From assembly GCA_900551325.1 (NCBI GenBank), contig URVM01000006.1, forward strand, positions 81,744 to 145,743: a DNA stretch of 64,000 nt, given 5' to 3'. Of the stretch, positions 1 to 64,000 are shown piece by piece; within the stretch, counting starts at the first letter, position 1, and each line of letters opens with the position of its first letter. Under the pieces are notes generated by a model that had not been told where the DNA came from, made no database searches, and saw only the letters and a list, made by a program, of their open reading frames with translations. Source of the DNA: an uncultured Eubacteriales bacterium. Its GTDB lineage: Bacteria > Bacillota > Clostridia > Lachnospirales > Cellulosilyticaceae. The translations under genes were made by a program, and so were the position numbers.

Positions 1-18
1 TTGAAAAAAATACAGAAT

Positions 19-157
19 ATGTACTGTACTAACTCCCATTAGCCCAGACAAGCTAAAGTAATCTCTACAGCGTATCTACTCATAACACCCCACACCCAAA
101 CTCCCCATGCACCCTTCATACCTCCAGGATAAACTGGGTCTATGTTGACCATACTCC
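19..157 (+). repeat. Y-element copy 1 (C-rich boundary repeat directly abutting REP-like copy 1)
   Basis: By-eye alignment with 11354..11463: shared GTACTAACTCCCATT ... CCCTTCATACC.C.AGGATAAACTGGGTCTATGTTG.CCATACTCC. Weaker match to 6648..6727. Confidence 0.6.
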
Positions 158-223
158 TAGCAAGGCTATAGGCTGATGCCTCTAGCCTAAGGTGCCAGTC
201 ACCTGACAATTTAGATACAATTT
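158..223 (+). repeat. REP-like cassette-boundary repeat copy 1 (full: module 1 hairpin + module 2)
   Basis: TAGCAA-GGCTATAGGC-TGAT-GCCTCTAGCC-TAAG-GTGCCAGTCAC-CTGACAATTTAGATACAATTT. 10-bp stem with one mismatch, then a GTGCC.GxCAC palindrome. Confidence 0.85.
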
Positions 224-301
224 GATTAGGGTATAAACAAGAAGAGGAATAAAGTAAGGTGTTCCTTTTTTCTTAAATAGAGTAATAAGGAGTATTAAGA
301 T

Positions 302-1213
302 ATGAAAGAACCAATATTAGTAATTATGGCAGCAGGAATGGGGAGTCGTTATGGTGGGCTTAAGCAAATAGATCCGATTACGGCAGAGGGAGAAATTATT
401 ATTGATTTTTCTATCTATGATGCCATCAAAGCAGGCTTTAAAAAGGTAGTCCTTATTATTAAAGGCGAGCATGAACAGGACTTTAGAGATGTAATAGGAA
501 ATAGATTATCAGATTACATAGAAGTAGAGTATGTACATCAAGAGTTACATATATTACCTGAAGGATATGCTGTGCCAGAAGGACGTACAAAACCTTGGGG
601 CACCACCCATGCTATTTGGTGTTGTAAAGATGTAGTAGATGCACCGTTTGTTGTACTGAATGCGGATGATTATTATGGTCCAGAGGCGTTTAAACATATG
701 TACAGACATCTTTGTGAGATACAGGAAAGTGGTCAATCTGAATATGCCATGGTGGGTTACATACTAAACAATACACTTACAGATCATGGTCATGTGACAC
801 GTGGAGTGTGTCAAATACAGAATGGTTACCTCACAGAGGTTGTAGAGCGTAAACAAATTGAGCGCCAAGATGGTGTAGTAAGATACTTTGATAAAGATAA
901 GTGGGTAGATGTATCACCAGATCGTCTTGTATCTATGAACATGTGGGCGTTGACACCAGATGTTTTTGCACAGTTAGAAGAGGATCTTGTGGATTTCTTA
1001 GAGCATGAAGTACCACTTGATGTGGAAAAGTCTGAATGTCTCATTCCAACAACTATTGGTGAGTTGATTGAAAAAGGTGAAGCAAGAGTTAAGATGTATG
1101 CTTCACATGATACATGGCAAGGGGTTACTTATAAGGAAGATAAGCCTGGTGTAATGGCAGCTCTTAAAGGTTTGAAAGAGGATGGGTTATATCCAGAGAG
1201 ATTGTGGGGGTAA
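302..1213 (+). CDS. sugar-phosphate nucleotidyltransferase-like protein (GT-A / NTP_transferase fold), paralogue 1 of 3
   Basis: Motifs MAAGMGSRYGGLKQ, KPWGTTHA and LNADDYYG. AAGGAG RBS upstream. Near-identical paralogues at 4594 and 10011. Confidence 0.85.
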   Translation: MKEPILVIMAAGMGSRYGGLKQIDPITAEGEIIIDFSIYDAIKAGFKKVVLIIKGEHEQDFRDVIGNRLSDYIEVEYVHQELHILPEGYAVPEGRTKPWGTTHAIWCCKDVVDAPFVVLNADDYYGPEAFKHMYRHLCEIQESGQSEYAMVGYILNNTLTDHGHVTRGVCQIQNGYLTEVVERKQIERQDGVVRYFDKDKWVDVSPDRLVSMNMWALTPDVFAQLEEDLVDFLEHEVPLDVEKSECLIPTTIGELIEKGEARVKMYASHDTWQGVTYKEDKPGVMAALKGLKEDGLYPERLWG

Positions 1214-1225
1214 GGAGGAGAATGG

Positions 1226-1516
1226 ATGCTTAGTAAGTTCTTTAATAATGAGCATGAAGAAGTAGATAGATCTATAGAACGTAAACTAAGAGATTTAAGT
1301 TTGCAGAATGATGTGGAGAGATTAAAAGCTATGCCATGTATTATTATTCATGAGGAAGAACATGATGCATATGAAATACGAGAAATTTCTTTATCAGATG
1401 TGGTTGGTTTTAATAGACCTACAATGAGAACTGAAAAAAATTGGTTTGAGTGCTTAGATTCTCTTACGAAAATGTATATATTTGATCGCTTTAAAGGCAT
1501 AGAAAATTTCCAATAG
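1226..1516 (+). CDS. hypothetical 96-aa cassette protein, operonic with nucleotidyltransferase copy 1
   Basis: GGAGGAG RBS 12 nt after the upstream stop. Its TAG stop is the first triplet of repeat copy 2. No family recognised. Confidence 0.55.
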   Translation: MLSKFFNNEHEEVDRSIERKLRDLSLQNDVERLKAMPCIIIHEEEHDAYEIREISLSDVVGFNRPTMRTEKNWFECLDSLTKMYIFDRFKGIENFQ

Positions 1517-1574
1517 CAAGTGGAGGCTGCACCTCCACTAAAGTGCCAGGCACCTGACAATTTAGACACAATTT
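1514..1574 (+). repeat. REP-like repeat copy 2 (type-b module 1: GTGGAGG-CTGCA-CCTCCAC)
   Basis: TAGCAAGTGGAGGCTGCACCTCCACTAAAGTGCCAGGCACCTGACAATTTAGACACAATTT. The stem sequence differs from copy 1, but pairing is preserved. Confidence 0.85.
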
Positions 1575-1618
1575 AAAGTCCTTATAGGTCAGTAGTATAG
1601 TTGACTTATGAGGACTTT
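1575..1618 (+). terminator. 17-bp-stem hairpin after repeat copy 2 (possible terminator)
   Basis: AAAGTCCTTATAGGTCA / TGACTTATGAGGACTTT arms with 2 mismatches. Only a weak T tract follows. Confidence 0.35.
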
Positions 1619-1856
1619 GTATTTAAGCATTTAAATAGTATATATTTCGTTATAATATTAAAATTTATAATATTTAGGTGGTTTATAAAAATATAAATAA
1701 TAATGATTTAATAGTAGGTATACAGACTAATTTACAAAATAAGTTTTAGATGATTTTACAGAAGAAGTACAAAATAAGGTGAAAATTAGTGTAGATAAGC
1801 GTAAAAAGAAGGATAAGGGCTTTGAAGAGATTCAATGTATTATTTATTTATAAAAT

Positions 1857-1884
1857 ATGTTAAAATATTATAATATTTTAACAT
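1857..1884. promoter_or_regulatory. 28-bp perfect palindrome (candidate operator) upstream of the 1900 ORF
   Basis: ATGTTAAAATATTA|TAATATTTTAACAT ends 5 nt before the GGGGGAG RBS. Confidence 0.5.
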
Positions 1885-1899
1885 TATAGGGGGAGAATT

Positions 1900-2550
1900 A
1901 TGGTGGAGGTATTAGAGTTTTTAGAAAGTATAGGTGGTGCATGGGAACAGGTGGGAGAAATACTAGAGATATTAATGGGAATTTATCTTTTAGTAGGTGG
2001 AATCCTTGCACTTGTACAGTGTTTCTTTGGGTATAAACTGTTAAAGTTATGGATAGCTTTAATAGGGGGAGTATTTGGTGGGAGTTTGGCTTTACTTATA
2101 GGATTGGTCCAAGGGGCAGGAGACAGAGCTTTATTTTACTTTATAGTAGGTGCAATAATTGGAGGATTTCTTGCATTTAAAGTTTATCTAATAGGTGTCT
2201 TTTTCATTGGTGTATTAGGTGGTATAATGACTGCTATTATTCTAGGAATTATGATGGAACTAGGTAGCGGAATAATAGGACTAGCATTGATACTAGGGAT
2301 AGTAGGTGGTATAGCTGTTCTTATCTTACAAAAACCGGCCATTATTATTGCAACTAGTTTAGGTACAGGTATGCAACTTGTAGGTATTATAGGCATGTTG
2401 TTGGATAATACAATGCTAGGTATACTTTTAGGTGGGATTATCACATGTATAGGTATGTGGTATCAGTTTACAAGCGGGAAGGCAAAGAAACCAGTAGTAA
2501 GTGAAGTAGCAGTTGCAGCACTCCCAGTTGTGGAGGTAGCAAGGCTATAG
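1900..2550 (+). CDS. glycine-rich multi-pass membrane protein (tentatively DUF4203/TMEM198-like)
   Basis: About 6 hydrophobic GxxxG-rich segments and a strong RBS. The last 4 codons (VARL*) are encoded by repeat copy 3. Confidence 0.6.
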   Translation: MVEVLEFLESIGGAWEQVGEILEILMGIYLLVGGILALVQCFFGYKLLKLWIALIGGVFGGSLALLIGLVQGAGDRALFYFIVGAIIGGFLAFKVYLIGVFFIGVLGGIMTAIILGIMMELGSGIIGLALILGIVGGIAVLILQKPAIIIATSLGTGMQLVGIIGMLLDNTMLGILLGGIITCIGMWYQFTSGKAKKPVVSEVAVAALPVVEVARL

Positions 2551-2601
2551 GCTGACACCTCTAGCCTAAGGTGCCAGGTACCTGACAACTTAGATATAAT
2601 T
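2537..2601 (+). repeat. REP-like repeat copy 3 (full)
   Basis: TAGCAAGGCTATAGGCTGACACCTCTAGCCTAAGGTGCCAGGTACCTGACAACTTAGATATAATT. Confidence 0.85.
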
Positions 2602-2654
2602 ATATAATAAAATTAATATAGTAGTAGTTTGTAACACAAAATAAGGAGAAGGGT

Positions 2655-4454
2655 ATGCCAAATATTTTTGAGGGATTAGAACAATTAGAAGATCAAGTGA
2701 TTAGAGAGTACATTGCCATGCTTGAGGTAGTTAATATGGGGAATGTATTTAAGGGGTATGGTACAACTGTTGCCAACAAGAGTGTTAAGTTGATTAATGG
2801 GATTGGGGATATCTTTGGAAAGAACTTTTGCTTGACTCCAAGAAAGGAAATGCGCCTTGAAGATTACATAGAAGAAAATAAGCATGCAATGGTGAGTTTA
2901 GATAGAAAGCAACTAGATGAGAGGCTGATACAGATACTGAGTGAAAAGAGTCAGAGTACATCTAAGACTAAGGATATGATTTCTGCAGAAGTCATTCAGG
3001 TAGTAGCTAATGACATGAAACTTGAAGAGAATATGACAATAGCGCAAAAGGCGGATAGCATTCATCGTCGTTATTTAGAAAAGATGCTCAGTGCCATGCA
3101 AGAACAGCTTAAAAAGCAAGATCTTTATGAAGCTAATGCAACCATCGTTGAAATAGAAAAAAATATCAACCAACTTAGTGACGCAGATAAAGAAGAGTTA
3201 AAAAAGGTATTGAATATTAATGAGCTTACAGGGAAAGAGATACGTAATGTATTGATGAAGACAGGAACACCTGCATTGATTATAGGTGCATTATCTGCTT
3301 CTGGATTTGGTGCTTTTATGGCACTTACAACAGTTATGCATGCCATATTCACTACTATATTAGGTATTACACTACCATTTGCAGTTTATACGAGTGCCAC
3401 CAGTACACTGTCCTTGTTACTTGGGCCAGCAGGGATTGCTCTTGTTGCAGGTACGGCTATTTGGCAGATTACACGAGGTAATAAAAAGCTAAGAAATGAG
3501 ATTATGGGACAAGTCATCTTTGGAGCGGTCAATGCATGTGGGGGAAGTTTTGTAGTAAAAGACAAAGAGCTCCCAAGTTATGAAGATAATGCGGAGATAT
3601 TAGAACTTATAGCAAAGAGGGATGAAGAATATAACAAATTAGTAGAGGAAAACACCTTGCTCCAAGATAAGGTGAGTTGTTTAGAACAAAAATATAAGAG
3701 GTCTCAAGAAAATATAAATACTTATAAGCAAAGAATAGTAAATGAAGTAGCTAGAAGAAATCGTTCGGAACATGAAATATCTAAGCTAAAAGATGAACAG
3801 GCGGTTATTAGTGCTCATTTTGAAAAGGCAGCTAAGGAATTGACCAGATTAGAAGCAGAGGTCAGCGCTAAAAAAGAGACTGATGAGGCAACTAAGTTAG
3901 AACTTGAAAAGGCAAAACTCTTAAATGCTTCTTATGTAAGAGATTTGAAGAAACTAGCGGATGATATTTGCTATCAAAATATGATCATTAAAGAAGCATC
4001 TAATGAAATTGAGGCAAAAACCAAGCTGATTGAAGACACAGAACTTAAGAAGTTAGAGCTTGAACAAGAGAATTTGCGGTATAAAGAAGAGATTACTTTA
4101 AAAGATCAAAAAATTGAAAAGACGCAAAAGATAAGAAGGAAAGAAATCACAGAAAAGTGGCATTTACACTACCCCAAATTTGAAATTACATCTGCAGCTA
4201 TAAGAGATGCAGTAGGTTTTTCTAAGAAGGAAGTGTGGGAAATCGAAAGGACTCTTATGGAATTACATTCTTTGAAAGACTTTAAGTCAGCAAGTATAGG
4301 GAAAATCAGAGAAAATGGTGTTGACTATGAACATATGCCATTCACCTTACCATCTGGTTTACCGGCAAGAGTACTTTATCGTATAACCAATGATTCGAAT
4401 AAGAAGGTAGTAATTGAAATGATCTATAAGCATAGTTCAAAATTCTATCAATAG
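2655..4454 (+). CDS. membrane-anchored coiled-coil protein with RelE/ParE-like C-terminal domain
   Basis: Hydrophobic helices at about aa 205-300 and a long heptad-rich, K/E-rich region at aa 310-500. The C-terminal ...LPARVLYRITNDSNKKVVIEMIYKHSSKFY resembles the RelE/ParE terminal strand pattern. Confidence 0.6.
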   Translation: MPNIFEGLEQLEDQVIREYIAMLEVVNMGNVFKGYGTTVANKSVKLINGIGDIFGKNFCLTPRKEMRLEDYIEENKHAMVSLDRKQLDERLIQILSEKSQSTSKTKDMISAEVIQVVANDMKLEENMTIAQKADSIHRRYLEKMLSAMQEQLKKQDLYEANATIVEIEKNINQLSDADKEELKKVLNINELTGKEIRNVLMKTGTPALIIGALSASGFGAFMALTTVMHAIFTTILGITLPFAVYTSATSTLSLLLGPAGIALVAGTAIWQITRGNKKLRNEIMGQVIFGAVNACGGSFVVKDKELPSYEDNAEILELIAKRDEEYNKLVEENTLLQDKVSCLEQKYKRSQENINTYKQRIVNEVARRNRSEHEISKLKDEQAVISAHFEKAAKELTRLEAEVSAKKETDEATKLELEKAKLLNASYVRDLKKLADDICYQNMIIKEASNEIEAKTKLIEDTELKKLELEQENLRYKEEITLKDQKIEKTQKIRRKEITEKWHLHYPKFEITSAAIRDAVGFSKKEVWEIERTLMELHSLKDFKSASIGKIRENGVDYEHMPFTLPSGLPARVLYRITNDSNKKVVIEMIYKHSSKFYQ

Positions 4455-4513
4455 AAGAAGGGCAGCTAACCTCCACTAAGGTGCCAGGCACTTGACAGCT
4501 TTAGACACAATCT
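4452..4513 (+). repeat. REP-like repeat copy 4 (degenerate module 1, intact module 2)
   Basis: TAGAAGAAGGGCAGCTAACCTCCACTAAGGTGCCAGGCACTTGACAGCTTTAGACACAATCT. Its TAG is the stop codon of the 2655 ORF. Confidence 0.8.
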
Positions 4514-4593
4514 GACTGTGGTATAGATAGATGAGAAGGGGAATGGTGCAAGGCATTCCTCTTTTTAAATAGTGTGATAGGAGAGTTTAGAAG

Positions 4594-5508
4594 ATGAAAG
4601 AACCAATATTAGTGATTATGGCAGCAGGTATGGGAAGTCGTTATGGTGGATTGAAACAGATAGACCCAATCACGGCAGAGGGAGAGATTATTATTGATTT
4701 CTCTATCTATGATGCCATTAAAGCAGGGTTTAAGAAAGTAGTATTAATCATCAAGGGTGAGCATGAGCAGGACTTTAGAGATGTGATTGGGAATAGATTA
4801 TCAGATTATATAGAAGTAGAATATGTGCATCAAGAGTTATATATGTTACCTGAGGGGTATGCTGTACCAGAAGGACGTACGAAACCTTGGGGTACGACTC
4901 ATGCCATTTGGTGTTGTAAAGATGTGGTGGATGCACCTTTTGTTGTACTCAATGCGGATGACTATTATGGACCAGAGGCATTTGAACATATGTACAAGCA
5001 TCTTTGTAAGATTCAAGAAAGTGGTAATTTGGAGTATGCTATGGTAGGTTACATATTAAATAATACATTGACAGACAACGGCCATGTAACACGTGGTGTG
5101 TGTCAAATAGAGAATGGTTACTTAGCAGAGATTGTAGAGCGTAAACAAATTGAGCGCCAAGATGGTGTGGTAAGATATTTTGATAAAGATAAGTGGGTAG
5201 ATGTATCACCAGATCGTCTTGTATCTATGAATATGTGGGCACTTACACCAGATGTTTTTGCACAGTTAGAAGAGGATCTTGTGGATTTCTTAGAGAGAGA
5301 AGTACCACTTGATGTGGAAAAGTCTGAATGTCTCATACCAACAACTATTGGTGAACTCATTGAAAAGGGTGAGGCAAAAGTAAAGGTGTATGCTTCACAT
5401 GATACATGGCAAGGGGTTACTTATAAGGAAGATAAGCCAGGTGTGAGGGCAGCACTTAAAGGTTTGAAAGAGGATGGATTATATCCTGAGAGGTTATGGG
5501 GAAATTAA
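4594..5508 (+). CDS. sugar-phosphate nucleotidyltransferase-like protein, paralogue 2 of 3
   Basis: Same motifs as 302..1213, with a few percent amino-acid differences and many synonymous differences. Confidence 0.85.
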   Translation: MKEPILVIMAAGMGSRYGGLKQIDPITAEGEIIIDFSIYDAIKAGFKKVVLIIKGEHEQDFRDVIGNRLSDYIEVEYVHQELYMLPEGYAVPEGRTKPWGTTHAIWCCKDVVDAPFVVLNADDYYGPEAFEHMYKHLCKIQESGNLEYAMVGYILNNTLTDNGHVTRGVCQIENGYLAEIVERKQIERQDGVVRYFDKDKWVDVSPDRLVSMNMWALTPDVFAQLEEDLVDFLEREVPLDVEKSECLIPTTIGELIEKGEAKVKVYASHDTWQGVTYKEDKPGVRAALKGLKEDGLYPERLWGN

Positions 5509-5539
5509 ATAGTTATCTTTTAAATTTGGGGGAGGTAGT

Positions 5540-6646
5540 ATGAAAATATTATTATTAGATAATGCCATTGATTCACTTGAATGGGCAGTGCGTCATTTAG
5601 AATCATTTTTAGAAAAGGATCCAGAATATATTAATCCTGATGAGAGTACTACCTATCTTAAACAAGCCATACTATGTTTAAATAGTGCATTAGAGTTGTT
5701 TTTTAAGGCAAAAATTAGTGAGATAAATCCTATTTTAATATATGATAATCTATCAACTAAGGATATGCATAAAAGTGTTTTGGAGTATTACATTAAAAAA
5801 CAGAGTGGAGAGATAGATTGTCCACTTTATGACTATGTAATCGAAAATGCAGATCTTCATACTATTGAATACAGTAAATGTATAGAACTATTTTGTGCAT
5901 TGTATTCAGTTGGTGAGGGATATAAGAATAACTTCATAGAGATTAATCAAATCAGAAATGACTTAACGCATTTAGGAATTAAGAGCAAATCAGAATACTA
6001 CAAGTTGGCAGGGCAACTAGCAGAAATTTTGTTTTTCTTACAGTATAAGTTGTTACCTTCAGTGACATATGATGAAGCAAAAATCGAACAAATATATGAT
6101 GGTATGTTTTCGATTCAATACCCATTGGCATTGGTAGAAGATAGGATATGGGCAACGATTAATATGGATAAGATAGAATGGATTTGTGAGGGGTTAAAGA
6201 AGGTTTTTGATACTTCAGAGGTGCAAGACTATGCTGTTCAAAAGAAAGTATCTGTTGAATTTGATTTAACTTTAGATGCAGAGTTTATGTATTCAGTGAT
6301 TGGTATGGAATATAAAGAAATAAGAATAAATATTGCAGCAATCTACTCCTCGGGTTCTAAGGAAGCACTGATAATTTGTGATCATGAAAGTAAAGATGGG
6401 CCTATATACGGGGTTATCGAGTTAAATACTATGGATTTAAGTGATTTATCCAAAACTAAATTTTATTTATCACAAGATAAAGATGGAACAATTATTAAAG
6501 ATTATGATAAAGAAGGTTTGTTTTGGCGAAATGATGGTAAGTATAAGAAGAGTTTTGCATATGTACCATTTAGCAAGGCTAAGCAAGTTGAATTAATTAA
6601 AAAAATAATAGATAGTATAGAAAATATTGAGATTACTAATTTATAG
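5540..6646 (+). CDS. HEPN-domain protein (Rx4H motif RNDLTH) with uncharacterised C-terminal half
   Basis: Helical N-terminal ~170 aa with R139-N-D-L-T-H144 (nt 5954..5971), the HEPN RNase signature. It lies directly downstream of nucleotidyltransferase copy 2. Confidence 0.6.
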   Translation: MKILLLDNAIDSLEWAVRHLESFLEKDPEYINPDESTTYLKQAILCLNSALELFFKAKISEINPILIYDNLSTKDMHKSVLEYYIKKQSGEIDCPLYDYVIENADLHTIEYSKCIELFCALYSVGEGYKNNFIEINQIRNDLTHLGIKSKSEYYKLAGQLAEILFFLQYKLLPSVTYDEAKIEQIYDGMFSIQYPLALVEDRIWATINMDKIEWICEGLKKVFDTSEVQDYAVQKKVSVEFDLTLDAEFMYSVIGMEYKEIRINIAAIYSSGSKEALIICDHESKDGPIYGVIELNTMDLSDLSKTKFYLSQDKDGTIIKDYDKEGLFWRNDGKYKKSFAYVPFSKAKQVELIKKIIDSIENIEITNL

Positions 6647-6647
6647 T

Positions 6648-6727
6648 TGAGTAGATAATCTAACCCACCCTCCTCAAAACACCTTGTACCCTTTATAGCT
6701 GGGGGATAACCTGGGTCTAAGAATGCA
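6648..6727 (+). repeat. Y-element copy 3 (short, divergent)
   Basis: ...ACCCTTTATAGCTGGGGGATAACCTGGGTCTAAG compared with ...ACCCTTCATACCTCCAGGATAAACTGGGTCTATG in copies 1 and 2. Confidence 0.45.
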
Positions 6728-6768
6728 TAAAATTACCCATTATAGGAATACTTTAGTAAAATAATTGA

Positions 6769-7104
6769 ATGGGTGATGGTATGAGAATATTTATTAGATT
6801 CATTACAGAGTGTATAAAAGAACTTCTATATATAGTAGGAGCATGGATAAAGGCAAACATATTAGCATTTACTGGAGTAACAGCATTTTTTGTTCTACTT
6901 GTTATTGCAATTAAGCCGATGAGCACAGTAGAAGATGTTATTGCTTGGTCGGTCTTATACATGATTTTTATCTTTGCTACGTTTGATAAGAAGCCCAATC
7001 TTCAACATACTATGGTGCAGGAGAAGGAAGAGGAGTACAAGAGGATTAACATAAAACAAAGTAATGTAAGTTTAATAAGTGTATTTAAGAATACTAAGAA
7101 ATAA
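6769..7104 (+). CDS. small membrane protein (hypothetical)
   Basis: Two to three hydrophobic helices followed by a charged tail. The start is uncertain (6769 or 6781). Confidence 0.45.
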   Translation: MGDGMRIFIRFITECIKELLYIVGAWIKANILAFTGVTAFFVLLVIAIKPMSTVEDVIAWSVLYMIFIFATFDKKPNLQHTMVQEKEEEYKRINIKQSNVSLISVFKNTKK

Positions 7105-7125
7105 GAATAGGGTCATGCCAATAGA

Positions 7126-7191
7126 TAGAAGCAAAGCTATAGGCTGCACCTCCACTAAGGTGCCAGACACCGGACAATTTAGGTACAATTT
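7126..7191 (+). repeat. REP-like repeat copy 5 (chimeric module 1: type-a left arm, type-b right arm)
   Basis: TAGAAGCAAAGCTATAGGCTGCACCTCCACTAAGGTGCCAGACACCGGACAATTTAGGTACAATTT. About 50 nt of downstream flank is shared with copies 7 and 8. Confidence 0.8.
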
Positions 7192-7261
7192 AATAGAGGG
7201 TTAATTTTGAGCCACGGATAATGATAGATTATCTTTGGAAGGTTCTAATGTTTATAATACT

Positions 7262-7284
7262 AAAAACTCCCAGTAAATAGGGAG
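7262..7284 (-). terminator. intrinsic terminator of the RelE/Phd operon
   Basis: The minus strand reads CTCCCTATTTACTGGGAGTTTTT immediately after the toxin stop codon. Confidence 0.6.
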
Positions 7285-7289
7285 CTTAG

Positions 7290-7619
7290 TTATAGGTTAT
7301 TCTTATTTTTTCGAAGAGCTGCTTTTTTGTAGACTTCATCGTCAGATCTAGCAGAGATAATAACAACTTTCATAATGCCATTAATGACTTCGGCTTTATA
7401 AACAACTCGGATGCCTAAGTCTCTAAACTTGATTTTAAGTAGTCCAGTAAGATTGGAATTTGACTTACTGCCGAGAGGTTTCCCATAACCACCTTCATTG
7501 GTGGGTAATGGATTCTGACTAACCTTACGAATACCTTTTAACACTTGTACTTTCACAGAACCATCTAATTTACGAAGATCATTCAGAGCTTCTTCTAAGA
7601 ATTCAATTTGCCATGTCAT
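7290..7619 (-). CDS. type II toxin, RelE/ParE family
   Basis: ...GKPLGSKSNSNLTGLLKIKFRDLGIRVVYKAEV...VVIISARSDDEVY matches the RelE/ParE pattern. There is an ATGA start/stop overlap with the upstream antitoxin. Confidence 0.8.
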   Translation of the reverse strand: MTWQIEFLEEALNDLRKLDGSVKVQVLKGIRKVSQNPLPTNEGGYGKPLGSKSNSNLTGLLKIKFRDLGIRVVYKAEVINGIMKVVIISARSDDEVYKKAALRKNKNNL

Positions 7620-7939
7620 TCGATTATAATATCCTCCGCATCATTAAGCTCTTTTTCACTGATGCCTAGGTTGGACATGACTGTATCAAAAGAAAGAGTG
7701 GATTCGTTTGTGCTATCGGCAAGACGCTGGGTAGCTTCAAGAAGTAGTGCATAGTCTTCTTCAATTTCAGAAAGACGTGCAAACTCTTCTGGAGAGAGAA
7801 TCACAGCAGATGGAGCGTTGTTTTTTAGAACGACAAGTTGTTTTTCAGTACGTAGTCGATCGAATATACGTGAAGCTTGGCCTTTATTAAACTGTGTAAT
7901 TGGGACTAGACATTCTAACATATTAGCTGTAAATGCCAT
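7616..7939 (-). CDS. type II antitoxin, Phd/YefM family
   Basis: VPITQFNKGQASRIFDRL...VVLKNNAPSAVILSPEEF. I placed the start at the internal ATG 7937..7939, which is preceded by GGAGGAAC; the longer track ORF (to 8002) is unlikely. Confidence 0.75.
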   Translation of the reverse strand: MAFTANMLECLVPITQFNKGQASRIFDRLRTEKQLVVLKNNAPSAVILSPEEFARLSEIEEDYALLLEATQRLADSTNESTLSFDTVMSNLGISEKELNDAEDIIIE

Positions 7940-7963
7940 ATAAGTTCCTCCGTTCTTTATTGG

Positions 7964-8002
7964 TATACTAATAGTATATGCAAATAAATAGAATTTAGTC
8001 AA
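7964..8002 (-). promoter_or_regulatory. TA operon promoter with palindromic operator
   Basis: Minus strand has TTGACT (7997..8002), an 18-nt spacer and TATACT (7973..7978). The palindrome TATACTA-A-TAGTATA (7964..7978) overlaps the -10. Confidence 0.5.
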
Positions 8003-8044
8003 TATAGTAATGTAAATATATCGTTAAATTATCATTACAATCAC

Positions 8045-8080
8045 CCAAGGCGCCGGGTGCCTGACAATTTAGAGACAATT
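8045..8080 (+). repeat. REP-like repeat copy 6 (module 2 only, variant palindrome)
   Basis: CCAAGGCGCCGGGTGCCTGACAATTTAGAGACAATT, 10 nt before full copy 7 (a BIME-like tandem). Confidence 0.7.
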
Positions 8081-8090
8081 CAAAAAAATA

Positions 8091-8156
8091 TAGCAAGGCT
8101 GACGGCTGACGCCTCCAGCCTAAGGTGCCAGGCACGTGACAACTTAGACACAATTT
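8091..8156 (+). repeat. REP-like repeat copy 7 (full)
   Basis: TAGCAAGGCTGACGGCTGACGCCTCCAGCCTAAGGTGCCAGGCACGTGACAACTTAGACACAATTT. Confidence 0.85.
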
Positions 8157-8270
8157 AATAGAGAGATAATTTTGAGCCACAGGTAATGTATGATTATTTG
8201 TGGTTATTTTTATGCAAGTTGGTTTAAAAAACAGGGAAACAGTGATACTATAATAATATAAGGTAAAAAT

Positions 8271-8756
8271 GTGAAAAGTAAGAAGGGAGTATATATGGAG
8301 GGTAGTGTTGTATTTCATGGTAGTGCGGTAGTAGTTAATAAGCCACAGATAATAGTTAGTGGATTTTATAAAGATTTTGGATATGGTTTCTACTGTACTA
8401 GTATTGAGAAACAAGCCAAGAGGTGGGCTTTAGCTAAAAGGCCAGAGCATGTTGTCAATCAATACTGTTATAAAGAAGATAGCAGTCTGAAGGTATTAAA
8501 GTTCGAACATATGACTGATGAATGGCTAGACTTTGTTGTTAACTGTAGACGAGGTATTGCTCATACTTACGATATTGTAGAGGGGCCAATGGCGGATGAT
8601 ACAATTTGGAATTATATTGAGGATTATATCGAAGGAGAAATAACAAAAGAAGCTTTTTGGGTGTTAGTAAAATTTAAATATCCAACACACCAGATTGTAT
8701 ACTGTAGTGAAGCAGCTCTAAACACACTTGAATTTGATAGCAAGGCTGAAGGCTGA
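8271..8756 (+). CDS. DUF3990-like protein, duplicated copy with its C-terminus replaced by repeat-encoded DSKAEG*
   Basis: FHGS...DFGYGFYCT...QAKRWA signature. GTG start. The 3' end runs into repeat copy 8. Confidence 0.55.
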   Translation: MKSKKGVYMEGSVVFHGSAVVVNKPQIIVSGFYKDFGYGFYCTSIEKQAKRWALAKRPEHVVNQYCYKEDSSLKVLKFEHMTDEWLDFVVNCRRGIAHTYDIVEGPMADDTIWNYIEDYIEGEITKEAFWVLVKFKYPTHQIVYCSEAALNTLEFDSKAEG

Positions 8757-8803
8757 CGCCTCCAGCCTAAGGTGCCAGGCACGTGACAACTTAGACACAA
8801 TTT
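8738..8803 (+). repeat. REP-like repeat copy 8 (full; left edge is the duplication junction)
   Basis: TAGCAAGGCTGAAGGCTGACGCCTCCAGCCTAAGGTGCCAGGCACGTGACAACTTAGACACAATTT. Confidence 0.85.
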
Positions 8804-8917
8804 AATAGAGAGATAATTTTGAGCCACAGGTAATGTATGATTATTTGTGGTTATTTTTATGCAAGTTGGTTTAAAAAACAGGGAAACAGTGATACTATAA
8901 TAATATAAGGTAAAAAT

Positions 8918-9403
8918 GTGAAAAGTAAGAAGGGAGTATATATGGAGGGTAGTGTTGTATTTCATGGTAGTGCGGTAGTAGTTAATAAGCCACAGATAAT
9001 AGTTAGTGGATTTTATAAAGATTTTGGATATGGTTTCTACTGTACTAGTATTGAGAAACAAGCCAAGAGGTGGGCTTTAGCTAAAAGGCCAGAGCATGTT
9101 GTCAATCAATACTGTTATAAAGAAGATAGCAGTCTGAAGGTATTAAAGTTCGAACATATGACTGATGAATGGCTAGACTTTGTTGTTAACTGTAGACGAG
9201 GTATTGCTCATACTTACGATATTGTAGAGGGGCCAATGGCGGATGATACAATTTGGAATTATATTGAGGATTATATCGAAGGAGAAATAACAAAAGAAGC
9301 TTTTTGGGTGTTAGTAAAATTTAAATATCCAACACACCAGATTGTATACTGTAGTGAAGCAGCTCTAAACACACTTGAATTTGAGAGGAGTTACAAATTA
9401 TGA
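8918..9403 (+). CDS. DUF3990-like protein (intact copy)
   Basis: Same signature as 8271. ATGA overlap with the downstream DUF3791-like gene. Confidence 0.7.
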   Translation: MKSKKGVYMEGSVVFHGSAVVVNKPQIIVSGFYKDFGYGFYCTSIEKQAKRWALAKRPEHVVNQYCYKEDSSLKVLKFEHMTDEWLDFVVNCRRGIAHTYDIVEGPMADDTIWNYIEDYIEGEITKEAFWVLVKFKYPTHQIVYCSEAALNTLEFERSYKL

Positions 9404-9870
9404 GAAATATATTTTTCCCAGATGAGGAGCTTACTCAAGATGACTTGTACTTTATGTGTACAATGGTTGAACGTGTAGCAAGAAAGCTGAAGGTAAGGAA
9501 TAAAGAAGTTGTCAATGCACTAGGTTATGAAGAACTATGTAAAAAGATAAGTTTAGCTGATGTTTTGCATAGTGAGAATCCAGACAAAGTAGTGGCAGAT
9601 TGGATTGAGGAGTATAGCTTAGAAGAAGGTAAATTTGATATATTAGATGTTGATAAAACATTAGTGGAAAAAGCACCATCCCCACTTCAAATAGGGAAGG
9701 TATATAGACGCCTAATAGAATATACGTTACAAGAAGGAGAAGATTATATACAAGGTATGATTAGAGTATATAATTCACCTATATGTGAGATTATTGATAA
9801 TTATAATAGTAGTGCCTATTATGAGCCAACACCTGTTATTATAAAGGGTTATTATAATAATGGTTTTTAG
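9400..9870 (+). CDS. DUF3791-like protein (usual partner of DUF3990)
   Basis: The pattern ...FMCTMVERVARKL...VLHSENPDKVVADWIEEY is recalled as DUF3791-like. Translationally coupled to the upstream gene. Its TAG stop lies in repeat copy 9. Confidence 0.6.
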   Translation: MRNIFFPDEELTQDDLYFMCTMVERVARKLKVRNKEVVNALGYEELCKKISLADVLHSENPDKVVADWIEEYSLEEGKFDILDVDKTLVEKAPSPLQIGKVYRRLIEYTLQEGEDYIQGMIRVYNSPICEIIDNYNSSAYYEPTPVIIKGYYNNGF

Positions 9871-9929
9871 GCTGAAGGTTAACGCCTCCAGCCTAAGGTG
9901 CCAGACACTTGTCAATTTAGACACAATTT
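9868..9929 (+). repeat. REP-like repeat copy 9 (full, lacks the CAA spacer)
   Basis: TAGGCTGAAGGTTAACGCCTCCAGCCTAAGGTGCCAGACACTTGTCAATTTAGACACAATTT. Confidence 0.8.
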
Positions 9930-10010
9930 GATTATGGTATAGATAGATGAGAAGGGGAATGATGTAAGGCATTCCTCTTTTTAAATAGTGTGAATAGGAG
10001 AGTTTAGAAG

Positions 10011-10940
10011 ATGAAAGAACCAATATTAGTTGTTATGGCGGCAGGTATGGGTAGTCGATATGGGAGACTTAAGCAAATAGATCCGATTACGGTAGAGGGA
10101 GAGATTATTATTGATTTTTCTATCTATGATGCCATCAAAGCAGGCTTTAAAAAGGTAGTCCTTATCATTAAAGGTGAACATGAACAGGACTTTAGAGATG
10201 TAATAGGAAACAGATTATCAGATTACATAGAAGTTGAGTATGTACATCAGGAGTTACATATGTTACCTGAAGGATATGCTGTGCCTGAAGGACGTACAAA
10301 GCCTTGGGGGACTACACATGCTATTTGGTGTTGTAAGGATGTAGTAGATGCACCTTTTGTGGTACTCAATGCAGATGATTATTATGGTCCAGAGGCATTT
10401 GAGCATATGTACAAGCATCTTTGTGAGATACAGGAAAGTGGTCAATCAGAGTATGCCATGGTGGGTTACATATTAAACAACACATTGACAGATCATGGTC
10501 ATGTGACACGTGGTGTATGTCAAATAGAGAATGGCTACTTAGCAGAGATTGTAGAGCGTAAGCAAATTGAGCGCCAAGATGGTGTGGTAAGATATTTGGA
10601 TAAAAATAAGTGGGTAGAGGTCGCACCAGATCGTCTTGTATCTATGAACATGTGGGCGTTGACAGCAGATGTTTTTACACAGTTAGAAGAGGATCTTGTG
10701 GATTTCTTGGAGCATGAAGTACCGGTTGATGTGGAAAAGTCTGAATGTCTCATTCCAACAACGATTGGTGAACTGATTCAAAAAGGTAAGGCAAGAGTAA
10801 AGATGTATGCTTCTCATGATACATGGCAAGGGGTAACCTATAAGGAAGATAAGCCAGGGGTTATGGCAACTTTGAAGCAATTGAAAGATGAGGGTATATA
10901 TCCAGAGAGGTTGTGGGGGGGAAGCTTTGGATTATTATGA
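10011..10940 (+). CDS. sugar-phosphate nucleotidyltransferase-like protein, paralogue 3 of 3 (mosaic of copies 1 and 2)
   Basis: Same motifs as the other copies. The leader 9930..10010 is nearly identical to 4514..4593. The C-terminal tail is GGSFGLL*. Confidence 0.85.
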   Translation: MKEPILVVMAAGMGSRYGRLKQIDPITVEGEIIIDFSIYDAIKAGFKKVVLIIKGEHEQDFRDVIGNRLSDYIEVEYVHQELHMLPEGYAVPEGRTKPWGTTHAIWCCKDVVDAPFVVLNADDYYGPEAFEHMYKHLCEIQESGQSEYAMVGYILNNTLTDHGHVTRGVCQIENGYLAEIVERKQIERQDGVVRYLDKNKWVEVAPDRLVSMNMWALTADVFTQLEEDLVDFLEHEVPVDVEKSECLIPTTIGELIQKGKARVKMYASHDTWQGVTYKEDKPGVMATLKQLKDEGIYPERLWGGSFGLL

Positions 10941-11043
10941 AAATGGGTTAACTAGTAAGAAAATAAATAATGTGTTAAAATAAAAAAATGTACAAAAAAG
11001 AGAAAATAATAAAGTAAATTAATAGTAAGGGAGAAATAAATAA

Positions 11044-11352
11044 ATGTGTAATACGAAATTTCTAATTGAGGTACAGTCATATAACAAGACAAAGTGCAAA
11101 CTATATAAGAATACAATAACTAATAAGTATTTTTTAGAGTACGACGGTGCTGTTTATGAGATAGATGATGAAAAGTTTGAATTGGTTGGGGATAATGGAA
11201 CCAATGTGAAAGCAAGTCAAAAGGAACCACTTGAGAGTTTACCAGTAGCACTTAAAGTGCTTTTTGAGATAAATCAATATGCAGTTATTATACATATCAA
11301 TACTCAAACAAAATCAATGATAGTAGATCAAGATTTTATTATTAAGAAGTAA
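11044..11352 (+). CDS. hypothetical 102-aa cassette protein
   Basis: GGGAG RBS. No family recognised. Followed immediately by Y-element copy 2. Confidence 0.45.
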   Translation: MCNTKFLIEVQSYNKTKCKLYKNTITNKYFLEYDGAVYEIDDEKFELVGDNGTNVKASQKEPLESLPVALKVLFEINQYAVIIHINTQTKSMIVDQDFIIKK

Positions 11353-11353
11353 A

Positions 11354-11463
11354 GATGTACTAACTCCCATTGAACCTGACAACCTAAATTAACGCTACAC
11401 ATCCAAACCTACCTCCCACCCTTCATACCACGAGGATAAACTGGGTCTATGTTGGCCATACTC
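11354..11463 (+). repeat. Y-element copy 2
   Basis: See copy 1. It ends with ...GGATAAACTGGGTCTATGTTGGCCATACTCC. Confidence 0.6.
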
Positions 11464-11565
11464 CTATAAATGGAGGTGGCCAGATATGGATGATAAGAGC
11501 TTTATTAGGCTTGAGGTTGGATTGGGTATGAGTTTAGTTGGAATTATTGGTTTGGTAGCAAGGCT

Positions 11566-11620
11566 TAGGGCTAGCGCCCCTCGTCTAAGGGGACGGGCGC
11601 CTGATAATTAATCTAGATTT
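11566..11620 (+). repeat. REP-like repeat copy 10 (degenerate)
   Basis: TAGCAAGGCTTAGGGCTAGCGCCCCTCGTCTAAGGGGACGGGCGCCTGATAATTAATCTAGATTT. The TAGCAAGGCT start and the ...CTAAGG..G.C.GGCGCCTGA.AATT frame are retained. Confidence 0.55.
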
Positions 11621-11798
11621 AGTAGGACCAAATAAAATTAGAGTTGATTTTACTACTATATAGGAAAGAAACAGCCTATTGAAAATAGCTATTGTGAATG
11701 GTAAATTTATTAAATAATACTGTATAACTAATGTTAGTATGTCCCTATCTAGGATAAACAACATGACTAGGGGGATTCCAGGAAAGAGGAATTTAAAA

Positions 11799-13400
11799 AT
11801 GAAAAAAAGAATGCTTAAAGGGATTACTTTTGGCTTGGCAAGCACTTTGCTCGTAGGCTGTGGATCAGGCTCAGTTAACTTATCTAACAACACTAGCAAA
11901 CCATCTGTAAACGCTGCTCAGAGCGAAAATACGCCTGAGTACAATTCGAAAATAAACAACACAATGAATCACACTGTAGCAGATACGGAAATAAAGTTTT
12001 CTAGAGATCCTGTATACTCCCAAGAAGTAAACAAGGTAATACGACCAGGGTATTTTGTAGAAAGTATCAGTTTGGTTGAGGAGATTACACCAACAAATGA
12101 AGGTATTAGCATAAAGCCTGACGAGGGAGAAGTTTTCTTAGTTGCAAAAATGATTTATACCAATGAATCCGAAGAGGATGTTGTCTTAGATGGACACGGC
12201 ATGGATTATGAACTAAACTACACTGAATTTAATGTAACTACTGGAATGTCGGGCAGTTCTATATGGTACGACCCTTCTACCATAAAAACAAGAGCCCACA
12301 TAGAAACAAAAGGCAACGATGGCTTTGAGGAAACAGGGAAAAGCGTTACAGTTGCTCCAAATGAAGAACGAGTGGTACATATTAGCGTCGAAATTGACGA
12401 CGAGTACCGCAAGATAGAACTTGATGATAGACGTAAAGAGAAAGAACTATATGTAGATTTTTCCTTAGGCAACTATATGCAAATAGATACCGTTTCAGTA
12501 GAATTTTTAAATGACTTTTCAGAGGAAATTGCAAAGCAAGTATTCCCACTATCAGAACTTGGATTCTCGACAATGCTTGAAAATCCTCCTGATACATATA
12601 TAGACTACATATATACGGGGGAACTTGAAGGGAAGAATCATGAAGGAAAAGACTCTGTTTTCCAATACAATCACCCATTGAATCCCATGGAAGGAGAAGT
12701 TATCTATGTGGACAATGATGGAAATAGATATGTATTAAGGCCATCTGATAAAATGTTAAAACCGGAGTGCAAGGAAGAATTATACAAAGTTTACTTAGAT
12801 AGCGACAATTGGCAATCTTTCATAAGCAAGCCTAAAAGTATGACTGATCCATATTCTGAAACGTTAAAGTACATCAACCTACACGAAAGATCAGATGGAG
12901 TAGACCGCTTCGATGTAGAGAACATGAAGTTAAACATTATGAGAGAATTCAAGTATGACATTCCATCACTAGAACCTAATGGCGATGAAATAATTACCGA
13001 GGTCAACGCTCAAACCAAAACCATATATGAACATTATACAAATTTGATAGAAGTATTTAACAAATACCTTCCGCAAAGAGGTGATAAAAATGTTCAATCT
13101 AACTTCGAGAAAGAGTCAAATGAGATAATTAAACAATTAAAGACTGACGTAGCAAACTACAAGTCAGATGCAACGTACATTACTCCATATATCAACCAAA
13201 AAGCTATAAACTCTGGCAAAACGGACATTGAGATAGCATACTTACAACAACAGATGATTAAGTACTTTGATAAAGACTCTTGTGATTTAGGTGCTTGCTC
13301 TATTGGAAATGTTGCTGTCATTATGAGCAAAATTGAGAGTTGGTACATTCCACCAGAATTAACAGTAGAGAACTGCACACTTATTCCTAAAGATAAATAG
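11799..13400 (+). CDS. lipoprotein, function unknown
   Basis: Signal peptide with lipobox LLVGC. I placed the start at MKKRMLKG (ATG 11799), which follows an AAGAGGA RBS. Confidence 0.65.
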   Translation: MKKRMLKGITFGLASTLLVGCGSGSVNLSNNTSKPSVNAAQSENTPEYNSKINNTMNHTVADTEIKFSRDPVYSQEVNKVIRPGYFVESISLVEEITPTNEGISIKPDEGEVFLVAKMIYTNESEEDVVLDGHGMDYELNYTEFNVTTGMSGSSIWYDPSTIKTRAHIETKGNDGFEETGKSVTVAPNEERVVHISVEIDDEYRKIELDDRRKEKELYVDFSLGNYMQIDTVSVEFLNDFSEEIAKQVFPLSELGFSTMLENPPDTYIDYIYTGELEGKNHEGKDSVFQYNHPLNPMEGEVIYVDNDGNRYVLRPSDKMLKPECKEELYKVYLDSDNWQSFISKPKSMTDPYSETLKYINLHERSDGVDRFDVENMKLNIMREFKYDIPSLEPNGDEIITEVNAQTKTIYEHYTNLIEVFNKYLPQRGDKNVQSNFEKESNEIIKQLKTDVANYKSDATYITPYINQKAINSGKTDIEIAYLQQQMIKYFDKDSCDLGACSIGNVAVIMSKIESWYIPPELTVENCTLIPKDK

Positions 13401-13430
13401 GAAGAGACAGGAATACGTCAATACAGAGCT

Positions 13431-13466
13431 ACAGCAAGGCTATAGGCTGATGCCTCTAGCCTAAGG
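13431..13466 (+). repeat. REP-like repeat copy 11a (module 1 only)
   Basis: ACAGCAAGGCTATAGGCTGATGCCTCTAGCCTAAGG, followed directly by copy 11b. Confidence 0.75.
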
Positions 13467-13467
13467 G

Positions 13468-13533
13468 TAGCAAGGCTCAAGGCTAGCACCCCAAGCCTAG
13501 GGGGACAGGCACCTGACAATTTACAAACAATTT
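13468..13533 (+). repeat. REP-like repeat copy 11b (full, divergent module 1)
   Basis: TAGCAAGGCTCAAGGCTAGCACCCCAAGCCTAGGGGGACAGGCACCTGACAATTTACAAACAATTT. Confidence 0.75.
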
Positions 13534-13559
13534 GATAAAGGTTTAAGAATGGTTGATGT

Positions 13560-13820
13560 GTGATACCAGAAGTATTTACACAGTTAGAAGAGGATCTTGT
13601 GGATTTCTTAGAGCATGAAGTGCCACTGGATGTGGAAAAGTTTGAGTGTCTCATTCCAACAACTATTGGTGAGCTCATTGAAAAGGATGAGGCGAAAGTA
13701 AAGGTATATGCTTCTCATGATACATGGCAAGGGGTTACTTATAAGGAAGATAAGCCAGGTGTCATGGCAGCTCTTAAAAATTTGAAAGAGGGTGGGTTAT
13801 ATCCTGAGAGATTGTGGTGA
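13560..13820 (+). pseudogene. 5'-truncated nucleotidyltransferase copy (last 86 codons only)
   Basis: Aligns with aa ~218-303 of the full copies (VFTQLEEDLVDFLEHEVPLDVEK...LYPERLW*). Homology begins about 27 nt after repeat 11b. Confidence 0.8.
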
Positions 13821-13840
13821 TAGAGGAGAGTGAAAATAAA

Positions 13841-14137
13841 ATGTCTGTAAATCAATTAAAAGTTGTTGTAAGTGTATTGAAGGAAGTTTCAGAAGGAAAT
13901 ATACCTACTAGTAAAGACTATGGGATAGAAGATAGAATGTTCTATGATATTATTGATGCTATGCAGGATGAAGGATTAATAAAAGGTGCACGTTTTAGTA
14001 GAGGTGGAGTTGGAAATCCTATATTGATTGCAATGCTGGACAGCGTTAAAATTACGATTAAAGGAATGGAGTATCTTAATCAAAATTCAACCCTTGTTAA
14101 AACGTATAAAGGGTTAAAAGTAGCAAGTGGAAGCTAA
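13841..14137 (+). CDS. YjcQ-family protein
   Basis: ...VLKEVSEGNIPTSKDYGIE...DIIDAMQDEGLIKGARFSRGG...ITIKGMEYLNQNS matches my recollection of YjcQ (PF09639). The last 5 codons (ASGS*) lie in repeat copy 12. Confidence 0.65.
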   Translation: MSVNQLKVVVSVLKEVSEGNIPTSKDYGIEDRMFYDIIDAMQDEGLIKGARFSRGGVGNPILIAMLDSVKITIKGMEYLNQNSTLVKTYKGLKVASGS

Positions 14138-14191
14138 CGCCTCCACTAAGATGCCAGGCACCTGACAATTCCTGACAATTTAGATGCAATT
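14121..14191 (+). repeat. REP-like repeat copy 12 (type-b, with an internal 10-bp tandem duplication CCTGACAATT x2)
   Basis: TAGCAAGTGGAAGCTAACGCCTCCACTAAGATGCCAGGCACCTGACAATTCCTGACAATTTAGATGCAATT. Confidence 0.8.
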
Positions 14192-14263
14192 AGATAGATG
14201 TTGAAGAATAAACCGTAGAGTATTAGAAATTGATGTGTAATTTGTTTTATTTACATAAAAGAG

Positions 14264-14450
14264 TTGACATATATCTAAGGATGAGGTATTATAGAGTTAT
14301 CAGTTAGTAAATATAAGTTCCAAAAGTTGTTTGAAAGTAATTCACATACTATTAGAGATTATATCTATTTACTACAAATATAATCTGTAATAAGATGTGA
14401 ATTTTTTTATTCTCCCCTATTACAGAGATACAAAATAGGAGGTACCGCAC
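14264..14450 (+). promoter_or_regulatory. cspA promoter (TTGACA-17-TATTAT) plus ~160-nt structured 5' UTR
   Basis: TTGACA at 14264..14269 and TATTAT at 14287..14292. The UTR contains the inverted repeat AGATTATAT...ATATAATCT. Nearly identical to 56602..56788. Confidence 0.65.
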
Positions 14451-14651
14451 ATGATGACAGGTACAGTAAAATGGTTTAACGCAGAAAAAGGATTTGGTTT
14501 TATTTCTAGAGAAGATGGAGATGACGTATTCGTACATTTCTCAGCTATCCAAGGAGATGGATTCAAATCACTTGATGAAGGTCAAAAAGTAACTTTCGAC
14601 CTTACAAAAGGGCCACGTGGCGCACAAGCAGAAAACGTACAAAAAGCTTAA
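14451..14651 (+). CDS. cspA: cold-shock protein, CspA family (copy 1)
   Basis: [17 protein letters not shown]...VFVHFSAI (RNP1/RNP2 motifs). GGAGG RBS. Confidence 0.95.
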
Positions 14652-14670
14652 TTTTAATAGAAATTAGGTA

Positions 14671-14705
14671 AAAGGCATACAGCTTAGGTTGTATGCCTTT
14701 TTTTG
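14671..14705 (+). terminator. intrinsic terminator of cspA copy 1
   Basis: AAGGCATACA-loop-TGTATGCCTT followed by TTTTT. Confidence 0.8.
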
Positions 14706-14716
14706 TGTGCGGGTTG

Positions 14717-14751
14717 ATAGTGCCAGGCACCTGACAACTTAGGCACAATTT
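14717..14751 (+). repeat. REP-like repeat copy 13 (module 2 only), overlapping the dprA stop codon
   Basis: GATAGTGCCAGGCACCTGACAACTTAGGCACAATTT. Confidence 0.8.
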
Positions 14752-24132: not shown

Positions 24133-24364
24133 TGTGACCCCAATAAGTTAGACTTTATAGCGTAGTATCCTTTTAGGATGCTACGTTATTTCTTTATACT
24201 GCTAGAAGGCTTAACCTGTATTCTACCGGGCTCATCCATCCTAGTTTCTCTTTAATTCTTTTCTCGTTGTAATACTTTATGTATTTTTCAGTGGCTACCT
24301 TAAGTTCTTGATAACTGTAATAAATCCTTCCATAATACATTTCCTGTTTCATAATTCCAAAGAA
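24133..24364 (-). mobile_element. IS3-family remnant (last ~56 codons of the transposase plus the terminal IR)
   Basis: The minus strand encodes FFGIMKQEMYYGRIYYSYQELKVATEKYIKYYNEKRIKEKLGWMSPVEYRLSLLAV*. The end sequence is TGTGACCCC... at 24133. Confidence 0.75.
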
Positions 24365-25067
24365 GTTTTATGATCGTGCGAAGATAATAACAAATACTAT
24401 TTATATAACGGTTACGTTAGTTATTATTGGAGCAATAGTAATGGGTATAGGTATATCTAAAATCTTAAGAAAAAGTATTGTTACACCACTACAAGAAATA
24501 GAAAGTGTAGCAGAAGACCTAAGTAAGGGAAGACTTGATATAGAAGTGAATTATACAGGTGAAGATGAAATAGGTAGTCTAGCTAAAAGTTTAGAATGAA
24601 CAATAAGAGTTTTAGAAGCGTATATTCGAGATATCACACAGCAGTTAGAATATATGGCAAGTGCTAATGAAGGAACACAAGTGATGGAAGAAATGGTTAT
24701 ATCTATGGATGATATTAATAATTCTAGTAGAAATATTTTAGAAATTATTAAGATTATAGATAATATAGCTAACCAGACGAATTTATTAGCCTTAAATGCA
24801 GCTATTGAATCTGCAAGAGCTGGTGAAGCAGGAAAGGGGTTTGCAGTTGTTGCAGCGGAAATTAGAGAACTCGCTAATAGAAGTACAGGAATTGTAAAAG
24901 AGATAGAAAGTATTATACAGATGAGTTTACAAGATGTACAAAAAGGTCAAGCCATAGCACAAACTACAGCAAAAGCTTTAAAAACCATTGTAGCAGCTGT
25001 TGGTGAAGAACTAGCGGCACAAGCAGAAAACTTGAAGCAACTAGTTGAATATTTTCAACTAGTGTAG
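24363..25067 (+). pseudogene. methyl-accepting chemotaxis protein remnant
   Basis: The 5' part was removed by the IS3 remnant. The TM2-HAMP segment ends at an in-frame TGA (24597..24599). The signalling domain [24 protein letters not shown] continues in the same frame. Confidence 0.75.
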
Positions 25068-25244
25068 TTAAGAGAGGGTAGATAGTTAATAATTTCTGAT
25101 ACTATAGTATTCTAAAAGTATATACTGTGTGACTCCATGAATATACATAATATTGCATATAAAGACCTTCTTAATTTAAAATATAAATATAATAATTAAA
25201 CATGTTATATTTATATTTTAATAAAGAGGTGAAGTATAAAAAAT

Positions 25245-25709
25245 ATGAAGTATATAATGTCATGGAGAGACTACTTAAATATAGGTATTAATATTATTGA
25301 TGAACAACATGTGGAGCTCTTGAAAATAGAGCATAAAATAGAACAGTGTTTAAAGAGAAGATGCAGAATGGTAGATTCTATTTATTTAATGAATCTGATT
25401 GTAGAACTTAGAAATTATGTGACTTATCATTTCTATGAAGAAGAAAAACTTATTGCTCAAATAAATCCTAGTGAGTTGAAGAGGCATAGGGAAAAACATG
25501 AAGAGTTCGTAGAAGTAATAACAGCTATAGATTGTAGTGAGTTGTTAAATTATCCAGAAAGCGTATTAAGAGAGCTTCAAATAGTCATTCGAGAGTGGTT
25601 TTTTAATCACATCATAAAGGAAGACTATGAAGTACTTAATGGAAATGCTATACCGTACTCGGTGCATTGGATACAAAATAATAGAAGATATGTTGACCAA
25701 TATGTTTAA
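25245..25709 (+). CDS. hemerythrin-like metal-binding protein
   Basis: W.DYLNIGINIIDEQH ... HF..EE ... H..EH is the bacteriohemerythrin His/Glu pattern. Confidence 0.7.
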   Translation: MKYIMSWRDYLNIGINIIDEQHVELLKIEHKIEQCLKRRCRMVDSIYLMNLIVELRNYVTYHFYEEEKLIAQINPSELKRHREKHEEFVEVITAIDCSELLNYPESVLRELQIVIREWFFNHIIKEDYEVLNGNAIPYSVHWIQNNRRYVDQYV

Positions 25710-25720
25710 TGAAGGTCATA

Positions 25721-25772
25721 AAAAAAAGACGTGTCATAAAATGGATGAACCATTTTGTGACACGTCTTTTTT
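25721..25772. terminator. bidirectional terminator between the hemerythrin and M60 genes
   Basis: AAAGACGTGTCA...TGACACGTCTTT flanked by A and T runs. Confidence 0.8.
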
Positions 25773-25788
25773 AAAAAGTTAATGAGTT

Positions 25789-28700
25789 TTATTGTACTCT
25801 ATGAGATTCAACATCTTGAATAAGCCAAGCGAAATAGTCAGCAGCGGCTTCAAGTGCTACTTCATCATGAGTTGTTACGTCTAAGTAGAGTTTATTGTAG
25901 TAATCTCTTAGTTCAGCAAAGTTTGCCCAGTCAGCAGATGCATCATAGTCGCTTTGTTGCATTTGGTTAGCGACTTCAAGGAGTGGTTTAAAGAGTGCTT
26001 TACCTTTACTGATAACTAAGTTATCCATCGCTGTATCTAATACCTCATAAGCTACATCAATCTTGTCTTGAGATGGATTTTCTTGTGCAAGTACATCGTT
26101 TGCAGCTTGAAGTGCAGCTTGAAGTGTTTTAGTAGATGCAGCTGTATAAAGGTGAATGTCTAAAGCCTTTGCGTCGTCAACAAGTGCTTTAAGTGAAGCG
26201 TCTGCTGCAACTCTATGAGATTCCATATCTTCAATAAGCCAAGAGAAGTAGTCAGCAGCCGCTTCAAGAGCTACTTCATCATGAGTTGTTACGTCTAAGT
26301 AGAGTTTATTGTAGTAATCTCTTAGTTCAGCAAAGTTTGCCCAGTCAGCAGATGCATCATAGTCACTTTGTTGCATTTGGTTAGCGACTTCAAGAAGTGG
26401 TTTAAAGAGGGCTTTACCCTTACTTAAAACAAGGTCATTTATTGCAGTATCTAAAGTTTCACAAGCTAAGTCAATCTCTTCTTGAGATGGATTTTCTTGT
26501 GCAATTACATCATTTGCAACTTTAAGTGCATCTTGAAGTACTTTAGTAGATTTTGCTGTGTAAAGGTGAATTTCTAAGGCATTTGCTTTTTCAATAAGTG
26601 TATTTAAAGTTTCTACATCAGTTGTTGCTTTTAAACTATGGAGTTTAGCATCTGCCCAGTCGGCATGATCCCAGTAATCCCAGTTTTCTGCTGTATCTAC
26701 GACTAATTTAACTTGACTTGCATCCCTAATATCTACCACTAAGTGTTGTTTTGGTGTAGTAGGACGCATAATATCTGTTTGTGCTTTAAGCTCACCATCT
26801 ACAAAAACTTTGAAGATAACACTTGAGTTTTCGCCTGCAACACGTTGGTCCATACCTACCCAAGTATCAAAGACATCATAGCCTTCTACGTTATAGACGA
26901 TTTCTGAATAAGCGTGTGTTCCGATTCCTTTTTTGAAAGTTTCAACAGATTGATTTTCATCTAGAAGTCGTAAAGGTCTTCCGCTTACAGATTTATCTTT
27001 GCTTACAGCGGCACCACCACCTGCTGTTGCAGATTCCCAATTTAAATCAGATAAGTATGCACTTTCACTATAAACAAAAATTTGTTTCTCGGCAGTCGTG
27101 GTATTGCCATCTTTGTCTGTTACAGAGTAGTTGATCGTGTAGGCACCAGCTTTGTTTGGATTAAAGCCATTATCATTTACAACAACAGACTCAGTTAAAT
27201 CACCATCTTCAGCATCTGTTGCTTGAACGAAAGCAGTTAAATCATAGTCGTCACCTACTTGAATAGCTTCTGTTTCGCCTACTACTAACTTTGGTTTTGC
27301 ATCATTTGTTGTAAGGATTGGATTTGAAATGATACCGTGGTCATAAGCATTTCCATTACCAGCATCACTAATTTCGATTGTTAATTGTTTTACCCCTTTA
27401 ACAGGCACATTAACATAGACCATATCATCATAGTAATTGAGTGTTTTTGTAGTCGCTAAAACTTCTCCATCGCCAATGATTTTGAAGTTGATACTTGACT
27501 TATTTTGAGCTTGTATACCTGCATCTACCCCAAGTAAGGCTTCAAATGTCTCATAATTTTCATCCGCTAAGTCATATACAACGGAACCATTTGCATGGAT
27601 ACCAAATCCTTTTTGGAATGTCTTTACAACACCATTTACATGACCGCTAATATTAGTATTTCTTCTTGGTGTACCATAGCCATTTTTTACAGAAGTCCAT
27701 GGCGTATCTGATAAATAGTCATAGTTGCTTACAACTTTTACTTTAACTGTTTTTTGAGTAGTAATCTTTTCATCAGTTACTGAATAAGTAAGTGTATATA
27801 CACCTGTTTCATTGGTATTGATGTTGTGATCCACTTGAATAGCGTTACTGATATCTTCACCTTTATAGTTATAGGCATTTACGATACTGCTAGGATCAAA
27901 TGTTTCTCCAAGTTTTAAAGTAATTTCATCTTGTTGTACTTTGATTGTAGGTGTATAAGAACTTACTTGTACCGCTTCACCTGGATTTAATTTCTTATCA
28001 AAAGGTACTACTTTATAGGTAACAGCGTCTTTATAGTTTACACCTGTATCTACGAAACTATTTGTAGAGGTAAAGGCTACTAATTCGTCGTTTCTATAGA
28101 CTTCATAACCCATTACATCATTTTTAAAGGCGTCATCTACAGTGAAAGATACTTTGATATTTTCACCTTGTTTAGCTGTTGATACTTGTAAGTTTGGATT
28201 GCTTGTAAAGCCTGCCCCTGTATATTTGGAATAGCTATTATTAGCGTACCAAATTTTCTTTTCTGGTTTATTGTAAGTTTTTGCAAACTCTTTTGTTGTA
28301 TTAGACACAGGGAAGCCATGTCTTTCGAAGTATTCTGTTAAGTCTCTTTCTACAGCCATAGATGAATAGTAAGCTAATTTATCTAATTTATCATTTTCAT
28401 CTGTAACTTTAATATCGTTTTCTCTATAGATACGATTTAAGTTTGCCCAGTAGCCTGGATAAATCATTTCAAGTTGCCAAAATGCAGCTAATTTTTCAAA
28501 GTAGCCACCGTTAGCATACACATTGTTGCCGATTGCAATGACATTTTTGTAAACATGGCTTTCGTAAGGAATTCTATTTTCAGCAGTTTTATTATAGTAA
28601 TCTGCTGATTTTTGAGGAAGCATGTTATTTGTGATTTCCCCAAGTGTTCTTACGCCGATATCCATACGGTGACCGATTTCGTGGTCAATACCCCATCCAC

Positions 28701-30987
28701 CTACAGTCGTTAATAGGTCTACAAGGACATCTTTTTGTACGCCTGTATGGCTACCAGCTGCATACATATAACCATAAGGTTGAGCAAGTCTTATATTTTC
28801 TCTTGTATACTTGATATCATTCTTTTCATCGCTACCATCTAAACCTTGGTATTTGAAAAGCATATCAAGATGGTCGTTATACATGCTTATCGTTTTACTT
28901 GGTGTAAAGTTGCCTTCTACATAAGCTTTATAAGCAGACGTTGCTGTTGCTGTAATCACCACATGGTCAGCTACAATCTCAAAAGTATCAATCATTTCAC
29001 GTTCCATAACATTTGGATGTTTTGTGGCATCTTCATCTACTCTTTGTTTGTATTCTTTTAAGAACTCGATAAAGGTAGCTTCATCTGTATACTTATCAAA
29101 GAATGGGAACTTTTCTACACCACTCGTAAATCTTAGAGTAGGTGCTTTGCCTTGTTGTTCTGCTGTATAAGGGTTTACTATGTATATAGGTCCACCTGGC
29201 GTTACACTATGGTGATACCAGCCATCATGTTGGGTTACTTCTGGTACTACAATTTCATTTTTTCCTGGTTTTAACTGTACAGTTTTACCCCAGTTTGCCC
29301 AGCTACCTTCTTGTTGAGAGAAGAAGAGTTGAGGTACTGGTTTGCCTGGCTCAACGTCTACATAGACAGTAATCGTATCTCCAGCTTTTGCAAGAATACC
29401 TGTTGGCTGGTTGTTATTTCCAAGACCAATTTTTAAGTTTTTATTTGCATGAGCTACGCGGTCACCTTGTTGTTCTGCGATAACTGTTTTAATCGTTTGA
29501 GTTTGTCCAGAGAGTAAGTCTCTCGCTTCTTGGATATTTTGTTTAATTAAATCATATAAAGGATGGTCCTTTGCCTTTGCCTCAAAAGCATCTAATTCTT
29601 CTTTCGTATCAAAAGCTTCGTTTAATGCGCTCATTGTTCCATCTGTAAAGAGGTTTTGTGCAGATGTGTAGATTTCATCTGGTTTGTAGAACATGAGTTC
29701 ATTTAAAGAGGCAGAGTTTTGTGTAGAGCTTTTAAATTTGAATTTAATACGTTTAAATTCAGTAGGCTCAAAGCGTACTTCTACTAAGCCTTTAACAGCT
29801 TTTTGTGCACCTGTAGCAACAAGTTTATAGGTATCTCCTACACTTGTTCTTGAAGCATAAATTTCAAATTCTTGTGCAAAGCCTTTTAAATCACTTTGTC
29901 TTGCTCCATAAAGGATACGATCAAGTGTCACTAAGTCGTTAAACTCAACTTCTACTTCATTTGAAAAAGTCGCATCATTTAATTTACCTGTTTCCCAGTA
30001 AGTTGTAATATCTTCGTCTATTGCTTTATTAATATTTTGAGAAGCATAGTGTCTTCCGTTGTTTGTGATACTTTTTATATTCGTATAAGGTACTCTATAA
30101 CCGTCGTTGTAAGTTGTATTAAGATAATAGTCTACTGGTGATACAGTCGCCTTAGTAGGAGAGAGTTCTTTATCTGTCAGAATAGCTTTTGCATTTGCTA
30201 AGCCTTCTTCATATAAAGGATAAAGAGGATGTGTAAGGAGTTCATTTTCAAAAGCTATTAACTCCTCTAATGTATCAAAATCCTCAGAGAGTTTGTTCAT
30301 ATTAGAATCTGTAAAGAGTCTATCATATTTTTCATTTAGGGCATCTGGCTTATAAAATCTAAATTCAGCTGCAAAAGCTCTGTCTTGAACAGCACATCTT
30401 ACAAATTTAAATTTTAAACGTTTAAACCTAGTTGGGTTAAATTTAAATTCAACAAAATCATTTGTCTGTGTAGCTGTACCATAGGCAACCTTTTGGAATG
30501 TTTCACCTTCAGCTGTTTCAGATGCATAGATTTCAAATACTTCAGGGAAACCTTTTCTATTTTCACGTGCTAAAAAGGCAACACGATCTAAAGTCTCTAC
30601 TTCATTAAAAGTAAATACTACTTCGTTCGTAAAATCTGGACCATTACTTTTGTTTGTTTCCCAATGTGTTTCAGGTTTACCATCAATCATATAATTCACG
30701 TTAGAATCATAGTATGTACCCCCGTTTGTACTGATGTTTATAATACTTGTACTCGGTAGTCTAAATAATTCACTATACGCTTCATCTACTGCTGTACCCA
30801 TATGATAAGCTTGAAGCTTAGATACTTTTGCTACGATAGGGGAAGTAGTAGAAGTTGCTGGCTCAACCATGGATGCTTCAATAGAACTTACTTCATTGGC
30901 TAGAACTTCTAACATTGGAGAAGACGAGTTCATTATGAGAGCAGCCACAGTAAGAGCAGCTATTTTTTTGCTGTTTCTGTAATTCAT
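25789..30987 (-). CDS. secreted M60-like (enhancin-type) zinc metallopeptidase with F5/8-type-C, NPCBM, Ig-like and FIVAR-like modules
   Basis: Signal peptide. Zincin motif GIDHEIGHRMD. Two discoidin-like N-terminal repeats, two NPCBM-like YLSD..W modules and a C-terminal helical repeat. Confidence 0.8.
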   Translation of the reverse strand: MNYRNSKKIAALTVAALIMNSSSPMLEVLANEVSSIEASMVEPATSTTSPIVAKVSKLQAYHMGTAVDEAYSELFRLPSTSIINISTNGGTYYDSNVNYMIDGKPETHWETNKSNGPDFTNEVVFTFNEVETLDRVAFLARENRKGFPEVFEIYASETAEGETFQKVAYGTATQTNDFVEFKFNPTRFKRLKFKFVRCAVQDRAFAAEFRFYKPDALNEKYDRLFTDSNMNKLSEDFDTLEELIAFENELLTHPLYPLYEEGLANAKAILTDKELSPTKATVSPVDYYLNTTYNDGYRVPYTNIKSITNNGRHYASQNINKAIDEDITTYWETGKLNDATFSNEVEVEFNDLVTLDRILYGARQSDLKGFAQEFEIYASRTSVGDTYKLVATGAQKAVKGLVEVRFEPTEFKRIKFKFKSSTQNSASLNELMFYKPDEIYTSAQNLFTDGTMSALNEAFDTKEELDAFEAKAKDHPLYDLIKQNIQEARDLLSGQTQTIKTVIAEQQGDRVAHANKNLKIGLGNNNQPTGILAKAGDTITVYVDVEPGKPVPQLFFSQQEGSWANWGKTVQLKPGKNEIVVPEVTQHDGWYHHSVTPGGPIYIVNPYTAEQQGKAPTLRFTSGVEKFPFFDKYTDEATFIEFLKEYKQRVDEDATKHPNVMEREMIDTFEIVADHVVITATATSAYKAYVEGNFTPSKTISMYNDHLDMLFKYQGLDGSDEKNDIKYTRENIRLAQPYGYMYAAGSHTGVQKDVLVDLLTTVGGWGIDHEIGHRMDIGVRTLGEITNNMLPQKSADYYNKTAENRIPYESHVYKNVIAIGNNVYANGGYFEKLAAFWQLEMIYPGYWANLNRIYRENDIKVTDENDKLDKLAYYSSMAVERDLTEYFERHGFPVSNTTKEFAKTYNKPEKKIWYANNSYSKYTGAGFTSNPNLQVSTAKQGENIKVSFTVDDAFKNDVMGYEVYRNDELVAFTSTNSFVDTGVNYKDAVTYKVVPFDKKLNPGEAVQVSSYTPTIKVQQDEITLKLGETFDPSSIVNAYNYKGEDISNAIQVDHNINTNETGVYTLTYSVTDEKITTQKTVKVKVVSNYDYLSDTPWTSVKNGYGTPRRNTNISGHVNGVVKTFQKGFGIHANGSVVYDLADENYETFEALLGVDAGIQAQNKSSINFKIIGDGEVLATTKTLNYYDDMVYVNVPVKGVKQLTIEISDAGNGNAYDHGIISNPILTTNDAKPKLVVGETEAIQVGDDYDLTAFVQATDAEDGDLTESVVVNDNGFNPNKAGAYTINYSVTDKDGNTTTAEKQIFVYSESAYLSDLNWESATAGGGAAVSKDKSVSGRPLRLLDENQSVETFKKGIGTHAYSEIVYNVEGYDVFDTWVGMDQRVAGENSSVIFKVFVDGELKAQTDIMRPTTPKQHLVVDIRDASQVKLVVDTAENWDYWDHADWADAKLHSLKATTDVETLNTLIEKANALEIHLYTAKSTKVLQDALKVANDVIAQENPSQEEIDLACETLDTAINDLVLSKGKALFKPLLEVANQMQQSDYDASADWANFAELRDYYNKLYLDVTTHDEVALEAAADYFSWLIEDMESHRVAADASLKALVDDAKALDIHLYTAASTKTLQAALQAANDVLAQENPSQDKIDVAYEVLDTAMDNLVISKGKALFKPLLEVANQMQQSDYDASADWANFAELRDYYNKLYLDVTTHDEVALEAAADYFAWLIQDVESHRVQ
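25792..26619 (-). repeat. 2 x 414-bp near-identical intragenic tandem repeat (C-terminal 138-aa helical modules of the M60 protein)
   Basis: CTCTATGAGATTC recurs at 25797 and 26211. Long stretches are identical, for example SKGKALFKPLLEVANQMQQSDYDASADWANFAELRDYYNKLYLDVTTHDEVALEAAADYF. Confidence 0.85.
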
Positions 30988-31173
30988 ATTTAACCTCCTA
31001 TTTTATATTTTGAAAAATATTAAAGTAAAATGACGTTTAAGATTATAATCTAATGGGTTAGACAAATCAATATGTATATATAGTTGGAATAAAAAAATTG
31101 TCTTGCGTATACTCTACTGGTATAATTGAGGGGTATTTTTGTATCTGTAAGTTTAAAGTAGAGGTTGTAAATA

Positions 31174-33433
31174 ATGGTAAATATTGAAAGAGTTAATTTA
31201 AAATATAAGAAAAATTTAGGTAGATCTTTTTTGATTTTAATGGTAATGCTTATAATAATAGGCTGTGTTATATTTATACAATATAAAAATAAGATAGAAG
31301 AATACACTAAAAGAAGAAGCTGCCATAACTTTAGAAATTATTTCAGCACAAAATGCTACTAATATAAGAATGAATATATCACATAAGCAAAAACTACTAC
31401 ATTTAATAGCAAAAATAATTGAGGAAAGCAAAGAGCTAAGACCTGAAAAGGTTGTAGAATTATTACGTAGATATAATAACTTTTCTGGTGCTGATGATAT
31501 AGGTATCATTGATGCAAATGGTATAGCCTATACTGTGCAGGGGGAAAAGTTAGATGTAAGTGAGTATCAATATTTCACACAGGCAATGAAGGGGCTAGGT
31601 GGTTTATCTAAAGATTATATAAGTAAAGACAAAAAGGAAATGTTTATAATTAGTACAGTTCCAATCTATATCCAAGATAAAGTAGAAATGGTATTGATGG
31701 CAACTTATGAACAAAGTCATTTTACTAGGTTAATTGACCAACCATTTTTTGATGGAGAAGGTAAATGTTTAGTTATGGATTTTGAAGGCAACTTACTAAC
31801 ACAAGAAAATGAACTTCATGAAATGAATAAAGAGTTTATTTGGGAACATATTCAACAACATTATTCTCGAGCTAGAGGGAACAGAGTTTATGTATCATGT
31901 GATAAAAACTATTTGGAATATGAAGTTAATGGGGAAAAATATTTAGCGTATCATGAACCTTTAGGGATTTATGATTGGGTGTTAATATCTTATATGCCCA
32001 AAGAAGTTGTTTATACAAATCTAGATATAATAAATACAATGATGTCTAAAATGCTTGTATTTATAGGGATAGGTACTGGTGTCCTTATTATCGTATTTTT
32101 AAAACAATATAAAAGCTATCAAAAAAATATTTTACATAGTGTATGTACAGATGAATTAACAAACCTTAATAATTATGAGTATTTAAGAAAGTATTTTAAG
32201 AAGATAAAGGCTAAAGATAAAGAGGATAAGTTCCTGGTAGTAATGGACATTGATAAATTTAAGAGTATTAATATCATGTATAAGACTTGTGTAGGCGATG
32301 AATTATTGAAGTATATTGCTTCTATTTATCAAGAACTTTTACCTTATGATAAACTTTTTAGGTGTGAAGCGGATACCTTTGTTGGAATCATAGAGGGTAG
32401 GTTAGAAGAAGATATTGTCAGGAAACTGAGCAAACTTCAAAATAGAATACAAGAGGATATTGAACAAAAAAGGATAGTTCCTATAAGTCTTTCTTTTGGG
32501 GGATGTTCCTTAGAGGCCTTTGAAGACTTACGTTCTATTTATACTAATGCTTTGATTTGCAAAAATAAAGCTAAACATAATATTAGCAAAAAAATATATT
32601 TCTTTAATCATAATGAGCAAAGGTATTTTATAGAAAATCGCAAAATAGAGGAGAAGTTTATAGATGCAGTAAAGAATAGTGAATTTGAAGTGTGATATCA
32701 GCCTAAATATAATATGAAGACCAAAGAATTATATGGTGCAGAAGCGTTAGTGAGATGGTGTGAGAAAGATGGGCAATATATTTTACCGTCATATTTTATA
32801 CCTGTTTTTGAAAAGAGTGGACAGATTGTACAATTAGATAAGGTAGTTATTGGACTAACTTTTAAACATATACAGGAAATGAAGCAATTAGGAATTAAAA
32901 TAAAACCTATTTCTATTAATTTATCAAGGAAACACGAACAACATTCAGAGCTTATTGATTATATTAAGGTGTTGATGAAAAACTATAAGATTAATCCAAA
33001 GGATGTTTCTTTTGAGATTACAGAAAGTGCATTAATAGAAAATAGTGAGTTTATAAATAAAATTATAAATGGCCTACATGGTTTGGGATTTCAAGTGGAT
33101 ATAGATGATTTTGGTGTGGGTACATCTACATTAAATTCACTTTACGCAGCAGAATTTGATACATTAAAATTAGATAGGTCCTTTATTGATAATATAGGAA
33201 AGCCTAAGATGAATAGTATTATTCAAGCGACTATTCAAATGGCACAAGCTTTAAATATGAAAATTATTGCTGAAGGCGTGGAAACGGAAGAACAGCTTCA
33301 GTTCTTAGTAGAAAAGGGATGTCTGCTGGCTCAAGGCTACTATTTTTCACCACCAGTACATTTTGGAGATTACTTAGCTATGAATAGGCTAGGCACTACA
33401 TTAGAGGAAGATAAATATAAAGTAGAGGACTAA
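31174..33433 (+). pseudogene. sensor (Cache-like) / degenerate GGDEF / EAL protein gene, inactivated
   Basis: A +1 frameshift in the A-run at 31309..31312 separates the TM leader ORF (31174) from the 31370 ORF. TGA at 32693..32695 replaces the Trp codon seen in the paralogue (EFEIWYQPKY at 50034..52283). Confidence 0.75.
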
Positions 33434-33502
33434 ATTGAAAGTTGTAGGGGTATTAAGGATCCTATAAATATGAGGGTCATTTAAACAATAAATATTGAAA
33501 TT

Positions 33503-33555
33503 AACCCGAGTAAATAGATATTAAAAGTAGTCTATTTACTCGGGTTTGATTTTTA
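33503..33555. terminator. bidirectional terminator
   Basis: AACCCGAGTAAATAG...CTATTTACTCGGGTT followed by TGATTTTT. Confidence 0.75.
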
Positions 33556-33585
33556 TGTTAAAGTCATACATCTACAAGAAAGTAT

Positions 33586-35097
33586 TTATTTTTTGCGGCT
33601 GGCTTCTTTCATTTCAAGGCCTGTTCCGTAATCCAGTTGACGTGGCTCGTATTCTTCGTTTTCTTTTTGGCGTGTCATAAGGGTATAGGCCCAAGTCGGA
33701 TGAGTAGCATCTGTGCGCCAAGGTCTGTCTTCCCAATAGTAGCCTCTAAATGGGTCTCTTGAACGATTCATTTCATCTAGAAGGGCATTATGAAGTTTGT
33801 TGCGGATTTCAATATGTGCGGCGCTTTCGATGAGGTTATTAATTTCATAAGGGTCTGTTTGTGTGTCATAGAGCTCATCTGAAGTAAGGAGATTGATAAC
33901 TAGTTTGTAGCGTCCATCATAAATAGCGCGTAGAAGTTGCATACCACCGAAGCCGTCATGGTCTACTTCGTAGCGGCCGAATTCCATAAAGACGTAATCA
34001 TTTACACGTTTCCCATCTAAGAGTTGAGGCTTTAGGCTGTTACCCATAAACATTTTAGGAATAGGGACACCCATAAAATCAAAAATAGTTGGTGCTAAAT
34101 CTAGGTGTGAAACAGGGTAGTGGTCTACTGCACCACTCTCAAGTTGGTTATGTTTTATAATGAGTGGAATATTTGTAATCTCATTATAAGCCGCAGGTCC
34201 TTTAGCCCAAAGCCCGTGTTCACCGAAGAAGTTGCCATGATCACTAGTATAGATAACCAAGGTATCAGGGGCATAAGTTTCTATAGCTTCTAGTACACGA
34301 CCGATTTCATCATCTACAAAGCTATTGCAGCCTAAGTAATCTGTTGCTTTTTTAGGTTGATTAGCTATTTCTAGTGCTTTGTCACTTCGTTTTGTTTCAT
34401 CTTTATGAAGGCCAGCCCATACTTTTTGATGCTGTGGTTTATTTTCTAAATCATCTAAATGAGCTGGAGTGACAGGGATTTCATGGTCTTTATGGAGCTG
34501 TCCATATCTTTCGGGTGCAAGATATGGGTCATGTGGTTCGTCATAGGATACCACTAAGAAGAAGTCTTCTTGGTTGTGATTTTTCAAGAAGTCAATAGCA
34601 CGGTTAGAGCAGCGGTGACCAAAGGTAAAGCTTTCTTCTACACCTGGGTTATGAATAGTACTAGGCTTTCTAGAGAGTACTCTTTCTTCTGGTGTAAGTT
34701 CATCTAAGTAGCAACGCATATCGTACCAATAATTAGGGTCCCATCCTTCTGGACATCTTCCCATACCAAAATAATCCCCACCATCTAAATGCCATTTGCC
34801 TATGTAAGCTGTATGGATACCATGATCCGCTAAACGTTGTCCTACAGTTTGAACGTCTTGACCTATACCCATAGAGTTGGTCCATCCACCTGTTGAATGA
34901 GGGTATTGACCTGTAAATAAACCTGCTCTTGCTGGTTGGCAAACAGGTTGGACACAATAAGCTTGTTCAAAGCGTACACCTTGTGATGCTAATGTATCTA
35001 AATGAGGTGTGTGCATCTTTTTGTTGCCATAACATCCTACCATATCTTTACGCTGGCTATCTGTCATAATGAATACTACTTTTCTCGCTAAATGCAT
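33586..35097 (-). CDS. sulfatase (formylglycine-dependent, Cys-type)
   Basis: CxPxR motif CQPARAGLFTG, N-terminal metal ligands IMTDSQR, and ...YTSDHG. Confidence 0.85.
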   Translation of the reverse strand: MHLARKVVFIMTDSQRKDMVGCYGNKKMHTPHLDTLASQGVRFEQAYCVQPVCQPARAGLFTGQYPHSTGGWTNSMGIGQDVQTVGQRLADHGIHTAYIGKWHLDGGDYFGMGRCPEGWDPNYWYDMRCYLDELTPEERVLSRKPSTIHNPGVEESFTFGHRCSNRAIDFLKNHNQEDFFLVVSYDEPHDPYLAPERYGQLHKDHEIPVTPAHLDDLENKPQHQKVWAGLHKDETKRSDKALEIANQPKKATDYLGCNSFVDDEIGRVLEAIETYAPDTLVIYTSDHGNFFGEHGLWAKGPAAYNEITNIPLIIKHNQLESGAVDHYPVSHLDLAPTIFDFMGVPIPKMFMGNSLKPQLLDGKRVNDYVFMEFGRYEVDHDGFGGMQLLRAIYDGRYKLVINLLTSDELYDTQTDPYEINNLIESAAHIEIRNKLHNALLDEMNRSRDPFRGYYWEDRPWRTDATHPTWAYTLMTRQKENEEYEPRQLDYGTGLEMKEASRKK

Positions 35098-35370
35098 AGT
35101 TCTAACCCCTTTTCTTTTATGAAGTTACTTAATAAGTACGTGATTGTAGTTTGTACTTATAGTCAATCCCCTAAAGTGAGTTATATGATTCAAGTAAGTT
35201 TAAGGATTAGTACTCATTATAACATGATTTAAGTTTAAAATTATGGATAATTATATACAATTTGTTGCGATATTTATTATATATTTTGCAAATATAGTAA
35301 TTGGAATTTTATATAATGTTATATGCATGAAGAATGAAGGAATGTATCAAGCAGATATCATCTAGATAAA

Positions 35371-35419
35371 CTAAGCAAGCCTACAGAAATATTTATAATA
35401 TTTCTGTAGGCTTGCTTAG
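35371..35419 (-). terminator. terminator of the permease-deaminase operon
   Basis: CTAAGCAAGCCTACAGAAATAT...ATATTTCTGTAGGCTTGCTTAG, immediately 3' of the 35421 stop. Confidence 0.7.
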
Positions 35420-35420
35420 T

Positions 35421-36785
35421 TTATTGTATCACTTTAAATTTAGTTTCTAAGTGAATGCCTGCTTTTGACTTGATTTTTTCAGCTTGAACTTTTACTTTTT
35501 CTATAAGTTCTTGTTCATCTAATACCATAATCTGGCGTTCTTTCATAAGCCATTTTCCATCACAGATTGTAGAATCTACATTTTGGCTGCTCATAGCGTA
35601 GACAATGTTACCAATTGGGTTATGAAGTGGCAAGCTGTGTAAATCATTTGGATTAAGGATAATCATATCTGCTTTTTTACCTACTTCTAGGCTTCCAATT
35701 TGGTCTTCCATAAGGGCACATTTAGCACCATTTAGAGTTGCCATCTCAAGTATTTGCTCTGCGTAGAGTACTTCTGGATTTAGGGTACGGCCTTTGTGGA
35801 TGAGGGAAGTAAGGTACATATCGCGCATCATATCCATACGGTTGTTAGATGGGGCACCATCTGTTCCAATAGATACAGGAATGCCTTTGTGAAGCATTTC
35901 AGGAATAGATGCAAAGCCAAGTACAACTTTCATAGCAGCGCCTGGGTTGTGAGATACTTTTACATCATGAAGTCTAAATAAATCTAGTTCACGATTTGTA
36001 AGCCATACAGTATGAACAGCTAGTAAGTTAGGACCTAAAATGCCTAAGCTGTTGAGGTGTTCTACAGTAGATAATCCTTGGCGTGTTTTAGCAAAGTCGA
36101 TTTCATCTGGAATTTCAGCAATATGCATGTGAATACCAGTATTATACTGATCTGCAAGGGCTTTTGTTTTGGTAATTAATTCGTCTGAGTTGTTAAAGAT
36201 TGTACGAAGGCCAAACCAAATTTTGACACGTTCATTATAAGTATTGTTGTACTTTTCGAAGAGTTCTACTTGTGCTTGAAGCTCTTCATCACAAGTTTTT
36301 TGCCAAGGTTTTGGAAGGCCTTCTCCGTTATCCATAACGGATTTAGTAAGACAAGCACGAAGACCAGTTTGGCCAACGGCTTCTACCATGGCATCTACGT
36401 ATTGACCACCTGCTTCTAGGAAAGTAGTTACACCAGATTTGATCATTTCAATACAGCAAGCTGTAGAGGAGATGAGAGAATCTTCATAGTCAAAGCTACT
36501 TTCATAAGGCCAAACCCTTTCTCTAAGCCATGTGAGAAGAGTCACATCATCAGCAATACCGCGGCCAAGCTGTTGAGATAGGTGAACGTGAGTATTTACA
36601 AAGCCTGGCATAAGGATTTTGCCAGCAGCATCATAGATTTCACAGTCTGCATGAAGGAGAGATTCATCTACTTTCCCAACCGCTTTAATCATATTGTCTT
36701 CTATAAGAATACTACCATTTGCATACACTTCACGTTCTTTATTCATAGTAATTAAATAACAGTTTTTTATATATAATTGACTCAT
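35421..36785 (-). CDS. amidohydrolase-superfamily deaminase (MtaD / guanine-deaminase / chlorohydrolase-like)
   Basis: The HxH metal motif FVNTHVHLSQ, HMHIAE and TDGAPSNN are typical of nucleobase/nucleoside deaminases. Confidence 0.75.
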   Translation of the reverse strand: MSQLYIKNCYLITMNKEREVYANGSILIEDNMIKAVGKVDESLLHADCEIYDAAGKILMPGFVNTHVHLSQQLGRGIADDVTLLTWLRERVWPYESSFDYEDSLISSTACCIEMIKSGVTTFLEAGGQYVDAMVEAVGQTGLRACLTKSVMDNGEGLPKPWQKTCDEELQAQVELFEKYNNTYNERVKIWFGLRTIFNNSDELITKTKALADQYNTGIHMHIAEIPDEIDFAKTRQGLSTVEHLNSLGILGPNLLAVHTVWLTNRELDLFRLHDVKVSHNPGAAMKVVLGFASIPEMLHKGIPVSIGTDGAPSNNRMDMMRDMYLTSLIHKGRTLNPEVLYAEQILEMATLNGAKCALMEDQIGSLEVGKKADMIILNPNDLHSLPLHNPIGNIVYAMSSQNVDSTICDGKWLMKERQIMVLDEQELIEKVKVQAEKIKSKAGIHLETKFKVIQ

Positions 36786-36799
36786 AGTTACGCTCCTTT

Positions 36800-38089
36800 T
36801 TAACTAAGTACTAAATTTAAGACAGATAAGGCACCGATAATCCAAAGGGTTAAGCTAATTTTATCTGTTTCTTTTACGACAACGTGCATAATGATATAAG
36901 AGATAAAGCCAAAGCATAGACCGATACTAATGCTATATGTAAGAGGCATAAGTAAAACAGTAATAAAGGCACTTACAGCAATTTTACTATCGTTAAAATC
37001 AATTTGACGAATGCTAGAAAACATAAATACACCAACCATTACAAGTGCAGGTGATGCGGCGTAAGTTGGTACCACAGATAAAAGTGGTGTAAATAAAAGA
37101 GTAACTAAAAATAAGAGTGCAGTCACCACAGATGCAAGACCAGTACGTGCACCTGCTGCAATACCAGCTGCTGATTCACCAAAAGTTGTTACTGTACTTG
37201 TCCCAAGTAAAGAACCAATTAATGTGGAAGTTACGTCTGCATAAAGCATTCTAGATAAACCTTTAATGTTACCCTCTTTATCTTCTAGTCCCATTTGCTT
37301 ACAACAACTAATAAGAAAAGCTAATGAGTCAAACATATCAATAAACATAAAAGAGAAAATAGGTCCGATTAAAGAAAATTTAAGAGCACCTAATATATCT
37401 AATTTAAAAGCAATAGGTTCAATGCTTGGTGGTGCAGAAATAATAGCAGATGGAAGTTCCACCAAACCAAGAGTTATAGAAAGGATCGTTGTAATCACAA
37501 TACTGATTAAGATACCACCCTTTACCTTCTTTACTTCAAAGATGCCCATAAGGACAAGTCCTAGTAAAGCAATTAAAACAGTTGGATTAAAATCTGCAAG
37601 GGCTACAAGTGTATCTGGATCACCTACAATAACACCCATTCCTTTAAGACCAACAAAAGATAAAAACAAACCAATACCTGCTGCAGAAGCGATGCTTAGT
37701 TCCTTTGGAATAGCCTCTGCTATATATTTACGTACGCCACTTACGGCTAAAATTAAGAAAATAAGTCCCGAAATAAATACAACCCCTAGTGCTTGGGTCC
37801 AATGAATACCTTCACCAATAACTAGTGAATAAGTAAAGAAAGCATTAAGTCCCATACCAGGTGCTAGTGCAAAAGGCGCATTGGCTAAAAGTGCAAAGAT
37901 TAAAGTACCAATAGCTGTAGCTAAAATAGTAACAGTGATTAAAGCACCTTTATCCATACCTGCATCAGACAAAATGGCTGGATTAACAAAGACAATATAC
38001 GCCATTGTAAGGAAAGTAGTGATCCCGCCAAGTACTTCTGTTTTAATATTCGAGCCACGACTTGTGTAGTTAAAGTATTTGTCCAACAT
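36800..38089 (-). CDS. NCS2/AzgA-family purine (adenine/guanine/hypoxanthine) permease
   Basis: MLDKYFNYTSRGSNIKTEVLGGITTFLTMAYIVFVNP. I placed the start at ATG 38087..38089, which follows GGAGG; the longer track ORF is unlikely. Confidence 0.85.
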   Translation of the reverse strand: MLDKYFNYTSRGSNIKTEVLGGITTFLTMAYIVFVNPAILSDAGMDKGALITVTILATAIGTLIFALLANAPFALAPGMGLNAFFTYSLVIGEGIHWTQALGVVFISGLIFLILAVSGVRKYIAEAIPKELSIASAAGIGLFLSFVGLKGMGVIVGDPDTLVALADFNPTVLIALLGLVLMGIFEVKKVKGGILISIVITTILSITLGLVELPSAIISAPPSIEPIAFKLDILGALKFSLIGPIFSFMFIDMFDSLAFLISCCKQMGLEDKEGNIKGLSRMLYADVTSTLIGSLLGTSTVTTFGESAAGIAAGARTGLASVVTALLFLVTLLFTPLLSVVPTYAASPALVMVGVFMFSSIRQIDFNDSKIAVSAFITVLLMPLTYSISIGLCFGFISYIIMHVVVKETDKISLTLWIIGALSVLNLVLS

Positions 38090-38326
38090 GATATGACCTC
38101 CAAGATGAAAAATTAATAGGGTTAGTATAAAATAAAATAGAACATTTTTCAAGTTTTTTTATTTAATGTTCGGAGTATGTATTATAACCTTTAGGTTTAA
38201 TTATTGTTAGAAAATTTTAGTGAAATATAAAGTGTGAAATAAATTATACGGTTAATTATCATCTTATACAGTATTTATTTTGAGGATTTAGTTATTATGT
38301 TAGGACTGTAAAACATTTTAAAAGTC

Positions 38327-38354
38327 TTGTATTACAAAGAGATAATGCTATACT
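38327..38354 (+). promoter_or_regulatory. promoter of the GH101 operon (TTGTAT-16-TGcTATACT, extended -10)
   Basis: About 60 nt (38326..38385) are conserved with 44398..44457, including the palindrome TTGTA-T-TACAA. Confidence 0.5.
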
Positions 38355-38417
38355 ATAATTGTAGATAAAATTTAGTAAAAATTATACATTACATGGGTTA
38401 AAACTAGGGGGATTGCA

Positions 38418-41400
38418 ATGAAATATGCTGCCGATTTAAGTAAGAAGGATGTTTCGTATTGGATAAAGACAAGTGAAAGTACGGGAGATATTGAAGCTAA
38501 ATTACAAAGAGAATTCAACAGACTATATATGAAAGGGAAGTTATTATGTGTAGATGAGGCTTGCCCAGTATTTGAGAGTTACTTTGTAGATGTTTCTTTA
38601 AGAATCACTAAAAAGGGTCAGCATGTAGGTGTAGTCCTTGCATATAAAGATGACAATCAATGGATTTGGATAGGACATAAGGCGGATGGTAAATGGGGAT
38701 ATAAAGGTGCGAATGGTACAGAAGTCTTTGGGTTTCTAGGACCTACACTAAAAGAAGGTAGAACCTATAATCTCAAAGTAAAATACGACCAACAAGAAAT
38801 CACCCTTTGGGTAAATGGACAACTGATTTTTAAAGAAAACATACAAACAGATTATAGCTGTACTGGAAAAGTAGGGCTTATGTCTTGGCACGAAGAAAAT
38901 CAGATTCTAGTAAATGATCTGTATTGCCAGGAGGTAGAGAAGATAGTCTACACACCACAAGAACCTGTTTTAACTACTATACATTCAGAAAAGATGGTAG
39001 TTGAAATAGATGAGACATTCCCAAGAGTAGTGAGCTATACGCTCAGTCCAAGTGGTGTTCTACTCTATGGTCAAGAAGATGTGTTAAGCCAGATTAAAAT
39101 CAATAGTGATACATATATTCCACAAGTTACATTTAAGAAAGTATCTTCTAATGAAGCTTGCTATAGTTTAAAAGTGCCAGAGATTCAGGTAGAGCTTAGT
39201 ATAGGTATGCAAGTAGTAGGGAATGTCCTAGATTTTAAGGTAACGCATATAGAAGAAACAGGGGATATCCTAGTAAAGACTTTAGAAATTCCTAGTCATA
39301 GTCTGATCTCAGTAAGGTCTAACCAAGATAACCCACAAGTTACAGCTACAAAGTTATGGGGGATTTTGACTGCTACAGATGAATATCATACACTTCATGA
39401 AATGAAAGAGCATGGTATACCAACAGAAAAGACCATGGTATTTATCAATACAGATACAGTAGCTGCCAGCATAGAAAACAATGTCTTATATAAGGAAAAG
39501 AGAGTCCTTTATGAGGCAGTGACAAAAGAAGAGTACAAAAAATGTGGCGTATGGAATGGTGTATGGACTTATAGAGAGATAGATGAAGAAGTTTGTGAAC
39601 TACCTTGGTGCAAAGTAGTGCTTTCAGGGGATGAAAACGGGGATGGTAAAGTAGACTGGCAAGATGCTGCCATTGGGTATAGAAAACATATGGTACTACC
39701 TTTTGGTCATGAGATAGCAAGAAGTCATGTATCACATATAGCTATGGATTTTGCAAGTCTTGCTCAGTATCCTTTCCTTCGTATATTAGACAATATTAAG
39801 AAATACCATCATTATACAGATGGTTTTGGGCAAATGGTTTTAGTGAAAGGGCATGCAGCAGAAGGTCATGATAGTGCCCACCCTGATTATGGCGGACATT
39901 TTAACCAAAGAGCAGGTGGTATAAAGGATTTTAACCAACTAGTAGAAGGTGCCCATGGGTACAATGCAAAGGTTGGTGTACATATTAATGCTACAGAGTA
40001 TCATCCAGAGGCTCATGGATATAACCCTGATATACTCAAGAAAGATGCAGAAGATGGTTGGGCGTGGCTAGATACTTCTCATTATGTAGATAGAAAGAAA
40101 GACATTGTAAGTGGTGAGCTTTATAGAAGATTAGAAGGCTTAAAATCAGATGCACCAGGTCTTGATTGGGTCTATGTAGATGTATATATGGAGAAGAATG
40201 CTTGGAATGAGTATAAATTAGCATCTAAAATCAACGACCTAGGCCTTGCTTTAGGAACAGAGTGGCCAGGGCCTATGGATAAGTGGGTTGTATGGAATCA
40301 CTGGCAAGATATAGGTTACGATACAACAGGTGATGGCTTAACCAGTAAGATTATACGTTTTGTAAGTAATCAAGTAAAAGATGCTTTCCCTCACCATCCA
40401 CTCCTTAAATCCAATGATAATAAAGGCTTTATGGGATGGGAAGGTGACTTACCAAGAGAGAAGGACTTACTTTATGCCATTGAAAAGTTCTTTACTTGGT
40501 CACTACCATGTAAGTATATGCAACACTTCCCTATACAAAGCTGGGCCAAAGACAAGGTACAGTTTGAAGGTGGTGTAAGTGTTATAGGAGAAGGTGAAAT
40601 AGAGGTTATCAAGAAAGTAGCTGATGAAGAAGGAGTCTATAGTAAGCAAAAAGTGAAGATGCCTCAATTTACTAAGCTATACAAAGACGGAAAGCTCATC
40701 TATAGTGGAGAAAATGTACAGCATACCGGTGAGCGCATTCAAGAAAGAAATAATAAGCTTATATCTAATAATAACTTAGTATTTATCCCTTGGAATCCAC
40801 TCACAGAAGAGAAGATTTATCATTGGAATGACTTAGGTGGTACATCTACTTGGGATTTACCTGAAAGCTGGACCAATCTAAAGTGTATCAAACTTTACAA
40901 GCTTACAAGTACAGGAAGAACCTTTGTAAGAGAATTAGAGATAGTAGATGGAAGGGTAACTTTAGCGGTTCTCCCTAAGACACCTTATGTTCTTTATAAG
41001 GAAGAATCAGTAGGTGAAGAGACTCTATGGGGTCAGTATAGCCTGGTGAAAGATATGAGCTTTGATAGTGGCGTATTTGATGTATGGCAAAGATCATCTA
41101 AGAGTTTAGAAGTAGATCATATTCAAATGGTCATGGAAGAGGAAGTTGGTAAAGGTAGAGGTTATAATTATCTACTCATTAAAGGTAGTCAAGGTGCCCA
41201 AGGTATGGTGGAGCAAAAGATAGAAGGGCTTACCCCAGGAAAAACGTACACTGCTTCTGTATGGGTGGAAGTATTTAAGGGAAGAAAAGCTATCCTTGGT
41301 ATTAAGGATTATGGTGGTCCTCATGTAACAAACTATGTAGATGTAACAGATGTACCAAACTATAATGTGAACTCAGAAAAGCATCTCACACATTTCCAAA

Positions 41401-42338
41401 GAATAAAGGTTCAATTTACTATGCCACAAGGTGAGAGTAGCGCCATACTTTATTTAGAGGCAGAAGTAGGAAGGCCTGATAGCTATGTGAAGTTTGATGA
41501 TGTACGACTTGTAGAAACAGAAGCTACATATAAGGACACACACTATTTCCATGAAGACTTTGAACATGTAGATGAAGGATGGGGACCTTTTGTTTATGCC
41601 TATGATGGATTTTGTCAAACTCACCTAAGTGAGAGCAATCTACCTTATACAAAAGATGTTATAGAAGGAAAATTCTCTTTGAAGACAAAAGATGAGGAAT
41701 ATGCAGGAGAAATCTACCGTACTGTACCGGGTCTACTACGATTTGAAAAGGGCAAAAAGTACAAAGTAAGCATGGACTATATGGCATACAATGAATACGG
41801 CAAGACCAAAGACTATCAGTATAAGTTAGTTTTAAGAAGTAAGGAACATGGAGAAGTAGATACACTATCTGAATACAGCTTATTAAGCACAAAGACTAAT
41901 GATACACCAAATGGTCCTGTAGAAGTGGCACATATGGAGTGGACTATAGAAACAGGTGCTTATAAAGAAGCCTACTTAGCAGTGGTTAAGGACAATAAAG
42001 AACAAGGGATACTAGTTATTGATAATCTAATCATTAATGAGTATGAAGGAGACATAGTCCATCCAGAACAACCGACAAGTTACTGTGGTGTACAACCTAT
42101 TGAAGAAGGTATAGTAAAGACAACTATAGGTCGTATACCTAAATTGCCAGAGTTTATAAAGGTAAAGACTTATACAAATGAGGTATTATGTGTTCCTGTA
42201 GTTTGGGAGTATGTATCACCAACCAAGTATAAAGAAGCAGGTACCTTTAATGTAAAGGGCAAGTTGCTAGGAATAAATCAAGAAGTACAGACAAAAGTAG
42301 AAGTGGAAGAAGCAAAGAAAAATCTAGAGTGGATGTAG
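38418..42338 (+). CDS. endo-alpha-N-acetylgalactosaminidase-like glycoside hydrolase (GH101-like), no signal peptide
   Basis: GDGKVDWQDAAIGYRKHM and GHAAEGHDSAHPDYGGHFNQRAGG...VGVHINATE match my recollection of the GH101 catalytic region. A LamG-like N-terminus and CBM-like C-terminal modules are present. Confidence 0.65.
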   Translation: MKYAADLSKKDVSYWIKTSESTGDIEAKLQREFNRLYMKGKLLCVDEACPVFESYFVDVSLRITKKGQHVGVVLAYKDDNQWIWIGHKADGKWGYKGANGTEVFGFLGPTLKEGRTYNLKVKYDQQEITLWVNGQLIFKENIQTDYSCTGKVGLMSWHEENQILVNDLYCQEVEKIVYTPQEPVLTTIHSEKMVVEIDETFPRVVSYTLSPSGVLLYGQEDVLSQIKINSDTYIPQVTFKKVSSNEACYSLKVPEIQVELSIGMQVVGNVLDFKVTHIEETGDILVKTLEIPSHSLISVRSNQDNPQVTATKLWGILTATDEYHTLHEMKEHGIPTEKTMVFINTDTVAASIENNVLYKEKRVLYEAVTKEEYKKCGVWNGVWTYREIDEEVCELPWCKVVLSGDENGDGKVDWQDAAIGYRKHMVLPFGHEIARSHVSHIAMDFASLAQYPFLRILDNIKKYHHYTDGFGQMVLVKGHAAEGHDSAHPDYGGHFNQRAGGIKDFNQLVEGAHGYNAKVGVHINATEYHPEAHGYNPDILKKDAEDGWAWLDTSHYVDRKKDIVSGELYRRLEGLKSDAPGLDWVYVDVYMEKNAWNEYKLASKINDLGLALGTEWPGPMDKWVVWNHWQDIGYDTTGDGLTSKIIRFVSNQVKDAFPHHPLLKSNDNKGFMGWEGDLPREKDLLYAIEKFFTWSLPCKYMQHFPIQSWAKDKVQFEGGVSVIGEGEIEVIKKVADEEGVYSKQKVKMPQFTKLYKDGKLIYSGENVQHTGERIQERNNKLISNNNLVFIPWNPLTEEKIYHWNDLGGTSTWDLPESWTNLKCIKLYKLTSTGRTFVRELEIVDGRVTLAVLPKTPYVLYKEESVGEETLWGQYSLVKDMSFDSGVFDVWQRSSKSLEVDHIQMVMEEEVGKGRGYNYLLIKGSQGAQGMVEQKIEGLTPGKTYTASVWVEVFKGRKAILGIKDYGGPHVTNYVDVTDVPNYNVNSEKHLTHFQRIKVQFTMPQGESSAILYLEAEVGRPDSYVKFDDVRLVETEATYKDTHYFHEDFEHVDEGWGPFVYAYDGFCQTHLSESNLPYTKDVIEGKFSLKTKDEEYAGEIYRTVPGLLRFEKGKKYKVSMDYMAYNEYGKTKDYQYKLVLRSKEHGEVDTLSEYSLLSTKTNDTPNGPVEVAHMEWTIETGAYKEAYLAVVKDNKEQGILVIDNLIINEYEGDIVHPEQPTSYCGVQPIEEGIVKTTIGRIPKLPEFIKVKTYTNEVLCVPVVWEYVSPTKYKEAGTFNVKGKLLGINQEVQTKVEVEEAKKNLEWM

Positions 42339-42379
42339 TAGGTAGGTAAAAGGTTGATAAAAGATAAGGAGTTAAGGCC

Positions 42380-44233
42380 ATGGTAATAAGAGAAGTTGCA
42401 TGTGAAAATACTATATTAAAACTTAATGAAGCATCACTTGGAATAGAGATTGAACAAGATGGTCATGTGTGGCAAACGGACAAAGGATTTGAGCCATACT
42501 TTACTATAGGTGAGACAAAGGTTTATTTTAAAGAGGCAGGGGCTACCGAGCACTTTGAATGGAAAACAGGTGTAGGGACAGGGGTTAGAAGTAAGTTTTC
42601 CAATTTCATAATCCATGATAAAGAAGATACTTTAAGTTTTGAAACCATTGTATGGATTGAATATGCTACAAAGGATATTTATTTTGAGCTCCTTCCTTTA
42701 AAAGAGTCAGAGCATTTGATAGGGGATATTTACTGGCCAGGACAAATGGCGTTTGAAGAAGATAGTGATAAGTGGTACACACTTATTAACTTACTTCAAG
42801 GACTTATGATACCAAATAACTGGAAGTATGAAGTGAAACAATTAGTATTTGATGGACAAATGTGTAGTTCAGCAGCTTATATGCCTTGGTTTGGGCAAGT
42901 AAGAGATAAAGATGGATATATTGCCATTGTGTGCACCCCTTGGGATGCGGCTTATGGGGTAGACCATCCAGCAGACAGTACTTATTGCCATATTGGGGTA
43001 AGATGGCTTCCTAGTATGGGTGCCATAAGTTATAAACGTGTCATGAAGATGGTACTAAGACAAGATTGTGACTACAATGATCTTTGTAAAGTTTATAGAA
43101 GCTATGCTAGGGAAAAAGGCCTTTTAGTAACTCTAAAAGAAAAGGCTGCTAGAAATCCTTTAGTAGATAAATTTATCGGTTCAGCCATTGTGCATACGGG
43201 GATTAAAACACATACTTCACCAGATTCAGCTTACTACGATAAGGAGCATCCAGAAAAAAATGACTATGTAGTGCCTTTTGCAAAAAGAGAAGAACAAATG
43301 AAAAAGCTTAAGGATAAGGGACTTGAGAAAGTATACTTACACCTGGATGGTTGGGGAGATCCAGGCTATGACAACAAACATCCAGACTATTTACCTGCGT
43401 GTATAGAAGCAGGTGGCTGGGAAGGGATGAAGTCTTTATCAGACAGGATGAAGGCACTTGGTTATATGTTTGCTATTCATGATCAGTATAGAGATTACTA
43501 TTTTGATGCAGCTACATATGATGAAAACTTTGCTCTTCATGATGCAGAAGGTAAAAGAATAGAATTTGCTAGATGGGCAGGGGGATGGCAAACTTATATA
43601 TGTGCATCTCAAGCACCATTTTATCTGAAACGCAACTTTACAGAGCTCTTTAATCACGGCATAGAGCTTGAGGGAACCTATCTTGACGTATTTACATGCA
43701 ATGAACTAGATGAGTGTACACACTCATGGCACCAGATGACACGTAAAGAATGTCAAGAATACAGAAAGTCTTGCTTTGATTATTTACTGGCACACGATAT
43801 TTTGCCAAGTTCAGAAGAGGTTATTGATTGGGCTGTTCCAAGTGTTGTGACTGCTCATTATGGTCCTTATGAATTTATGCTTTGGCCAAATAAAGAACCA
43901 AAAGGTATACCGGTTCCACTATTTAACTTGGTATATCATGATTGTGTAGTGCTTCCTTGGCTTATGGACAAAGAAACAAAGTACGGAGACTATATGCTAT
44001 ATGCCCTTCTCAATGGCGGTGCAGCTTATCTTGATATAGAAAAAGAAGGGGAAGCACTAGATGAAGAAATAGAGCGTTACTACACTGTTTCAAAGCTTCA
44101 AGAAAAGGTTGCTAAATGCGAGATGGTCAAACACGAATTTTTAGATTCATCTTATAAAGTACAAAGAACAACCTATAGTGATGGCACACAAGTGACCATT
44201 GATTTAGAAAAAGGAAGTTACAATATTAAGTAG
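42380..44233 (+). CDS. GH101-related (GH129-like) glycoside hydrolase, putative alpha-N-acetylgalactosaminidase
   Basis: YLHLDGWGDPGYDNKHPDYLP...FAIHDQYRDYY parallels the GH101 core motif. About 617 aa and cytoplasmic. Confidence 0.45.
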   Translation: MVIREVACENTILKLNEASLGIEIEQDGHVWQTDKGFEPYFTIGETKVYFKEAGATEHFEWKTGVGTGVRSKFSNFIIHDKEDTLSFETIVWIEYATKDIYFELLPLKESEHLIGDIYWPGQMAFEEDSDKWYTLINLLQGLMIPNNWKYEVKQLVFDGQMCSSAAYMPWFGQVRDKDGYIAIVCTPWDAAYGVDHPADSTYCHIGVRWLPSMGAISYKRVMKMVLRQDCDYNDLCKVYRSYAREKGLLVTLKEKAARNPLVDKFIGSAIVHTGIKTHTSPDSAYYDKEHPEKNDYVVPFAKREEQMKKLKDKGLEKVYLHLDGWGDPGYDNKHPDYLPACIEAGGWEGMKSLSDRMKALGYMFAIHDQYRDYYFDAATYDENFALHDAEGKRIEFARWAGGWQTYICASQAPFYLKRNFTELFNHGIELEGTYLDVFTCNELDECTHSWHQMTRKECQEYRKSCFDYLLAHDILPSSEEVIDWAVPSVVTAHYGPYEFMLWPNKEPKGIPVPLFNLVYHDCVVLPWLMDKETKYGDYMLYALLNGGAAYLDIEKEGEALDEEIERYYTVSKLQEKVAKCEMVKHEFLDSSYKVQRTTYSDGTQVTIDLEKGSYNIK

Positions 44234-44272
44234 AATAAAAGACTCCTAGTTGCCCCTAGGAGTCTTTTATTC
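44234..44272 (+). terminator. intrinsic terminator after the GH129-like gene
   Basis: AATAAAAGACTCCTAG-ttgccc-CTAGGAGTCTTTTATT. Confidence 0.8.
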
Positions 44273-44398
44273 TATAGAAAGAGGAAAGTAAACATTCTAT
44301 TTTAATTTAATTTAGAATGAAAAATATAAGGTTTTTTCAGCTGATTAGACATCTCTTGCAAAGTAGTAATTAACTTTAAAAACTAAATCATATAAGGT

Positions 44399-44426
44399 TT
44401 GTATTACAAAGATATAGTGATATACT
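44399..44426 (+). promoter_or_regulatory. promoter of the SGNH esterase gene (TTGTAT-16-TGaTATACT), a duplicate of the GH101 promoter architecture
   Basis: See 38327..38354. Confidence 0.5.
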
Positions 44427-44502
44427 TTAATTATAAGTAAAATTTAGTAAATAATAGTATTTTAATATAAATTTAAAATCTAAGAAAAGAGGTTTTGTAA
44501 AT

Positions 44503-45903
44503 ATGGGTAATATAATTCAACTTGATACAGCTTGTCCAAATAATACTTGGGTTTTTGCAGCAGGTAAGGTGGCTAATGGAACTAATATATATGGGTATAG
44601 AACTTTTATACGTCATTTTGAAGAGATTATACGTTGGGAAAATAGTGGAGATGATGAGCGTAAATATGGAAAACAGCGCTTTGTAATGAATGTAAGTAAG
44701 GAGACAGATACAGTAGCCAATATACTACATACTTATGATCAGAGCATTAGACCTTTAGGTGTAAAAATGGTTGTCATTATGCCTGGAATTGAGGACTGTA
44801 AAGAGGGAACATCAATAGATTCATTCAAACAAGATTTAGAAGCCTTAATCCTCAAAGTGCTTAGTGAAGACCAAGTGCCAGTAGTGATGACACCCTATGC
44901 TATCTTAGATGTGAAGATGAAAAAAGTACTGGCACCTTATATAGAGGTTATAAGAGAAATAGCAACTACACAGCAAATACATATAGTGGACTTCTATAAA
45001 ACTTGGAGTGATAAAGGAGCAGATTATATTACTTCAAGGTTGGATGAGGACAGTATGCTTCCAAATGAACTAGGACATTTAGATATGGGGAAACAGTTGG
45101 CAAATAGCATAGGACTAAAATTTAGTAGTGAGGGACCTATGAATACTATAGTAACAATGTTTAAAGACTCTAAAGCATATGTAAGTTCTAATAAATCTTG
45201 TCAGATAGAAGACACAACAGGTACCTATACATATATACAAGAACAACTTGTTAGTGATAAGCCAATAACTTGGTTGTTTATGGGTGATAGTATTACCCAT
45301 GGAGCCTTGTGGACATATGGATATGATGATTTTACGGAGCTTTTTGAAAAGCGTTTAAGAAATGAAATAGGACGTACGGGTGATATCATTATTAATACAG
45401 GGGTATCAGGTGCTACAACCCAAGAGTTTCTACAGAATAAGGACTCTAGATGTTTTAGATATGATGCAGATATTGTATTTATTATGTTGGGTATGAATGA
45501 CTGCGTGACACTTTCGGTAGAATTATTTGAGGCTAACTTAAAGGAGATTGTCAAAGAGGTAAGGGAAGTAAATGGGATGCCTATATTAATGACCCCTAAT
45601 GTAGCACCAGGTCGCATACATGTGTTACCTCCTTATATAGAAGCAATCCGTAAAGTAGCTAGGGAAGAAAATGTGATGCTTATTGATCATTTTAAAGAAT
45701 GGGAAGAGAGAGCCACTAACCCTGAAATCTTGGAAAGGTGGGTAAGTGCAGCAGATTCAGTTATGCAGATACATCCTACTTCACTTGGACATTTGACTAT
45801 GACAAAAAGTATATTTAAGGCTGTAGGCATATATGACTTGAAAAGTCCACTGTGTACAATGGAGTATTCAAGTATTTCTATTCCAAACAACAAGGGTGAA
45901 TAA
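44503..45903 (+). CDS. tandem SGNH/GDSL hydrolase-domain protein (possible O-acetylesterase)
   Basis: The second domain has WLFMGDSITHG and GMNDC. The first domain lacks the GDS serine block. Confidence 0.65.
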   Translation: MGNIIQLDTACPNNTWVFAAGKVANGTNIYGYRTFIRHFEEIIRWENSGDDERKYGKQRFVMNVSKETDTVANILHTYDQSIRPLGVKMVVIMPGIEDCKEGTSIDSFKQDLEALILKVLSEDQVPVVMTPYAILDVKMKKVLAPYIEVIREIATTQQIHIVDFYKTWSDKGADYITSRLDEDSMLPNELGHLDMGKQLANSIGLKFSSEGPMNTIVTMFKDSKAYVSSNKSCQIEDTTGTYTYIQEQLVSDKPITWLFMGDSITHGALWTYGYDDFTELFEKRLRNEIGRTGDIIINTGVSGATTQEFLQNKDSRCFRYDADIVFIMLGMNDCVTLSVELFEANLKEIVKEVREVNGMPILMTPNVAPGRIHVLPPYIEAIRKVAREENVMLIDHFKEWEERATNPEILERWVSAADSVMQIHPTSLGHLTMTKSIFKAVGIYDLKSPLCTMEYSSISIPNNKGE

Positions 45904-46317
45904 TAACGTAATACTTGTACAAAGTCCTAATATATCCTTTCCTAAATCTATAAGTTCAAAGGCGCGACCAGGCGAAGTGAGTTGGAGACATTCATCAATA
46001 AAAGCAATACATAAGCCTAAAATAAGTGTAGTCCAAGCACTTTGTTTAAAGCTAAGTCCTTGATAAAGAAAAGCAAGTAGTGTAATAAATCCTAAAAGGA
46101 AGAAAAGAGTGAAGTGGCCTAGGTCTCTTACAATACTATTTATAGAAGAAAGAGTAAGAGAAGAAGAGTCTAGAATAGGTTGTGTAAGATGTATAAGGCT
46201 TTCGGTTACATTTGTACTTAGTGCATTAGATGTAGGTGCATCTTGCAAAGAAAAACTAAAAATCAGTATAATCATAGAACTAATAATAAGTCCACTGAGA
46301 ATAGATTTATATGGCAT
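45868..46317 (-). CDS. VanZ-family membrane protein
   Basis: AFIDECLQLTSPGRAFELIDLGKDILG signature and four TM helices. Confidence 0.75.
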   Translation of the reverse strand: MPYKSILSGLIISSMIILIFSFSLQDAPTSNALSTNVTESLIHLTQPILDSSSLTLSSINSIVRDLGHFTLFFLLGFITLLAFLYQGLSFKQSAWTTLILGLCIAFIDECLQLTSPGRAFELIDLGKDILGLCTSITLLFTLVVWNRNT

Positions 46318-46420
46318 ATAGGAAGACCTCCTTAAAGAAGAAAAATTTTATAATTTTTACCAAGTATTCCCTAAATGTGGTATAATTATATAGATGATTT
46401 TAAATTTTGGGGGAATTTAA

Positions 46421-47170
46421 ATGAAAAAGAAAAATGTCGTTACTACGGGAATACGTGATTGTGTACTAACAGAGGGGACTAGCTTTCATGTACAAGAGGC
46501 TTATAAAGCTATGCGGACTAACTTAATGTTTTCACTACCGGGGAATGGGTGTAAGAAAATTGTTGTAACCAGTTCTTTTGCAGGAGAGGGCAAAAGTATT
46601 ACTTGTACAAATTTAGCCATTGCTTTTGTACAGGCGGGTTACAGGGTGCTTGTTATTGATGGGGATCTTAGGAAACCTAAGTTACACCGTTATATGGATG
46701 TTCAAAATGATATAGGACTTGCTCATATTTTAGGTGGATTTAATGAGGTGAAGGAGGGAATTCATTGTACAGCGTATGAAAAGCTTCAAGTTATTCCTTC
46801 AGGACATATACCACCTAATCCTGCTGAGCTTTTAGCTTCTACTAGTATGAAAGACTTGCTTACTAAACTAGAAGAGTTCTATGATTATATCTTTATTGAT
46901 ACACCACCTATTAATTTGGTTACAGATGGGGTTGTGCTTGGGCCTATTACTTCAGGAACGATTATGGTAGTTAGAGAAGGTCAAACCCATCATAAAGATT
47001 TGCAAACCAGTTTAAATAAGCTTCAATTTGCAGAAACAAAGGTCCTTGGTCTTGTTCTTAATGATATGAAGAGGATGCAAGGTGGTTACAAGAAATACAA
47101 GGGTTATAAATATGGTGATAGCTATGGATATAGTGTATCAGCCATAGGCAATGAGTCGCTTACTTCTTAA
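46421..47170 (+). CDS. CpsD/CapB-family bacterial tyrosine kinase (BY-kinase), cytoplasmic module only
   Basis: Walker A SSFAGEGKS, A' VLVIDGDLRKP, B IFIDTPP, and a C-terminal Tyr cluster YKKYKGYKYGDSYGY. Confidence 0.85.
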   Translation: MKKKNVVTTGIRDCVLTEGTSFHVQEAYKAMRTNLMFSLPGNGCKKIVVTSSFAGEGKSITCTNLAIAFVQAGYRVLVIDGDLRKPKLHRYMDVQNDIGLAHILGGFNEVKEGIHCTAYEKLQVIPSGHIPPNPAELLASTSMKDLLTKLEEFYDYIFIDTPPINLVTDGVVLGPITSGTIMVVREGQTHHKDLQTSLNKLQFAETKVLGLVLNDMKRMQGGYKKYKGYKYGDSYGYSVSAIGNESLTS

Positions 47171-47191
47171 AGGAAGAAGCGACTTATTTTT
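47153..47191 (+). terminator. terminator overlapping the BY-kinase 3' end
   Basis: GAGTCGCTTACTTCTT-aaa-GGAAGAAGCGACT followed by TATTTTT. Confidence 0.7.
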
Positions 47192-47269
47192 ATATCTATA
47201 CTAAAATCAATTTGTAAAATAAGTCTAGAAGCTAGAAGAATGTGGTATACTTATAAAAGTATATTAAAA

Positions 47270-47298
47270 TTGACAAGCATAAGAGCACATTTTATAAT
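47270..47298 (+). promoter_or_regulatory. consensus sigma-A promoter of the ECF transporter operon
   Basis: TTGACA (47270..47275), a 17-nt spacer, TATAAT (47293..47298). Confidence 0.7.
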
Positions 47299-47327
47299 AA
47301 AGCGTTAGATAGAAAGGAGCGGGTGCA

Positions 47328-49022
47328 ATGGGTATTTGCTTTAAGGATTTCACTTTTCAGTATGAAAACTTGAAGAATCCAACGCTTAAAAACATAAACT
47401 TACAAATTGAAAAAGGCGAGAAAGTATTAATTGCAGGCCCAAGTGGAAGTGGCAAGTCTACCCTTGCACATTGTCTAAATGGGTTAATTCCTCATGCTTA
47501 TAAAGGGAAACACAAAGGTGAGTTATTATTAGATGATGAGAAGCTTTTTGGCAAGAGCTTAGAGAGTATAAGTAGAAAGATTGGAACTATCTTACAAGAC
47601 TCAGATGGACAGTTTATTGCACTAAGTGTAGGTGAGGATGTAGCCTTTGCTTTTGAAAATGACAACGTAGCTGTACCACAGATGAGAGAACGTGTAAAGA
47701 CTATTTTAGAGAATTTTGGTATGGAAGCCTTTACAAATAGAAGTCCACAAAACTTAAGTGGAGGTCAAAAACAAAAGGTAGCTATGGCAGGGATCATAGC
47801 CACAGAGACAGACATTCTCCTTTTTGATGAACCTTTAGCCAACCTAGACCCTATAAGTGGTCAACTGGCAATGGATACAATTAATACATTACATGAACAG
47901 ACTAGGAAGACAGTTATAGTAGTAGAACACCGTATAGAAGAAGTTTTAGCTCATGGGTTTGATAGGCTTGTCGTGATGCATAAAGGTGAAATCCTATTTA
48001 ATGGAACACCTGATGAAGCACTTAGATGTGGTGTGCTTATAGAAAATGGTTTAAGAGAACCTCTTTATATAGAAACCCTGAGACAGTGTGGTGTAGATTT
48101 AAAGGAAGAGACTAAGCTTACAAGGTTAGATACCTTGCTTAAATATAAAAACCAAGTGATAGACTCACTTAAGGGATTAGAGCTTATTCCAGATAAGACT
48201 ATGGGAGAGCCTCTTCTTACTTGTGAACATTTAAAGTTTAGCTATGATAAAGAAAATGGACAAATTTTAAAGGATATTTCCTTTAACTTATATGAAGGTG
48301 AATTTTTAGCTATACTTGGCAATAACGGTGCAGGTAAATCTACTTTATTAAAGGCTTTAACAGGTTTTTGTAAATTAGATGGGGGTAAGATGAATTATAA
48401 GGGTGAAGATATTACTAAGTGGTCTATTCGTAAGCGTGCTGATATCATTGGTTATGTGATGCAAAACCCTAATCATATGATTACCCAATATATGATTTAT
48501 GATGAAGTAGCTTTTGGACTTCGTAATTTTGGATATGATGAAAAGGTTGTTGGGGAAAGAGTAGAAGAAGCATTAGAAAAATGTGGTTTATCTGCTTATA
48601 GAAAGTGGCCAGTAGCATCTCTTAGCTTTGGACAGAAAAAACGTGTAACCATTGCATCTATTCTTGCCATGAAACCGAAGATTATTGTTCTTGATGAGCC
48701 AACAGCAGGGCAGGATCATAAGAATTATACAGAGTTTATGAACTTCCTCATGAGCCTTAAAGAAGAAGGGGTTACAGTGGTTATGATTACCCATGATATC
48801 CAACTTGCCCTTGAATATGCAGATCGTGCATTAGTGCTTTCAGGAGGGAAAATTCTTCAAGAAGGTACCATTTATGATGTACTTGCTAACAAAGAAGTTT
48901 TAGAACGTGCTAGCTTAAAGGAAACTTCTATTAGTGATTTAGGAGAGCTTTATGAGGTACCGCATAAGAATATATTCTTAAAGCAAGTGATACAAAAAGG
49001 GAGACAATTGACTGATGAATAA
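47328..49022 (+). CDS. ECF transporter ATPase, fused EcfA-EcfA'
   Basis: Two ABC cassettes (GPSGSGKST / LSGGQKQ and GNNGAGKST / LSFGQKK). Confidence 0.85.
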   Translation: MGICFKDFTFQYENLKNPTLKNINLQIEKGEKVLIAGPSGSGKSTLAHCLNGLIPHAYKGKHKGELLLDDEKLFGKSLESISRKIGTILQDSDGQFIALSVGEDVAFAFENDNVAVPQMRERVKTILENFGMEAFTNRSPQNLSGGQKQKVAMAGIIATETDILLFDEPLANLDPISGQLAMDTINTLHEQTRKTVIVVEHRIEEVLAHGFDRLVVMHKGEILFNGTPDEALRCGVLIENGLREPLYIETLRQCGVDLKEETKLTRLDTLLKYKNQVIDSLKGLELIPDKTMGEPLLTCEHLKFSYDKENGQILKDISFNLYEGEFLAILGNNGAGKSTLLKALTGFCKLDGGKMNYKGEDITKWSIRKRADIIGYVMQNPNHMITQYMIYDEVAFGLRNFGYDEKVVGERVEEALEKCGLSAYRKWPVASLSFGQKKRVTIASILAMKPKIIVLDEPTAGQDHKNYTEFMNFLMSLKEEGVTVVMITHDIQLALEYADRALVLSGGKILQEGTIYDVLANKEVLERASLKETSISDLGELYEVPHKNIFLKQVIQKGRQLTDE

Positions 49023-49839
49023 TACAGGATCATTGTATATAGATAAGCCTTCCTTCTTACATGACTTAGATGGAGGGGTTAAGCTTATTTGGGTTGTTAT
49101 ATGGAGTATTGTAACTTTTATGTTTATGGACATAAGGGTATTTCTTGGACTTATCGTAATAGGTAGTGTATTACTTTATTTATCACAAATAGAATTTCGT
49201 AGAATGAGATTATTGATAGGCTTTATTTTAGGCTTTACAGTATTTAACTCTATTTTATTATTAGTGTTGACACCAAGTCATGGTTCAAGACTAGCAGGAT
49301 CTACTACTGTTTTGTTTGAAGTAGGATTCTTTACTTTAACTTTAGAAAACCTATTTTATGTACTCACTATTTCATGTAAGTATATTGCACTCTTACCTAT
49401 TACTTTAATCTTCCTATTTACTACCCATCCAAGTAAATTTGCAAGTAGTCTTAATCGTATAGGTGTATCTTATAAGGTAGCTTATACAGTAAGTATTGCC
49501 TTAAGATATGTACCTGATATTCAAAATGAGGTTAAGCATATTATTATGGCACAAGAGGCAAGAGGTGTGGCCTTTAAAAGAGGTGAAGCACCATTTGGAA
49601 AAATAATAAAAAACTATGTAACCGTACTTATTCCATTAGTATTAGGTTCACTAGACCGTATTGAAGTGGTTTCTAATGCCATGGATTTACGTGGTTTTGG
49701 TAAAGGGAAAACCCGTACTTGGTATGTACGAGAACCACTTAGTAAACTGGATAAAATAGCTTTTGTAGTAGGTATACTTTTCCTTATAGCAGGGTTCTTA
49801 CTTAAAGGACAAATTCAGTACTTCTGGTACCCATTTTAA
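49015..49839 (+). CDS. ecfT: ECF transporter transmembrane component EcfT
   Basis: CbiQ-like membrane protein with ...ALRYVP...AQEARG. 8-nt overlap with the ATPase gene. Confidence 0.8.
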   Translation: MNNTGSLYIDKPSFLHDLDGGVKLIWVVIWSIVTFMFMDIRVFLGLIVIGSVLLYLSQIEFRRMRLLIGFILGFTVFNSILLLVLTPSHGSRLAGSTTVLFEVGFFTLTLENLFYVLTISCKYIALLPITLIFLFTTHPSKFASSLNRIGVSYKVAYTVSIALRYVPDIQNEVKHIIMAQEARGVAFKRGEAPFGKIIKNYVTVLIPLVLGSLDRIEVVSNAMDLRGFGKGKTRTWYVREPLSKLDKIAFVVGILFLIAGFLLKGQIQYFWYPF

Positions 49840-49902
49840 AGAAATTTATAATTTTTGTATCAACTAGTAAAGAGTTGAGTTGTATCAATACAGGGTAACA
49901 AG

Positions 49903-49936
49903 AGGACTTAGTCTAATAAAGACTGAGTCTTTTTTA
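49903..49936 (+). terminator. intrinsic terminator after ecfT
   Basis: GGACTTAGTCT-aataaa-GACTGAGTCT followed by TTTTTT. Confidence 0.7.
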
Positions 49937-49969
49937 TTCTTAATATATAGCAGCGCTATATATTAAGAA
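49937..49969. promoter_or_regulatory. 33-nt palindrome (15-bp arms)
   Basis: TTCTTAATATATAGC-AGC-GCTATATATTAAGAA, between the ecfT terminator and the GGDEF-EAL gene. Confidence 0.4.
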
Positions 49970-50033
49970 TAATTATTAAAATAGATATATATAATTTTTG
50001 ATAAATATTTAAATGGGAAGGAGTAAAGGGTTA

Positions 50034-52283
50034 ATGAAGAGGGAGAAACAATATAATAGAATATATAATAAAACAATAGGAATATCAGTATTACTTACAG
50101 TTACTTTAGTTTTAATTATAGGATTAACTTATTTTTCAATATATATTAATAGTCTAGTTGATGTTGTGAAACAAGAGGCTATAGTAATGTTACAAAATAT
50201 TTCTTCACAAAATGTAACTATCTTAAAAAATACTTTAGAAAATAAGCAGAAGGCTCTTCATTCTATAGCATTAGGAATAGAAAGAGATAAAAAGTATAAC
50301 ATTAAAGATATAGTTGAAGATTTAAAAGTATATACAGAAATTAATCCTATTTATAGTATGGGAGTAATTAATAAAGAAGGTATATGCTATAACACATTAG
50401 GTGAGCAAATAGATTTAAGTAAGGATGATTATTTTACTGAAGGAATGAAAGGAATTAGTAAAATTACTAATAGTTATGTTAGCGAAAGTAAAAAAGAATT
50501 ATTAAATATATTTACCACACCTATTTATAAAGATGGTAAGGTAGAGATGATATTAACAGCTACGTGTAAATCTAGCGATTTTTCTCAGATTTTAACTGTA
50601 TATTCTTTTGATGGTAATGGTCAAAGTATGGTAGTTGATAAAGAAGGAAATTTAGTAACAACCCCTAATATAGTTGAAGAATTAGATTTAAATGCATTGA
50701 ATTATAGTAATATAGATAAGCAAGAAATATCTAAAATTATATATAATACTATAAAGAAAAGTGATGAGAATTTTTTTGAATTTGAATATAGAGGTAATCC
50801 TTATATAGCTTATTGTGAGTCGATAGGTATTAATGACTGGAATTTAATATCTTATGTTCCTAAAAATTATCTTTGTAGTAATATATATGAAATAAGAGAT
50901 GCTATTTTTAGAGGAAGTATATACATATATATAGCATTTATTATTTTTTTAATTATTTTAGTTTGTGAACATATAATACATAAACGAAAAATAGCTCAAA
51001 TGATATTCTTTGATGATGTAACAAATGAAAAAAATTATGAATACTTAAGGATTTATTTTGAGAATATGAGTGAAGAAGATAAAGAGCAAAAATCACTTAT
51101 AGTAATGGATATAGATAAATTCAAAAGTATTAATATGATCTATGGTAATAGAACAGGAGACAAATTATTAAAATATATCCCTTTTGCTTTTAAAAAAGTA
51201 TTACCTAATGATGAAATATATAAATATCAAGGAGATATATTTATTGCCATTGTGAATAGTACTAGACAAGAAGAAATAATAGATAAGATTACTATGATTG
51301 AAGCACAAATTCAAAGAGATATAGAGCAAAAAAAAATTGTACCTATAAAGATTTATTTCGGAGTATGTCTTATTGATAAATTTAGAGATTTAGATTCTAT
51401 ATATAACAATGCTCTAATTGCAAAAAATGAAATAAAGAAAAGTGTTAATAGAAATATAAGCTTCTTTAATGAAATTGATAAAAAGAAATTTATAGAAAAT
51501 CAAAAAATAGAATTCGAATTTATGGAAGCATTTAAAAATAAAGAATTTGAAATTTGGTATCAGCCTAAATATAATATAAAAACAAAAGAAATTTATGGTT
51601 CAGAAGCCTTAGTTAGATGGCGTAAAAAAGATGGAAGTTATGTTTTGCCCTCAAATTTTATACCTGTTTTAGAAGAAACAGGACAAATTATGCAATTAGA
51701 TGAAGCTGTAATAGAAATGGTTTTTCAAGATATACATAAAATGAGAATTTTAGGACTTGATATCAAACCAGTTTCTATCAATTTATCAAGAGTTCAAGTA
51801 GCTAATTTTGAAATTATAAATAAAATACAAGAATTAATAGCATGTTATGAGATTTCACCTTCAGATGTTTCATTTGAAATAACAGAGAGTGCATTAAGTG
51901 AAGATAATGATTCTATTAATAAAATCATTTCTAAACTACATCATATAGGGTTTAAAGTAGATATAGATGATTATGGAATAGGTAAGTCTACACTAAATGC
52001 AATTTTTGCATCTGATTTTGATACCTTAAAATTAGATAAAACTTTTTCTGATAATATAGGTAATCCTAAGATGGAAGTTATCATTAAATCTACTATAAAA
52101 ATGGCAAATGAACTAAATATGACAGTTATTGCAGAAGGAGTTGAAACTAAAGAACAAATTGAGTTTTTAGTAAAGAATAACTGTAATATAGCTCAAGGAT
52201 ATTATCTTTCTAAACCTTTAAGTAAAGAAGAGTATTTTAACTTAATTAAAGAACATTATGTGAAGAGTAATAAACAATTTTAA
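50034..52283 (+). CDS. membrane sensor (Cache-like) / degenerate GGDEF / EAL c-di-GMP phosphodiesterase
   Basis: EAL motif SEALVRW and DDYGIG.. are present. The GGDEF position reads YQGDIF. The start is chosen at MKREKQ, after an AAGGAG RBS. Confidence 0.75.
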   Translation: MKREKQYNRIYNKTIGISVLLTVTLVLIIGLTYFSIYINSLVDVVKQEAIVMLQNISSQNVTILKNTLENKQKALHSIALGIERDKKYNIKDIVEDLKVYTEINPIYSMGVINKEGICYNTLGEQIDLSKDDYFTEGMKGISKITNSYVSESKKELLNIFTTPIYKDGKVEMILTATCKSSDFSQILTVYSFDGNGQSMVVDKEGNLVTTPNIVEELDLNALNYSNIDKQEISKIIYNTIKKSDENFFEFEYRGNPYIAYCESIGINDWNLISYVPKNYLCSNIYEIRDAIFRGSIYIYIAFIIFLIILVCEHIIHKRKIAQMIFFDDVTNEKNYEYLRIYFENMSEEDKEQKSLIVMDIDKFKSINMIYGNRTGDKLLKYIPFAFKKVLPNDEIYKYQGDIFIAIVNSTRQEEIIDKITMIEAQIQRDIEQKKIVPIKIYFGVCLIDKFRDLDSIYNNALIAKNEIKKSVNRNISFFNEIDKKKFIENQKIEFEFMEAFKNKEFEIWYQPKYNIKTKEIYGSEALVRWRKKDGSYVLPSNFIPVLEETGQIMQLDEAVIEMVFQDIHKMRILGLDIKPVSINLSRVQVANFEIINKIQELIACYEISPSDVSFEITESALSEDNDSINKIISKLHHIGFKVDIDDYGIGKSTLNAIFASDFDTLKLDKTFSDNIGNPKMEVIIKSTIKMANELNMTVIAEGVETKEQIEFLVKNNCNIAQGYYLSKPLSKEEYFNLIKEHYVKSNKQF

Positions 52284-52285
52284 GT

Positions 52286-52383
52286 GAGATATTAGCTTAT
52301 GACTTTTCTTAGACTAATATCTTTTTAGAATTCATATTAAAAAAAGAAGAATTCAACCTAGAGGTAGGTTGAATTCTTTTTTG
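52286..52383 (+). terminator. two consecutive terminator hairpins
   Basis: AGATATTAG...CTAATATCTTTTT and AAGAATTCAACCT-agaggt-AGGTTGAATTCTTTTTTTG. Confidence 0.75.
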
Positions 52384-52471
52384 TGTATAAAAATATCAGA
52401 AAAGTTTGATGTTGAATGATGATTATTATAAAATATAAATATTGTTTACTATTATATTAGGGGGAAAAGAA

Positions 52472-53041
52472 ATGAAGAAGCGATTGTATTTTAATGCTGT
52501 ACTTATTTTAATTGGGGCTATAGTTATAGGAGGGGGCTTTTTATTTGCAGGGGTTAAGTATATGGAAGCAAATCACAAAGTAAGCTTTATAGCACCAGCT
52601 GTTTCAGAAGTTAAATTATCTAAACCAGGTCGTTATGTAATCTTCTTAGAAGAAAATATAATGATTGGCAATACTTTTTATGGTACAACAGATCAAATAC
52701 CAGATATGAGGGTAAAGGTATTTAATGAGGAAGAAACTGCCCAGGTACAGCCTGCTGTAGGACAAGAGACTTATACTATAAACGGAACAAGTGGTTATGG
52801 TCTTTTAGAATTTGAAGTAGAAAAGCCTGGTACTTATACAGTACAAGTAGAGTATGTGAATCAAAGAGACGAAAGAATAGTGCTTGCTATTAATACAAAA
52901 CCAGATAGTTATATGTTAGGAACAACATTTTTTGCTATTGGTGGAGTGGGTATGCTCATAGGTGTCCTAATATCTATAGGAATGATAGGGTATGGAGTAA
53001 TAAGAAGCGCAAAACGATTACCTATATTACAAAATGGTTAA
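52472..53041 (+). CDS. membrane-anchored hypothetical protein
   Basis: N- and C-terminal TM helices flank a beta-rich domain. The start is at MKKRLYF, after GGGGGAAAAG. Confidence 0.5.
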   Translation: MKKRLYFNAVLILIGAIVIGGGFLFAGVKYMEANHKVSFIAPAVSEVKLSKPGRYVIFLEENIMIGNTFYGTTDQIPDMRVKVFNEEETAQVQPAVGQETYTINGTSGYGLLEFEVEKPGTYTVQVEYVNQRDERIVLAINTKPDSYMLGTTFFAIGGVGMLIGVLISIGMIGYGVIRSAKRLPILQNG

Positions 53042-53163
53042 AAAATGTTGAACAAAGGTAAATTCAATTGTTTTTTGGTACTCCATCCTATAGAATAGAA
53101 AATAGTGGTAGAGTATACTTTAATTTAAAATTATATGATACAAAATATAAGGAGGATGACTTT

Positions 53164-55191
53164 ATGAGAAAGCACTATTCTAAATTGCTTTTATCGCTTA
53201 CATTAGCGAGTGTTATTAGTGTAAATACATTTGGGGCAGTAACTTTTACAGATGTGACAGATAAACATTGGGCCTATCCAGGCATTAGCTATATGCAAGA
53301 CCAAGGTTATATGACAAAGAATAGTAGTGGTGAATTTAAACCATCTGAGGAAGTATCCTATTTTGAAATAGCTGAGATTTTAGCTAAAGCTACAGGTTAT
53401 CAAGATGAACTTGTTGTAAAGGATATGGATCCTACTCTTAAAAAACAAATTGCAGAGAACTACGAGAAACAAAAGCCAGTTCTTAAGACATATACAGATA
53501 AATTTAGTACTTGGGAAACAAGATGTAATGAAGAGATTGCTTATCTTCTTGGAAGAGGCTATTTATCACAAGAAGAACTTGGTCGTTTTATGATTAAAAC
53601 AGCAGATGGTAAAGAAGTGAAAAATACTTTAACTAAACAAGATTTTGTTACATTACTTGTACGCGTTATCGGTAAAGAAGTAAGTGCAAAAAGTGCTTAT
53701 AAAGGAAAAACAAATTTCCAAGATAACGACCTAATTCGTGAGGAAAATAGACCTTACGCAGCATATTATAACCAAATTGGCCTTTTAAATGGGGACGCAA
53801 AAGGCAATATGGGAGCAAATACAAAAGTAACAAGAGCACTTTGTGCACAAATGACTTATAGTGCTTTAATGTATAAGGAAAAGTTAGATAAAGAAAATCC
53901 TACTAAGCCAGTTGCACCACCTACAACAGAAGTAACTAATGGGATTACAGGTACAATAAATAAAATAGTACCTAAAAATAGTGATACAGGAGAAAACTAT
54001 GTACTCCTTGAAGTAAATGGGAAAACAACTTTCTATACTGCCAATAAAGCAACTAAAATAACAAATAGTACTGGACAAACTGTAGCTTTTACAAATTTAA
54101 AAGTTGGAGAAAAGGTAACTATTACGGTAGCTAAAGAAAATGGTGTAGAACTTATTAAAACGATTACACTTTTAAATAGTACAGGAGGTACTACACCAAC
54201 AGTACCAGATACTAAACCAGGAGAAGATGATAATCAAAATAATGGTGGAAGCACAACAGAACAAGAAACAACAACTTACTTAGGCGATGTTGAAAATGTA
54301 GGACGCAGTGGTTCTATCTCAGTTTCTACATCACAAGGTACTGTAACTTATTTAACAAGTGATACATGTGAAATCCTATACAATGGACAAAGTCTAAAAC
54401 TTGATGAGCTTCAAATAGGAGATCGTGTGCGTATCTATGTAGACAACTATAAAGTTGTTAAAATTAATGTATTAACAAGAGCAGAAGCACCATCTACAAC
54501 AGCTGAGTTTATGAGAGTAACAAATAAAGTGACAAGTTATAATATGACTTTACTTGAAGGTACAAAAGAAAAAACAGTTGAAGTAGATAAAGAAGCTACT
54601 ATTAAACGAAATGGTAAACGTGCTACTATAGAAGAACTTCGTGTAGGAGATAAACTCACACTTACAATGGAAGGTAAGGTAGTAGTAGGTATTGAAGCGA
54701 CTTCAGAAGAAAGTAGCTTTGTAGGAACAGTAGAAAGTATTATTATTTCAAATACACCACAACTCATTGTACGTTCAAAAGGTGAGCTTAAAACAGTAAA
54801 TGTTACAACTAATACAGATTTATATGACAGTACTTCAAAAAATGATGTGTCACTAAGAGAAATCTTACTAGGCTCAAAAGTTGAAGTTCTTACAGAAAGT
54901 AAAGAAGCAGTATCTGTAGTAGTAAAAGAAAAATCTACAGAAATCTCCTACAAAGGAACAGTACAATACGTAGGACCAGGTGCTAAATACATAGATGTAG
55001 TCGTAGAATACGATGCCTTAACAGGAGAAACAATGACACTTAAACGTGTAAACGTTCCAACACAGGTTAAAATTATCGTAGATAGAGAAGTAGGTTACAG
55101 AAACCAAATTAAAGAAGGTATGGAAGTACTTATGATCTATAACTACGGAGAAGATATGGCTCCACAATCTATAGAAGTTATAGCTAAGTAA
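53164..55191 (+). CDS. SLH-domain cell-wall-associated protein
   Basis: Signal peptide. SLH motif FTDVTDKHWAYPGISYM. Thr/Gly-rich linker and repeated beta-rich modules. ATG at 53164 follows AGGAGG. Confidence 0.75.
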   Translation: MRKHYSKLLLSLTLASVISVNTFGAVTFTDVTDKHWAYPGISYMQDQGYMTKNSSGEFKPSEEVSYFEIAEILAKATGYQDELVVKDMDPTLKKQIAENYEKQKPVLKTYTDKFSTWETRCNEEIAYLLGRGYLSQEELGRFMIKTADGKEVKNTLTKQDFVTLLVRVIGKEVSAKSAYKGKTNFQDNDLIREENRPYAAYYNQIGLLNGDAKGNMGANTKVTRALCAQMTYSALMYKEKLDKENPTKPVAPPTTEVTNGITGTINKIVPKNSDTGENYVLLEVNGKTTFYTANKATKITNSTGQTVAFTNLKVGEKVTITVAKENGVELIKTITLLNSTGGTTPTVPDTKPGEDDNQNNGGSTTEQETTTYLGDVENVGRSGSISVSTSQGTVTYLTSDTCEILYNGQSLKLDELQIGDRVRIYVDNYKVVKINVLTRAEAPSTTAEFMRVTNKVTSYNMTLLEGTKEKTVEVDKEATIKRNGKRATIEELRVGDKLTLTMEGKVVVGIEATSEESSFVGTVESIIISNTPQLIVRSKGELKTVNVTTNTDLYDSTSKNDVSLREILLGSKVEVLTESKEAVSVVVKEKSTEISYKGTVQYVGPGAKYIDVVVEYDALTGETMTLKRVNVPTQVKIIVDREVGYRNQIKEGMEVLMIYNYGEDMAPQSIEVIAK

Positions 55192-55200
55192 ATTGAGTGA

Positions 55201-55237
55201 AAACAGGCGTCCCCTTGAATGGGGACGCCTGTTTTTT
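55201..55237 (+). terminator. strong intrinsic terminator
   Basis: AAACAGGCGTCCCC-ttgaat-GGGGACGCCTGTTTTTTG. Confidence 0.9.
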
Positions 55238-55244
55238 GTACTTG

Positions 55245-55745
55245 GTCTACTAATAGGGTACCGTGTGACTGTATTCTCCTCCACTCGCTGACTACGTGTT
55301 TAGAGAAATGTAGGGAGGAGATTCTCTCTCAATTAGTGTATGAGGGCGCCAGGCTGTGAGCTGCTCCTACTCCGGCTTCCCTTACGGCGGCTAAGAATGA
55401 ATAAAAAATGTACCGTGTCTACTAAAGGGTACCGTGTGGCTGTATTCTCCTTCACCTGCTCACTACGTGTTCAGAGAAATGTAACTCATTCTAAAATGAT
55501 AACGCCATAAACTCACTACACTGCGTTTCGTTCAGACAGCATGGCTAAAACCATCATTTTCTCATTTCGAACATTTCTTAACTGAACACTCCGTAGGCAG
55601 ATTACGGAGAACACATCCCCACGTTACCCTCCCAAATCCTCGCAGTACACAGAGAGAAAGATGGCTCACCGTCATGAGGAATTCTTGGTATGAGTAGTCC
55701 ACATCCCTCTACCTATCAAGGTTACTTGAGAGCATGGGAGGTTCA
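55245..55745. repeat. GC-rich non-coding region of nested direct and inverted repeats (Z elements)
   Basis: GTCTACTAA.AGGGTACCGTGTG.CTGTATTCTCC...CACTACGTGTT.AGAGAAATGTA occurs at 55245 and 55416. An inverted, diverged copy lies at 55571..55630. No ORF is present. Confidence 0.6.
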
Positions 55746-55836
55746 CGTATTTTTTAAAAATTGTGTTGAATTTCATTTTAAAGCGTTATAGGATGGGGTT
55801 AGGCATCGATGTACTTTATAATAAAGAAGGTAGTTT

Positions 55837-56292
55837 ATGAATAGTAAAATTGAGATATTGCCCCCGTATAAGATTGCTTACATGAGGAAGACTGGACCTT
55901 ATGGTTCTTCAAATGGTGAATTAATGGAGAAACTTAAGTGTTGGGTTCAAGGGAATAATTTATTTAATGAAGAAACAATTATATTAGGAATAGCACAAGA
56001 TAACCCAAGCACTACAGATGCAGAAGCATGTCGTTATGATGCCTGTCTAGTTGTTGAAGATAATTATAAGATTATTCATCATGACATAGAACAAGGTAAT
56101 ACTGTAGGTGGAAAGTATATAGTATTTGAAGTAAGTCATACGACCCAGGCTGTGCAGCAAGCATGGACTAATATCTTTCCAGAGTTAATTAAACAAGGAT
56201 ATACTCTAGATAATACAAGGCCAATTATAGAACGCTATCAAGCACAAATGATTAGAAATCATAAATGTGAAATCTGTGTTCCAATATGTTAG
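55837..56292 (+). CDS. GyrI-like small-molecule-binding domain protein
   Basis: EILPPYKIAYMRKTGPYG... and the size (151 aa) are typical of the AraC-effector/GyrI-like (SOUL/Cass2-type) fold. Confidence 0.6.
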   Translation: MNSKIEILPPYKIAYMRKTGPYGSSNGELMEKLKCWVQGNNLFNEETIILGIAQDNPSTTDAEACRYDACLVVEDNYKIIHHDIEQGNTVGGKYIVFEVSHTTQAVQQAWTNIFPELIKQGYTLDNTRPIIERYQAQMIRNHKCEICVPIC

Positions 56293-56297
56293 GACAT

Positions 56298-56564
56298 AAG
56301 TAGACTAGAATTACTGTCTCCAGAAGACTAGAAAGGTGAAAGGATGGATATGGCTCCTCCGAAAGCGGCTTATGTGGGTGGCTTAGAGGCTGTTAACGAG
56401 AGGGTGAGTAAGGGTTTTAGCGAGTTGTTTGAAGCGAAGCAAGTTTCGAGCGTTCTTACGAACTCCGAGTTTACAGCCTCTTAGCCCCCGGAAGTGGAAG
56501 CTTGAGGAGGAGTCACAGCCAGCCTAAGCCTAAGAAAACTAAACAAAGACAGTAATTCGACCCT
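56298..56564 (+). mobile_element. X element copy 1: ~267-nt MITE-like long-hairpin repeat with terminal inverted repeats
   Basis: The TIR is AGACTAGAATTACTGTC ... GACAGTAATTCGACCC. Internal arms are GGCTTAGAGGCTGT / ACAGCCTCTTAGCC. The element is GC-rich relative to its surroundings. Confidence 0.65.
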
Positions 56565-56601
56565 AATTGGGCTCACCTTTCAATTTAATTTACATAATCC
56601 C

Positions 56602-56788
56602 TTGACAATCCTTTCCAAATAAGTTATTATAGATTTATCAGTTAGTAAATATAAGTTCCAAAAGTTATTTGAAAGCAATTCACATACTATTAGAGATTAT
56701 ATCTATTCACTAAAAATATAATCTGTAATAAGATGTGAATTTTTTTATTCTCCTATATTACAGAGATACAAAATAGGAGGTACCGCAC
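56602..56788 (+). promoter_or_regulatory. cspA copy 2 promoter (TTGACA-17-TATTAT) plus 5' UTR
   Basis: TTGACA at 56602..56607 and TATTAT at 56625..56630. The UTR is nearly identical to 14293..14450. Confidence 0.65.
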
Positions 56789-56989
56789 ATGATGACAGGT
56801 ACAGTAAAATGGTTTAACGCAGAAAAAGGATTTGGTTTTATTTCTAGAGAAGATGGAGATGACGTATTCGTACATTTCTCAGCTATCCAAGGAGATGGAT
56901 TCAAATCACTTGATGAAGGTCAAAGAGTAACTTTCGACCTTACAAAAGGCCCACGTGGCGCACAAGCAGAAAACGTACAAAAAGCTTAA
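56789..56989 (+). CDS. cspA: cold-shock protein, CspA family (copy 2; one amino-acid difference, K to R)
   Basis: Same as 14451..14651. Confidence 0.95.
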
Positions 56990-57006
56990 TTTACTCATAA
57001 ATTAAG

Positions 57007-57040
57007 AAAAGGCATATAGCTCAGGCTATATGCCTTTTTT
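57007..57040 (+). terminator. intrinsic terminator of cspA copy 2
   Basis: AAAAGGCATATAGC-tcag-GCTATATGCCTTTTTT. Confidence 0.85.
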
Positions 57041-57053
57041 GTCATGTAATTCT

Positions 57054-57175
57054 AAGTAGACTAGAATTACTATCTCTACAGTAATACGGGTAAGGGAAGG
57101 GACGGGGTGACCTGCTCTGGAAGCGACTTATGTAGGTAGCTTAGAGGGTGTTGGTGAGCGGTGAAGTAGGGTTAC
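57054..57175 (+). mobile_element. X element copy 2 (left half only, diverged)
   Basis: Starts AAGTAGACTAGAATTACTATCTC and contains ...GCGACTTATGTAGGTAGCTTAGAGGGTGTTGG. Confidence 0.55.
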
Positions 57176-57444
57176 AAGTAGACTAGAATTACTGTCTCTT
57201 AGAATACTCTAGTAGGTGAAAGAATGGATGTGGCTCATCCGAAAGCGGCTTATGTAGGTGGCTTAGAGGCTGTTAATGAGTGGTTGAGTAAGGTACTTAG
57301 CGAGTTGTTTGACCAAAGGGAGTTTCGAGCGTTCTTACGAAATCCGAGTTTACAGCCTCTTAGCCACCGGAAGTGGAAGCTTGAGGAGGAGCTACAGCCA
57401 GCCTGACGCCTAAGTAGACTAAATAGAGATAGTAATTCGACCCT
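57176..57444 (+). mobile_element. X element copy 3 (full length)
   Basis: Collinear with 56298..56564. The 60-aa track ORF inside it is interrupted in copy 1, so it is not coding. Confidence 0.65.
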
Positions 57445-57537
57445 TCAAGTCTATTGTAGCTGGTCTAAAAGGAGTATAATAAATTTAAAGCTAGTGTTAA
57501 TACTACACATGAAACTATAAGATAAAGGAAAGAAATA

Positions 57538-60024
57538 ATGCGTATAAGTGATGGTTTGGTAAACATATCGGTAAGGGAGCTTGTAGAGTTTGTGCTAAGG
57601 TCAGGTAGTATATTTGCATCTTTTGTAAGTCGTGCTCGTGCAGTGGAAGGGACTATGGCCCATAAGAAGATTCAAAATGCTATGGATGCAAATTATGAGA
57701 AGGAAGTTAAACTTGTTCATGAATATGAAGTAAGTGGGATTACTTTTATCATAGAAGGAAGAGCAGATGGTATTATTCGTGACCTTATTGCAGTGACTAT
57801 AGATGAGATTAAGTCTACAAGGACAAGCCTTGATGTAATTGATGAAGATTATAATCCCCTTCACTGGGCACAAGCAAAATGCTATGCCTATTTTTATGCT
57901 ACCCAAAATCATCTTAAAGATATGAATGTAAGATTGACCTATTACAATTTAGACACTAAGGAAACCAAGCATCTGATAAAGGTTTATACGTATGAGGAAT
58001 TAGAAGAGTTTTTTAGTATACTAATTGAAAAGTATGCTTTATGGATTCGTTTCTATATGGATTGGAGCGAGGAGCGAACGACTTACTTAAAAGCACTTAA
58101 GTTCCCTTTTGATGAATACAGAATAGGTCAAAGGGAATTAGCTGTTAATGTATATAAAAGTATTACAGGTGGAAATAAGCTTTATGTCAATGCACCTACA
58201 GGTATAGGTAAGACTATATCTACTTTATTTCCTGCTTTAAAGGCTATGGGGGAAGGTCATGTAGGTAAGATTTTTTATCTTACAGCTAAGACTATTACAA
58301 GGACAGTAGCCGAAAAGAGTATACAAATGATTTATGATCAAGGAACAAGAGTAAAAGCAATTACTTTAACAGCCAAGGATAAAATTTGCTTCTTAGATGA
58401 AAGAAGTTGTCATCCAGACTTCTGTTCTTATGCAGACGGACATTTTGATAGGGTAGATGAAGCAGTTTATGATGCCATTACTCATACCGATTTATTTACA
58501 AGGGAAGTTATTGAAGAATATGCAAAGAAGTATAGGGTATGCCCTTTTGAACTTTCTTTAGATTTAGCTATCTATGCAGACGTAGTTATATGTGACTACA
58601 ATTATATTTTTGACCCTACAGTGGCACTTAAGCGTTTCTTAGATCAAAGGGACTTTGTCATACTTGTAGATGAAGCACATAACTTAGTGGATAGAGCACG
58701 TGAAATGTACTCAGAAAGTATGTCTAAAGCCCAACTTTTAAGTGTAAAAAGGTCTATTAGTAAACAGTATCCTACAATTGCTAAAGAAATAGGAAAGTTA
58801 AATGAGTACTTACTTAGTATAAGGAAAGATTATATAGATTTAACAGGGAGTATGATTAGTAAAGAAGCACCTACAAAGTTTAATCGTATGGTAAGAAGTT
58901 TTATAAATGAATGTGATAAGAAACTTCAAAAAGGGGCTATGCATAAGTTACCACAAGATTTATTAGAACTTTATTTTAGGGGTTATAATTTTAATAAAAT
59001 CTGTGAGTTCTTTGATGAACGGTATATTACTTATGGAGACCAAGTAGAAGGAGATTTAATACTAAAACTCTTTTGTATGGATCCTTCTTATCTTATAGAG
59101 AATATGATTAGTACTTGTAAAAGTGTTATATTTTTTTCAGCTACCCTGATGCCAATTGATTATTATAAGTATATGTTAGGTGGAGAAGGGGAAAGGGCTA
59201 TTGCACTACCTTCACCATTTGATACAAAACATGCACTGAAGCTTATAGCAACAGATGTATCTACAAGATATCAACATAGACAAAAGAGCTATAAGAAAAT
59301 TTGTGAGTACATTATAAAAGTAAGTAAACAAAAAGTTGGAAACTATATGGTGTTTTTCCCTTCTTATAAATATATGAAAGATGTTTATAGCTATTATGAG
59401 CAATATAAAGCAGACATTCAGAAATATAGAGTAGATATTCAAGGAAGAAAAAATGCAATTAGTTTAGAAGATATAAATGAAGAACAAGGATATAAAGTAT
59501 CAATTGAGGACGTAGGCCAAAGCGTAGTACAACAAAATATAGGTAAAGAACCAGATATCTTCATGCAAGATAGTAATATGGATGAAGAGGCAAGAGAGAG
59601 CTTTCTTGCTAGGTTCGAACCCAATCCCACAACAACTAAAATAGGATTTTGTGTATTAGGTGGGATTTTCTCAGAGGGAATAGACCTTACCGAAGATCGT
59701 TTAATAGGTGTTGTAGTTGTAAGTGTAGGGTTACCGCAGATAGGCCTTGAGAAGGATTTGATTAAGTATCATTTTGAGGAAAAAGATAAAGAGGGATATC
59801 ACTATGCCTATACTTATCCAGGCATGAATAAAGTACTTCAAGCAATAGGACGTCTTATTCGGACCAAAAGAGATAAAGGGATTATTTTGATGATAGATGA
59901 TCGTTTTAATACACCTTTATACAGTAGTTTAATGCCCCCAGAATATGAAGATAGATGGTGTACTACACTTAGTCACATAGAAAATCAAGTGGCAAAATTT
60001 TGGGAAGAAAGTGACGCAAAATAA
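57538..60024 (+). CDS. DinG/XPD (Rad3)-family DNA helicase fused to an N-terminal PD-(D/E)XK nuclease-like domain
   Basis: N-terminal GRADGII...IDEIKST. Walker A NAPTGIGKT. DEAH box VDEAHNL. A 4-Cys FeS-like cluster (C..C..C....C) lies between motifs I and II. Confidence 0.7.
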   Translation: MRISDGLVNISVRELVEFVLRSGSIFASFVSRARAVEGTMAHKKIQNAMDANYEKEVKLVHEYEVSGITFIIEGRADGIIRDLIAVTIDEIKSTRTSLDVIDEDYNPLHWAQAKCYAYFYATQNHLKDMNVRLTYYNLDTKETKHLIKVYTYEELEEFFSILIEKYALWIRFYMDWSEERTTYLKALKFPFDEYRIGQRELAVNVYKSITGGNKLYVNAPTGIGKTISTLFPALKAMGEGHVGKIFYLTAKTITRTVAEKSIQMIYDQGTRVKAITLTAKDKICFLDERSCHPDFCSYADGHFDRVDEAVYDAITHTDLFTREVIEEYAKKYRVCPFELSLDLAIYADVVICDYNYIFDPTVALKRFLDQRDFVILVDEAHNLVDRAREMYSESMSKAQLLSVKRSISKQYPTIAKEIGKLNEYLLSIRKDYIDLTGSMISKEAPTKFNRMVRSFINECDKKLQKGAMHKLPQDLLELYFRGYNFNKICEFFDERYITYGDQVEGDLILKLFCMDPSYLIENMISTCKSVIFFSATLMPIDYYKYMLGGEGERAIALPSPFDTKHALKLIATDVSTRYQHRQKSYKKICEYIIKVSKQKVGNYMVFFPSYKYMKDVYSYYEQYKADIQKYRVDIQGRKNAISLEDINEEQGYKVSIEDVGQSVVQQNIGKEPDIFMQDSNMDEEARESFLARFEPNPTTTKIGFCVLGGIFSEGIDLTEDRLIGVVVVSVGLPQIGLEKDLIKYHFEEKDKEGYHYAYTYPGMNKVLQAIGRLIRTKRDKGIILMIDDRFNTPLYSSLMPPEYEDRWCTTLSHIENQVAKFWEESDAK

Positions 60025-60036
60025 AAACTCCCCTTC

Positions 60037-60939
60037 TTATAAAATGGAGGGGAGTAAATTAGCTGCTTGAAGAAGAAGTTCACCGTAATCAGCATTTAGT
60101 ATATATTGTTGACCTTGCAGGTCTAGTGTACTTTTAAGGGGAGTACAGCTATCACCTTCTAGAGTAGGTAAACATCCCATGACTTTCCCATCGGCCCATT
60201 TGTTCAAGGAGCAAGCGGGAAATATTTCTAAAAGATCAGTAGTCTGAGCACCACGACCACACATGAGGGTTACTTCTATAGAACGATCATAAAGCAAATA
60301 AGCAGTATCATTAAGGTCATCTAAAAAAGGGTTTTGAAACTTCATAAAATCATAAGGAATGGTAGTAGTTATATGGTTTCTTGTATAGACTAAGTAGTCT
60401 CCATAGCTTTTAGAAGGTAGAAATTCTGATAGTGCAGGGAAGTATTTAACATCTATAAATTGTAGAAATAGATTTAAATTCAATGAAATAAAATCAGGTT
60501 CATCGATGCAAGGATAAGGAAGTATACCACCGCTTAAATAGCTAAAAGGTGTTACAAAACCTGCATTTGGTGTACCAACTAGAATCAAGTGATTAATAGT
60601 ATAATTATAAAAATCTGATTGTGCATAATAACGACCAATAAGTCCACCTGTACCATGGCAAATAATATTTGCTTTATTAGCACCTGTAAGCTTAAGTACT
60701 TTATGGATAAGAGGAGAGAGCACCCATCTCGAAACTTGGGTAGCGCTCTGACGCCAATCATAAAACATAATAAAAAGATTTTTATTTAGTATATAACCTT
60801 GCTTTTCCAGTTCTTTTATAAAGCGCACACCAGTATAACGACTAGGACCAAAATGCCAAGTACCAGTATGAGGAATAATTTCAGCACCCATAGAACCAAA
60901 AAGCCCAGGAATAAAGATTACAGGTAATTTCAAAGACAC
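60037..60939 (-). CDS. alpha/beta-hydrolase (lipase/LCAT-like) fold protein with atypical nucleophile elbow
   Basis: IFIPGLFGS... N-terminus. The elbow reads ICHGTGGL instead of GHSMGGL. Confidence 0.5.
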   Translation of the reverse strand: MSLKLPVIFIPGLFGSMGAEIIPHTGTWHFGPSRYTGVRFIKELEKQGYILNKNLFIMFYDWRQSATQVSRWVLSPLIHKVLKLTGANKANIICHGTGGLIGRYYAQSDFYNYTINHLILVGTPNAGFVTPFSYLSGGILPYPCIDEPDFISLNLNLFLQFIDVKYFPALSEFLPSKSYGDYLVYTRNHITTTIPYDFMKFQNPFLDDLNDTAYLLYDRSIEVTLMCGRGAQTTDLLEIFPACSLNKWADGKVMGCLPTLEGDSCTPLKSTLDLQGQQYILNADYGELLLQAANLLPSIL

Positions 60940-61080
60940 ATGCTCACCTCCTTGGAGAATTCTAACATAAAAAGTCTATTTATATATTTTATGCAGGAAA
61001 AAAGAGTGGGTGATAAAATCCTTGAAATGAACAGGAATTATAGCTATTATGAAGTAAGTAAAACAACAAGGGGTGACTTT

Positions 61081-62073
61081 ATGCATAAACCAAAGGTATG
61101 TATTATTTTTACAGGTGGCACAATTTCAATGACAGTAGATGATACAATAGGAGCTGCAATTCCTACTTTATCTGGTGAGCAGATTTTATCTATGGTGTCG
61201 AATATCGACAAATTAGCAGATATAGAAGTGGTTAACTTTTGTGAAATTCCAGGACCACATATGACCTTTAACAAACTGTTAGAACTTAAAAATTTAATTA
61301 AAAAAACTTTAGATAGACAAGATATTACAGGCGTTATTGTAACTCATGGAACAGATACTCTAGAAGAGACTGCATATTTTTTAGATTTAACTATTAGACA
61401 TCATAAGCCTGTTGTTGTTGTAGGTGCTATGCGTAATAGTTCAGAACTTGGATATGATGGATCTAGTAATTTAGCAGCGGCAGTATGTACAGCAATCTCG
61501 CCAAAAGCAATAGATAAAGGTGTCTTGGTTGTTCTTAACAATGAGGTAAATATTGCATCAGAAGTAACAAAGACAAATACACTTTCTCTTAATACTTTCC
61601 AATCACCTTATGGACCACTAGGCATTATAGATACAAATGATCTTATTGTTTACCGGGACCTTGCATTTAGACAACATATTGATACAGATCATATTGAACG
61701 TCGTGTAGACTTAATTAAGGCAGTATTAGATATGGATGATCGTTTTGTAAGATTGGCAGTAGATGCAGGAGCAAAAGGTATTATAATAGAGGCAATGGGT
61801 AGAGGAAATTTACCACTTAAAATGCTTGAAGGTGTAAAGTATGCACTTTCAAAAGATGTAGTAGTTGTTATTGTATCAAGATGTAGTTCAGGGCGTGTTT
61901 TTGAGTCCTATGGATATGAAGGTGGCGGTAAAGAATTATCTGACTTAGGTGCTATCATGGGAGGAGAAATGCGTGGACCTAAAGCACGTATTAAGCTTAT
62001 GTTAGGCTTAGGAAAAACTAAAGATTTAAATCAAATTAAAAAGCTTTTTAGAGAAGAGAGTTATGTTCTGTAA
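61081..62073 (+). CDS. ansA: L-asparaginase
   Basis: IIFTGGTISM and VTHGTDTLEETAYFL signatures. The start is at ATG 61081, after AAGGGGTG; the longer track ORF is unlikely. Confidence 0.85.
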   Translation: MHKPKVCIIFTGGTISMTVDDTIGAAIPTLSGEQILSMVSNIDKLADIEVVNFCEIPGPHMTFNKLLELKNLIKKTLDRQDITGVIVTHGTDTLEETAYFLDLTIRHHKPVVVVGAMRNSSELGYDGSSNLAAAVCTAISPKAIDKGVLVVLNNEVNIASEVTKTNTLSLNTFQSPYGPLGIIDTNDLIVYRDLAFRQHIDTDHIERRVDLIKAVLDMDDRFVRLAVDAGAKGIIIEAMGRGNLPLKMLEGVKYALSKDVVVVIVSRCSSGRVFESYGYEGGGKELSDLGAIMGGEMRGPKARIKLMLGLGKTKDLNQIKKLFREESYVL

Positions 62074-62137
62074 TATTGTTATTAAGGTAAAGTAATATAA
62101 TAGGATGATCTAATAGAAGTATAGAATAAAATATAAT

Positions 62138-62172
62138 AAAGGAGGTGACACAAGGTGTCACCTCCTTTATTA
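62138..62172. terminator. bidirectional terminator
   Basis: AAAGGAGGTGACA-caag-GTGTCACCTCCTTT. Confidence 0.85.
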
Positions 62173-62181
62173 CATTGAGAT

Positions 62182-64000
62182 TTATTGACCTATACGTTTC
62201 ATGTTGTAAATCCACTGGGCTGCTTCTGCACGAGTAAGGCCTTGTGAACTATTAAAAGATAACTTAGGGTTTTGTTCTAATATACCAAGTCCGTAGGCGA
62301 GGGCAATGTAGCCTATTTCATCATCTTTTACAGAGTCAGCATAAGGATAGGTGTAGATAGAAGAAAGTTTAGCTACTTCATGATAGTTTAAGTAGCTTAT
62401 AAGAAGTTGTAGAGCACGTATGCGAGTTAGTGGGGTAGTAGCCTTAAAATTTTTAGAGTCAATGAAAGGTAGTGAGGAGGCATACTGATAAATTCTAGCT
62501 ATTGGTTCTTCAGGGTACCCATAGAGTAAACGAAGAAAATCACCTTCTGTAATAATTTCATCAGGCCTAAAGGTAGCCCCAGGAAGATAAATATTACTAT
62601 TTAAAAGAGTAAGTACAATAGGCTCGCACCAGTGGCCAGCTAAATCTGAGTAATAACTTGGTGTAAGGATAGTTTCTATAGGTGTGCCGTCCATAGGGTT
62701 AATTTCATATCCAGTTTTAGGATCAAATCCAGCATTTGTTGTATCCATGCAATAAACAAGTACCCGTTCATTCTTACTTTTTTGTGAATAGTAAAGTTTG
62801 AAGTTTAGTTCCTTGAAAATACTTGTAAGAATAGGTTTGGCATAATTAGGTTTTAGATATGAATCAATAGATTCAAATGAAAGGTCTTGGGTCCAAACCT
62901 TAGAGTAATTAGTAATCTCACCTAAACGTGCATTATAATTTATATAAAATCCTTCTCCGTTCACTGCCATATTATTTACAAATCTTCTATACGTACAAGA
63001 ATAATCTATAGTGTTATATGAAGACACAGATTCAAATTGGGTAGAACTTAATTTATTAGGTTGTAACTTCTTAAGAAGAGCATAACTGGTAGACTTGGCT
63101 GCATCAGAGGCATCTATAGTTAACTTTTCTTCTGTATAAGGTAAAGAAAGGTTATAACTTAGAATTTCTCCAGTTTTAGCATTTACCACAAGATTTATAC
63201 TTGTAAAAGATTCCTTGGCCCAATTTTCTTTACCAAAAGAAAAACTATAGTAATAAGCTTTATCCCATTTGTCATAGTATAGCCTTGTTTGGTAAGTACC
63301 ATTAGGATTGATGCGACTAAAGTAGGTTTGAGCTTTTGCAAGAGCTTCTTCTTCAGAAAGTAAAATTTTAAGGTCATCTACAGCTTTTTGCTCGCTTTCA
63401 GTTAAGTTTCTAGAAGAACCATCTGATGCAGCTAAATCTTCAGTGTTTTTAGCTAAATCCCAACGATTAGAATAAGGTGTAAAGACTTCACCTGTTGAAG
63501 CTAAGATACCTGTATAATTTTGATTGTTAAATAAATAAACAGGAAAGGAAGAAGAGGTTTTAGTTTCGTAGTCTTTATAAACTTGGTAAATAGGAGAAAG
63601 ACCAATCTTTTCTAAATAAAGAGTTTTAGCAGTATTATAATCAATGGTAGGTACATGTGTAGAATAGGTGCCTTTATAAGTTGGAAAACTATTGAATTGT
63701 TCAATGACACCTGTTTGATTGTTAACAGTTATAGCAACAGTTTCATTTAAAACAGGGATACCATGAATGTAATGATCAAAATAATAAGTAAAAGAAGTAT
63801 TATTAATATGTTTATCTGGATTAAGAATAAGTTCATTCTTATAATCAGAGGCCACTTGGTTTAAGAAGGTCTGGGCATACTTTAGGCCATCGTCATAAGA
63901 AATTTTAGCAAGAGGGTTACTCTTTTCACTACGTAGATACAATTCATAACTCAAAATTCGTCCATCAGCTTCTAATGTTGCATAAGCAGAACCTATTTCA
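62182..64000 (-). CDS. cell-surface protein with PepSY-like repeats and C-terminal SLH domains (5' end outside the window)
   Basis: The reading frame stays open to position 64000, because the track start at 63954 is a TTG inside an open frame. C-terminal SLH-like ...LTRAEAAQWIYNM. Confidence 0.6.
   Translation of the reverse strand, partial: EIGSAYATLEADGRILSYELYLRSEKSNPLAKISYDDGLKYAQTFLNQVASDYKNELILNPDKHINNTSFTYYFDHYIHGIPVLNETVAITVNNQTGVIEQFNSFPTYKGTYSTHVPTIDYNTAKTLYLEKIGLSPIYQVYKDYETKTSSSFPVYLFNNQNYTGILASTGEVFTPYSNRWDLAKNTEDLAASDGSSRNLTESEQKAVDDLKILLSEEEALAKAQTYFSRINPNGTYQTRLYYDKWDKAYYYSFSFGKENWAKESFTSINLVVNAKTGEILSYNLSLPYTEEKLTIDASDAAKSTSYALLKKLQPNKLSSTQFESVSSYNTIDYSCTYRRFVNNMAVNGEGFYINYNARLGEITNYSKVWTQDLSFESIDSYLKPNYAKPILTSIFKELNFKLYYSQKSKNERVLVYCMDTTNAGFDPKTGYEINPMDGTPIETILTPSYYSDLAGHWCEPIVLTLLNSNIYLPGATFRPDEIITEGDFLRLLYGYPEEPIARIYQYASSLPFIDSKNFKATTPLTRIRALQLLISYLNYHEVAKLSSIYTYPYADSVKDDEIGYIALAYGLGILEQNPKLSFNSSQGLTRAEAAQWIYNMKRIGQ

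What the first reader, a model, noticed from the sequence alone, without database searches (positions are those of the whole stretch)
158..14191. Three full-length mosaic paralogues plus a 3' fragment of one nucleotidyltransferase gene, each heading a different downstream gene
**Seen - conservation.** 302..1213, 4594..5508 and 10011..10940 encode ~300-aa GT-A nucleotidyltransferase-like proteins. They differ at only a few percent of residues. Many third-codon positions differ, so each copy looks maintained rather than decaying.

**Seen - mosaic variation.**
- Copy 3 shares FEHMYKHLC and QIENGYLAEIVERK with copy 2.
- Copy 3 shares EIQESGQSEYAM, TDHGHV, LEHEVP and ARVKMYAS with copy 1.
- Copies 2 and 3 share about 80 nt of leader that begins immediately after a REP-like repeat.

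**Seen - truncated fourth copy.** 13560..13820 holds only the last 86 codons and starts about 27 nt after repeat 11b.

**Seen - where similarity ends.** In all four copies, similarity stops right after the ...ERLW codon.
- The tails are G*, GN*, GGSFGLL* and *.
- The next gene differs each time: a 96-aa ORF, a HEPN protein, a 102-aa ORF, and YjcQ.

**Inference - two readings.**
- The gene may serve as a portable homology anchor that lets downstream partners be swapped. This would be analogous to orphan-module arrays in Rhs/CDI loci, or to tandem accretion of elements that target a gene's 3' end and regenerate it.
- Alternatively, the nucleotidyltransferase plus a variable partner may be a two-gene functional module. 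The copy next to the HEPN protein recalls nucleotidyltransferase/HEPN toxin-antitoxin logic, although this is not a minimal pol-beta-type NTase.
Basis: partly seen in the sequence, partly recalled or inferred. Interest (0 to 1): 0.75.

Follow-up and report, generated by a model that had tools for sequence, protein, structure and literature searches.

The report
Stacked relic copies of capsule-locus boundary gene
Three intact copies and one stub of a sugar-nucleotidyltransferase gene are stacked downstream of a capsule-type polysaccharide locus, each with different accessory or defence-type genes behind it; they most likely record repeated DNA imports joined at a short repeat, not a toxin-antitoxin or other two-gene system.

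Summary
There are three full-length copies (302-1213, 4594-5508, 10011-10940) and an 86-codon 3' fragment (13560-13820). The copies are 87-91% identical in nucleotides, with dN/dS 0.06-0.10 and a statistically supported mosaic. The same array occurs in at least three independent metagenome assemblies.

The gene is normally single-copy and is the last gene of a hypervariable capsule/exopolysaccharide locus. What lies downstream of it also differs between genomes.

The copies are as divergent at synonymous sites (dS 0.39-0.70) as housekeeping genes of different species (0.43-0.62). The cargo between them is unrelated. This fits imported alleles stacked one behind another, not local duplication.

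A bipartite REP-like repeat occurs 15 times, always on the + strand and only within 1-18 kb. A RAYT-type transposase gene lies at 17363-17923. In two relatives the gene's stop codon abuts the repeat's internal junction (TAAG|G).

The partner genes are independent accessory or defence-type genes. The 368-aa HEPN-like protein occurs elsewhere without the nucleotidyltransferase.

Verdict: tandem accretion at a capsule-locus boundary, a new variant of a known kind. The two-gene-module reading is not supported. An integron-like, RAYT-driven cassette array remains a low-probability possibility.

The parts
1..32 (+). 3' end of the last biosynthetic gene (hexapeptide acetyltransferase) of the upstream polysaccharide locus
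   Evidence: Window 1 = L091 9700. The L091 gene 9189-9731 (PF00132) ends at window 32, and 9.7 kb of CPS genes lie upstream in L091.
25..159 (+). ~135-nt non-coding 'box', repeated at 11356-11466; both copies sit between a stop codon and a full REP
   Evidence: Self-BLAST gives 83-84% identity; family D11.
153..241 (+). Full REP-like repeat (H1 hairpin | H2 hairpin + tail) upstream of copy 1
   Evidence: nhmmer 8e-26. ssDNA fold z=-2.9. Junction table.
302..1213 (+). Nucleotidyltransferase copy 1: the copy adjacent to the polysaccharide locus, taken to be the current functional boundary gene
   Evidence: PF00483, 32.3 bits. PDB 3pnn 2e-82. No deviations at 101 family-conserved columns.
1226..1516 (+). 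96-aa ORF of unknown function. Its RBS follows the copy-1 stop by 2 nt and its stop codon is the TAG of the next repeat.
   Evidence: No family hits.
1514..1585 (+). REP, variant B (alternative H1' hairpin + H2)
   Evidence: nhmmer 5e-12. Fold z=-2.8.
1900..2550 (+). 216-aa multi-pass membrane protein (cargo)
   Evidence: Weak PF13886 match, 1.5e-5.
2532..2621 (+). Full REP
   Evidence: nhmmer 3e-24.
2655..4454 (+). 599-aa coiled-coil/TM protein (cargo); weak JukA-like match
   Evidence: PADLOC JukA 7.6e-6.
4461..4531 (+). REP variant B upstream of copy 2
   Evidence: nhmmer 1.6e-9; sequence.
4594..5508 (+). Nucleotidyltransferase copy 2 (intact)
   Evidence: No deviation at conserved columns.
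5540..6646 (+). 368-aa HEPN-like protein (cargo): an independent accessory gene
   Evidence: Invariant RNxxxH. AF2 pLDDT 88.5. Weak HepT/MtlR fold matches. Stands alone in other genomes.
6769..7104 (+). 111-aa ORF of unknown function (cargo)
   Evidence: No family hits.
7130..7211 (+). REP variant B
   Evidence: nhmmer 1.5e-15.
7290..8002 (-). ParE-like toxin / Phd-YefM antitoxin pair (cargo, opposite strand)
   Evidence: PF05016 0.004; PF02604 1e-9.
8044..8176 (+). H2-only REP half (8044-8083) followed by a full REP (8089-8176)
8090..9387 (+). Two tandem copies of a 647-bp unit (REP + most of DUF3990), polymorphic between strains. The join lies at the exact 5' end of the REP.
   Evidence: 99.7% identity. 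Join TTTGA|TAGCAAGG. Absent in L100 and L102, present in L101.
8918..9870 (+). DUF3990 + 156-aa pair = PADLOC candidate defence pair PDC-M10A/B (cargo)
   Evidence: PDC-M10A 1.1e-76. PDC-M10B 5.6e-76.
9858..9947 (+). Full REP upstream of copy 3
   Evidence: nhmmer 1.3e-23.
10011..10940 (+). Nucleotidyltransferase copy 3 (intact ORF). It carries G19R at a Gly conserved in >=95% of 115 homologues and has a 7-aa tail.
11044..11352 (+). 102-aa ORF of unknown function (cargo)
   Evidence: No family hits.
11551..11641 (+). Full REP (divergent), preceded by the second 'box' copy at 11356-11466
   Evidence: nhmmer 8e-21.
11739..13400 (+). 553-aa predicted lipoprotein (cargo)
   Evidence: ORF. The LLVGC lipobox was read from the sequence. 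No family hits.
13433..13553 (+). H1-only REP half (13433-13466; 34/34 identical to the H1 upstream of copy 1) joined at CTAAGG| to a full REP (13466-13553)
13560..13820 (+). Nucleotidyltransferase 3' relic (last 86 codons), joined almost directly to the REP. It has 6 private amino-acid states.
13814..14137 (+). YjcQ-family protein (cargo); its stop codon lies inside the next REP
   Evidence: PF09639 6e-17. phrog_3675.
14120..14207 (+). REP variant B
   Evidence: nhmmer 5e-11.
14451..14651 (+). Cold-shock protein gene. It also lies a few kb downstream of the nucleotidyltransferase in relatives L085 and L087.
   Evidence: PF00313. csp lies downstream of the nucleotidyltransferase in L085 and L087.
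14720..14757 (+). H2-only REP half between csp and dprA
14750..17358 (-). dprA and comM (competence/ssDNA-processing genes)
   Evidence: PF02481 9e-62; PF01078 2e-86.
17363..17923 (-). RAYT-type Y1 (HUH) transposase gene, 4 nt upstream of comM
   Evidence: PF01797 4e-16. NF047646 REP_Tyr_transpos 76.9 bits against a cut-off of 80. Homologues are named RayT. The same RAYT-comM order occurs in L103.
17979..18025 (+). H2-only REP half upstream of the RAYT gene; the last copy in the window
   Evidence: A homologous half sits upstream of the RAYT in L103.

Best explanation
The nucleotidyltransferase is the conserved last gene of a hypervariable capsule/exopolysaccharide locus, and the segment between it and core genes is an insertion hotspot.

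I infer that the array was built by successive horizontal imports. Each import brought a foreign allele of the boundary unit [REP - leader - nucleotidyltransferase] together with whatever accessory genes lay behind it in the donor. The right-hand join fell either in the ~90-nt REP that precedes the resident copy, which left that copy intact (copies 2 and 3), or inside the resident gene, which left an 86-codon stub (copy 4). The resident copy was therefore pushed downstream instead of being replaced.

On this view copy 1 is the current working gene, copies 2-4 are progressively older relics, and the 'partners' are unrelated passenger genes: a toxin-antitoxin pair, a PDC-M10 pair, a HEPN-like protein and several unknowns. 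Similarity stops at ERLW because the ORF ends there and because the stop codon coincides with a recurrent REP junction (TAAG|GTGCC) where different DNA is joined.

Shown: copy structure, divergence, context in relatives, repeat anatomy. Inferred: order of events and the recombination mechanism.
For: 1. Context. In every close relative the gene is single-copy and terminal in a Wzx/glycosyltransferase/UDP-Glc-dehydrogenase or NeuB locus whose content differs each time (L081, L082, L085, L087, L088, L089). L091 shows such a locus directly upstream of copy 1.

2. Variable downstream region. The genes after it are a GGDEF protein, IS21, an SLH protein or a 438-aa ORF. Known flanks reappear further on: csp in L085 and L087, and beta-eliminating lyase/SNF in L089, which equals window 20337-23208 at 89%.

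3. Divergence. dS is 0.39-0.70 between copies, against 0.43-0.62 for housekeeping genes between the window and L089. In individual thirds of the gene, orthologues from other taxa are as close as the paralogues: Zhenhengia vs c2 86.3%, L082 vs c2/c3 88%.

4. Cargo between copies is unrelated.

5. Independent second case. L088 has a frameshifted copy, a 438-aa ORF, then a decayed 43-codon relic with two stops directly upstream of a homologue of the 368-aa gene (83% nucleotide identity to window 5376-6621), then a REP and the csp upstream region.

6. REP at the joins. Unit homology starts in the REP. The REP also precedes the single copy in L089, and an H2 half follows its stop codon as TAAG|GT in L082 and L089. 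In copy 1, ORF96 plus H1' sits between TAAGG and H2. The stub abuts a REP.

7. Relic gradient. Private residues in the last 86 codons number 0, 2, 5 and 6 for c1 to c4, and c3 carries G19R.

8. Precedent. The N. meningitidis cps island is flanked by regions D/D' carrying an intact galE1 and a truncated galE2 (PMC5349592).
Against: - No donor genome was found in which copy 2 or copy 3, with its present cargo, is the single boundary copy.
- All seven or so conspecific contigs carry the same array, so no intermediate states were seen.
- Copies 2 and 3 are fully intact. Over the full length their private substitutions (1 and 5) lie within or below the range of ordinary orthologues (3-37). Selection to keep them cannot be excluded.
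- The three copies are closer to each other overall (87-91%) than to any sampled relative (77-84%). This could also reflect old paralogy with gene conversion.
- Whether the upstream locus was actually replaced at each step is not shown.
Confidence: 0.55

Rival explanations
1. RAYT-driven cassette array. The neighbouring Y1/HUH transposase cuts and rejoins single-stranded DNA at the bipartite REP (H1|H2). REP-bounded cassettes, including the nucleotidyltransferase unit, are then captured one after another in a single orientation. This would be an integron-like platform that uses an HUH enzyme.
For: - All 15 REP copies are on the + strand and all lie within 18 kb next to the RAYT gene. There are none in the other 46 kb of the window or in the 9.7 kb upstream locus.
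- Nearly every gene or operon is bounded by a REP, and several ORFs end inside one.
- Three breakpoints recur: the H1 5' end, the CTAAG|G junction and the H2 tail. There are H1-only and H2-only halves.
- An H1-only half is 34/34 identical to a distant copy.
- A strain-polymorphic duplication is joined exactly at the REP 5' end.
- An empty site (L082, L089) can be compared with an occupied one (copy 1 + ORF96) at TAAGG|H2.
- An H2 half is conserved upstream of the RAYT in a relative with 74% protein identity.
Against: [quoted passage not shown]
- REPs sitting in 3' UTRs behind co-oriented genes would give the same picture.
- No cargo gene was found elsewhere with the same REP ends. Homologues of the 368-aa gene outside this locus have none.
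- Hairpin covariation is weak, and only 4 of 9 copies fold significantly better than shuffles.
- The RAYT score is just below the NCBIfam cut-off.
Confidence: 0.13
2. Old in-place tandem paralogues kept by selection (dosage or different sugar specificities), with gene conversion producing the mosaic and later insertions filling the gaps.
For: - Three intact ORFs with dN/dS 0.06-0.10.
- A mosaic consistent with conversion.
- The copies are closer to each other than to any sampled relative overall.
- c1 and c2 have no deviations at conserved columns.
Against: - The gene is single-copy in all sampled relatives from other species.
- The cargo between copies is unrelated, and it would have to be inserted independently after each copy.
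- There is a truncated fourth copy, and c3 carries G19R.
- The gene is dispensable in relatives: cut by IS21 in L085/L086 (seen in 7 samples) and frameshifted in L088.
- In some segments orthologues are as close as the paralogues.
Confidence: 0.12
3. Each nucleotidyltransferase plus its downstream gene is a two-gene functional module (TA-like or defence-like, for example NTase/HEPN).
For: - Tight spacing and a shared strand; the ORF96 RBS starts 2 nt after the copy-1 stop.
- The 368-aa partner has an invariant RNxxxH motif and weak HepT-like fold matches.
- The link between a nucleotidyltransferase 3' end and the 368-aa gene recurs in L088.
Against: - The enzyme is a PF00483 sugar-nucleotidyltransferase, not a pol-beta MNT.
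- It has no PADLOC hit.
- Its downstream neighbour differs in every relative.
- Homologues of the 368-aa gene occur alone beside GmrSD/Abi_2, with no nucleotidyltransferase (tblastn negative).
- In L088 the linked nucleotidyltransferase piece is a dead relic with stop codons.
- In L101 the 368-aa gene is split while copy 2 is intact.
Confidence: 0.04
4. Assembly artefact (mis-joined or duplicated contigs).
For: - One related scaffold (L092) is an obvious palindromic mis-assembly.
- Contigs of relatives L082-L084 break in the REP just after the gene.
Against: - The copies differ by 9-13%, so they are not collapsed or duplicated reads.
- The whole array is reproduced at 99.9-100% identity in contigs from three samples and different assemblies, with only a 647-bp duplication polymorphism.
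Confidence: 0.01

Closest known systems
Duplicated flank of the Neisseria meningitidis capsule island (regions D/D': intact galE1 and truncated galE2)
   Same: A sugar-nucleotide metabolism gene at the edge of a horizontally exchanged capsule locus is present as an intact copy plus a truncated remnant. It is read as a scar of acquisition (PMC5349592, abstract seen).
   Different: Here there are three intact copies plus a stub in direct tandem. Accessory and defence-type cargo lies between them, and a REP sits at the joins. The host is a gut Clostridia relative of Zhenhengia/Niameybacter.
Conserved boundary genes of enterobacterial K/O-antigen loci (galF, gnd, ugd), which serve as recombination anchors for locus exchange (own knowledge; cf. 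PMC13043062, listed but not read)
   Same: A GalU/GalF-like nucleotidyltransferase marks the edge of a hypervariable polysaccharide locus and shows elevated, mosaic diversity.
   Different: Those anchors are normally replaced, not stacked. Here the old copies are retained downstream together with cargo.
REPtron: a RAYT (TnpA-REP) gene flanked by its cognate REP sequences
   Same: A single RAYT-type Y1 transposase gene has a cluster of imperfect-palindrome repeats next to it. Some copies carry a 5' GTAG, as in the GT[AG]G guide (PMC6006769).
   Different: The REPs are all in one orientation, bipartite, spread over 18 kb and interleaved with genes. The RAYT appears to sit in an operon with comM and dprA. 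Genome-wide dispersal could not be checked.
Rhs/CDI orphan toxin-immunity arrays
   Same: Repeated pieces of a conserved gene lie downstream of the main copy, each followed by different genes. The repeats could mediate deletion or rearrangement.
   Different: The variable parts are not in-frame C-terminal domains and no immunity pairs are tied to them. The repeats are whole genes with tails of 0-7 aa.
Integron cassette arrays
   Same: Co-oriented, mostly promoterless genes are each bounded by a structured repeat. There is a TA pair on the opposite strand, and ORFs run into the repeat.
   Different: No IntI-type recombinase was found among the 25 ORFs scanned between 1 and 21.8 kb. The repeat is not attC-like by any test run here, and Rfam gave no hit. 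The nearby enzyme is an HUH transposase.

Membership tests
Sugar-phosphate nucleotidyltransferase (Pfam PF00483, GT-A-like fold) | Profile match above the curated cut-off over the catalytic domain | tested here: met
   PF00483 scores 32.3 bits against a cut-off of 21.2, over residues 7-225. PDB 3pnn matches at 2.3e-82 over the full length, and a G1P uridylyltransferase (2ux8) at 4e-5.
Sugar-phosphate nucleotidyltransferase (Pfam PF00483, GT-A-like fold) | Conserved N-terminal glycine-rich nucleotide-binding motif (here AAGMGSRYGGLKQ) | tested here: met
   The motif is intact in c1 and c2. c3 has G19R at a column conserved in >=95% of 115 homologues.
Sugar-phosphate nucleotidyltransferase (Pfam PF00483, GT-A-like fold) | NTP + sugar-1-phosphate transferase activity and its substrate | not testable with these tools
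   No characterised close homologue is available; 3pnn is deposited as 'conserved domain protein'.
HEPN/MNT type II toxin-antitoxin | A minimal pol-beta-fold nucleotidyltransferase (MNT) as the antitoxin | tested here: not met
   The 303-aa protein matches PF00483 and GalU/RmlA-type models only. It has no MNT or PADLOC hit.
HEPN/MNT type II toxin-antitoxin | HEPN domain with an Rx4-6H motif in the partner | tested here: inconclusive
   R139, N140 and H144 are invariant in 29 homologues. The AF2 model has pLDDT 88.5. Foldseek gives no significant hit; the best TM-scores normalised to the target (0.45-0.55) are to HepT, SO_3166 and MtlR. There is no profile hit.
HEPN/MNT type II toxin-antitoxin | Conserved adjacency of the two genes across genomes | tested here: not met
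   Homologues of the 368-aa gene in L093-L099 have no nucleotidyltransferase nearby (tblastn negative).
REP / RAYT system (REPtron) | RAYT-type Y1 HUH transposase | tested here: inconclusive
   NF047646 gives 1.4e-21 and 76.9 bits, just under the cut-off of 80. The IS200 model scores only 16 bits. Homologues are annotated RayT.
REP / RAYT system (REPtron) | Multiple short imperfect palindromes next to the RAYT gene, specific to it | tested here: met
   There are 15 copies within 18 kb, one of them 56 nt from the gene. A homologous half lies upstream of the RAYT in L103. 77% of cells are paired, against 23-41% in the slid controls.
REP / RAYT system (REPtron) | 5' GT[AG]G guide tetranucleotide before the hairpin | tested here: inconclusive
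   GTAGCAAGG occurs in about 5 of 11 H1-bearing copies. The others have ATAG, CTAG or TTAG.
REP / RAYT system (REPtron) | Genome-wide dispersal in intergenic regions | not testable with these tools
   No complete genome of this species was available. The family is absent from 80 more distant loci and from JGI metagenomes.
Integron | IntI tyrosine recombinase with attI/Pc at the head of the array | tested here: not met
   No recombinase domain was found among the 25 ORFs scanned between 1 and 21.8 kb. L091 shows biosynthetic genes upstream.
Rhs/CDI orphan module array | Orphans are 3' core fragments fused in frame to variable toxin domains plus immunity genes | tested here: not met
   The copies are complete genes with tails of 0-7 aa, and the variable genes have their own starts.
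Integrative element targeting and regenerating a gene's 3' end | An integrase and direct att repeats made of the target's 3' end | tested here: not met
   There is no integrase. Three of the four repeats are full-length genes that include 5' leader and REP.
Polysaccharide-locus boundary gene with relic duplication | Terminal position in a variable Wzx-type locus in relatives, single copy, variable content on both sides | tested here: met
   Shown by L081, L082, L085, L087, L088, L089 and L091. The association holds only for the close subfamily: 78 of 80 more distant loci lack the CPS markers tested.

The most novel reading that the evidence does not exclude
The 18-kb segment is a gene-capture array run by the adjacent RAYT. 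The HUH transposase, encoded in what looks like an operon with the ssDNA-handling competence genes comM and dprA, cleaves and rejoins single strands at the bipartite REP (H1|H2, junction CTAAG|G). It would install REP-bounded cassettes, including the nucleotidyltransferase unit and defence genes, in one orientation. This would be a functional analogue of an integron in Clostridia, possibly fed by transforming DNA.
Probability: 0.12. Interest if true: 0.85.

Novelty: new variant of a known kind. Interest (0 to 1): 0.45.

Why it matters
The array would record how surface-polysaccharide loci and the neighbouring defence hotspot turn over in poorly studied gut Clostridia. It shows that the conserved boundary gene can be stacked rather than replaced, leaving a readable series of past imports.

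It also cautions against two readings. Low dN/dS between co-resident copies need not mean that each copy is maintained. Adjacency need not mean a functional pair.

The REP/RAYT cluster at the joins is the more valuable lead. If the RAYT really makes these junctions, that would extend RAYT biology from moving small repeats to assembling gene arrays.

Tried and rejected
- **Rfam.** The gathering-threshold scan of the whole window and the E-value scan of 1-18.2 kb found no RNA family for the repeat or the 'box'. The only hit was a near-threshold cspA thermoregulator. There are no tRNA or tmRNA genes, so this is not a tRNA-type att site.
- **REP as promoter.** Consensus promoter matches are not enriched (73 found, 70.5 expected). 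REP-internal matches are weak (GTGCCA-18-TACAAT), so no promoter role is claimed.
- **REP elsewhere.** The REP HMM found nothing in the 80 more distant nucleotidyltransferase loci. Two JGI metagenome scans gave 0 hits and then 15 chance hits to the 20-nt tail only, with no REP and no nucleotidyltransferase. That collection seems to lack this clade.
- **Polysaccharide context in distant relatives.** tblastn of CPS markers against the 80 distant loci hit only 2, so the context applies to the close subfamily only.
- **Relaxed selection.** Full-length private substitutions in c1-c3 (2, 1 and 5) lie within or below the range of ordinary orthologues (3-37), so no decay can be claimed beyond c3 G19R and the stub.
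- **HEPN assignment.** Structure search left it weak, with no hit at E<0.1.
- **Consensus folding.** RNAalifold did not recover the H1 hairpin. A hand-drawn structure shows pairing but little covariation.

Full report
**1. The observation**

- The ORF list and translations confirm three full-length copies (302-1213, 4594-5508, 10011-10940) and an 86-codon 3' fragment (13560-13820). The tails are G*, GN*, GGSFGLL* and *.
- The full copies align without gaps. They are 86.9-90.6% identical in nucleotides and 91.4-95.0% in amino acids.
- Nei-Gojobori estimates give dS 0.39-0.70 and dN/dS 0.057-0.100. Pairs with the fragment give dN/dS about 0.2. The full copies give 0.12-0.22 over the same 86 codons, so the fragment is not clearly more relaxed.
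- The distribution of 'odd-one-out' sites is clustered: runs test p=0.004, max-chi2 p=0.006, breakpoint near nt 504. c1 is closest to c3 in the first third (93%) and closest to c2 in the last third (92%).
- The duplicated unit is larger than the ORF. Homology starts inside an upstream repeat (c1 163 = c3 9869; c1 187 = c2 4476) and ends at or just after ERLW.
- The array is not an assembly artefact. Contigs from three metagenome samples carry it at 99.9-100% identity and differ only by a 647-bp duplication. One related scaffold, L092, is a palindromic mis-assembly and was ignored.

**2. What the gene is**

- It matches Pfam NTP_transferase above threshold and GalU/RmlA/GlmU-type NCBIfam models weakly.
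- It has a full-length solved homologue of unknown function, 3pnn (2e-82).
- It is a GT-A-like sugar-nucleotidyltransferase. It is unrelated to the pol-beta-type MNT of HEPN/MNT systems.

**3. The context from relatives**

- The closest named genomes are Zhenhengia yiwuensis (90% amino-acid identity), Holtiella tumoricola and Niameybacter massiliensis.
- In every close relative with enough flank, the gene is single-copy and is the last gene of a polysaccharide locus. Those loci contain a Wzx flippase and glycosyltransferases plus other biosynthetic genes (e.g. Wzy, UDP-glucose dehydrogenase, NeuB/CMP-sugar genes), and the content differs each time (L081, L082, L085, L087, L088, L089).
- L091, the same strain type as the window, shows such a locus ending 270 nt upstream of copy 1. 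Window bases 1-32 are the end of its last gene.
- The downstream side also varies: a GGDEF protein, IS21, an SLH protein or a 438-aa ORF. Familiar flanks then reappear: csp in L085 and L087, and beta-eliminating lyase/SNF in L089, which equals window 20337-23208 at 89%.
- The gene therefore sits on the boundary between a hypervariable surface-polysaccharide locus and an insertion hotspot.
- It is dispensable in some strains. IS21 cuts it in L085/L086 (seen in 7 samples), and it is frameshifted in L088.
- The polysaccharide association holds only for this close subfamily. It was not found in 78 of 80 loci with 45-54% identity.

**4. Origin of the extra copies**

- Synonymous divergence between the copies (0.39-0.70) equals that of housekeeping genes between the window and the L089 organism (0.43-0.62). 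Nucleotidyltransferase alleles of different taxa are about twice as far apart (0.83-1.5).
- In single thirds of the gene, orthologues from other taxa are as close to a given copy as its co-resident paralogues are.
- The DNA between copies is unrelated, whereas a local tandem duplication would repeat it.
- A second, independent case exists in L088. It has a frameshifted copy, a 438-aa ORF, then a decayed 43-codon 3' relic with two stop codons directly upstream of a homologue of the window's 368-aa gene (83% nucleotide identity to window 5376-6621), then a repeat and the csp upstream region.
- I infer that foreign alleles of the boundary unit arrived with their own downstream passengers and were stacked in front of the resident copy.
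- A gradient of private residues in the shared 86 codons (0, 2, 5 and 6 for c1 to c4), and G19R in c3 at a Gly conserved in >=95% of 115 homologues, fit copy 1 as the working gene and the others as older relics.
- Over the full length, however, c2 and c3 are not measurably degraded.
- Low dN/dS therefore mainly reflects divergence while each allele was functional in its own lineage.
- The meningococcal capsule island, flanked by an intact galE1 and a truncated galE2, is a published precedent for a duplicated sugar-nucleotide gene as a scar of capsule-locus acquisition (PMC5349592).

**5. The repeat at the joins**

- A ~90-nt element occurs 15 times. All copies are on the + strand and all lie between 153 and 18025. 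None occurs in the remaining 46 kb of the window or in the upstream locus.
- It is bipartite.
  - H1 is an imperfect hairpin, (G)TAGCAAGGCTATAGGC-TGAT-GCCTCTAGCCTAAG.
  - H2 is a short hairpin plus tail, GTGCCAGGCACCTGACAATTTAGACACAATTT.
  - There is a variant H1', and there are H1-only and H2-only halves.
- 77% of cells pair, against 23-41% in the slid controls. Covariation is slight, and only 4 of 9 copies fold significantly better than shuffles.
- Next to the last copy lies a 186-aa Y1 transposase. Its best match is the NCBIfam REP-associated tyrosine transposase model (76.9 bits against a cut-off of 80), not IS200, and its homologues are annotated RayT. This is a REPtron-like arrangement (PMC6006769).
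- The repeat is present at the boundary gene in relatives.
  - A full copy precedes the gene in L089.
  - An H2 half follows its stop codon directly as TAAG|GT in L082 and L089.
  - In copy 1 the same TAAGG is followed by ORF96 and an H1' ending CTAAAG, and only then by H2. Copy 1 therefore looks like an occupied version of the L082/L089 site.
- The stub copy abuts a repeat. Just upstream of it, an H1-only half that is 34/34 identical to the one before copy 1 is joined at CTAAGG| to a full repeat.
- The strain-polymorphic 647-bp duplication is joined exactly at the repeat's 5' end.
- These points explain why similarity stops at ERLW. The ORF ends there, and the stop codon coincides with a recurrent breakpoint of the repeat.
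- Whether the joins were made by homologous or illegitimate recombination at the repeats, or by the RAYT itself, cannot be decided here. I favour recombination at the repeats. The RAYT-cassette model is kept as the most novel reading not excluded.

**6. The partners**

- The 368-aa protein has no profile hit.
  - It has an invariant RNxxxH motif and a confident model.
  - Its best fold resemblances, though not significant, are to HepT/MtlR HEPN folds.
  - Its homologues occur alone beside GmrSD and Abi_2 genes, with no nucleotidyltransferase or repeat. It is split in one conspecific assembly.
- DUF3990 plus the 156-aa protein form the PADLOC candidate pair PDC-M10A/B.
- There is a ParE/Phd pair on the opposite strand and a YjcQ protein.
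- The 599-aa protein has a weak JukA-like match.
- The remaining ORFs have no hits.
- This is a small accessory or defence island, not a set of cognate partners for the nucleotidyltransferase.

**7. Verdict**

- The finding is real, and the 'tandem accretion / homology anchor' reading is partly right.
- The two-gene-module reading fails.
- The arrangement is a new variant of a known kind: relic duplication of a capsule-locus boundary gene, here multiplied and interleaved with cargo inside a REPtron-like repeat cluster.
- Interest is moderate. The open question worth pursuing is whether the RAYT builds the array.

Noticed in passing
window 14750-18025: The RAYT gene (17363-17923, - strand) lies 4 nt upstream of comM and then dprA, apparently in one operon. 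The same RAYT-then-comM order, with an H2-type repeat half upstream, occurs in a relative whose RAYT is 74% identical (L103). An ssDNA-cutting HUH enzyme apparently co-transcribed with natural-transformation genes is unusual.
   Followed up: partly
window 8090-9387: A 647-bp tandem duplication (REP + most of DUF3990) creates a truncated DUF3990 copy. It is present in the window and in L101 but absent in L100/L091 and L102. The join is TTTGA|TAGCAAGG, exactly at the 5' end of the repeat.
   Followed up: yes
window 25-159 and 11356-11466: A ~135-nt non-coding 'box' (83-84% identical) sits both times between a stop codon and a full REP. It has no Rfam match and was not found in relatives.
   Followed up: partly
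window 13433-13466 vs 159-192: An H1-only repeat half is 34/34 identical to the H1 upstream of copy 1, although repeat copies usually differ by 10-30%. This suggests recent copying of a repeat module.
   Followed up: partly
window 1514, 2550, 8756, 9870, 14137; L082 10914, L085 13985, L089 4522: Many ORFs end inside the repeat. Their stop codon is the TAG of TAGCAAGG or the TAA of CTAAGG. H2-only halves in relatives follow a TAA stop directly as TAAG|GT.
   Followed up: partly
window 14370-14702 and about 56680-57040: The csp gene's region matches the Rfam cspA thermoregulator just below the gathering score (76.7 vs 78 bits). A second csp paralogue with a similar upstream region lies near 56.7-57.0 kb.
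   Followed up: no
L085/L086 10747-13210; L087 8045-10705: IS21 elements (istA/istB) are inserted within the nucleotidyltransferase (L085/L086, seen in 7 samples) or just downstream of it (L087) in Zhenhengia-like strains. This shows that the gene is dispensable and that the site is insertion-prone.
   Followed up: partly
L101 3618-4726: In one conspecific assembly the 368-aa HEPN-like gene is called as 277 + 71 aa (disrupted), while the adjacent nucleotidyltransferase copy 2 is intact.
   Followed up: no
L092: This scaffold is a perfect inverted duplication around position ~11570 (window 1-1884 in both orientations). It is an assembly chimera in a public metagenome scaffold.
   Followed up: yes
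window 242-301, 4532-4593, 9948-10010; 8175-8205, 8822-8852: Each repeat is followed by a weak hairpin plus a T-run (terminator-like). Before the nucleotidyltransferase this leaves only ~30 nt to the start codon. The gene may therefore depend on read-through from upstream, or on a promoter overlapping the repeat tail.
   Followed up: partly

What the first reader, a model, noticed from the sequence alone, without database searches (positions are those of the whole stretch)
8091..9384. Perfect 647-bp tandem duplication whose junction is exactly the first base of the REP-like repeat
**Seen.** 8091..8737 and 8738..9384 are identical except for one base (C at 8103, A at 8750).

Each unit contains a full repeat copy, the leader, and the first 154 codons of the DUF3990 gene.

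The novel joint is ...GAATTTGA|TAGCAAGG. The interrupted DUF3990 copy is joined precisely to the TAG that begins every full repeat copy, and it acquires a repeat-encoded tail (DSKAEG*).

The parental flanks (AAATA|TAGC and TTTGA|GAGG) share at most one base of microhomology.

**Inference.** A recent rearrangement with one breakpoint exactly at the conserved repeat boundary is what a site-specific cleavage/joining event 5' of TAG would produce. HUH-type enzymes cut next to a hairpin-guided tetranucleotide, whereas replication slippage would not be expected to land on this boundary. This is direct in-sequence support for the repeat being recombinationally active.
Basis: partly seen in the sequence, partly recalled or inferred. 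Interest (0 to 1): 0.65.

Follow-up and report, generated by a model that had tools for sequence, protein, structure and literature searches.

The report
Repeat-edge tandem duplication in cassette array
A real, strain-variable 647-bp head-to-tail duplication in a Clostridia gene-cassette array starts at the outer edge of a DNA hairpin repeat that belongs to a nearby single-strand-DNA transposase, so it is probably a footprint of that enzyme misjoining DNA, though this is not proven.

Summary
**Observation.** Confirmed.

**Is it real?**
- The junction and its SNP are in two metagenome assemblies from sister samples.
- At least four other assemblies of the same strain carry one copy.

**Context.**
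- The region is a one-strand array of about 12 cassettes beside dprA, comM and an intact RAYT-like Y1/HUH gene.
- The "repeat" is bipartite. Module 1 ends the upstream cassette and module 2 starts the downstream one.
- Natural cassette exchange maps to the hinge between the modules, not to the TAG.

**The joint.**
- It lies at the outer 5' edge of module 1, within 0-1 nt.
- A module-1-only copy at 13432 also abuts the edge of another repeat.
- The only other genome with this repeat family has a 154-nt duplicated block bounded by such edges.
- Six of eight cassette ORFs run into module 1 with no spacer.

**Reading.** The most likely cause is an off-pathway RAYT nick at the module-1 edge, resolved by a foreign 3'-OH (confidence about 0.5). 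A hairpin-provoked template switch is the main rival.

**Earlier notes.** This scan noted similar end-anchored duplications beside RAYTs on other DNA.

The parts
8091..8737 (+). Duplication unit 1: module 1, module 2, leader, and DUF3990 up to 19 nt before its stop codon
   Evidence: 646 of 647 identical to unit 2. Carries C at 8103, as the single-copy alleles L027, L030 and L079 do.
8738..9384 (+). Duplication unit 2. Its first base is the T of the junction TAG.
   Evidence: Carries A at 8750.
8730..8745 (+). Novel joint GAATTTGA|TAGCAAGG, crossover at 8736|8737 or 8737|8738
   Evidence: 1 nt of shared sequence on the left, 0 on the right. The same joint is in L028 and L032 and is absent from L027, L030 and L079.
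8091..8125 (+). Module 1 (cassette 3'-end module): TAGCA, an imperfect 11-bp hairpin, then AAGG. The junction copy lies at 8738-8772.
   Evidence: Alignment A1. DNA folds of -11.2 kcal/mol for the C allele and -12.0 for the A allele, z about -2.5.
8126..8158 (+). Module 2 (cassette 5'-end module): GTGC-CAG-GCAC mini-hairpin followed by CTGACAAYTTAGACACAATTTRA. The second copy lies at 8773-8805.
   Evidence: Travels with the downstream cassette.
8103..8103 (+). The only difference between the units (C here, A at 8750). It lies in the module-1 stem, 13 nt from the joint.
   Evidence: A restores a base pair and is the family consensus at that column.
8175..8205 (+). Terminator-like hairpin of the leader, duplicated at 8822-8852
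8295..8756 (+). Junction copy of DUF3990 (153 aa). The last 6 aa (DSKAEG) and the TGA stop are encoded by module 1.
8942..9403 (+). Full-length DUF3990 (153 aa) with the ancestral C-terminus ...LEFERSYKL
   Evidence: The homologue on Clostridium taeniosporum plasmid pCt3 ends ...LKYERSYSL and overlaps its partner gene in the same way.
9400..9870 (+). Partner gene (156 aa, weak DUF3791 similarity). Its stop codon is the TAG of the next module 1.
   Evidence: The pCt3 homologue is one codon longer and has its own TAA stop.
9868..9931 (+). Next repeat: module 1 at 9868-9898 (lacks CAAG) and module 2 at 9899-9931. This is the site of the hinge test.
   Evidence: L083 against the window: module 1 31/31, module 2 26/33, downstream unrelated.
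8045..8090 (+). Left parental flank: a module-2-only copy plus AAAAATA
13432..13502 (+). Module-1-only copy joined directly to the (G)TAG edge of the full repeat that starts at 13468. Positions 13433-13466 are 100% identical to 159-192.
   Evidence: (D13)
17363..17923 (-). RAYT-like Y1/HUH gene (186 aa) with HVH and RYIHLNP motifs
   Evidence: Pfam Y1_Tnp 59.7 bits. NCBIfam REP_Tyr_transpos 76.9 bits against a cut-off of 80; the IS200 model scores 16 bits. Sequence.

Best explanation
**What it is.** The duplication is a genuine, young, strain-polymorphic rearrangement inside a RAYT-associated cassette array.

**Proposed mechanism (inferred).**
1. The RAYT-like Y1/HUH enzyme binds the module-1 hairpin on the + strand while that strand is single-stranded as the lagging-strand template.
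2. It nicks at the module's outer 5' edge (|TAG or |ATAG) and stays attached to the new 5' end as a phosphotyrosine.
3. That bond is resolved by a foreign 3'-OH ending ...GAATTTG(A), 647 nt downstream, rather than by the original 3'-OH.
4. The foreign 3'-OH is most simply the nascent leading strand at the fork. It could instead be an end made by a second, cryptic cut.
5. After one more round of replication this gives a head-to-tail duplication of everything between the two points.

**Status of the event.** It is off-pathway. The array's normal exchange point is the module 1|module 2 hinge.

**Consequence.** The event makes a complete new cassette (module 2, leader, whole DUF3990 domain, module 1) without the partner gene.

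**Shown:** the duplication, its polymorphism, the edge position, the lack of homology, the intact HUH and Tyr motifs, the strand orientation, the hinge, and the other edge joints.
**Inferred:** the nick, the enzyme responsible, and the source of the 3'-OH.
For: **The joint**
- It lies at the first conserved base of the repeat, with 1 nt of microhomology.
- The breakpoint regions show no homology beyond chance.
- The junction was recovered in two separate sample assemblies. One-copy alleles exist in otherwise identical DNA.

**The enzyme and the strand**
- The RAYT-like protein has HUH and Tyr motifs and best matches REP_Tyr_transpos.
- GC and AT skew are positive on the + strand across the whole contig, and likewise in G061. 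The hairpin strand is therefore the lagging-strand template.

**Literature**
- TnpA_REP is a monomer that cuts 5' and 3' of its hairpin at variable distance.
- It leaves a 5'-phosphotyrosine that in principle any ssDNA 3'-OH could resolve, as its authors propose; in the CST assay an added oligonucleotide's 3'-OH does so (PMC3479197; PMC8266576).

**Recurrence of edge joints**
- A module-1-only copy 100% identical to 159-192 is joined to the (G)TAG of the repeat at 13468.
- In G061 a 98%-identical 154-nt block runs from TT|GTAGC to GGATTG[TA]GCAAGG, that is, from one module-1 edge to the next.
- Six of eight cassette ORFs end at the repeat's TAG or run into module 1.
- The partner gene lacks its last codon relative to its pCt3 homologue and uses the repeat's TAG as its stop.

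**Earlier scan notes** report end-anchored duplications beside RAYTs in other phyla. These are leads only.
Against: - No read, biochemical or genetic evidence exists for a nick at this position.
- The demonstrable exchange point of the array is the hinge, not the TAG edge.
- The bases 5' of TAG are not conserved. A guide-selected cleavage site of the IS608 kind is therefore not visible there.
- Edge joints scatter over -3 to +2. Only four of five fit one position.
- The edge is defined by where conservation begins, so older "joints" at it are partly circular evidence.
- The duplication is seen in one strain lineage only, in two sister samples plus the window.
- The SNP beside the joint is of the quasipalindrome-correction type, which points to replication template switching at the hairpin.
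Confidence: 0.5

Rival explanations
1. RAYT-independent replication error. The imperfect GC-rich module-1 hairpin stalls or misleads the replisome, and a nascent strand switches template with almost no homology. This produces both the duplication and the nearby stem-perfecting base change.
For: - The only SNP lies in the hairpin stem, 13 nt from the joint.
- It converts a C·T mismatch into an A-T pair. That is the signature of quasipalindrome template-switch mutagenesis (established knowledge).
- The hairpin folds clearly better than shuffled sequence.
Against: - A template switch needs pairing of the nascent 3' end, and only 1 nt is available.
- The joint lies 5 nt outside the stem foot, at the edge of the conserved TAGCA rather than at the stem.
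- It does not explain why independent joints in the window (13466) and in G061 sit at the same edge.
Confidence: 0.24
2. Pure coincidence. An ordinary illegitimate tandem duplication happened to have one end at the repeat edge.
For: - There is only one event in one lineage.
- The landmark was chosen post hoc, and the 1-nt ambiguity widens the target.
- The AATTTGA match at the other end has no wider similarity to the repeat: 12% of random windows score as well.
Against: - My estimate is that two module-1 edges in about 1.8 kb, each hit at 2 positions, give roughly 0.2% for the left end.
- The right end lies on one of only 3 of 1063 positions preceded by AATTTRA.
- Further edge joints exist.
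Confidence: 0.12
3. Two steps. First a whole-cassette duplication, then a deletion that removed the partner gene and the end of DUF3990 up to the next repeat.
For: Cassette paralogues and small deletions ending near repeat edges exist in these arrays. One example is the 48-51-nt difference between the G061 copies.
Against: - The junction module 1 is of the 8091 type (it has CAAG, GGC and TGAC). It is not of the 9868 type that follows the partner gene.
- This route needs two events where one suffices.
- The one-copy alleles differ from the window by exactly one unit.
- It would still need a break at the TAG edge.
Confidence: 0.08
4. Assembly artefact. A loop in the assembly graph was traversed twice, or a chimeric junction was built.
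For: - Short-read metagenome assemblies cannot count the copies of a 647-bp loop.
- Both duplicated assemblies come from one project and pipeline, and the window is identical to one of them.
- Reads could not be checked.
Against: - The junction 16-mer and the junction-linked A allele must exist in reads from two different samples.
- One-copy contigs run through 8737|9385 without a break in four other assemblies, one of them 86 kb long. The graph there has no branch.
- The two units are distinguishable by the SNP.
Confidence: 0.04

Closest known systems
REPtrons: TnpA_REP (RAYT) with REP/BIME repeats, as in E. coli K-12 YafM (PMC3479197, PMC8266576)
   Same: - A small Y1/HUH protein with HUH and Tyr motifs that best matches the REP-associated model.
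- The gene of this type is single-copy.
- The cognate repeats are strand-specific imperfect hairpins preceded by a (G)TAG-containing tag.
- The known chemistry (cuts on either side of the hairpin; 5'-phosphotyrosine proposed to be resolvable by any ssDNA 3'-OH) would give exactly this kind of joint.
   Different: - There are only about 17 repeat copies. Fourteen lie in one 18-kb array, all on one strand, and separate gene cassettes. They are not hundreds of dispersed inverted pairs.
- The repeat is bipartite, with an exchange hinge.
- TAG is separated from the stem foot by CA.
- The protein scores 76.9 bits against a family cut-off of 80.
IS200/IS605 insertion sequences (IS608, ISDra2): single-strand peel-and-paste transposition
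   Same: - Hairpin-bearing left and right ends lie on one strand.
- Action on the lagging-strand template.
- A circle junction formed by joining the right end to the left end.
- Cassettes here have a module-2 start and a module-1 end that meet at a hinge preceded by AAGG, like a target or cleavage motif.
   Different: - The transposase gene is not inside the mobile unit.
- No conserved motif lies 5' of the TAG edge.
- The duplication joint is not at the hinge.
Integron cassette arrays (IntI with attC)
   Same: - A one-directional array of promoter-poor cassettes rich in toxin-antitoxin pairs.
- Each cassette ends in a folded single-strand recombination site.
- Cassette order differs between strains.
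   Different: - No IntI-type recombinase is found next to the array, and there is no attC core (GTTRRRY).
- The associated enzyme is a Y1/HUH nuclease.
- This is an analogy of form, not membership.
One-ended, read-through capture by HUH elements (IS91/ISCR, Helitrons)
   Same: A segment that begins precisely at an element end and stops at an arbitrary point in neighbouring DNA is copied.
   Different: - Those enzymes are larger rolling-circle transposases with their own ori and ter ends.
- Here the copy is a local tandem one of 647 bp.
End-anchored duplications beside RAYT genes noted earlier in this scan (e1-5075711, e1-3567966, e1-5043215)
   Same: Tandem or partial duplications whose junction lies at the outer end of a REP hairpin.
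   Different: - They come from other phyla and other repeat families, and mostly involve the RAYT gene itself.
- They are AI notes that I did not test.

Membership tests
REPtron (RAYT + REP) | Y1/HUH nuclease with an HUH motif and a catalytic Tyr | tested here: met
   Pfam Y1_Tnp 59.7 bits. HVH and RYIHLNP are present in the translation.
REPtron (RAYT + REP) | The protein belongs to the REP-associated clade rather than to IS200 transposases | tested here: inconclusive
   NF047646 REP_Tyr_transpos scores 76.9 bits, just under the cut-off of 80. The IS200 model scores 16.3 bits against a cut-off of 55. No PDB hit by sequence.
REPtron (RAYT + REP) | Single-copy, non-mobile gene flanked by its own repeats | tested here: met
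   It is the only gene of its type in the genome; the other three Y1 genes are IS200-like. Module-2 copies lie at 14717 and 17979 around dprA-comM-RAYT.
REPtron (RAYT + REP) | Repeats are palindromes preceded by a conserved GTAG-type tetranucleotide at the stem foot | tested here: inconclusive
   TAG is at least 90% conserved and G precedes it in 7 of 16 independent copies. However, CA separates it from the stem foot.
REPtron (RAYT + REP) | Many dispersed copies, often as inverted pairs (BIME/REPIN) | tested here: not met
   14 module-2 hits in the genome: 11 in the array, all on the + strand, and 3 solitary on contig C2. No inverted pairs.
REPtron (RAYT + REP) | The enzyme cleaves single-stranded repeat DNA next to the hairpin | not testable with these tools
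   Needs purified protein and oligonucleotides.
IS200/IS605 insertion sequence | Transposase gene enclosed by left and right hairpin ends, moving as a unit in several copies | tested here: not met
   The RAYT lies with comM and dprA between two same-strand module-2 halves and is single-copy.
Integron | IntI tyrosine recombinase and attC sites with a GTTRRRY core | tested here: not met
   No integrase domain among the 20 ORFs in and beside the array. The repeat consensus lacks the attC core.
Integron | One-directional cassette array with exchange at the repeat | tested here: met
   All repeats lie on the + strand. The cassette switch occurs at the module hinge between strains. Cassette order is permuted in L029.
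Slippage or microhomology-mediated tandem duplication | Several bases of identity at the two parental breakpoints | tested here: not met
   1 nt on the left and 0 on the right. The best local match of the flanks is no better than for random pairs 647 nt apart.

The most novel reading that the evidence does not exclude
The duplication is a snapshot of how this HUH-based, integron-like platform makes new cassettes.

- The RAYT fuses the 5' edge of a module-1 hairpin onto whatever 3' end lies in a gene's terminal region.
- This instantly creates a mobilisable unit of module 2, gene and module 1.
- That would explain why 6 of 8 cassette ORFs here stop at the repeat's TAG or inside module 1.
- It would also explain why the partner gene has lost its last codon to the repeat.
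- The AATTTGA at the right breakpoint would then be a preferred 3' end or a cryptic second cut site.
Probability: 0.2. Interest if true: 0.85.

Novelty: new variant of a known kind. Interest (0 to 1): 0.55.

Why it matters
- How RAYT enzymes act in cells is unresolved. The field's own statement is that the dissemination mechanism of REPs "remains to be elucidated" (PMC8266576).
- This locus offers a natural before-and-after allele pair in public data. The DNA is otherwise identical, one junction is non-homologous and lies at the edge of the enzyme's hairpin, and the enzyme gene is intact 9 kb away.
- That makes a specific, cheap test possible: cleavage mapping and strand transfer on an 80-nt oligonucleotide, plus junction PCR in a reporter with and without the catalytic Tyr.
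- If the enzyme is responsible, the locus also shows how a cassette array that is not an integron could create new cassettes.
- If the enzyme is not responsible, this is an ordinary unstable duplication.

Tried and rejected
- the first look-up used wrong minus-strand coordinates. It was corrected.
- **Wider search for the repeat family:**
  - The family-level pattern search found only G061.
  - The metagenome scan gave two short contigs, which I did not read.
  - The genome-contig scan again found only G061.
  - No strain variants of G061 or of the L083 cassette are on record.
- **RAYT homologues:** they occur in 62 of 301 genomes of the order. The one other homologue locus checked (G017, 46% identical) has no such array, so I did not generalise.
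- **RNAalifold on 15 copies:** it gave only a 3-pair consensus because of gap placement. Single-sequence DNA folds were used instead.
- **PDB sequence search with the RAYT:** no hit.
- **"Ghost repeat" at the 3' end of DUF3990:** rejected. The score is reached by 12% of random windows, and the pCt3 homologue shows the stretch is native coding sequence.
- **Module 2 as an outward promoter:** only weak 9 of 12 matches. Dropped.
- **Deriving the cut site from guide/cleavage-site complementarity** (CAA/TTG, CA/TG, G|T): no rule fitted all copies. Not claimed.
- **L029 as a clean break at 8090|8091:** rejected. 9 of 11 bases after a 2-nt gap still match module 1.
- **Polarity of the SNP:** it cannot be fixed. 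Homologous collapse of the duplication would also leave C.
- **Literature:** searches found no paper on RAYT-linked cassette arrays.
Full report
**1.

8091-8737 and 8738-9384 are each 647 nt and differ only at 8103 (C) / 8750 (A). The novel joint reads GAATTTGA|TAGCAAGG. A8090 equals A8737, so the crossover is at 8736|8737 or 8737|8738. There is no identity to the right of the breakpoints.

Local alignment of the 60-nt regions around the two parental breakpoints, direct or inverted, is no better than for random pairs 647 nt apart.

- From the GTG at 8271 the units share 155 codons plus 2 nt.
- From the likelier ATG (8295/8942, RBS AGGGAG) both genes encode 153 aa that differ only in the last six.
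- Both genes hit Pfam DUF3990 with the same score over the whole profile.

**2. It is real and polymorphic**

Exact-protein look-ups in public assemblies replaced them.

| State | Assemblies | Evidence |
|---|---|---|
| Duplicated | ERZ28586267 (SAMEA4431911, 100% identical to the window over 12.4 kb); ERZ28579743 (SAMEA4431912, identical apart from a scaffold N-gap) | Same joint and same A allele |
| One copy | ERZ27239021 (86-kb contig), ERZ27239027, ERZ1756045, Logan SRR34587198 | Otherwise identical DNA (0-2 SNPs in 12 kb), C at the SNP site |

The one-copy contigs run through the breakpoint without a break, so those assembly graphs had no branch there (inference).

A homologous gene pair lies on Clostridium taeniosporum plasmid pCt3. 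Its DUF3990 ends ...LKYERSYSL and overlaps its partner gene by ATGA. The ERSYKL copy is therefore ancestral and the DSKAEG tail is derived.

Whether today's one-copy strains are ancestral or collapsed revertants cannot be decided. Homologous loss of one unit would also leave C.

**3. Context**

Window 156-18014 is an array of about 12 cassettes. Almost all genes are on the + strand. The cassettes are separated by a repeat of about 68 nt that is always on the + strand.

The array abuts dprA (14750-15811), comM (15820-17358) and a 186-aa Y1/HUH gene (17363-17923), all on the - strand. For that Y1/HUH protein:
- It has HVH and RYIHLNP motifs.
- It scores 76.9 bits on NCBIfam REP_Tyr_transpos (cut-off 80) and only 16 bits on the IS200 model.
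- The genome's three other Y1 genes are IS200-type.

The repeat is local: 11 module-2 hits lie in the array and three solitary copies lie on contig C2.

GC and AT skew are positive on the + strand over the whole 216-kb contig. In Bacillota this marks the leading-strand sequence, so the parental + strand, which carries the hairpins, is the lagging-strand template.

**4. Anatomy of the repeat, and where cassettes really exchange**

- Module 1 (35 nt) is TAGCA, then an imperfect 10-11-bp GC-rich hairpin, then AAGG.
- Module 2 (33 nt) is a GTGC-CAG-GCAC mini-hairpin followed by CTGACAATTTAGACACAATTTRA.
- Conservation starts at the T of TAG and ends at TTTRA.

The two modules belong to different cassettes, as three observations show:
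- A Logan contig from another strain (L083) matches the window over 200/200 nt upstream and 31/31 nt of module 1. It then matches 26/33 nt in module 2 and is unrelated beyond.
- Among the three nucleotidyltransferase-led cassettes, module 1 is 64-71% identical, module 2 is 80-88%, and the leader reaches 91%.
- Half copies exist: module 2 alone at 8045, 14717 and 17979, and module 1 alone at 13432.

The array's normal exchange point is therefore the hinge CTAAGG|TGCCAG, 35 nt to the right of the duplication joint.

**5. The joint is nevertheless at a special place**

It lies at the outer 5' edge of module 1, at 0 or -1 nt. My estimate of the chance for a random breakpoint is about 0.2% (two such edges in about 1.8 kb, two positions each).

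The other breakpoint ends in AATTTGA. This is the heptamer that ends module 2 in several cassettes. Only 3 of 1063 positions in the one-copy cassette body are preceded by AATTTRA. The wider sequence does not resemble the repeat and is native coding sequence. I therefore treat this as unexplained rather than as evidence.

**6. Other joints at the same edge**

- In the window, 13433-13466 is a module-1-only copy, 100% identical to 159-192. It is joined directly to the GTAG of the full repeat at 13468.
- Among the roughly 200,000 species genomes and the JGI metagenomes searched, the repeat family occurs in only one other genome: a Cellulosilyticaceae MAG, G061 (JBOGBZ010000133.1).
  - G061 has the same locus arrangement of array, dprA, truncated comM and RAYT (with one TGA).
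  - There, a 154-nt block (L067 431-584 = 2405-2558, 98% identical) consists of module 1, module 2 and an 86-nt gene fragment.
  - On the left it begins at TT|GTAGC, joined to a truncated module 2.
  - On the right it ends at GGATTG[TA]GCAAGG, joined to a different module 1 that is only 88% like the one following the first copy.
- Six of the eight module-1 copies with an upstream ORF have no spacer.
  - The repeat's TAG is the stop codon at 1514, 4452 and 9868.
  - The ORF reads 14-19 nt into module 1 at 2537, 14121 and 8738.
- The partner gene is one codon shorter than its pCt3 homologue and borrows the repeat's TAG as its stop.

The permitted crossover positions of the five recent joints span -3 to +2 around the T. 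Four of the five are compatible with one position, 1 nt 5' of TAG.

**7. Mechanism**

Published work on E. coli TnpA_REP shows the following (PMC3479197; PMC8266576):
- The enzyme is a monomer that cuts single-stranded DNA on either side of its hairpin, at variable distance.
- It remains bound to the new 5' end as a phosphotyrosine.
- Its authors propose that any ssDNA 3'-OH could then resolve that bond; the CST assay achieves this with an added oligonucleotide.

My best reading is an off-pathway nick at the module-1 edge on the lagging-strand template. A 3'-OH 647 nt downstream then resolves it. That 3'-OH is most simply the nascent leading strand at the fork, and 647 nt is within Okazaki-fragment range (inference).

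A variant is excision and re-insertion of a 647-nt circle, using the authentic edge and a cryptic AATTTGA cut.

Either route yields a complete new cassette: module 2, a terminator-like hairpin, the leader, the whole DUF3990 domain and module 1.

**8. The SNP**

- A at 8750 restores a stem pair (-12.0 against -11.2 kcal/mol).
- A is the family consensus at that column.
- The SNP lies 13 nt from the joint.

This looks like quasipalindrome correction. It is the best argument for the rival explanation, a hairpin-provoked template switch without the enzyme.

**9. Verdict**

The duplication itself is an ordinary kind of event. Its anchoring at the edge of a RAYT hairpin, with a clean parental allele and recurrence in a second genus, makes it a useful and testable footprint.

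Earlier notes of this scan describe similar end-anchored duplications beside RAYTs on other DNA. I did not test those.

Noticed in passing
window 1514, 2537, 4452, 8738, 9868, 14121: Six of the eight module-1 copies with an upstream ORF have no spacer. The repeat's TAG is the stop codon in three. In the other three the ORF reads 14-19 nt into the hairpin module.
   Followed up: partly
L029, L080-L082 (Logan ERR13324403, SRR29999943, SRR7685259, SRR34855229): A strain about 98.6% identical has the DUF3990-partner cassette upstream of the ParE/Phd cassette. In L029 the array then abuts sequence like window 19491-19744, with no dprA-comM-RAYT block in between.
   Followed up: partly
L083 (Logan SRR34587195) 649-980: Another strain has a different cassette after the DUF3990-partner cassette. 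The switch point is at the module 1|module 2 hinge.
   Followed up: yes
L067 / L088 (G061, JBOGBZ010000133.1) 1-6800: A homologous array lies in a second genus. It holds Phd/ParE, Phd/YoeB-type, MNT/HepT and PBECR cassettes, then dprA, a truncated comM and a RAYT frame broken by a TGA. The locus looks decayed.
   Followed up: partly
window 14150-14180: The repeat copy at 14121 carries an internal 10-nt tandem duplication, CTGACAATTC|CTGACAATTT, inside module 2.
   Followed up: no
window 8175-8205, 8822-8852, 7210-7240; L083 730-760: A terminator-like hairpin plus promoter-like leader is shared by the ParE/Phd cassette, the DUF3990 cassette and a third cassette.
   Followed up: no
G000 contig C2: 256047 (-), 263621 (+), 328491 (+): Three solitary repeat copies lie outside the array. 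Two carry both modules and the third has a decayed module 1. One lies about 220 nt from an IS200-type tnpA interrupted by a TAA. Solitary copies holding both modules are hard to derive from hinge-only exchange.
   Followed up: no
window 14281-14580 and 56619-56918: A 300-nt stretch is 97% identical between two sites 42 kb apart (D9).
   Followed up: no
L089 (Clostridium taeniosporum plasmid pCt3) 1495-2171: The closest annotated relative of the DUF3990-partner pair (about 76% DNA identity) is a 5'-truncated DUF3990 remnant plus an intact partner gene on a 163-kb plasmid. No repeat follows it.
   Followed up: partly
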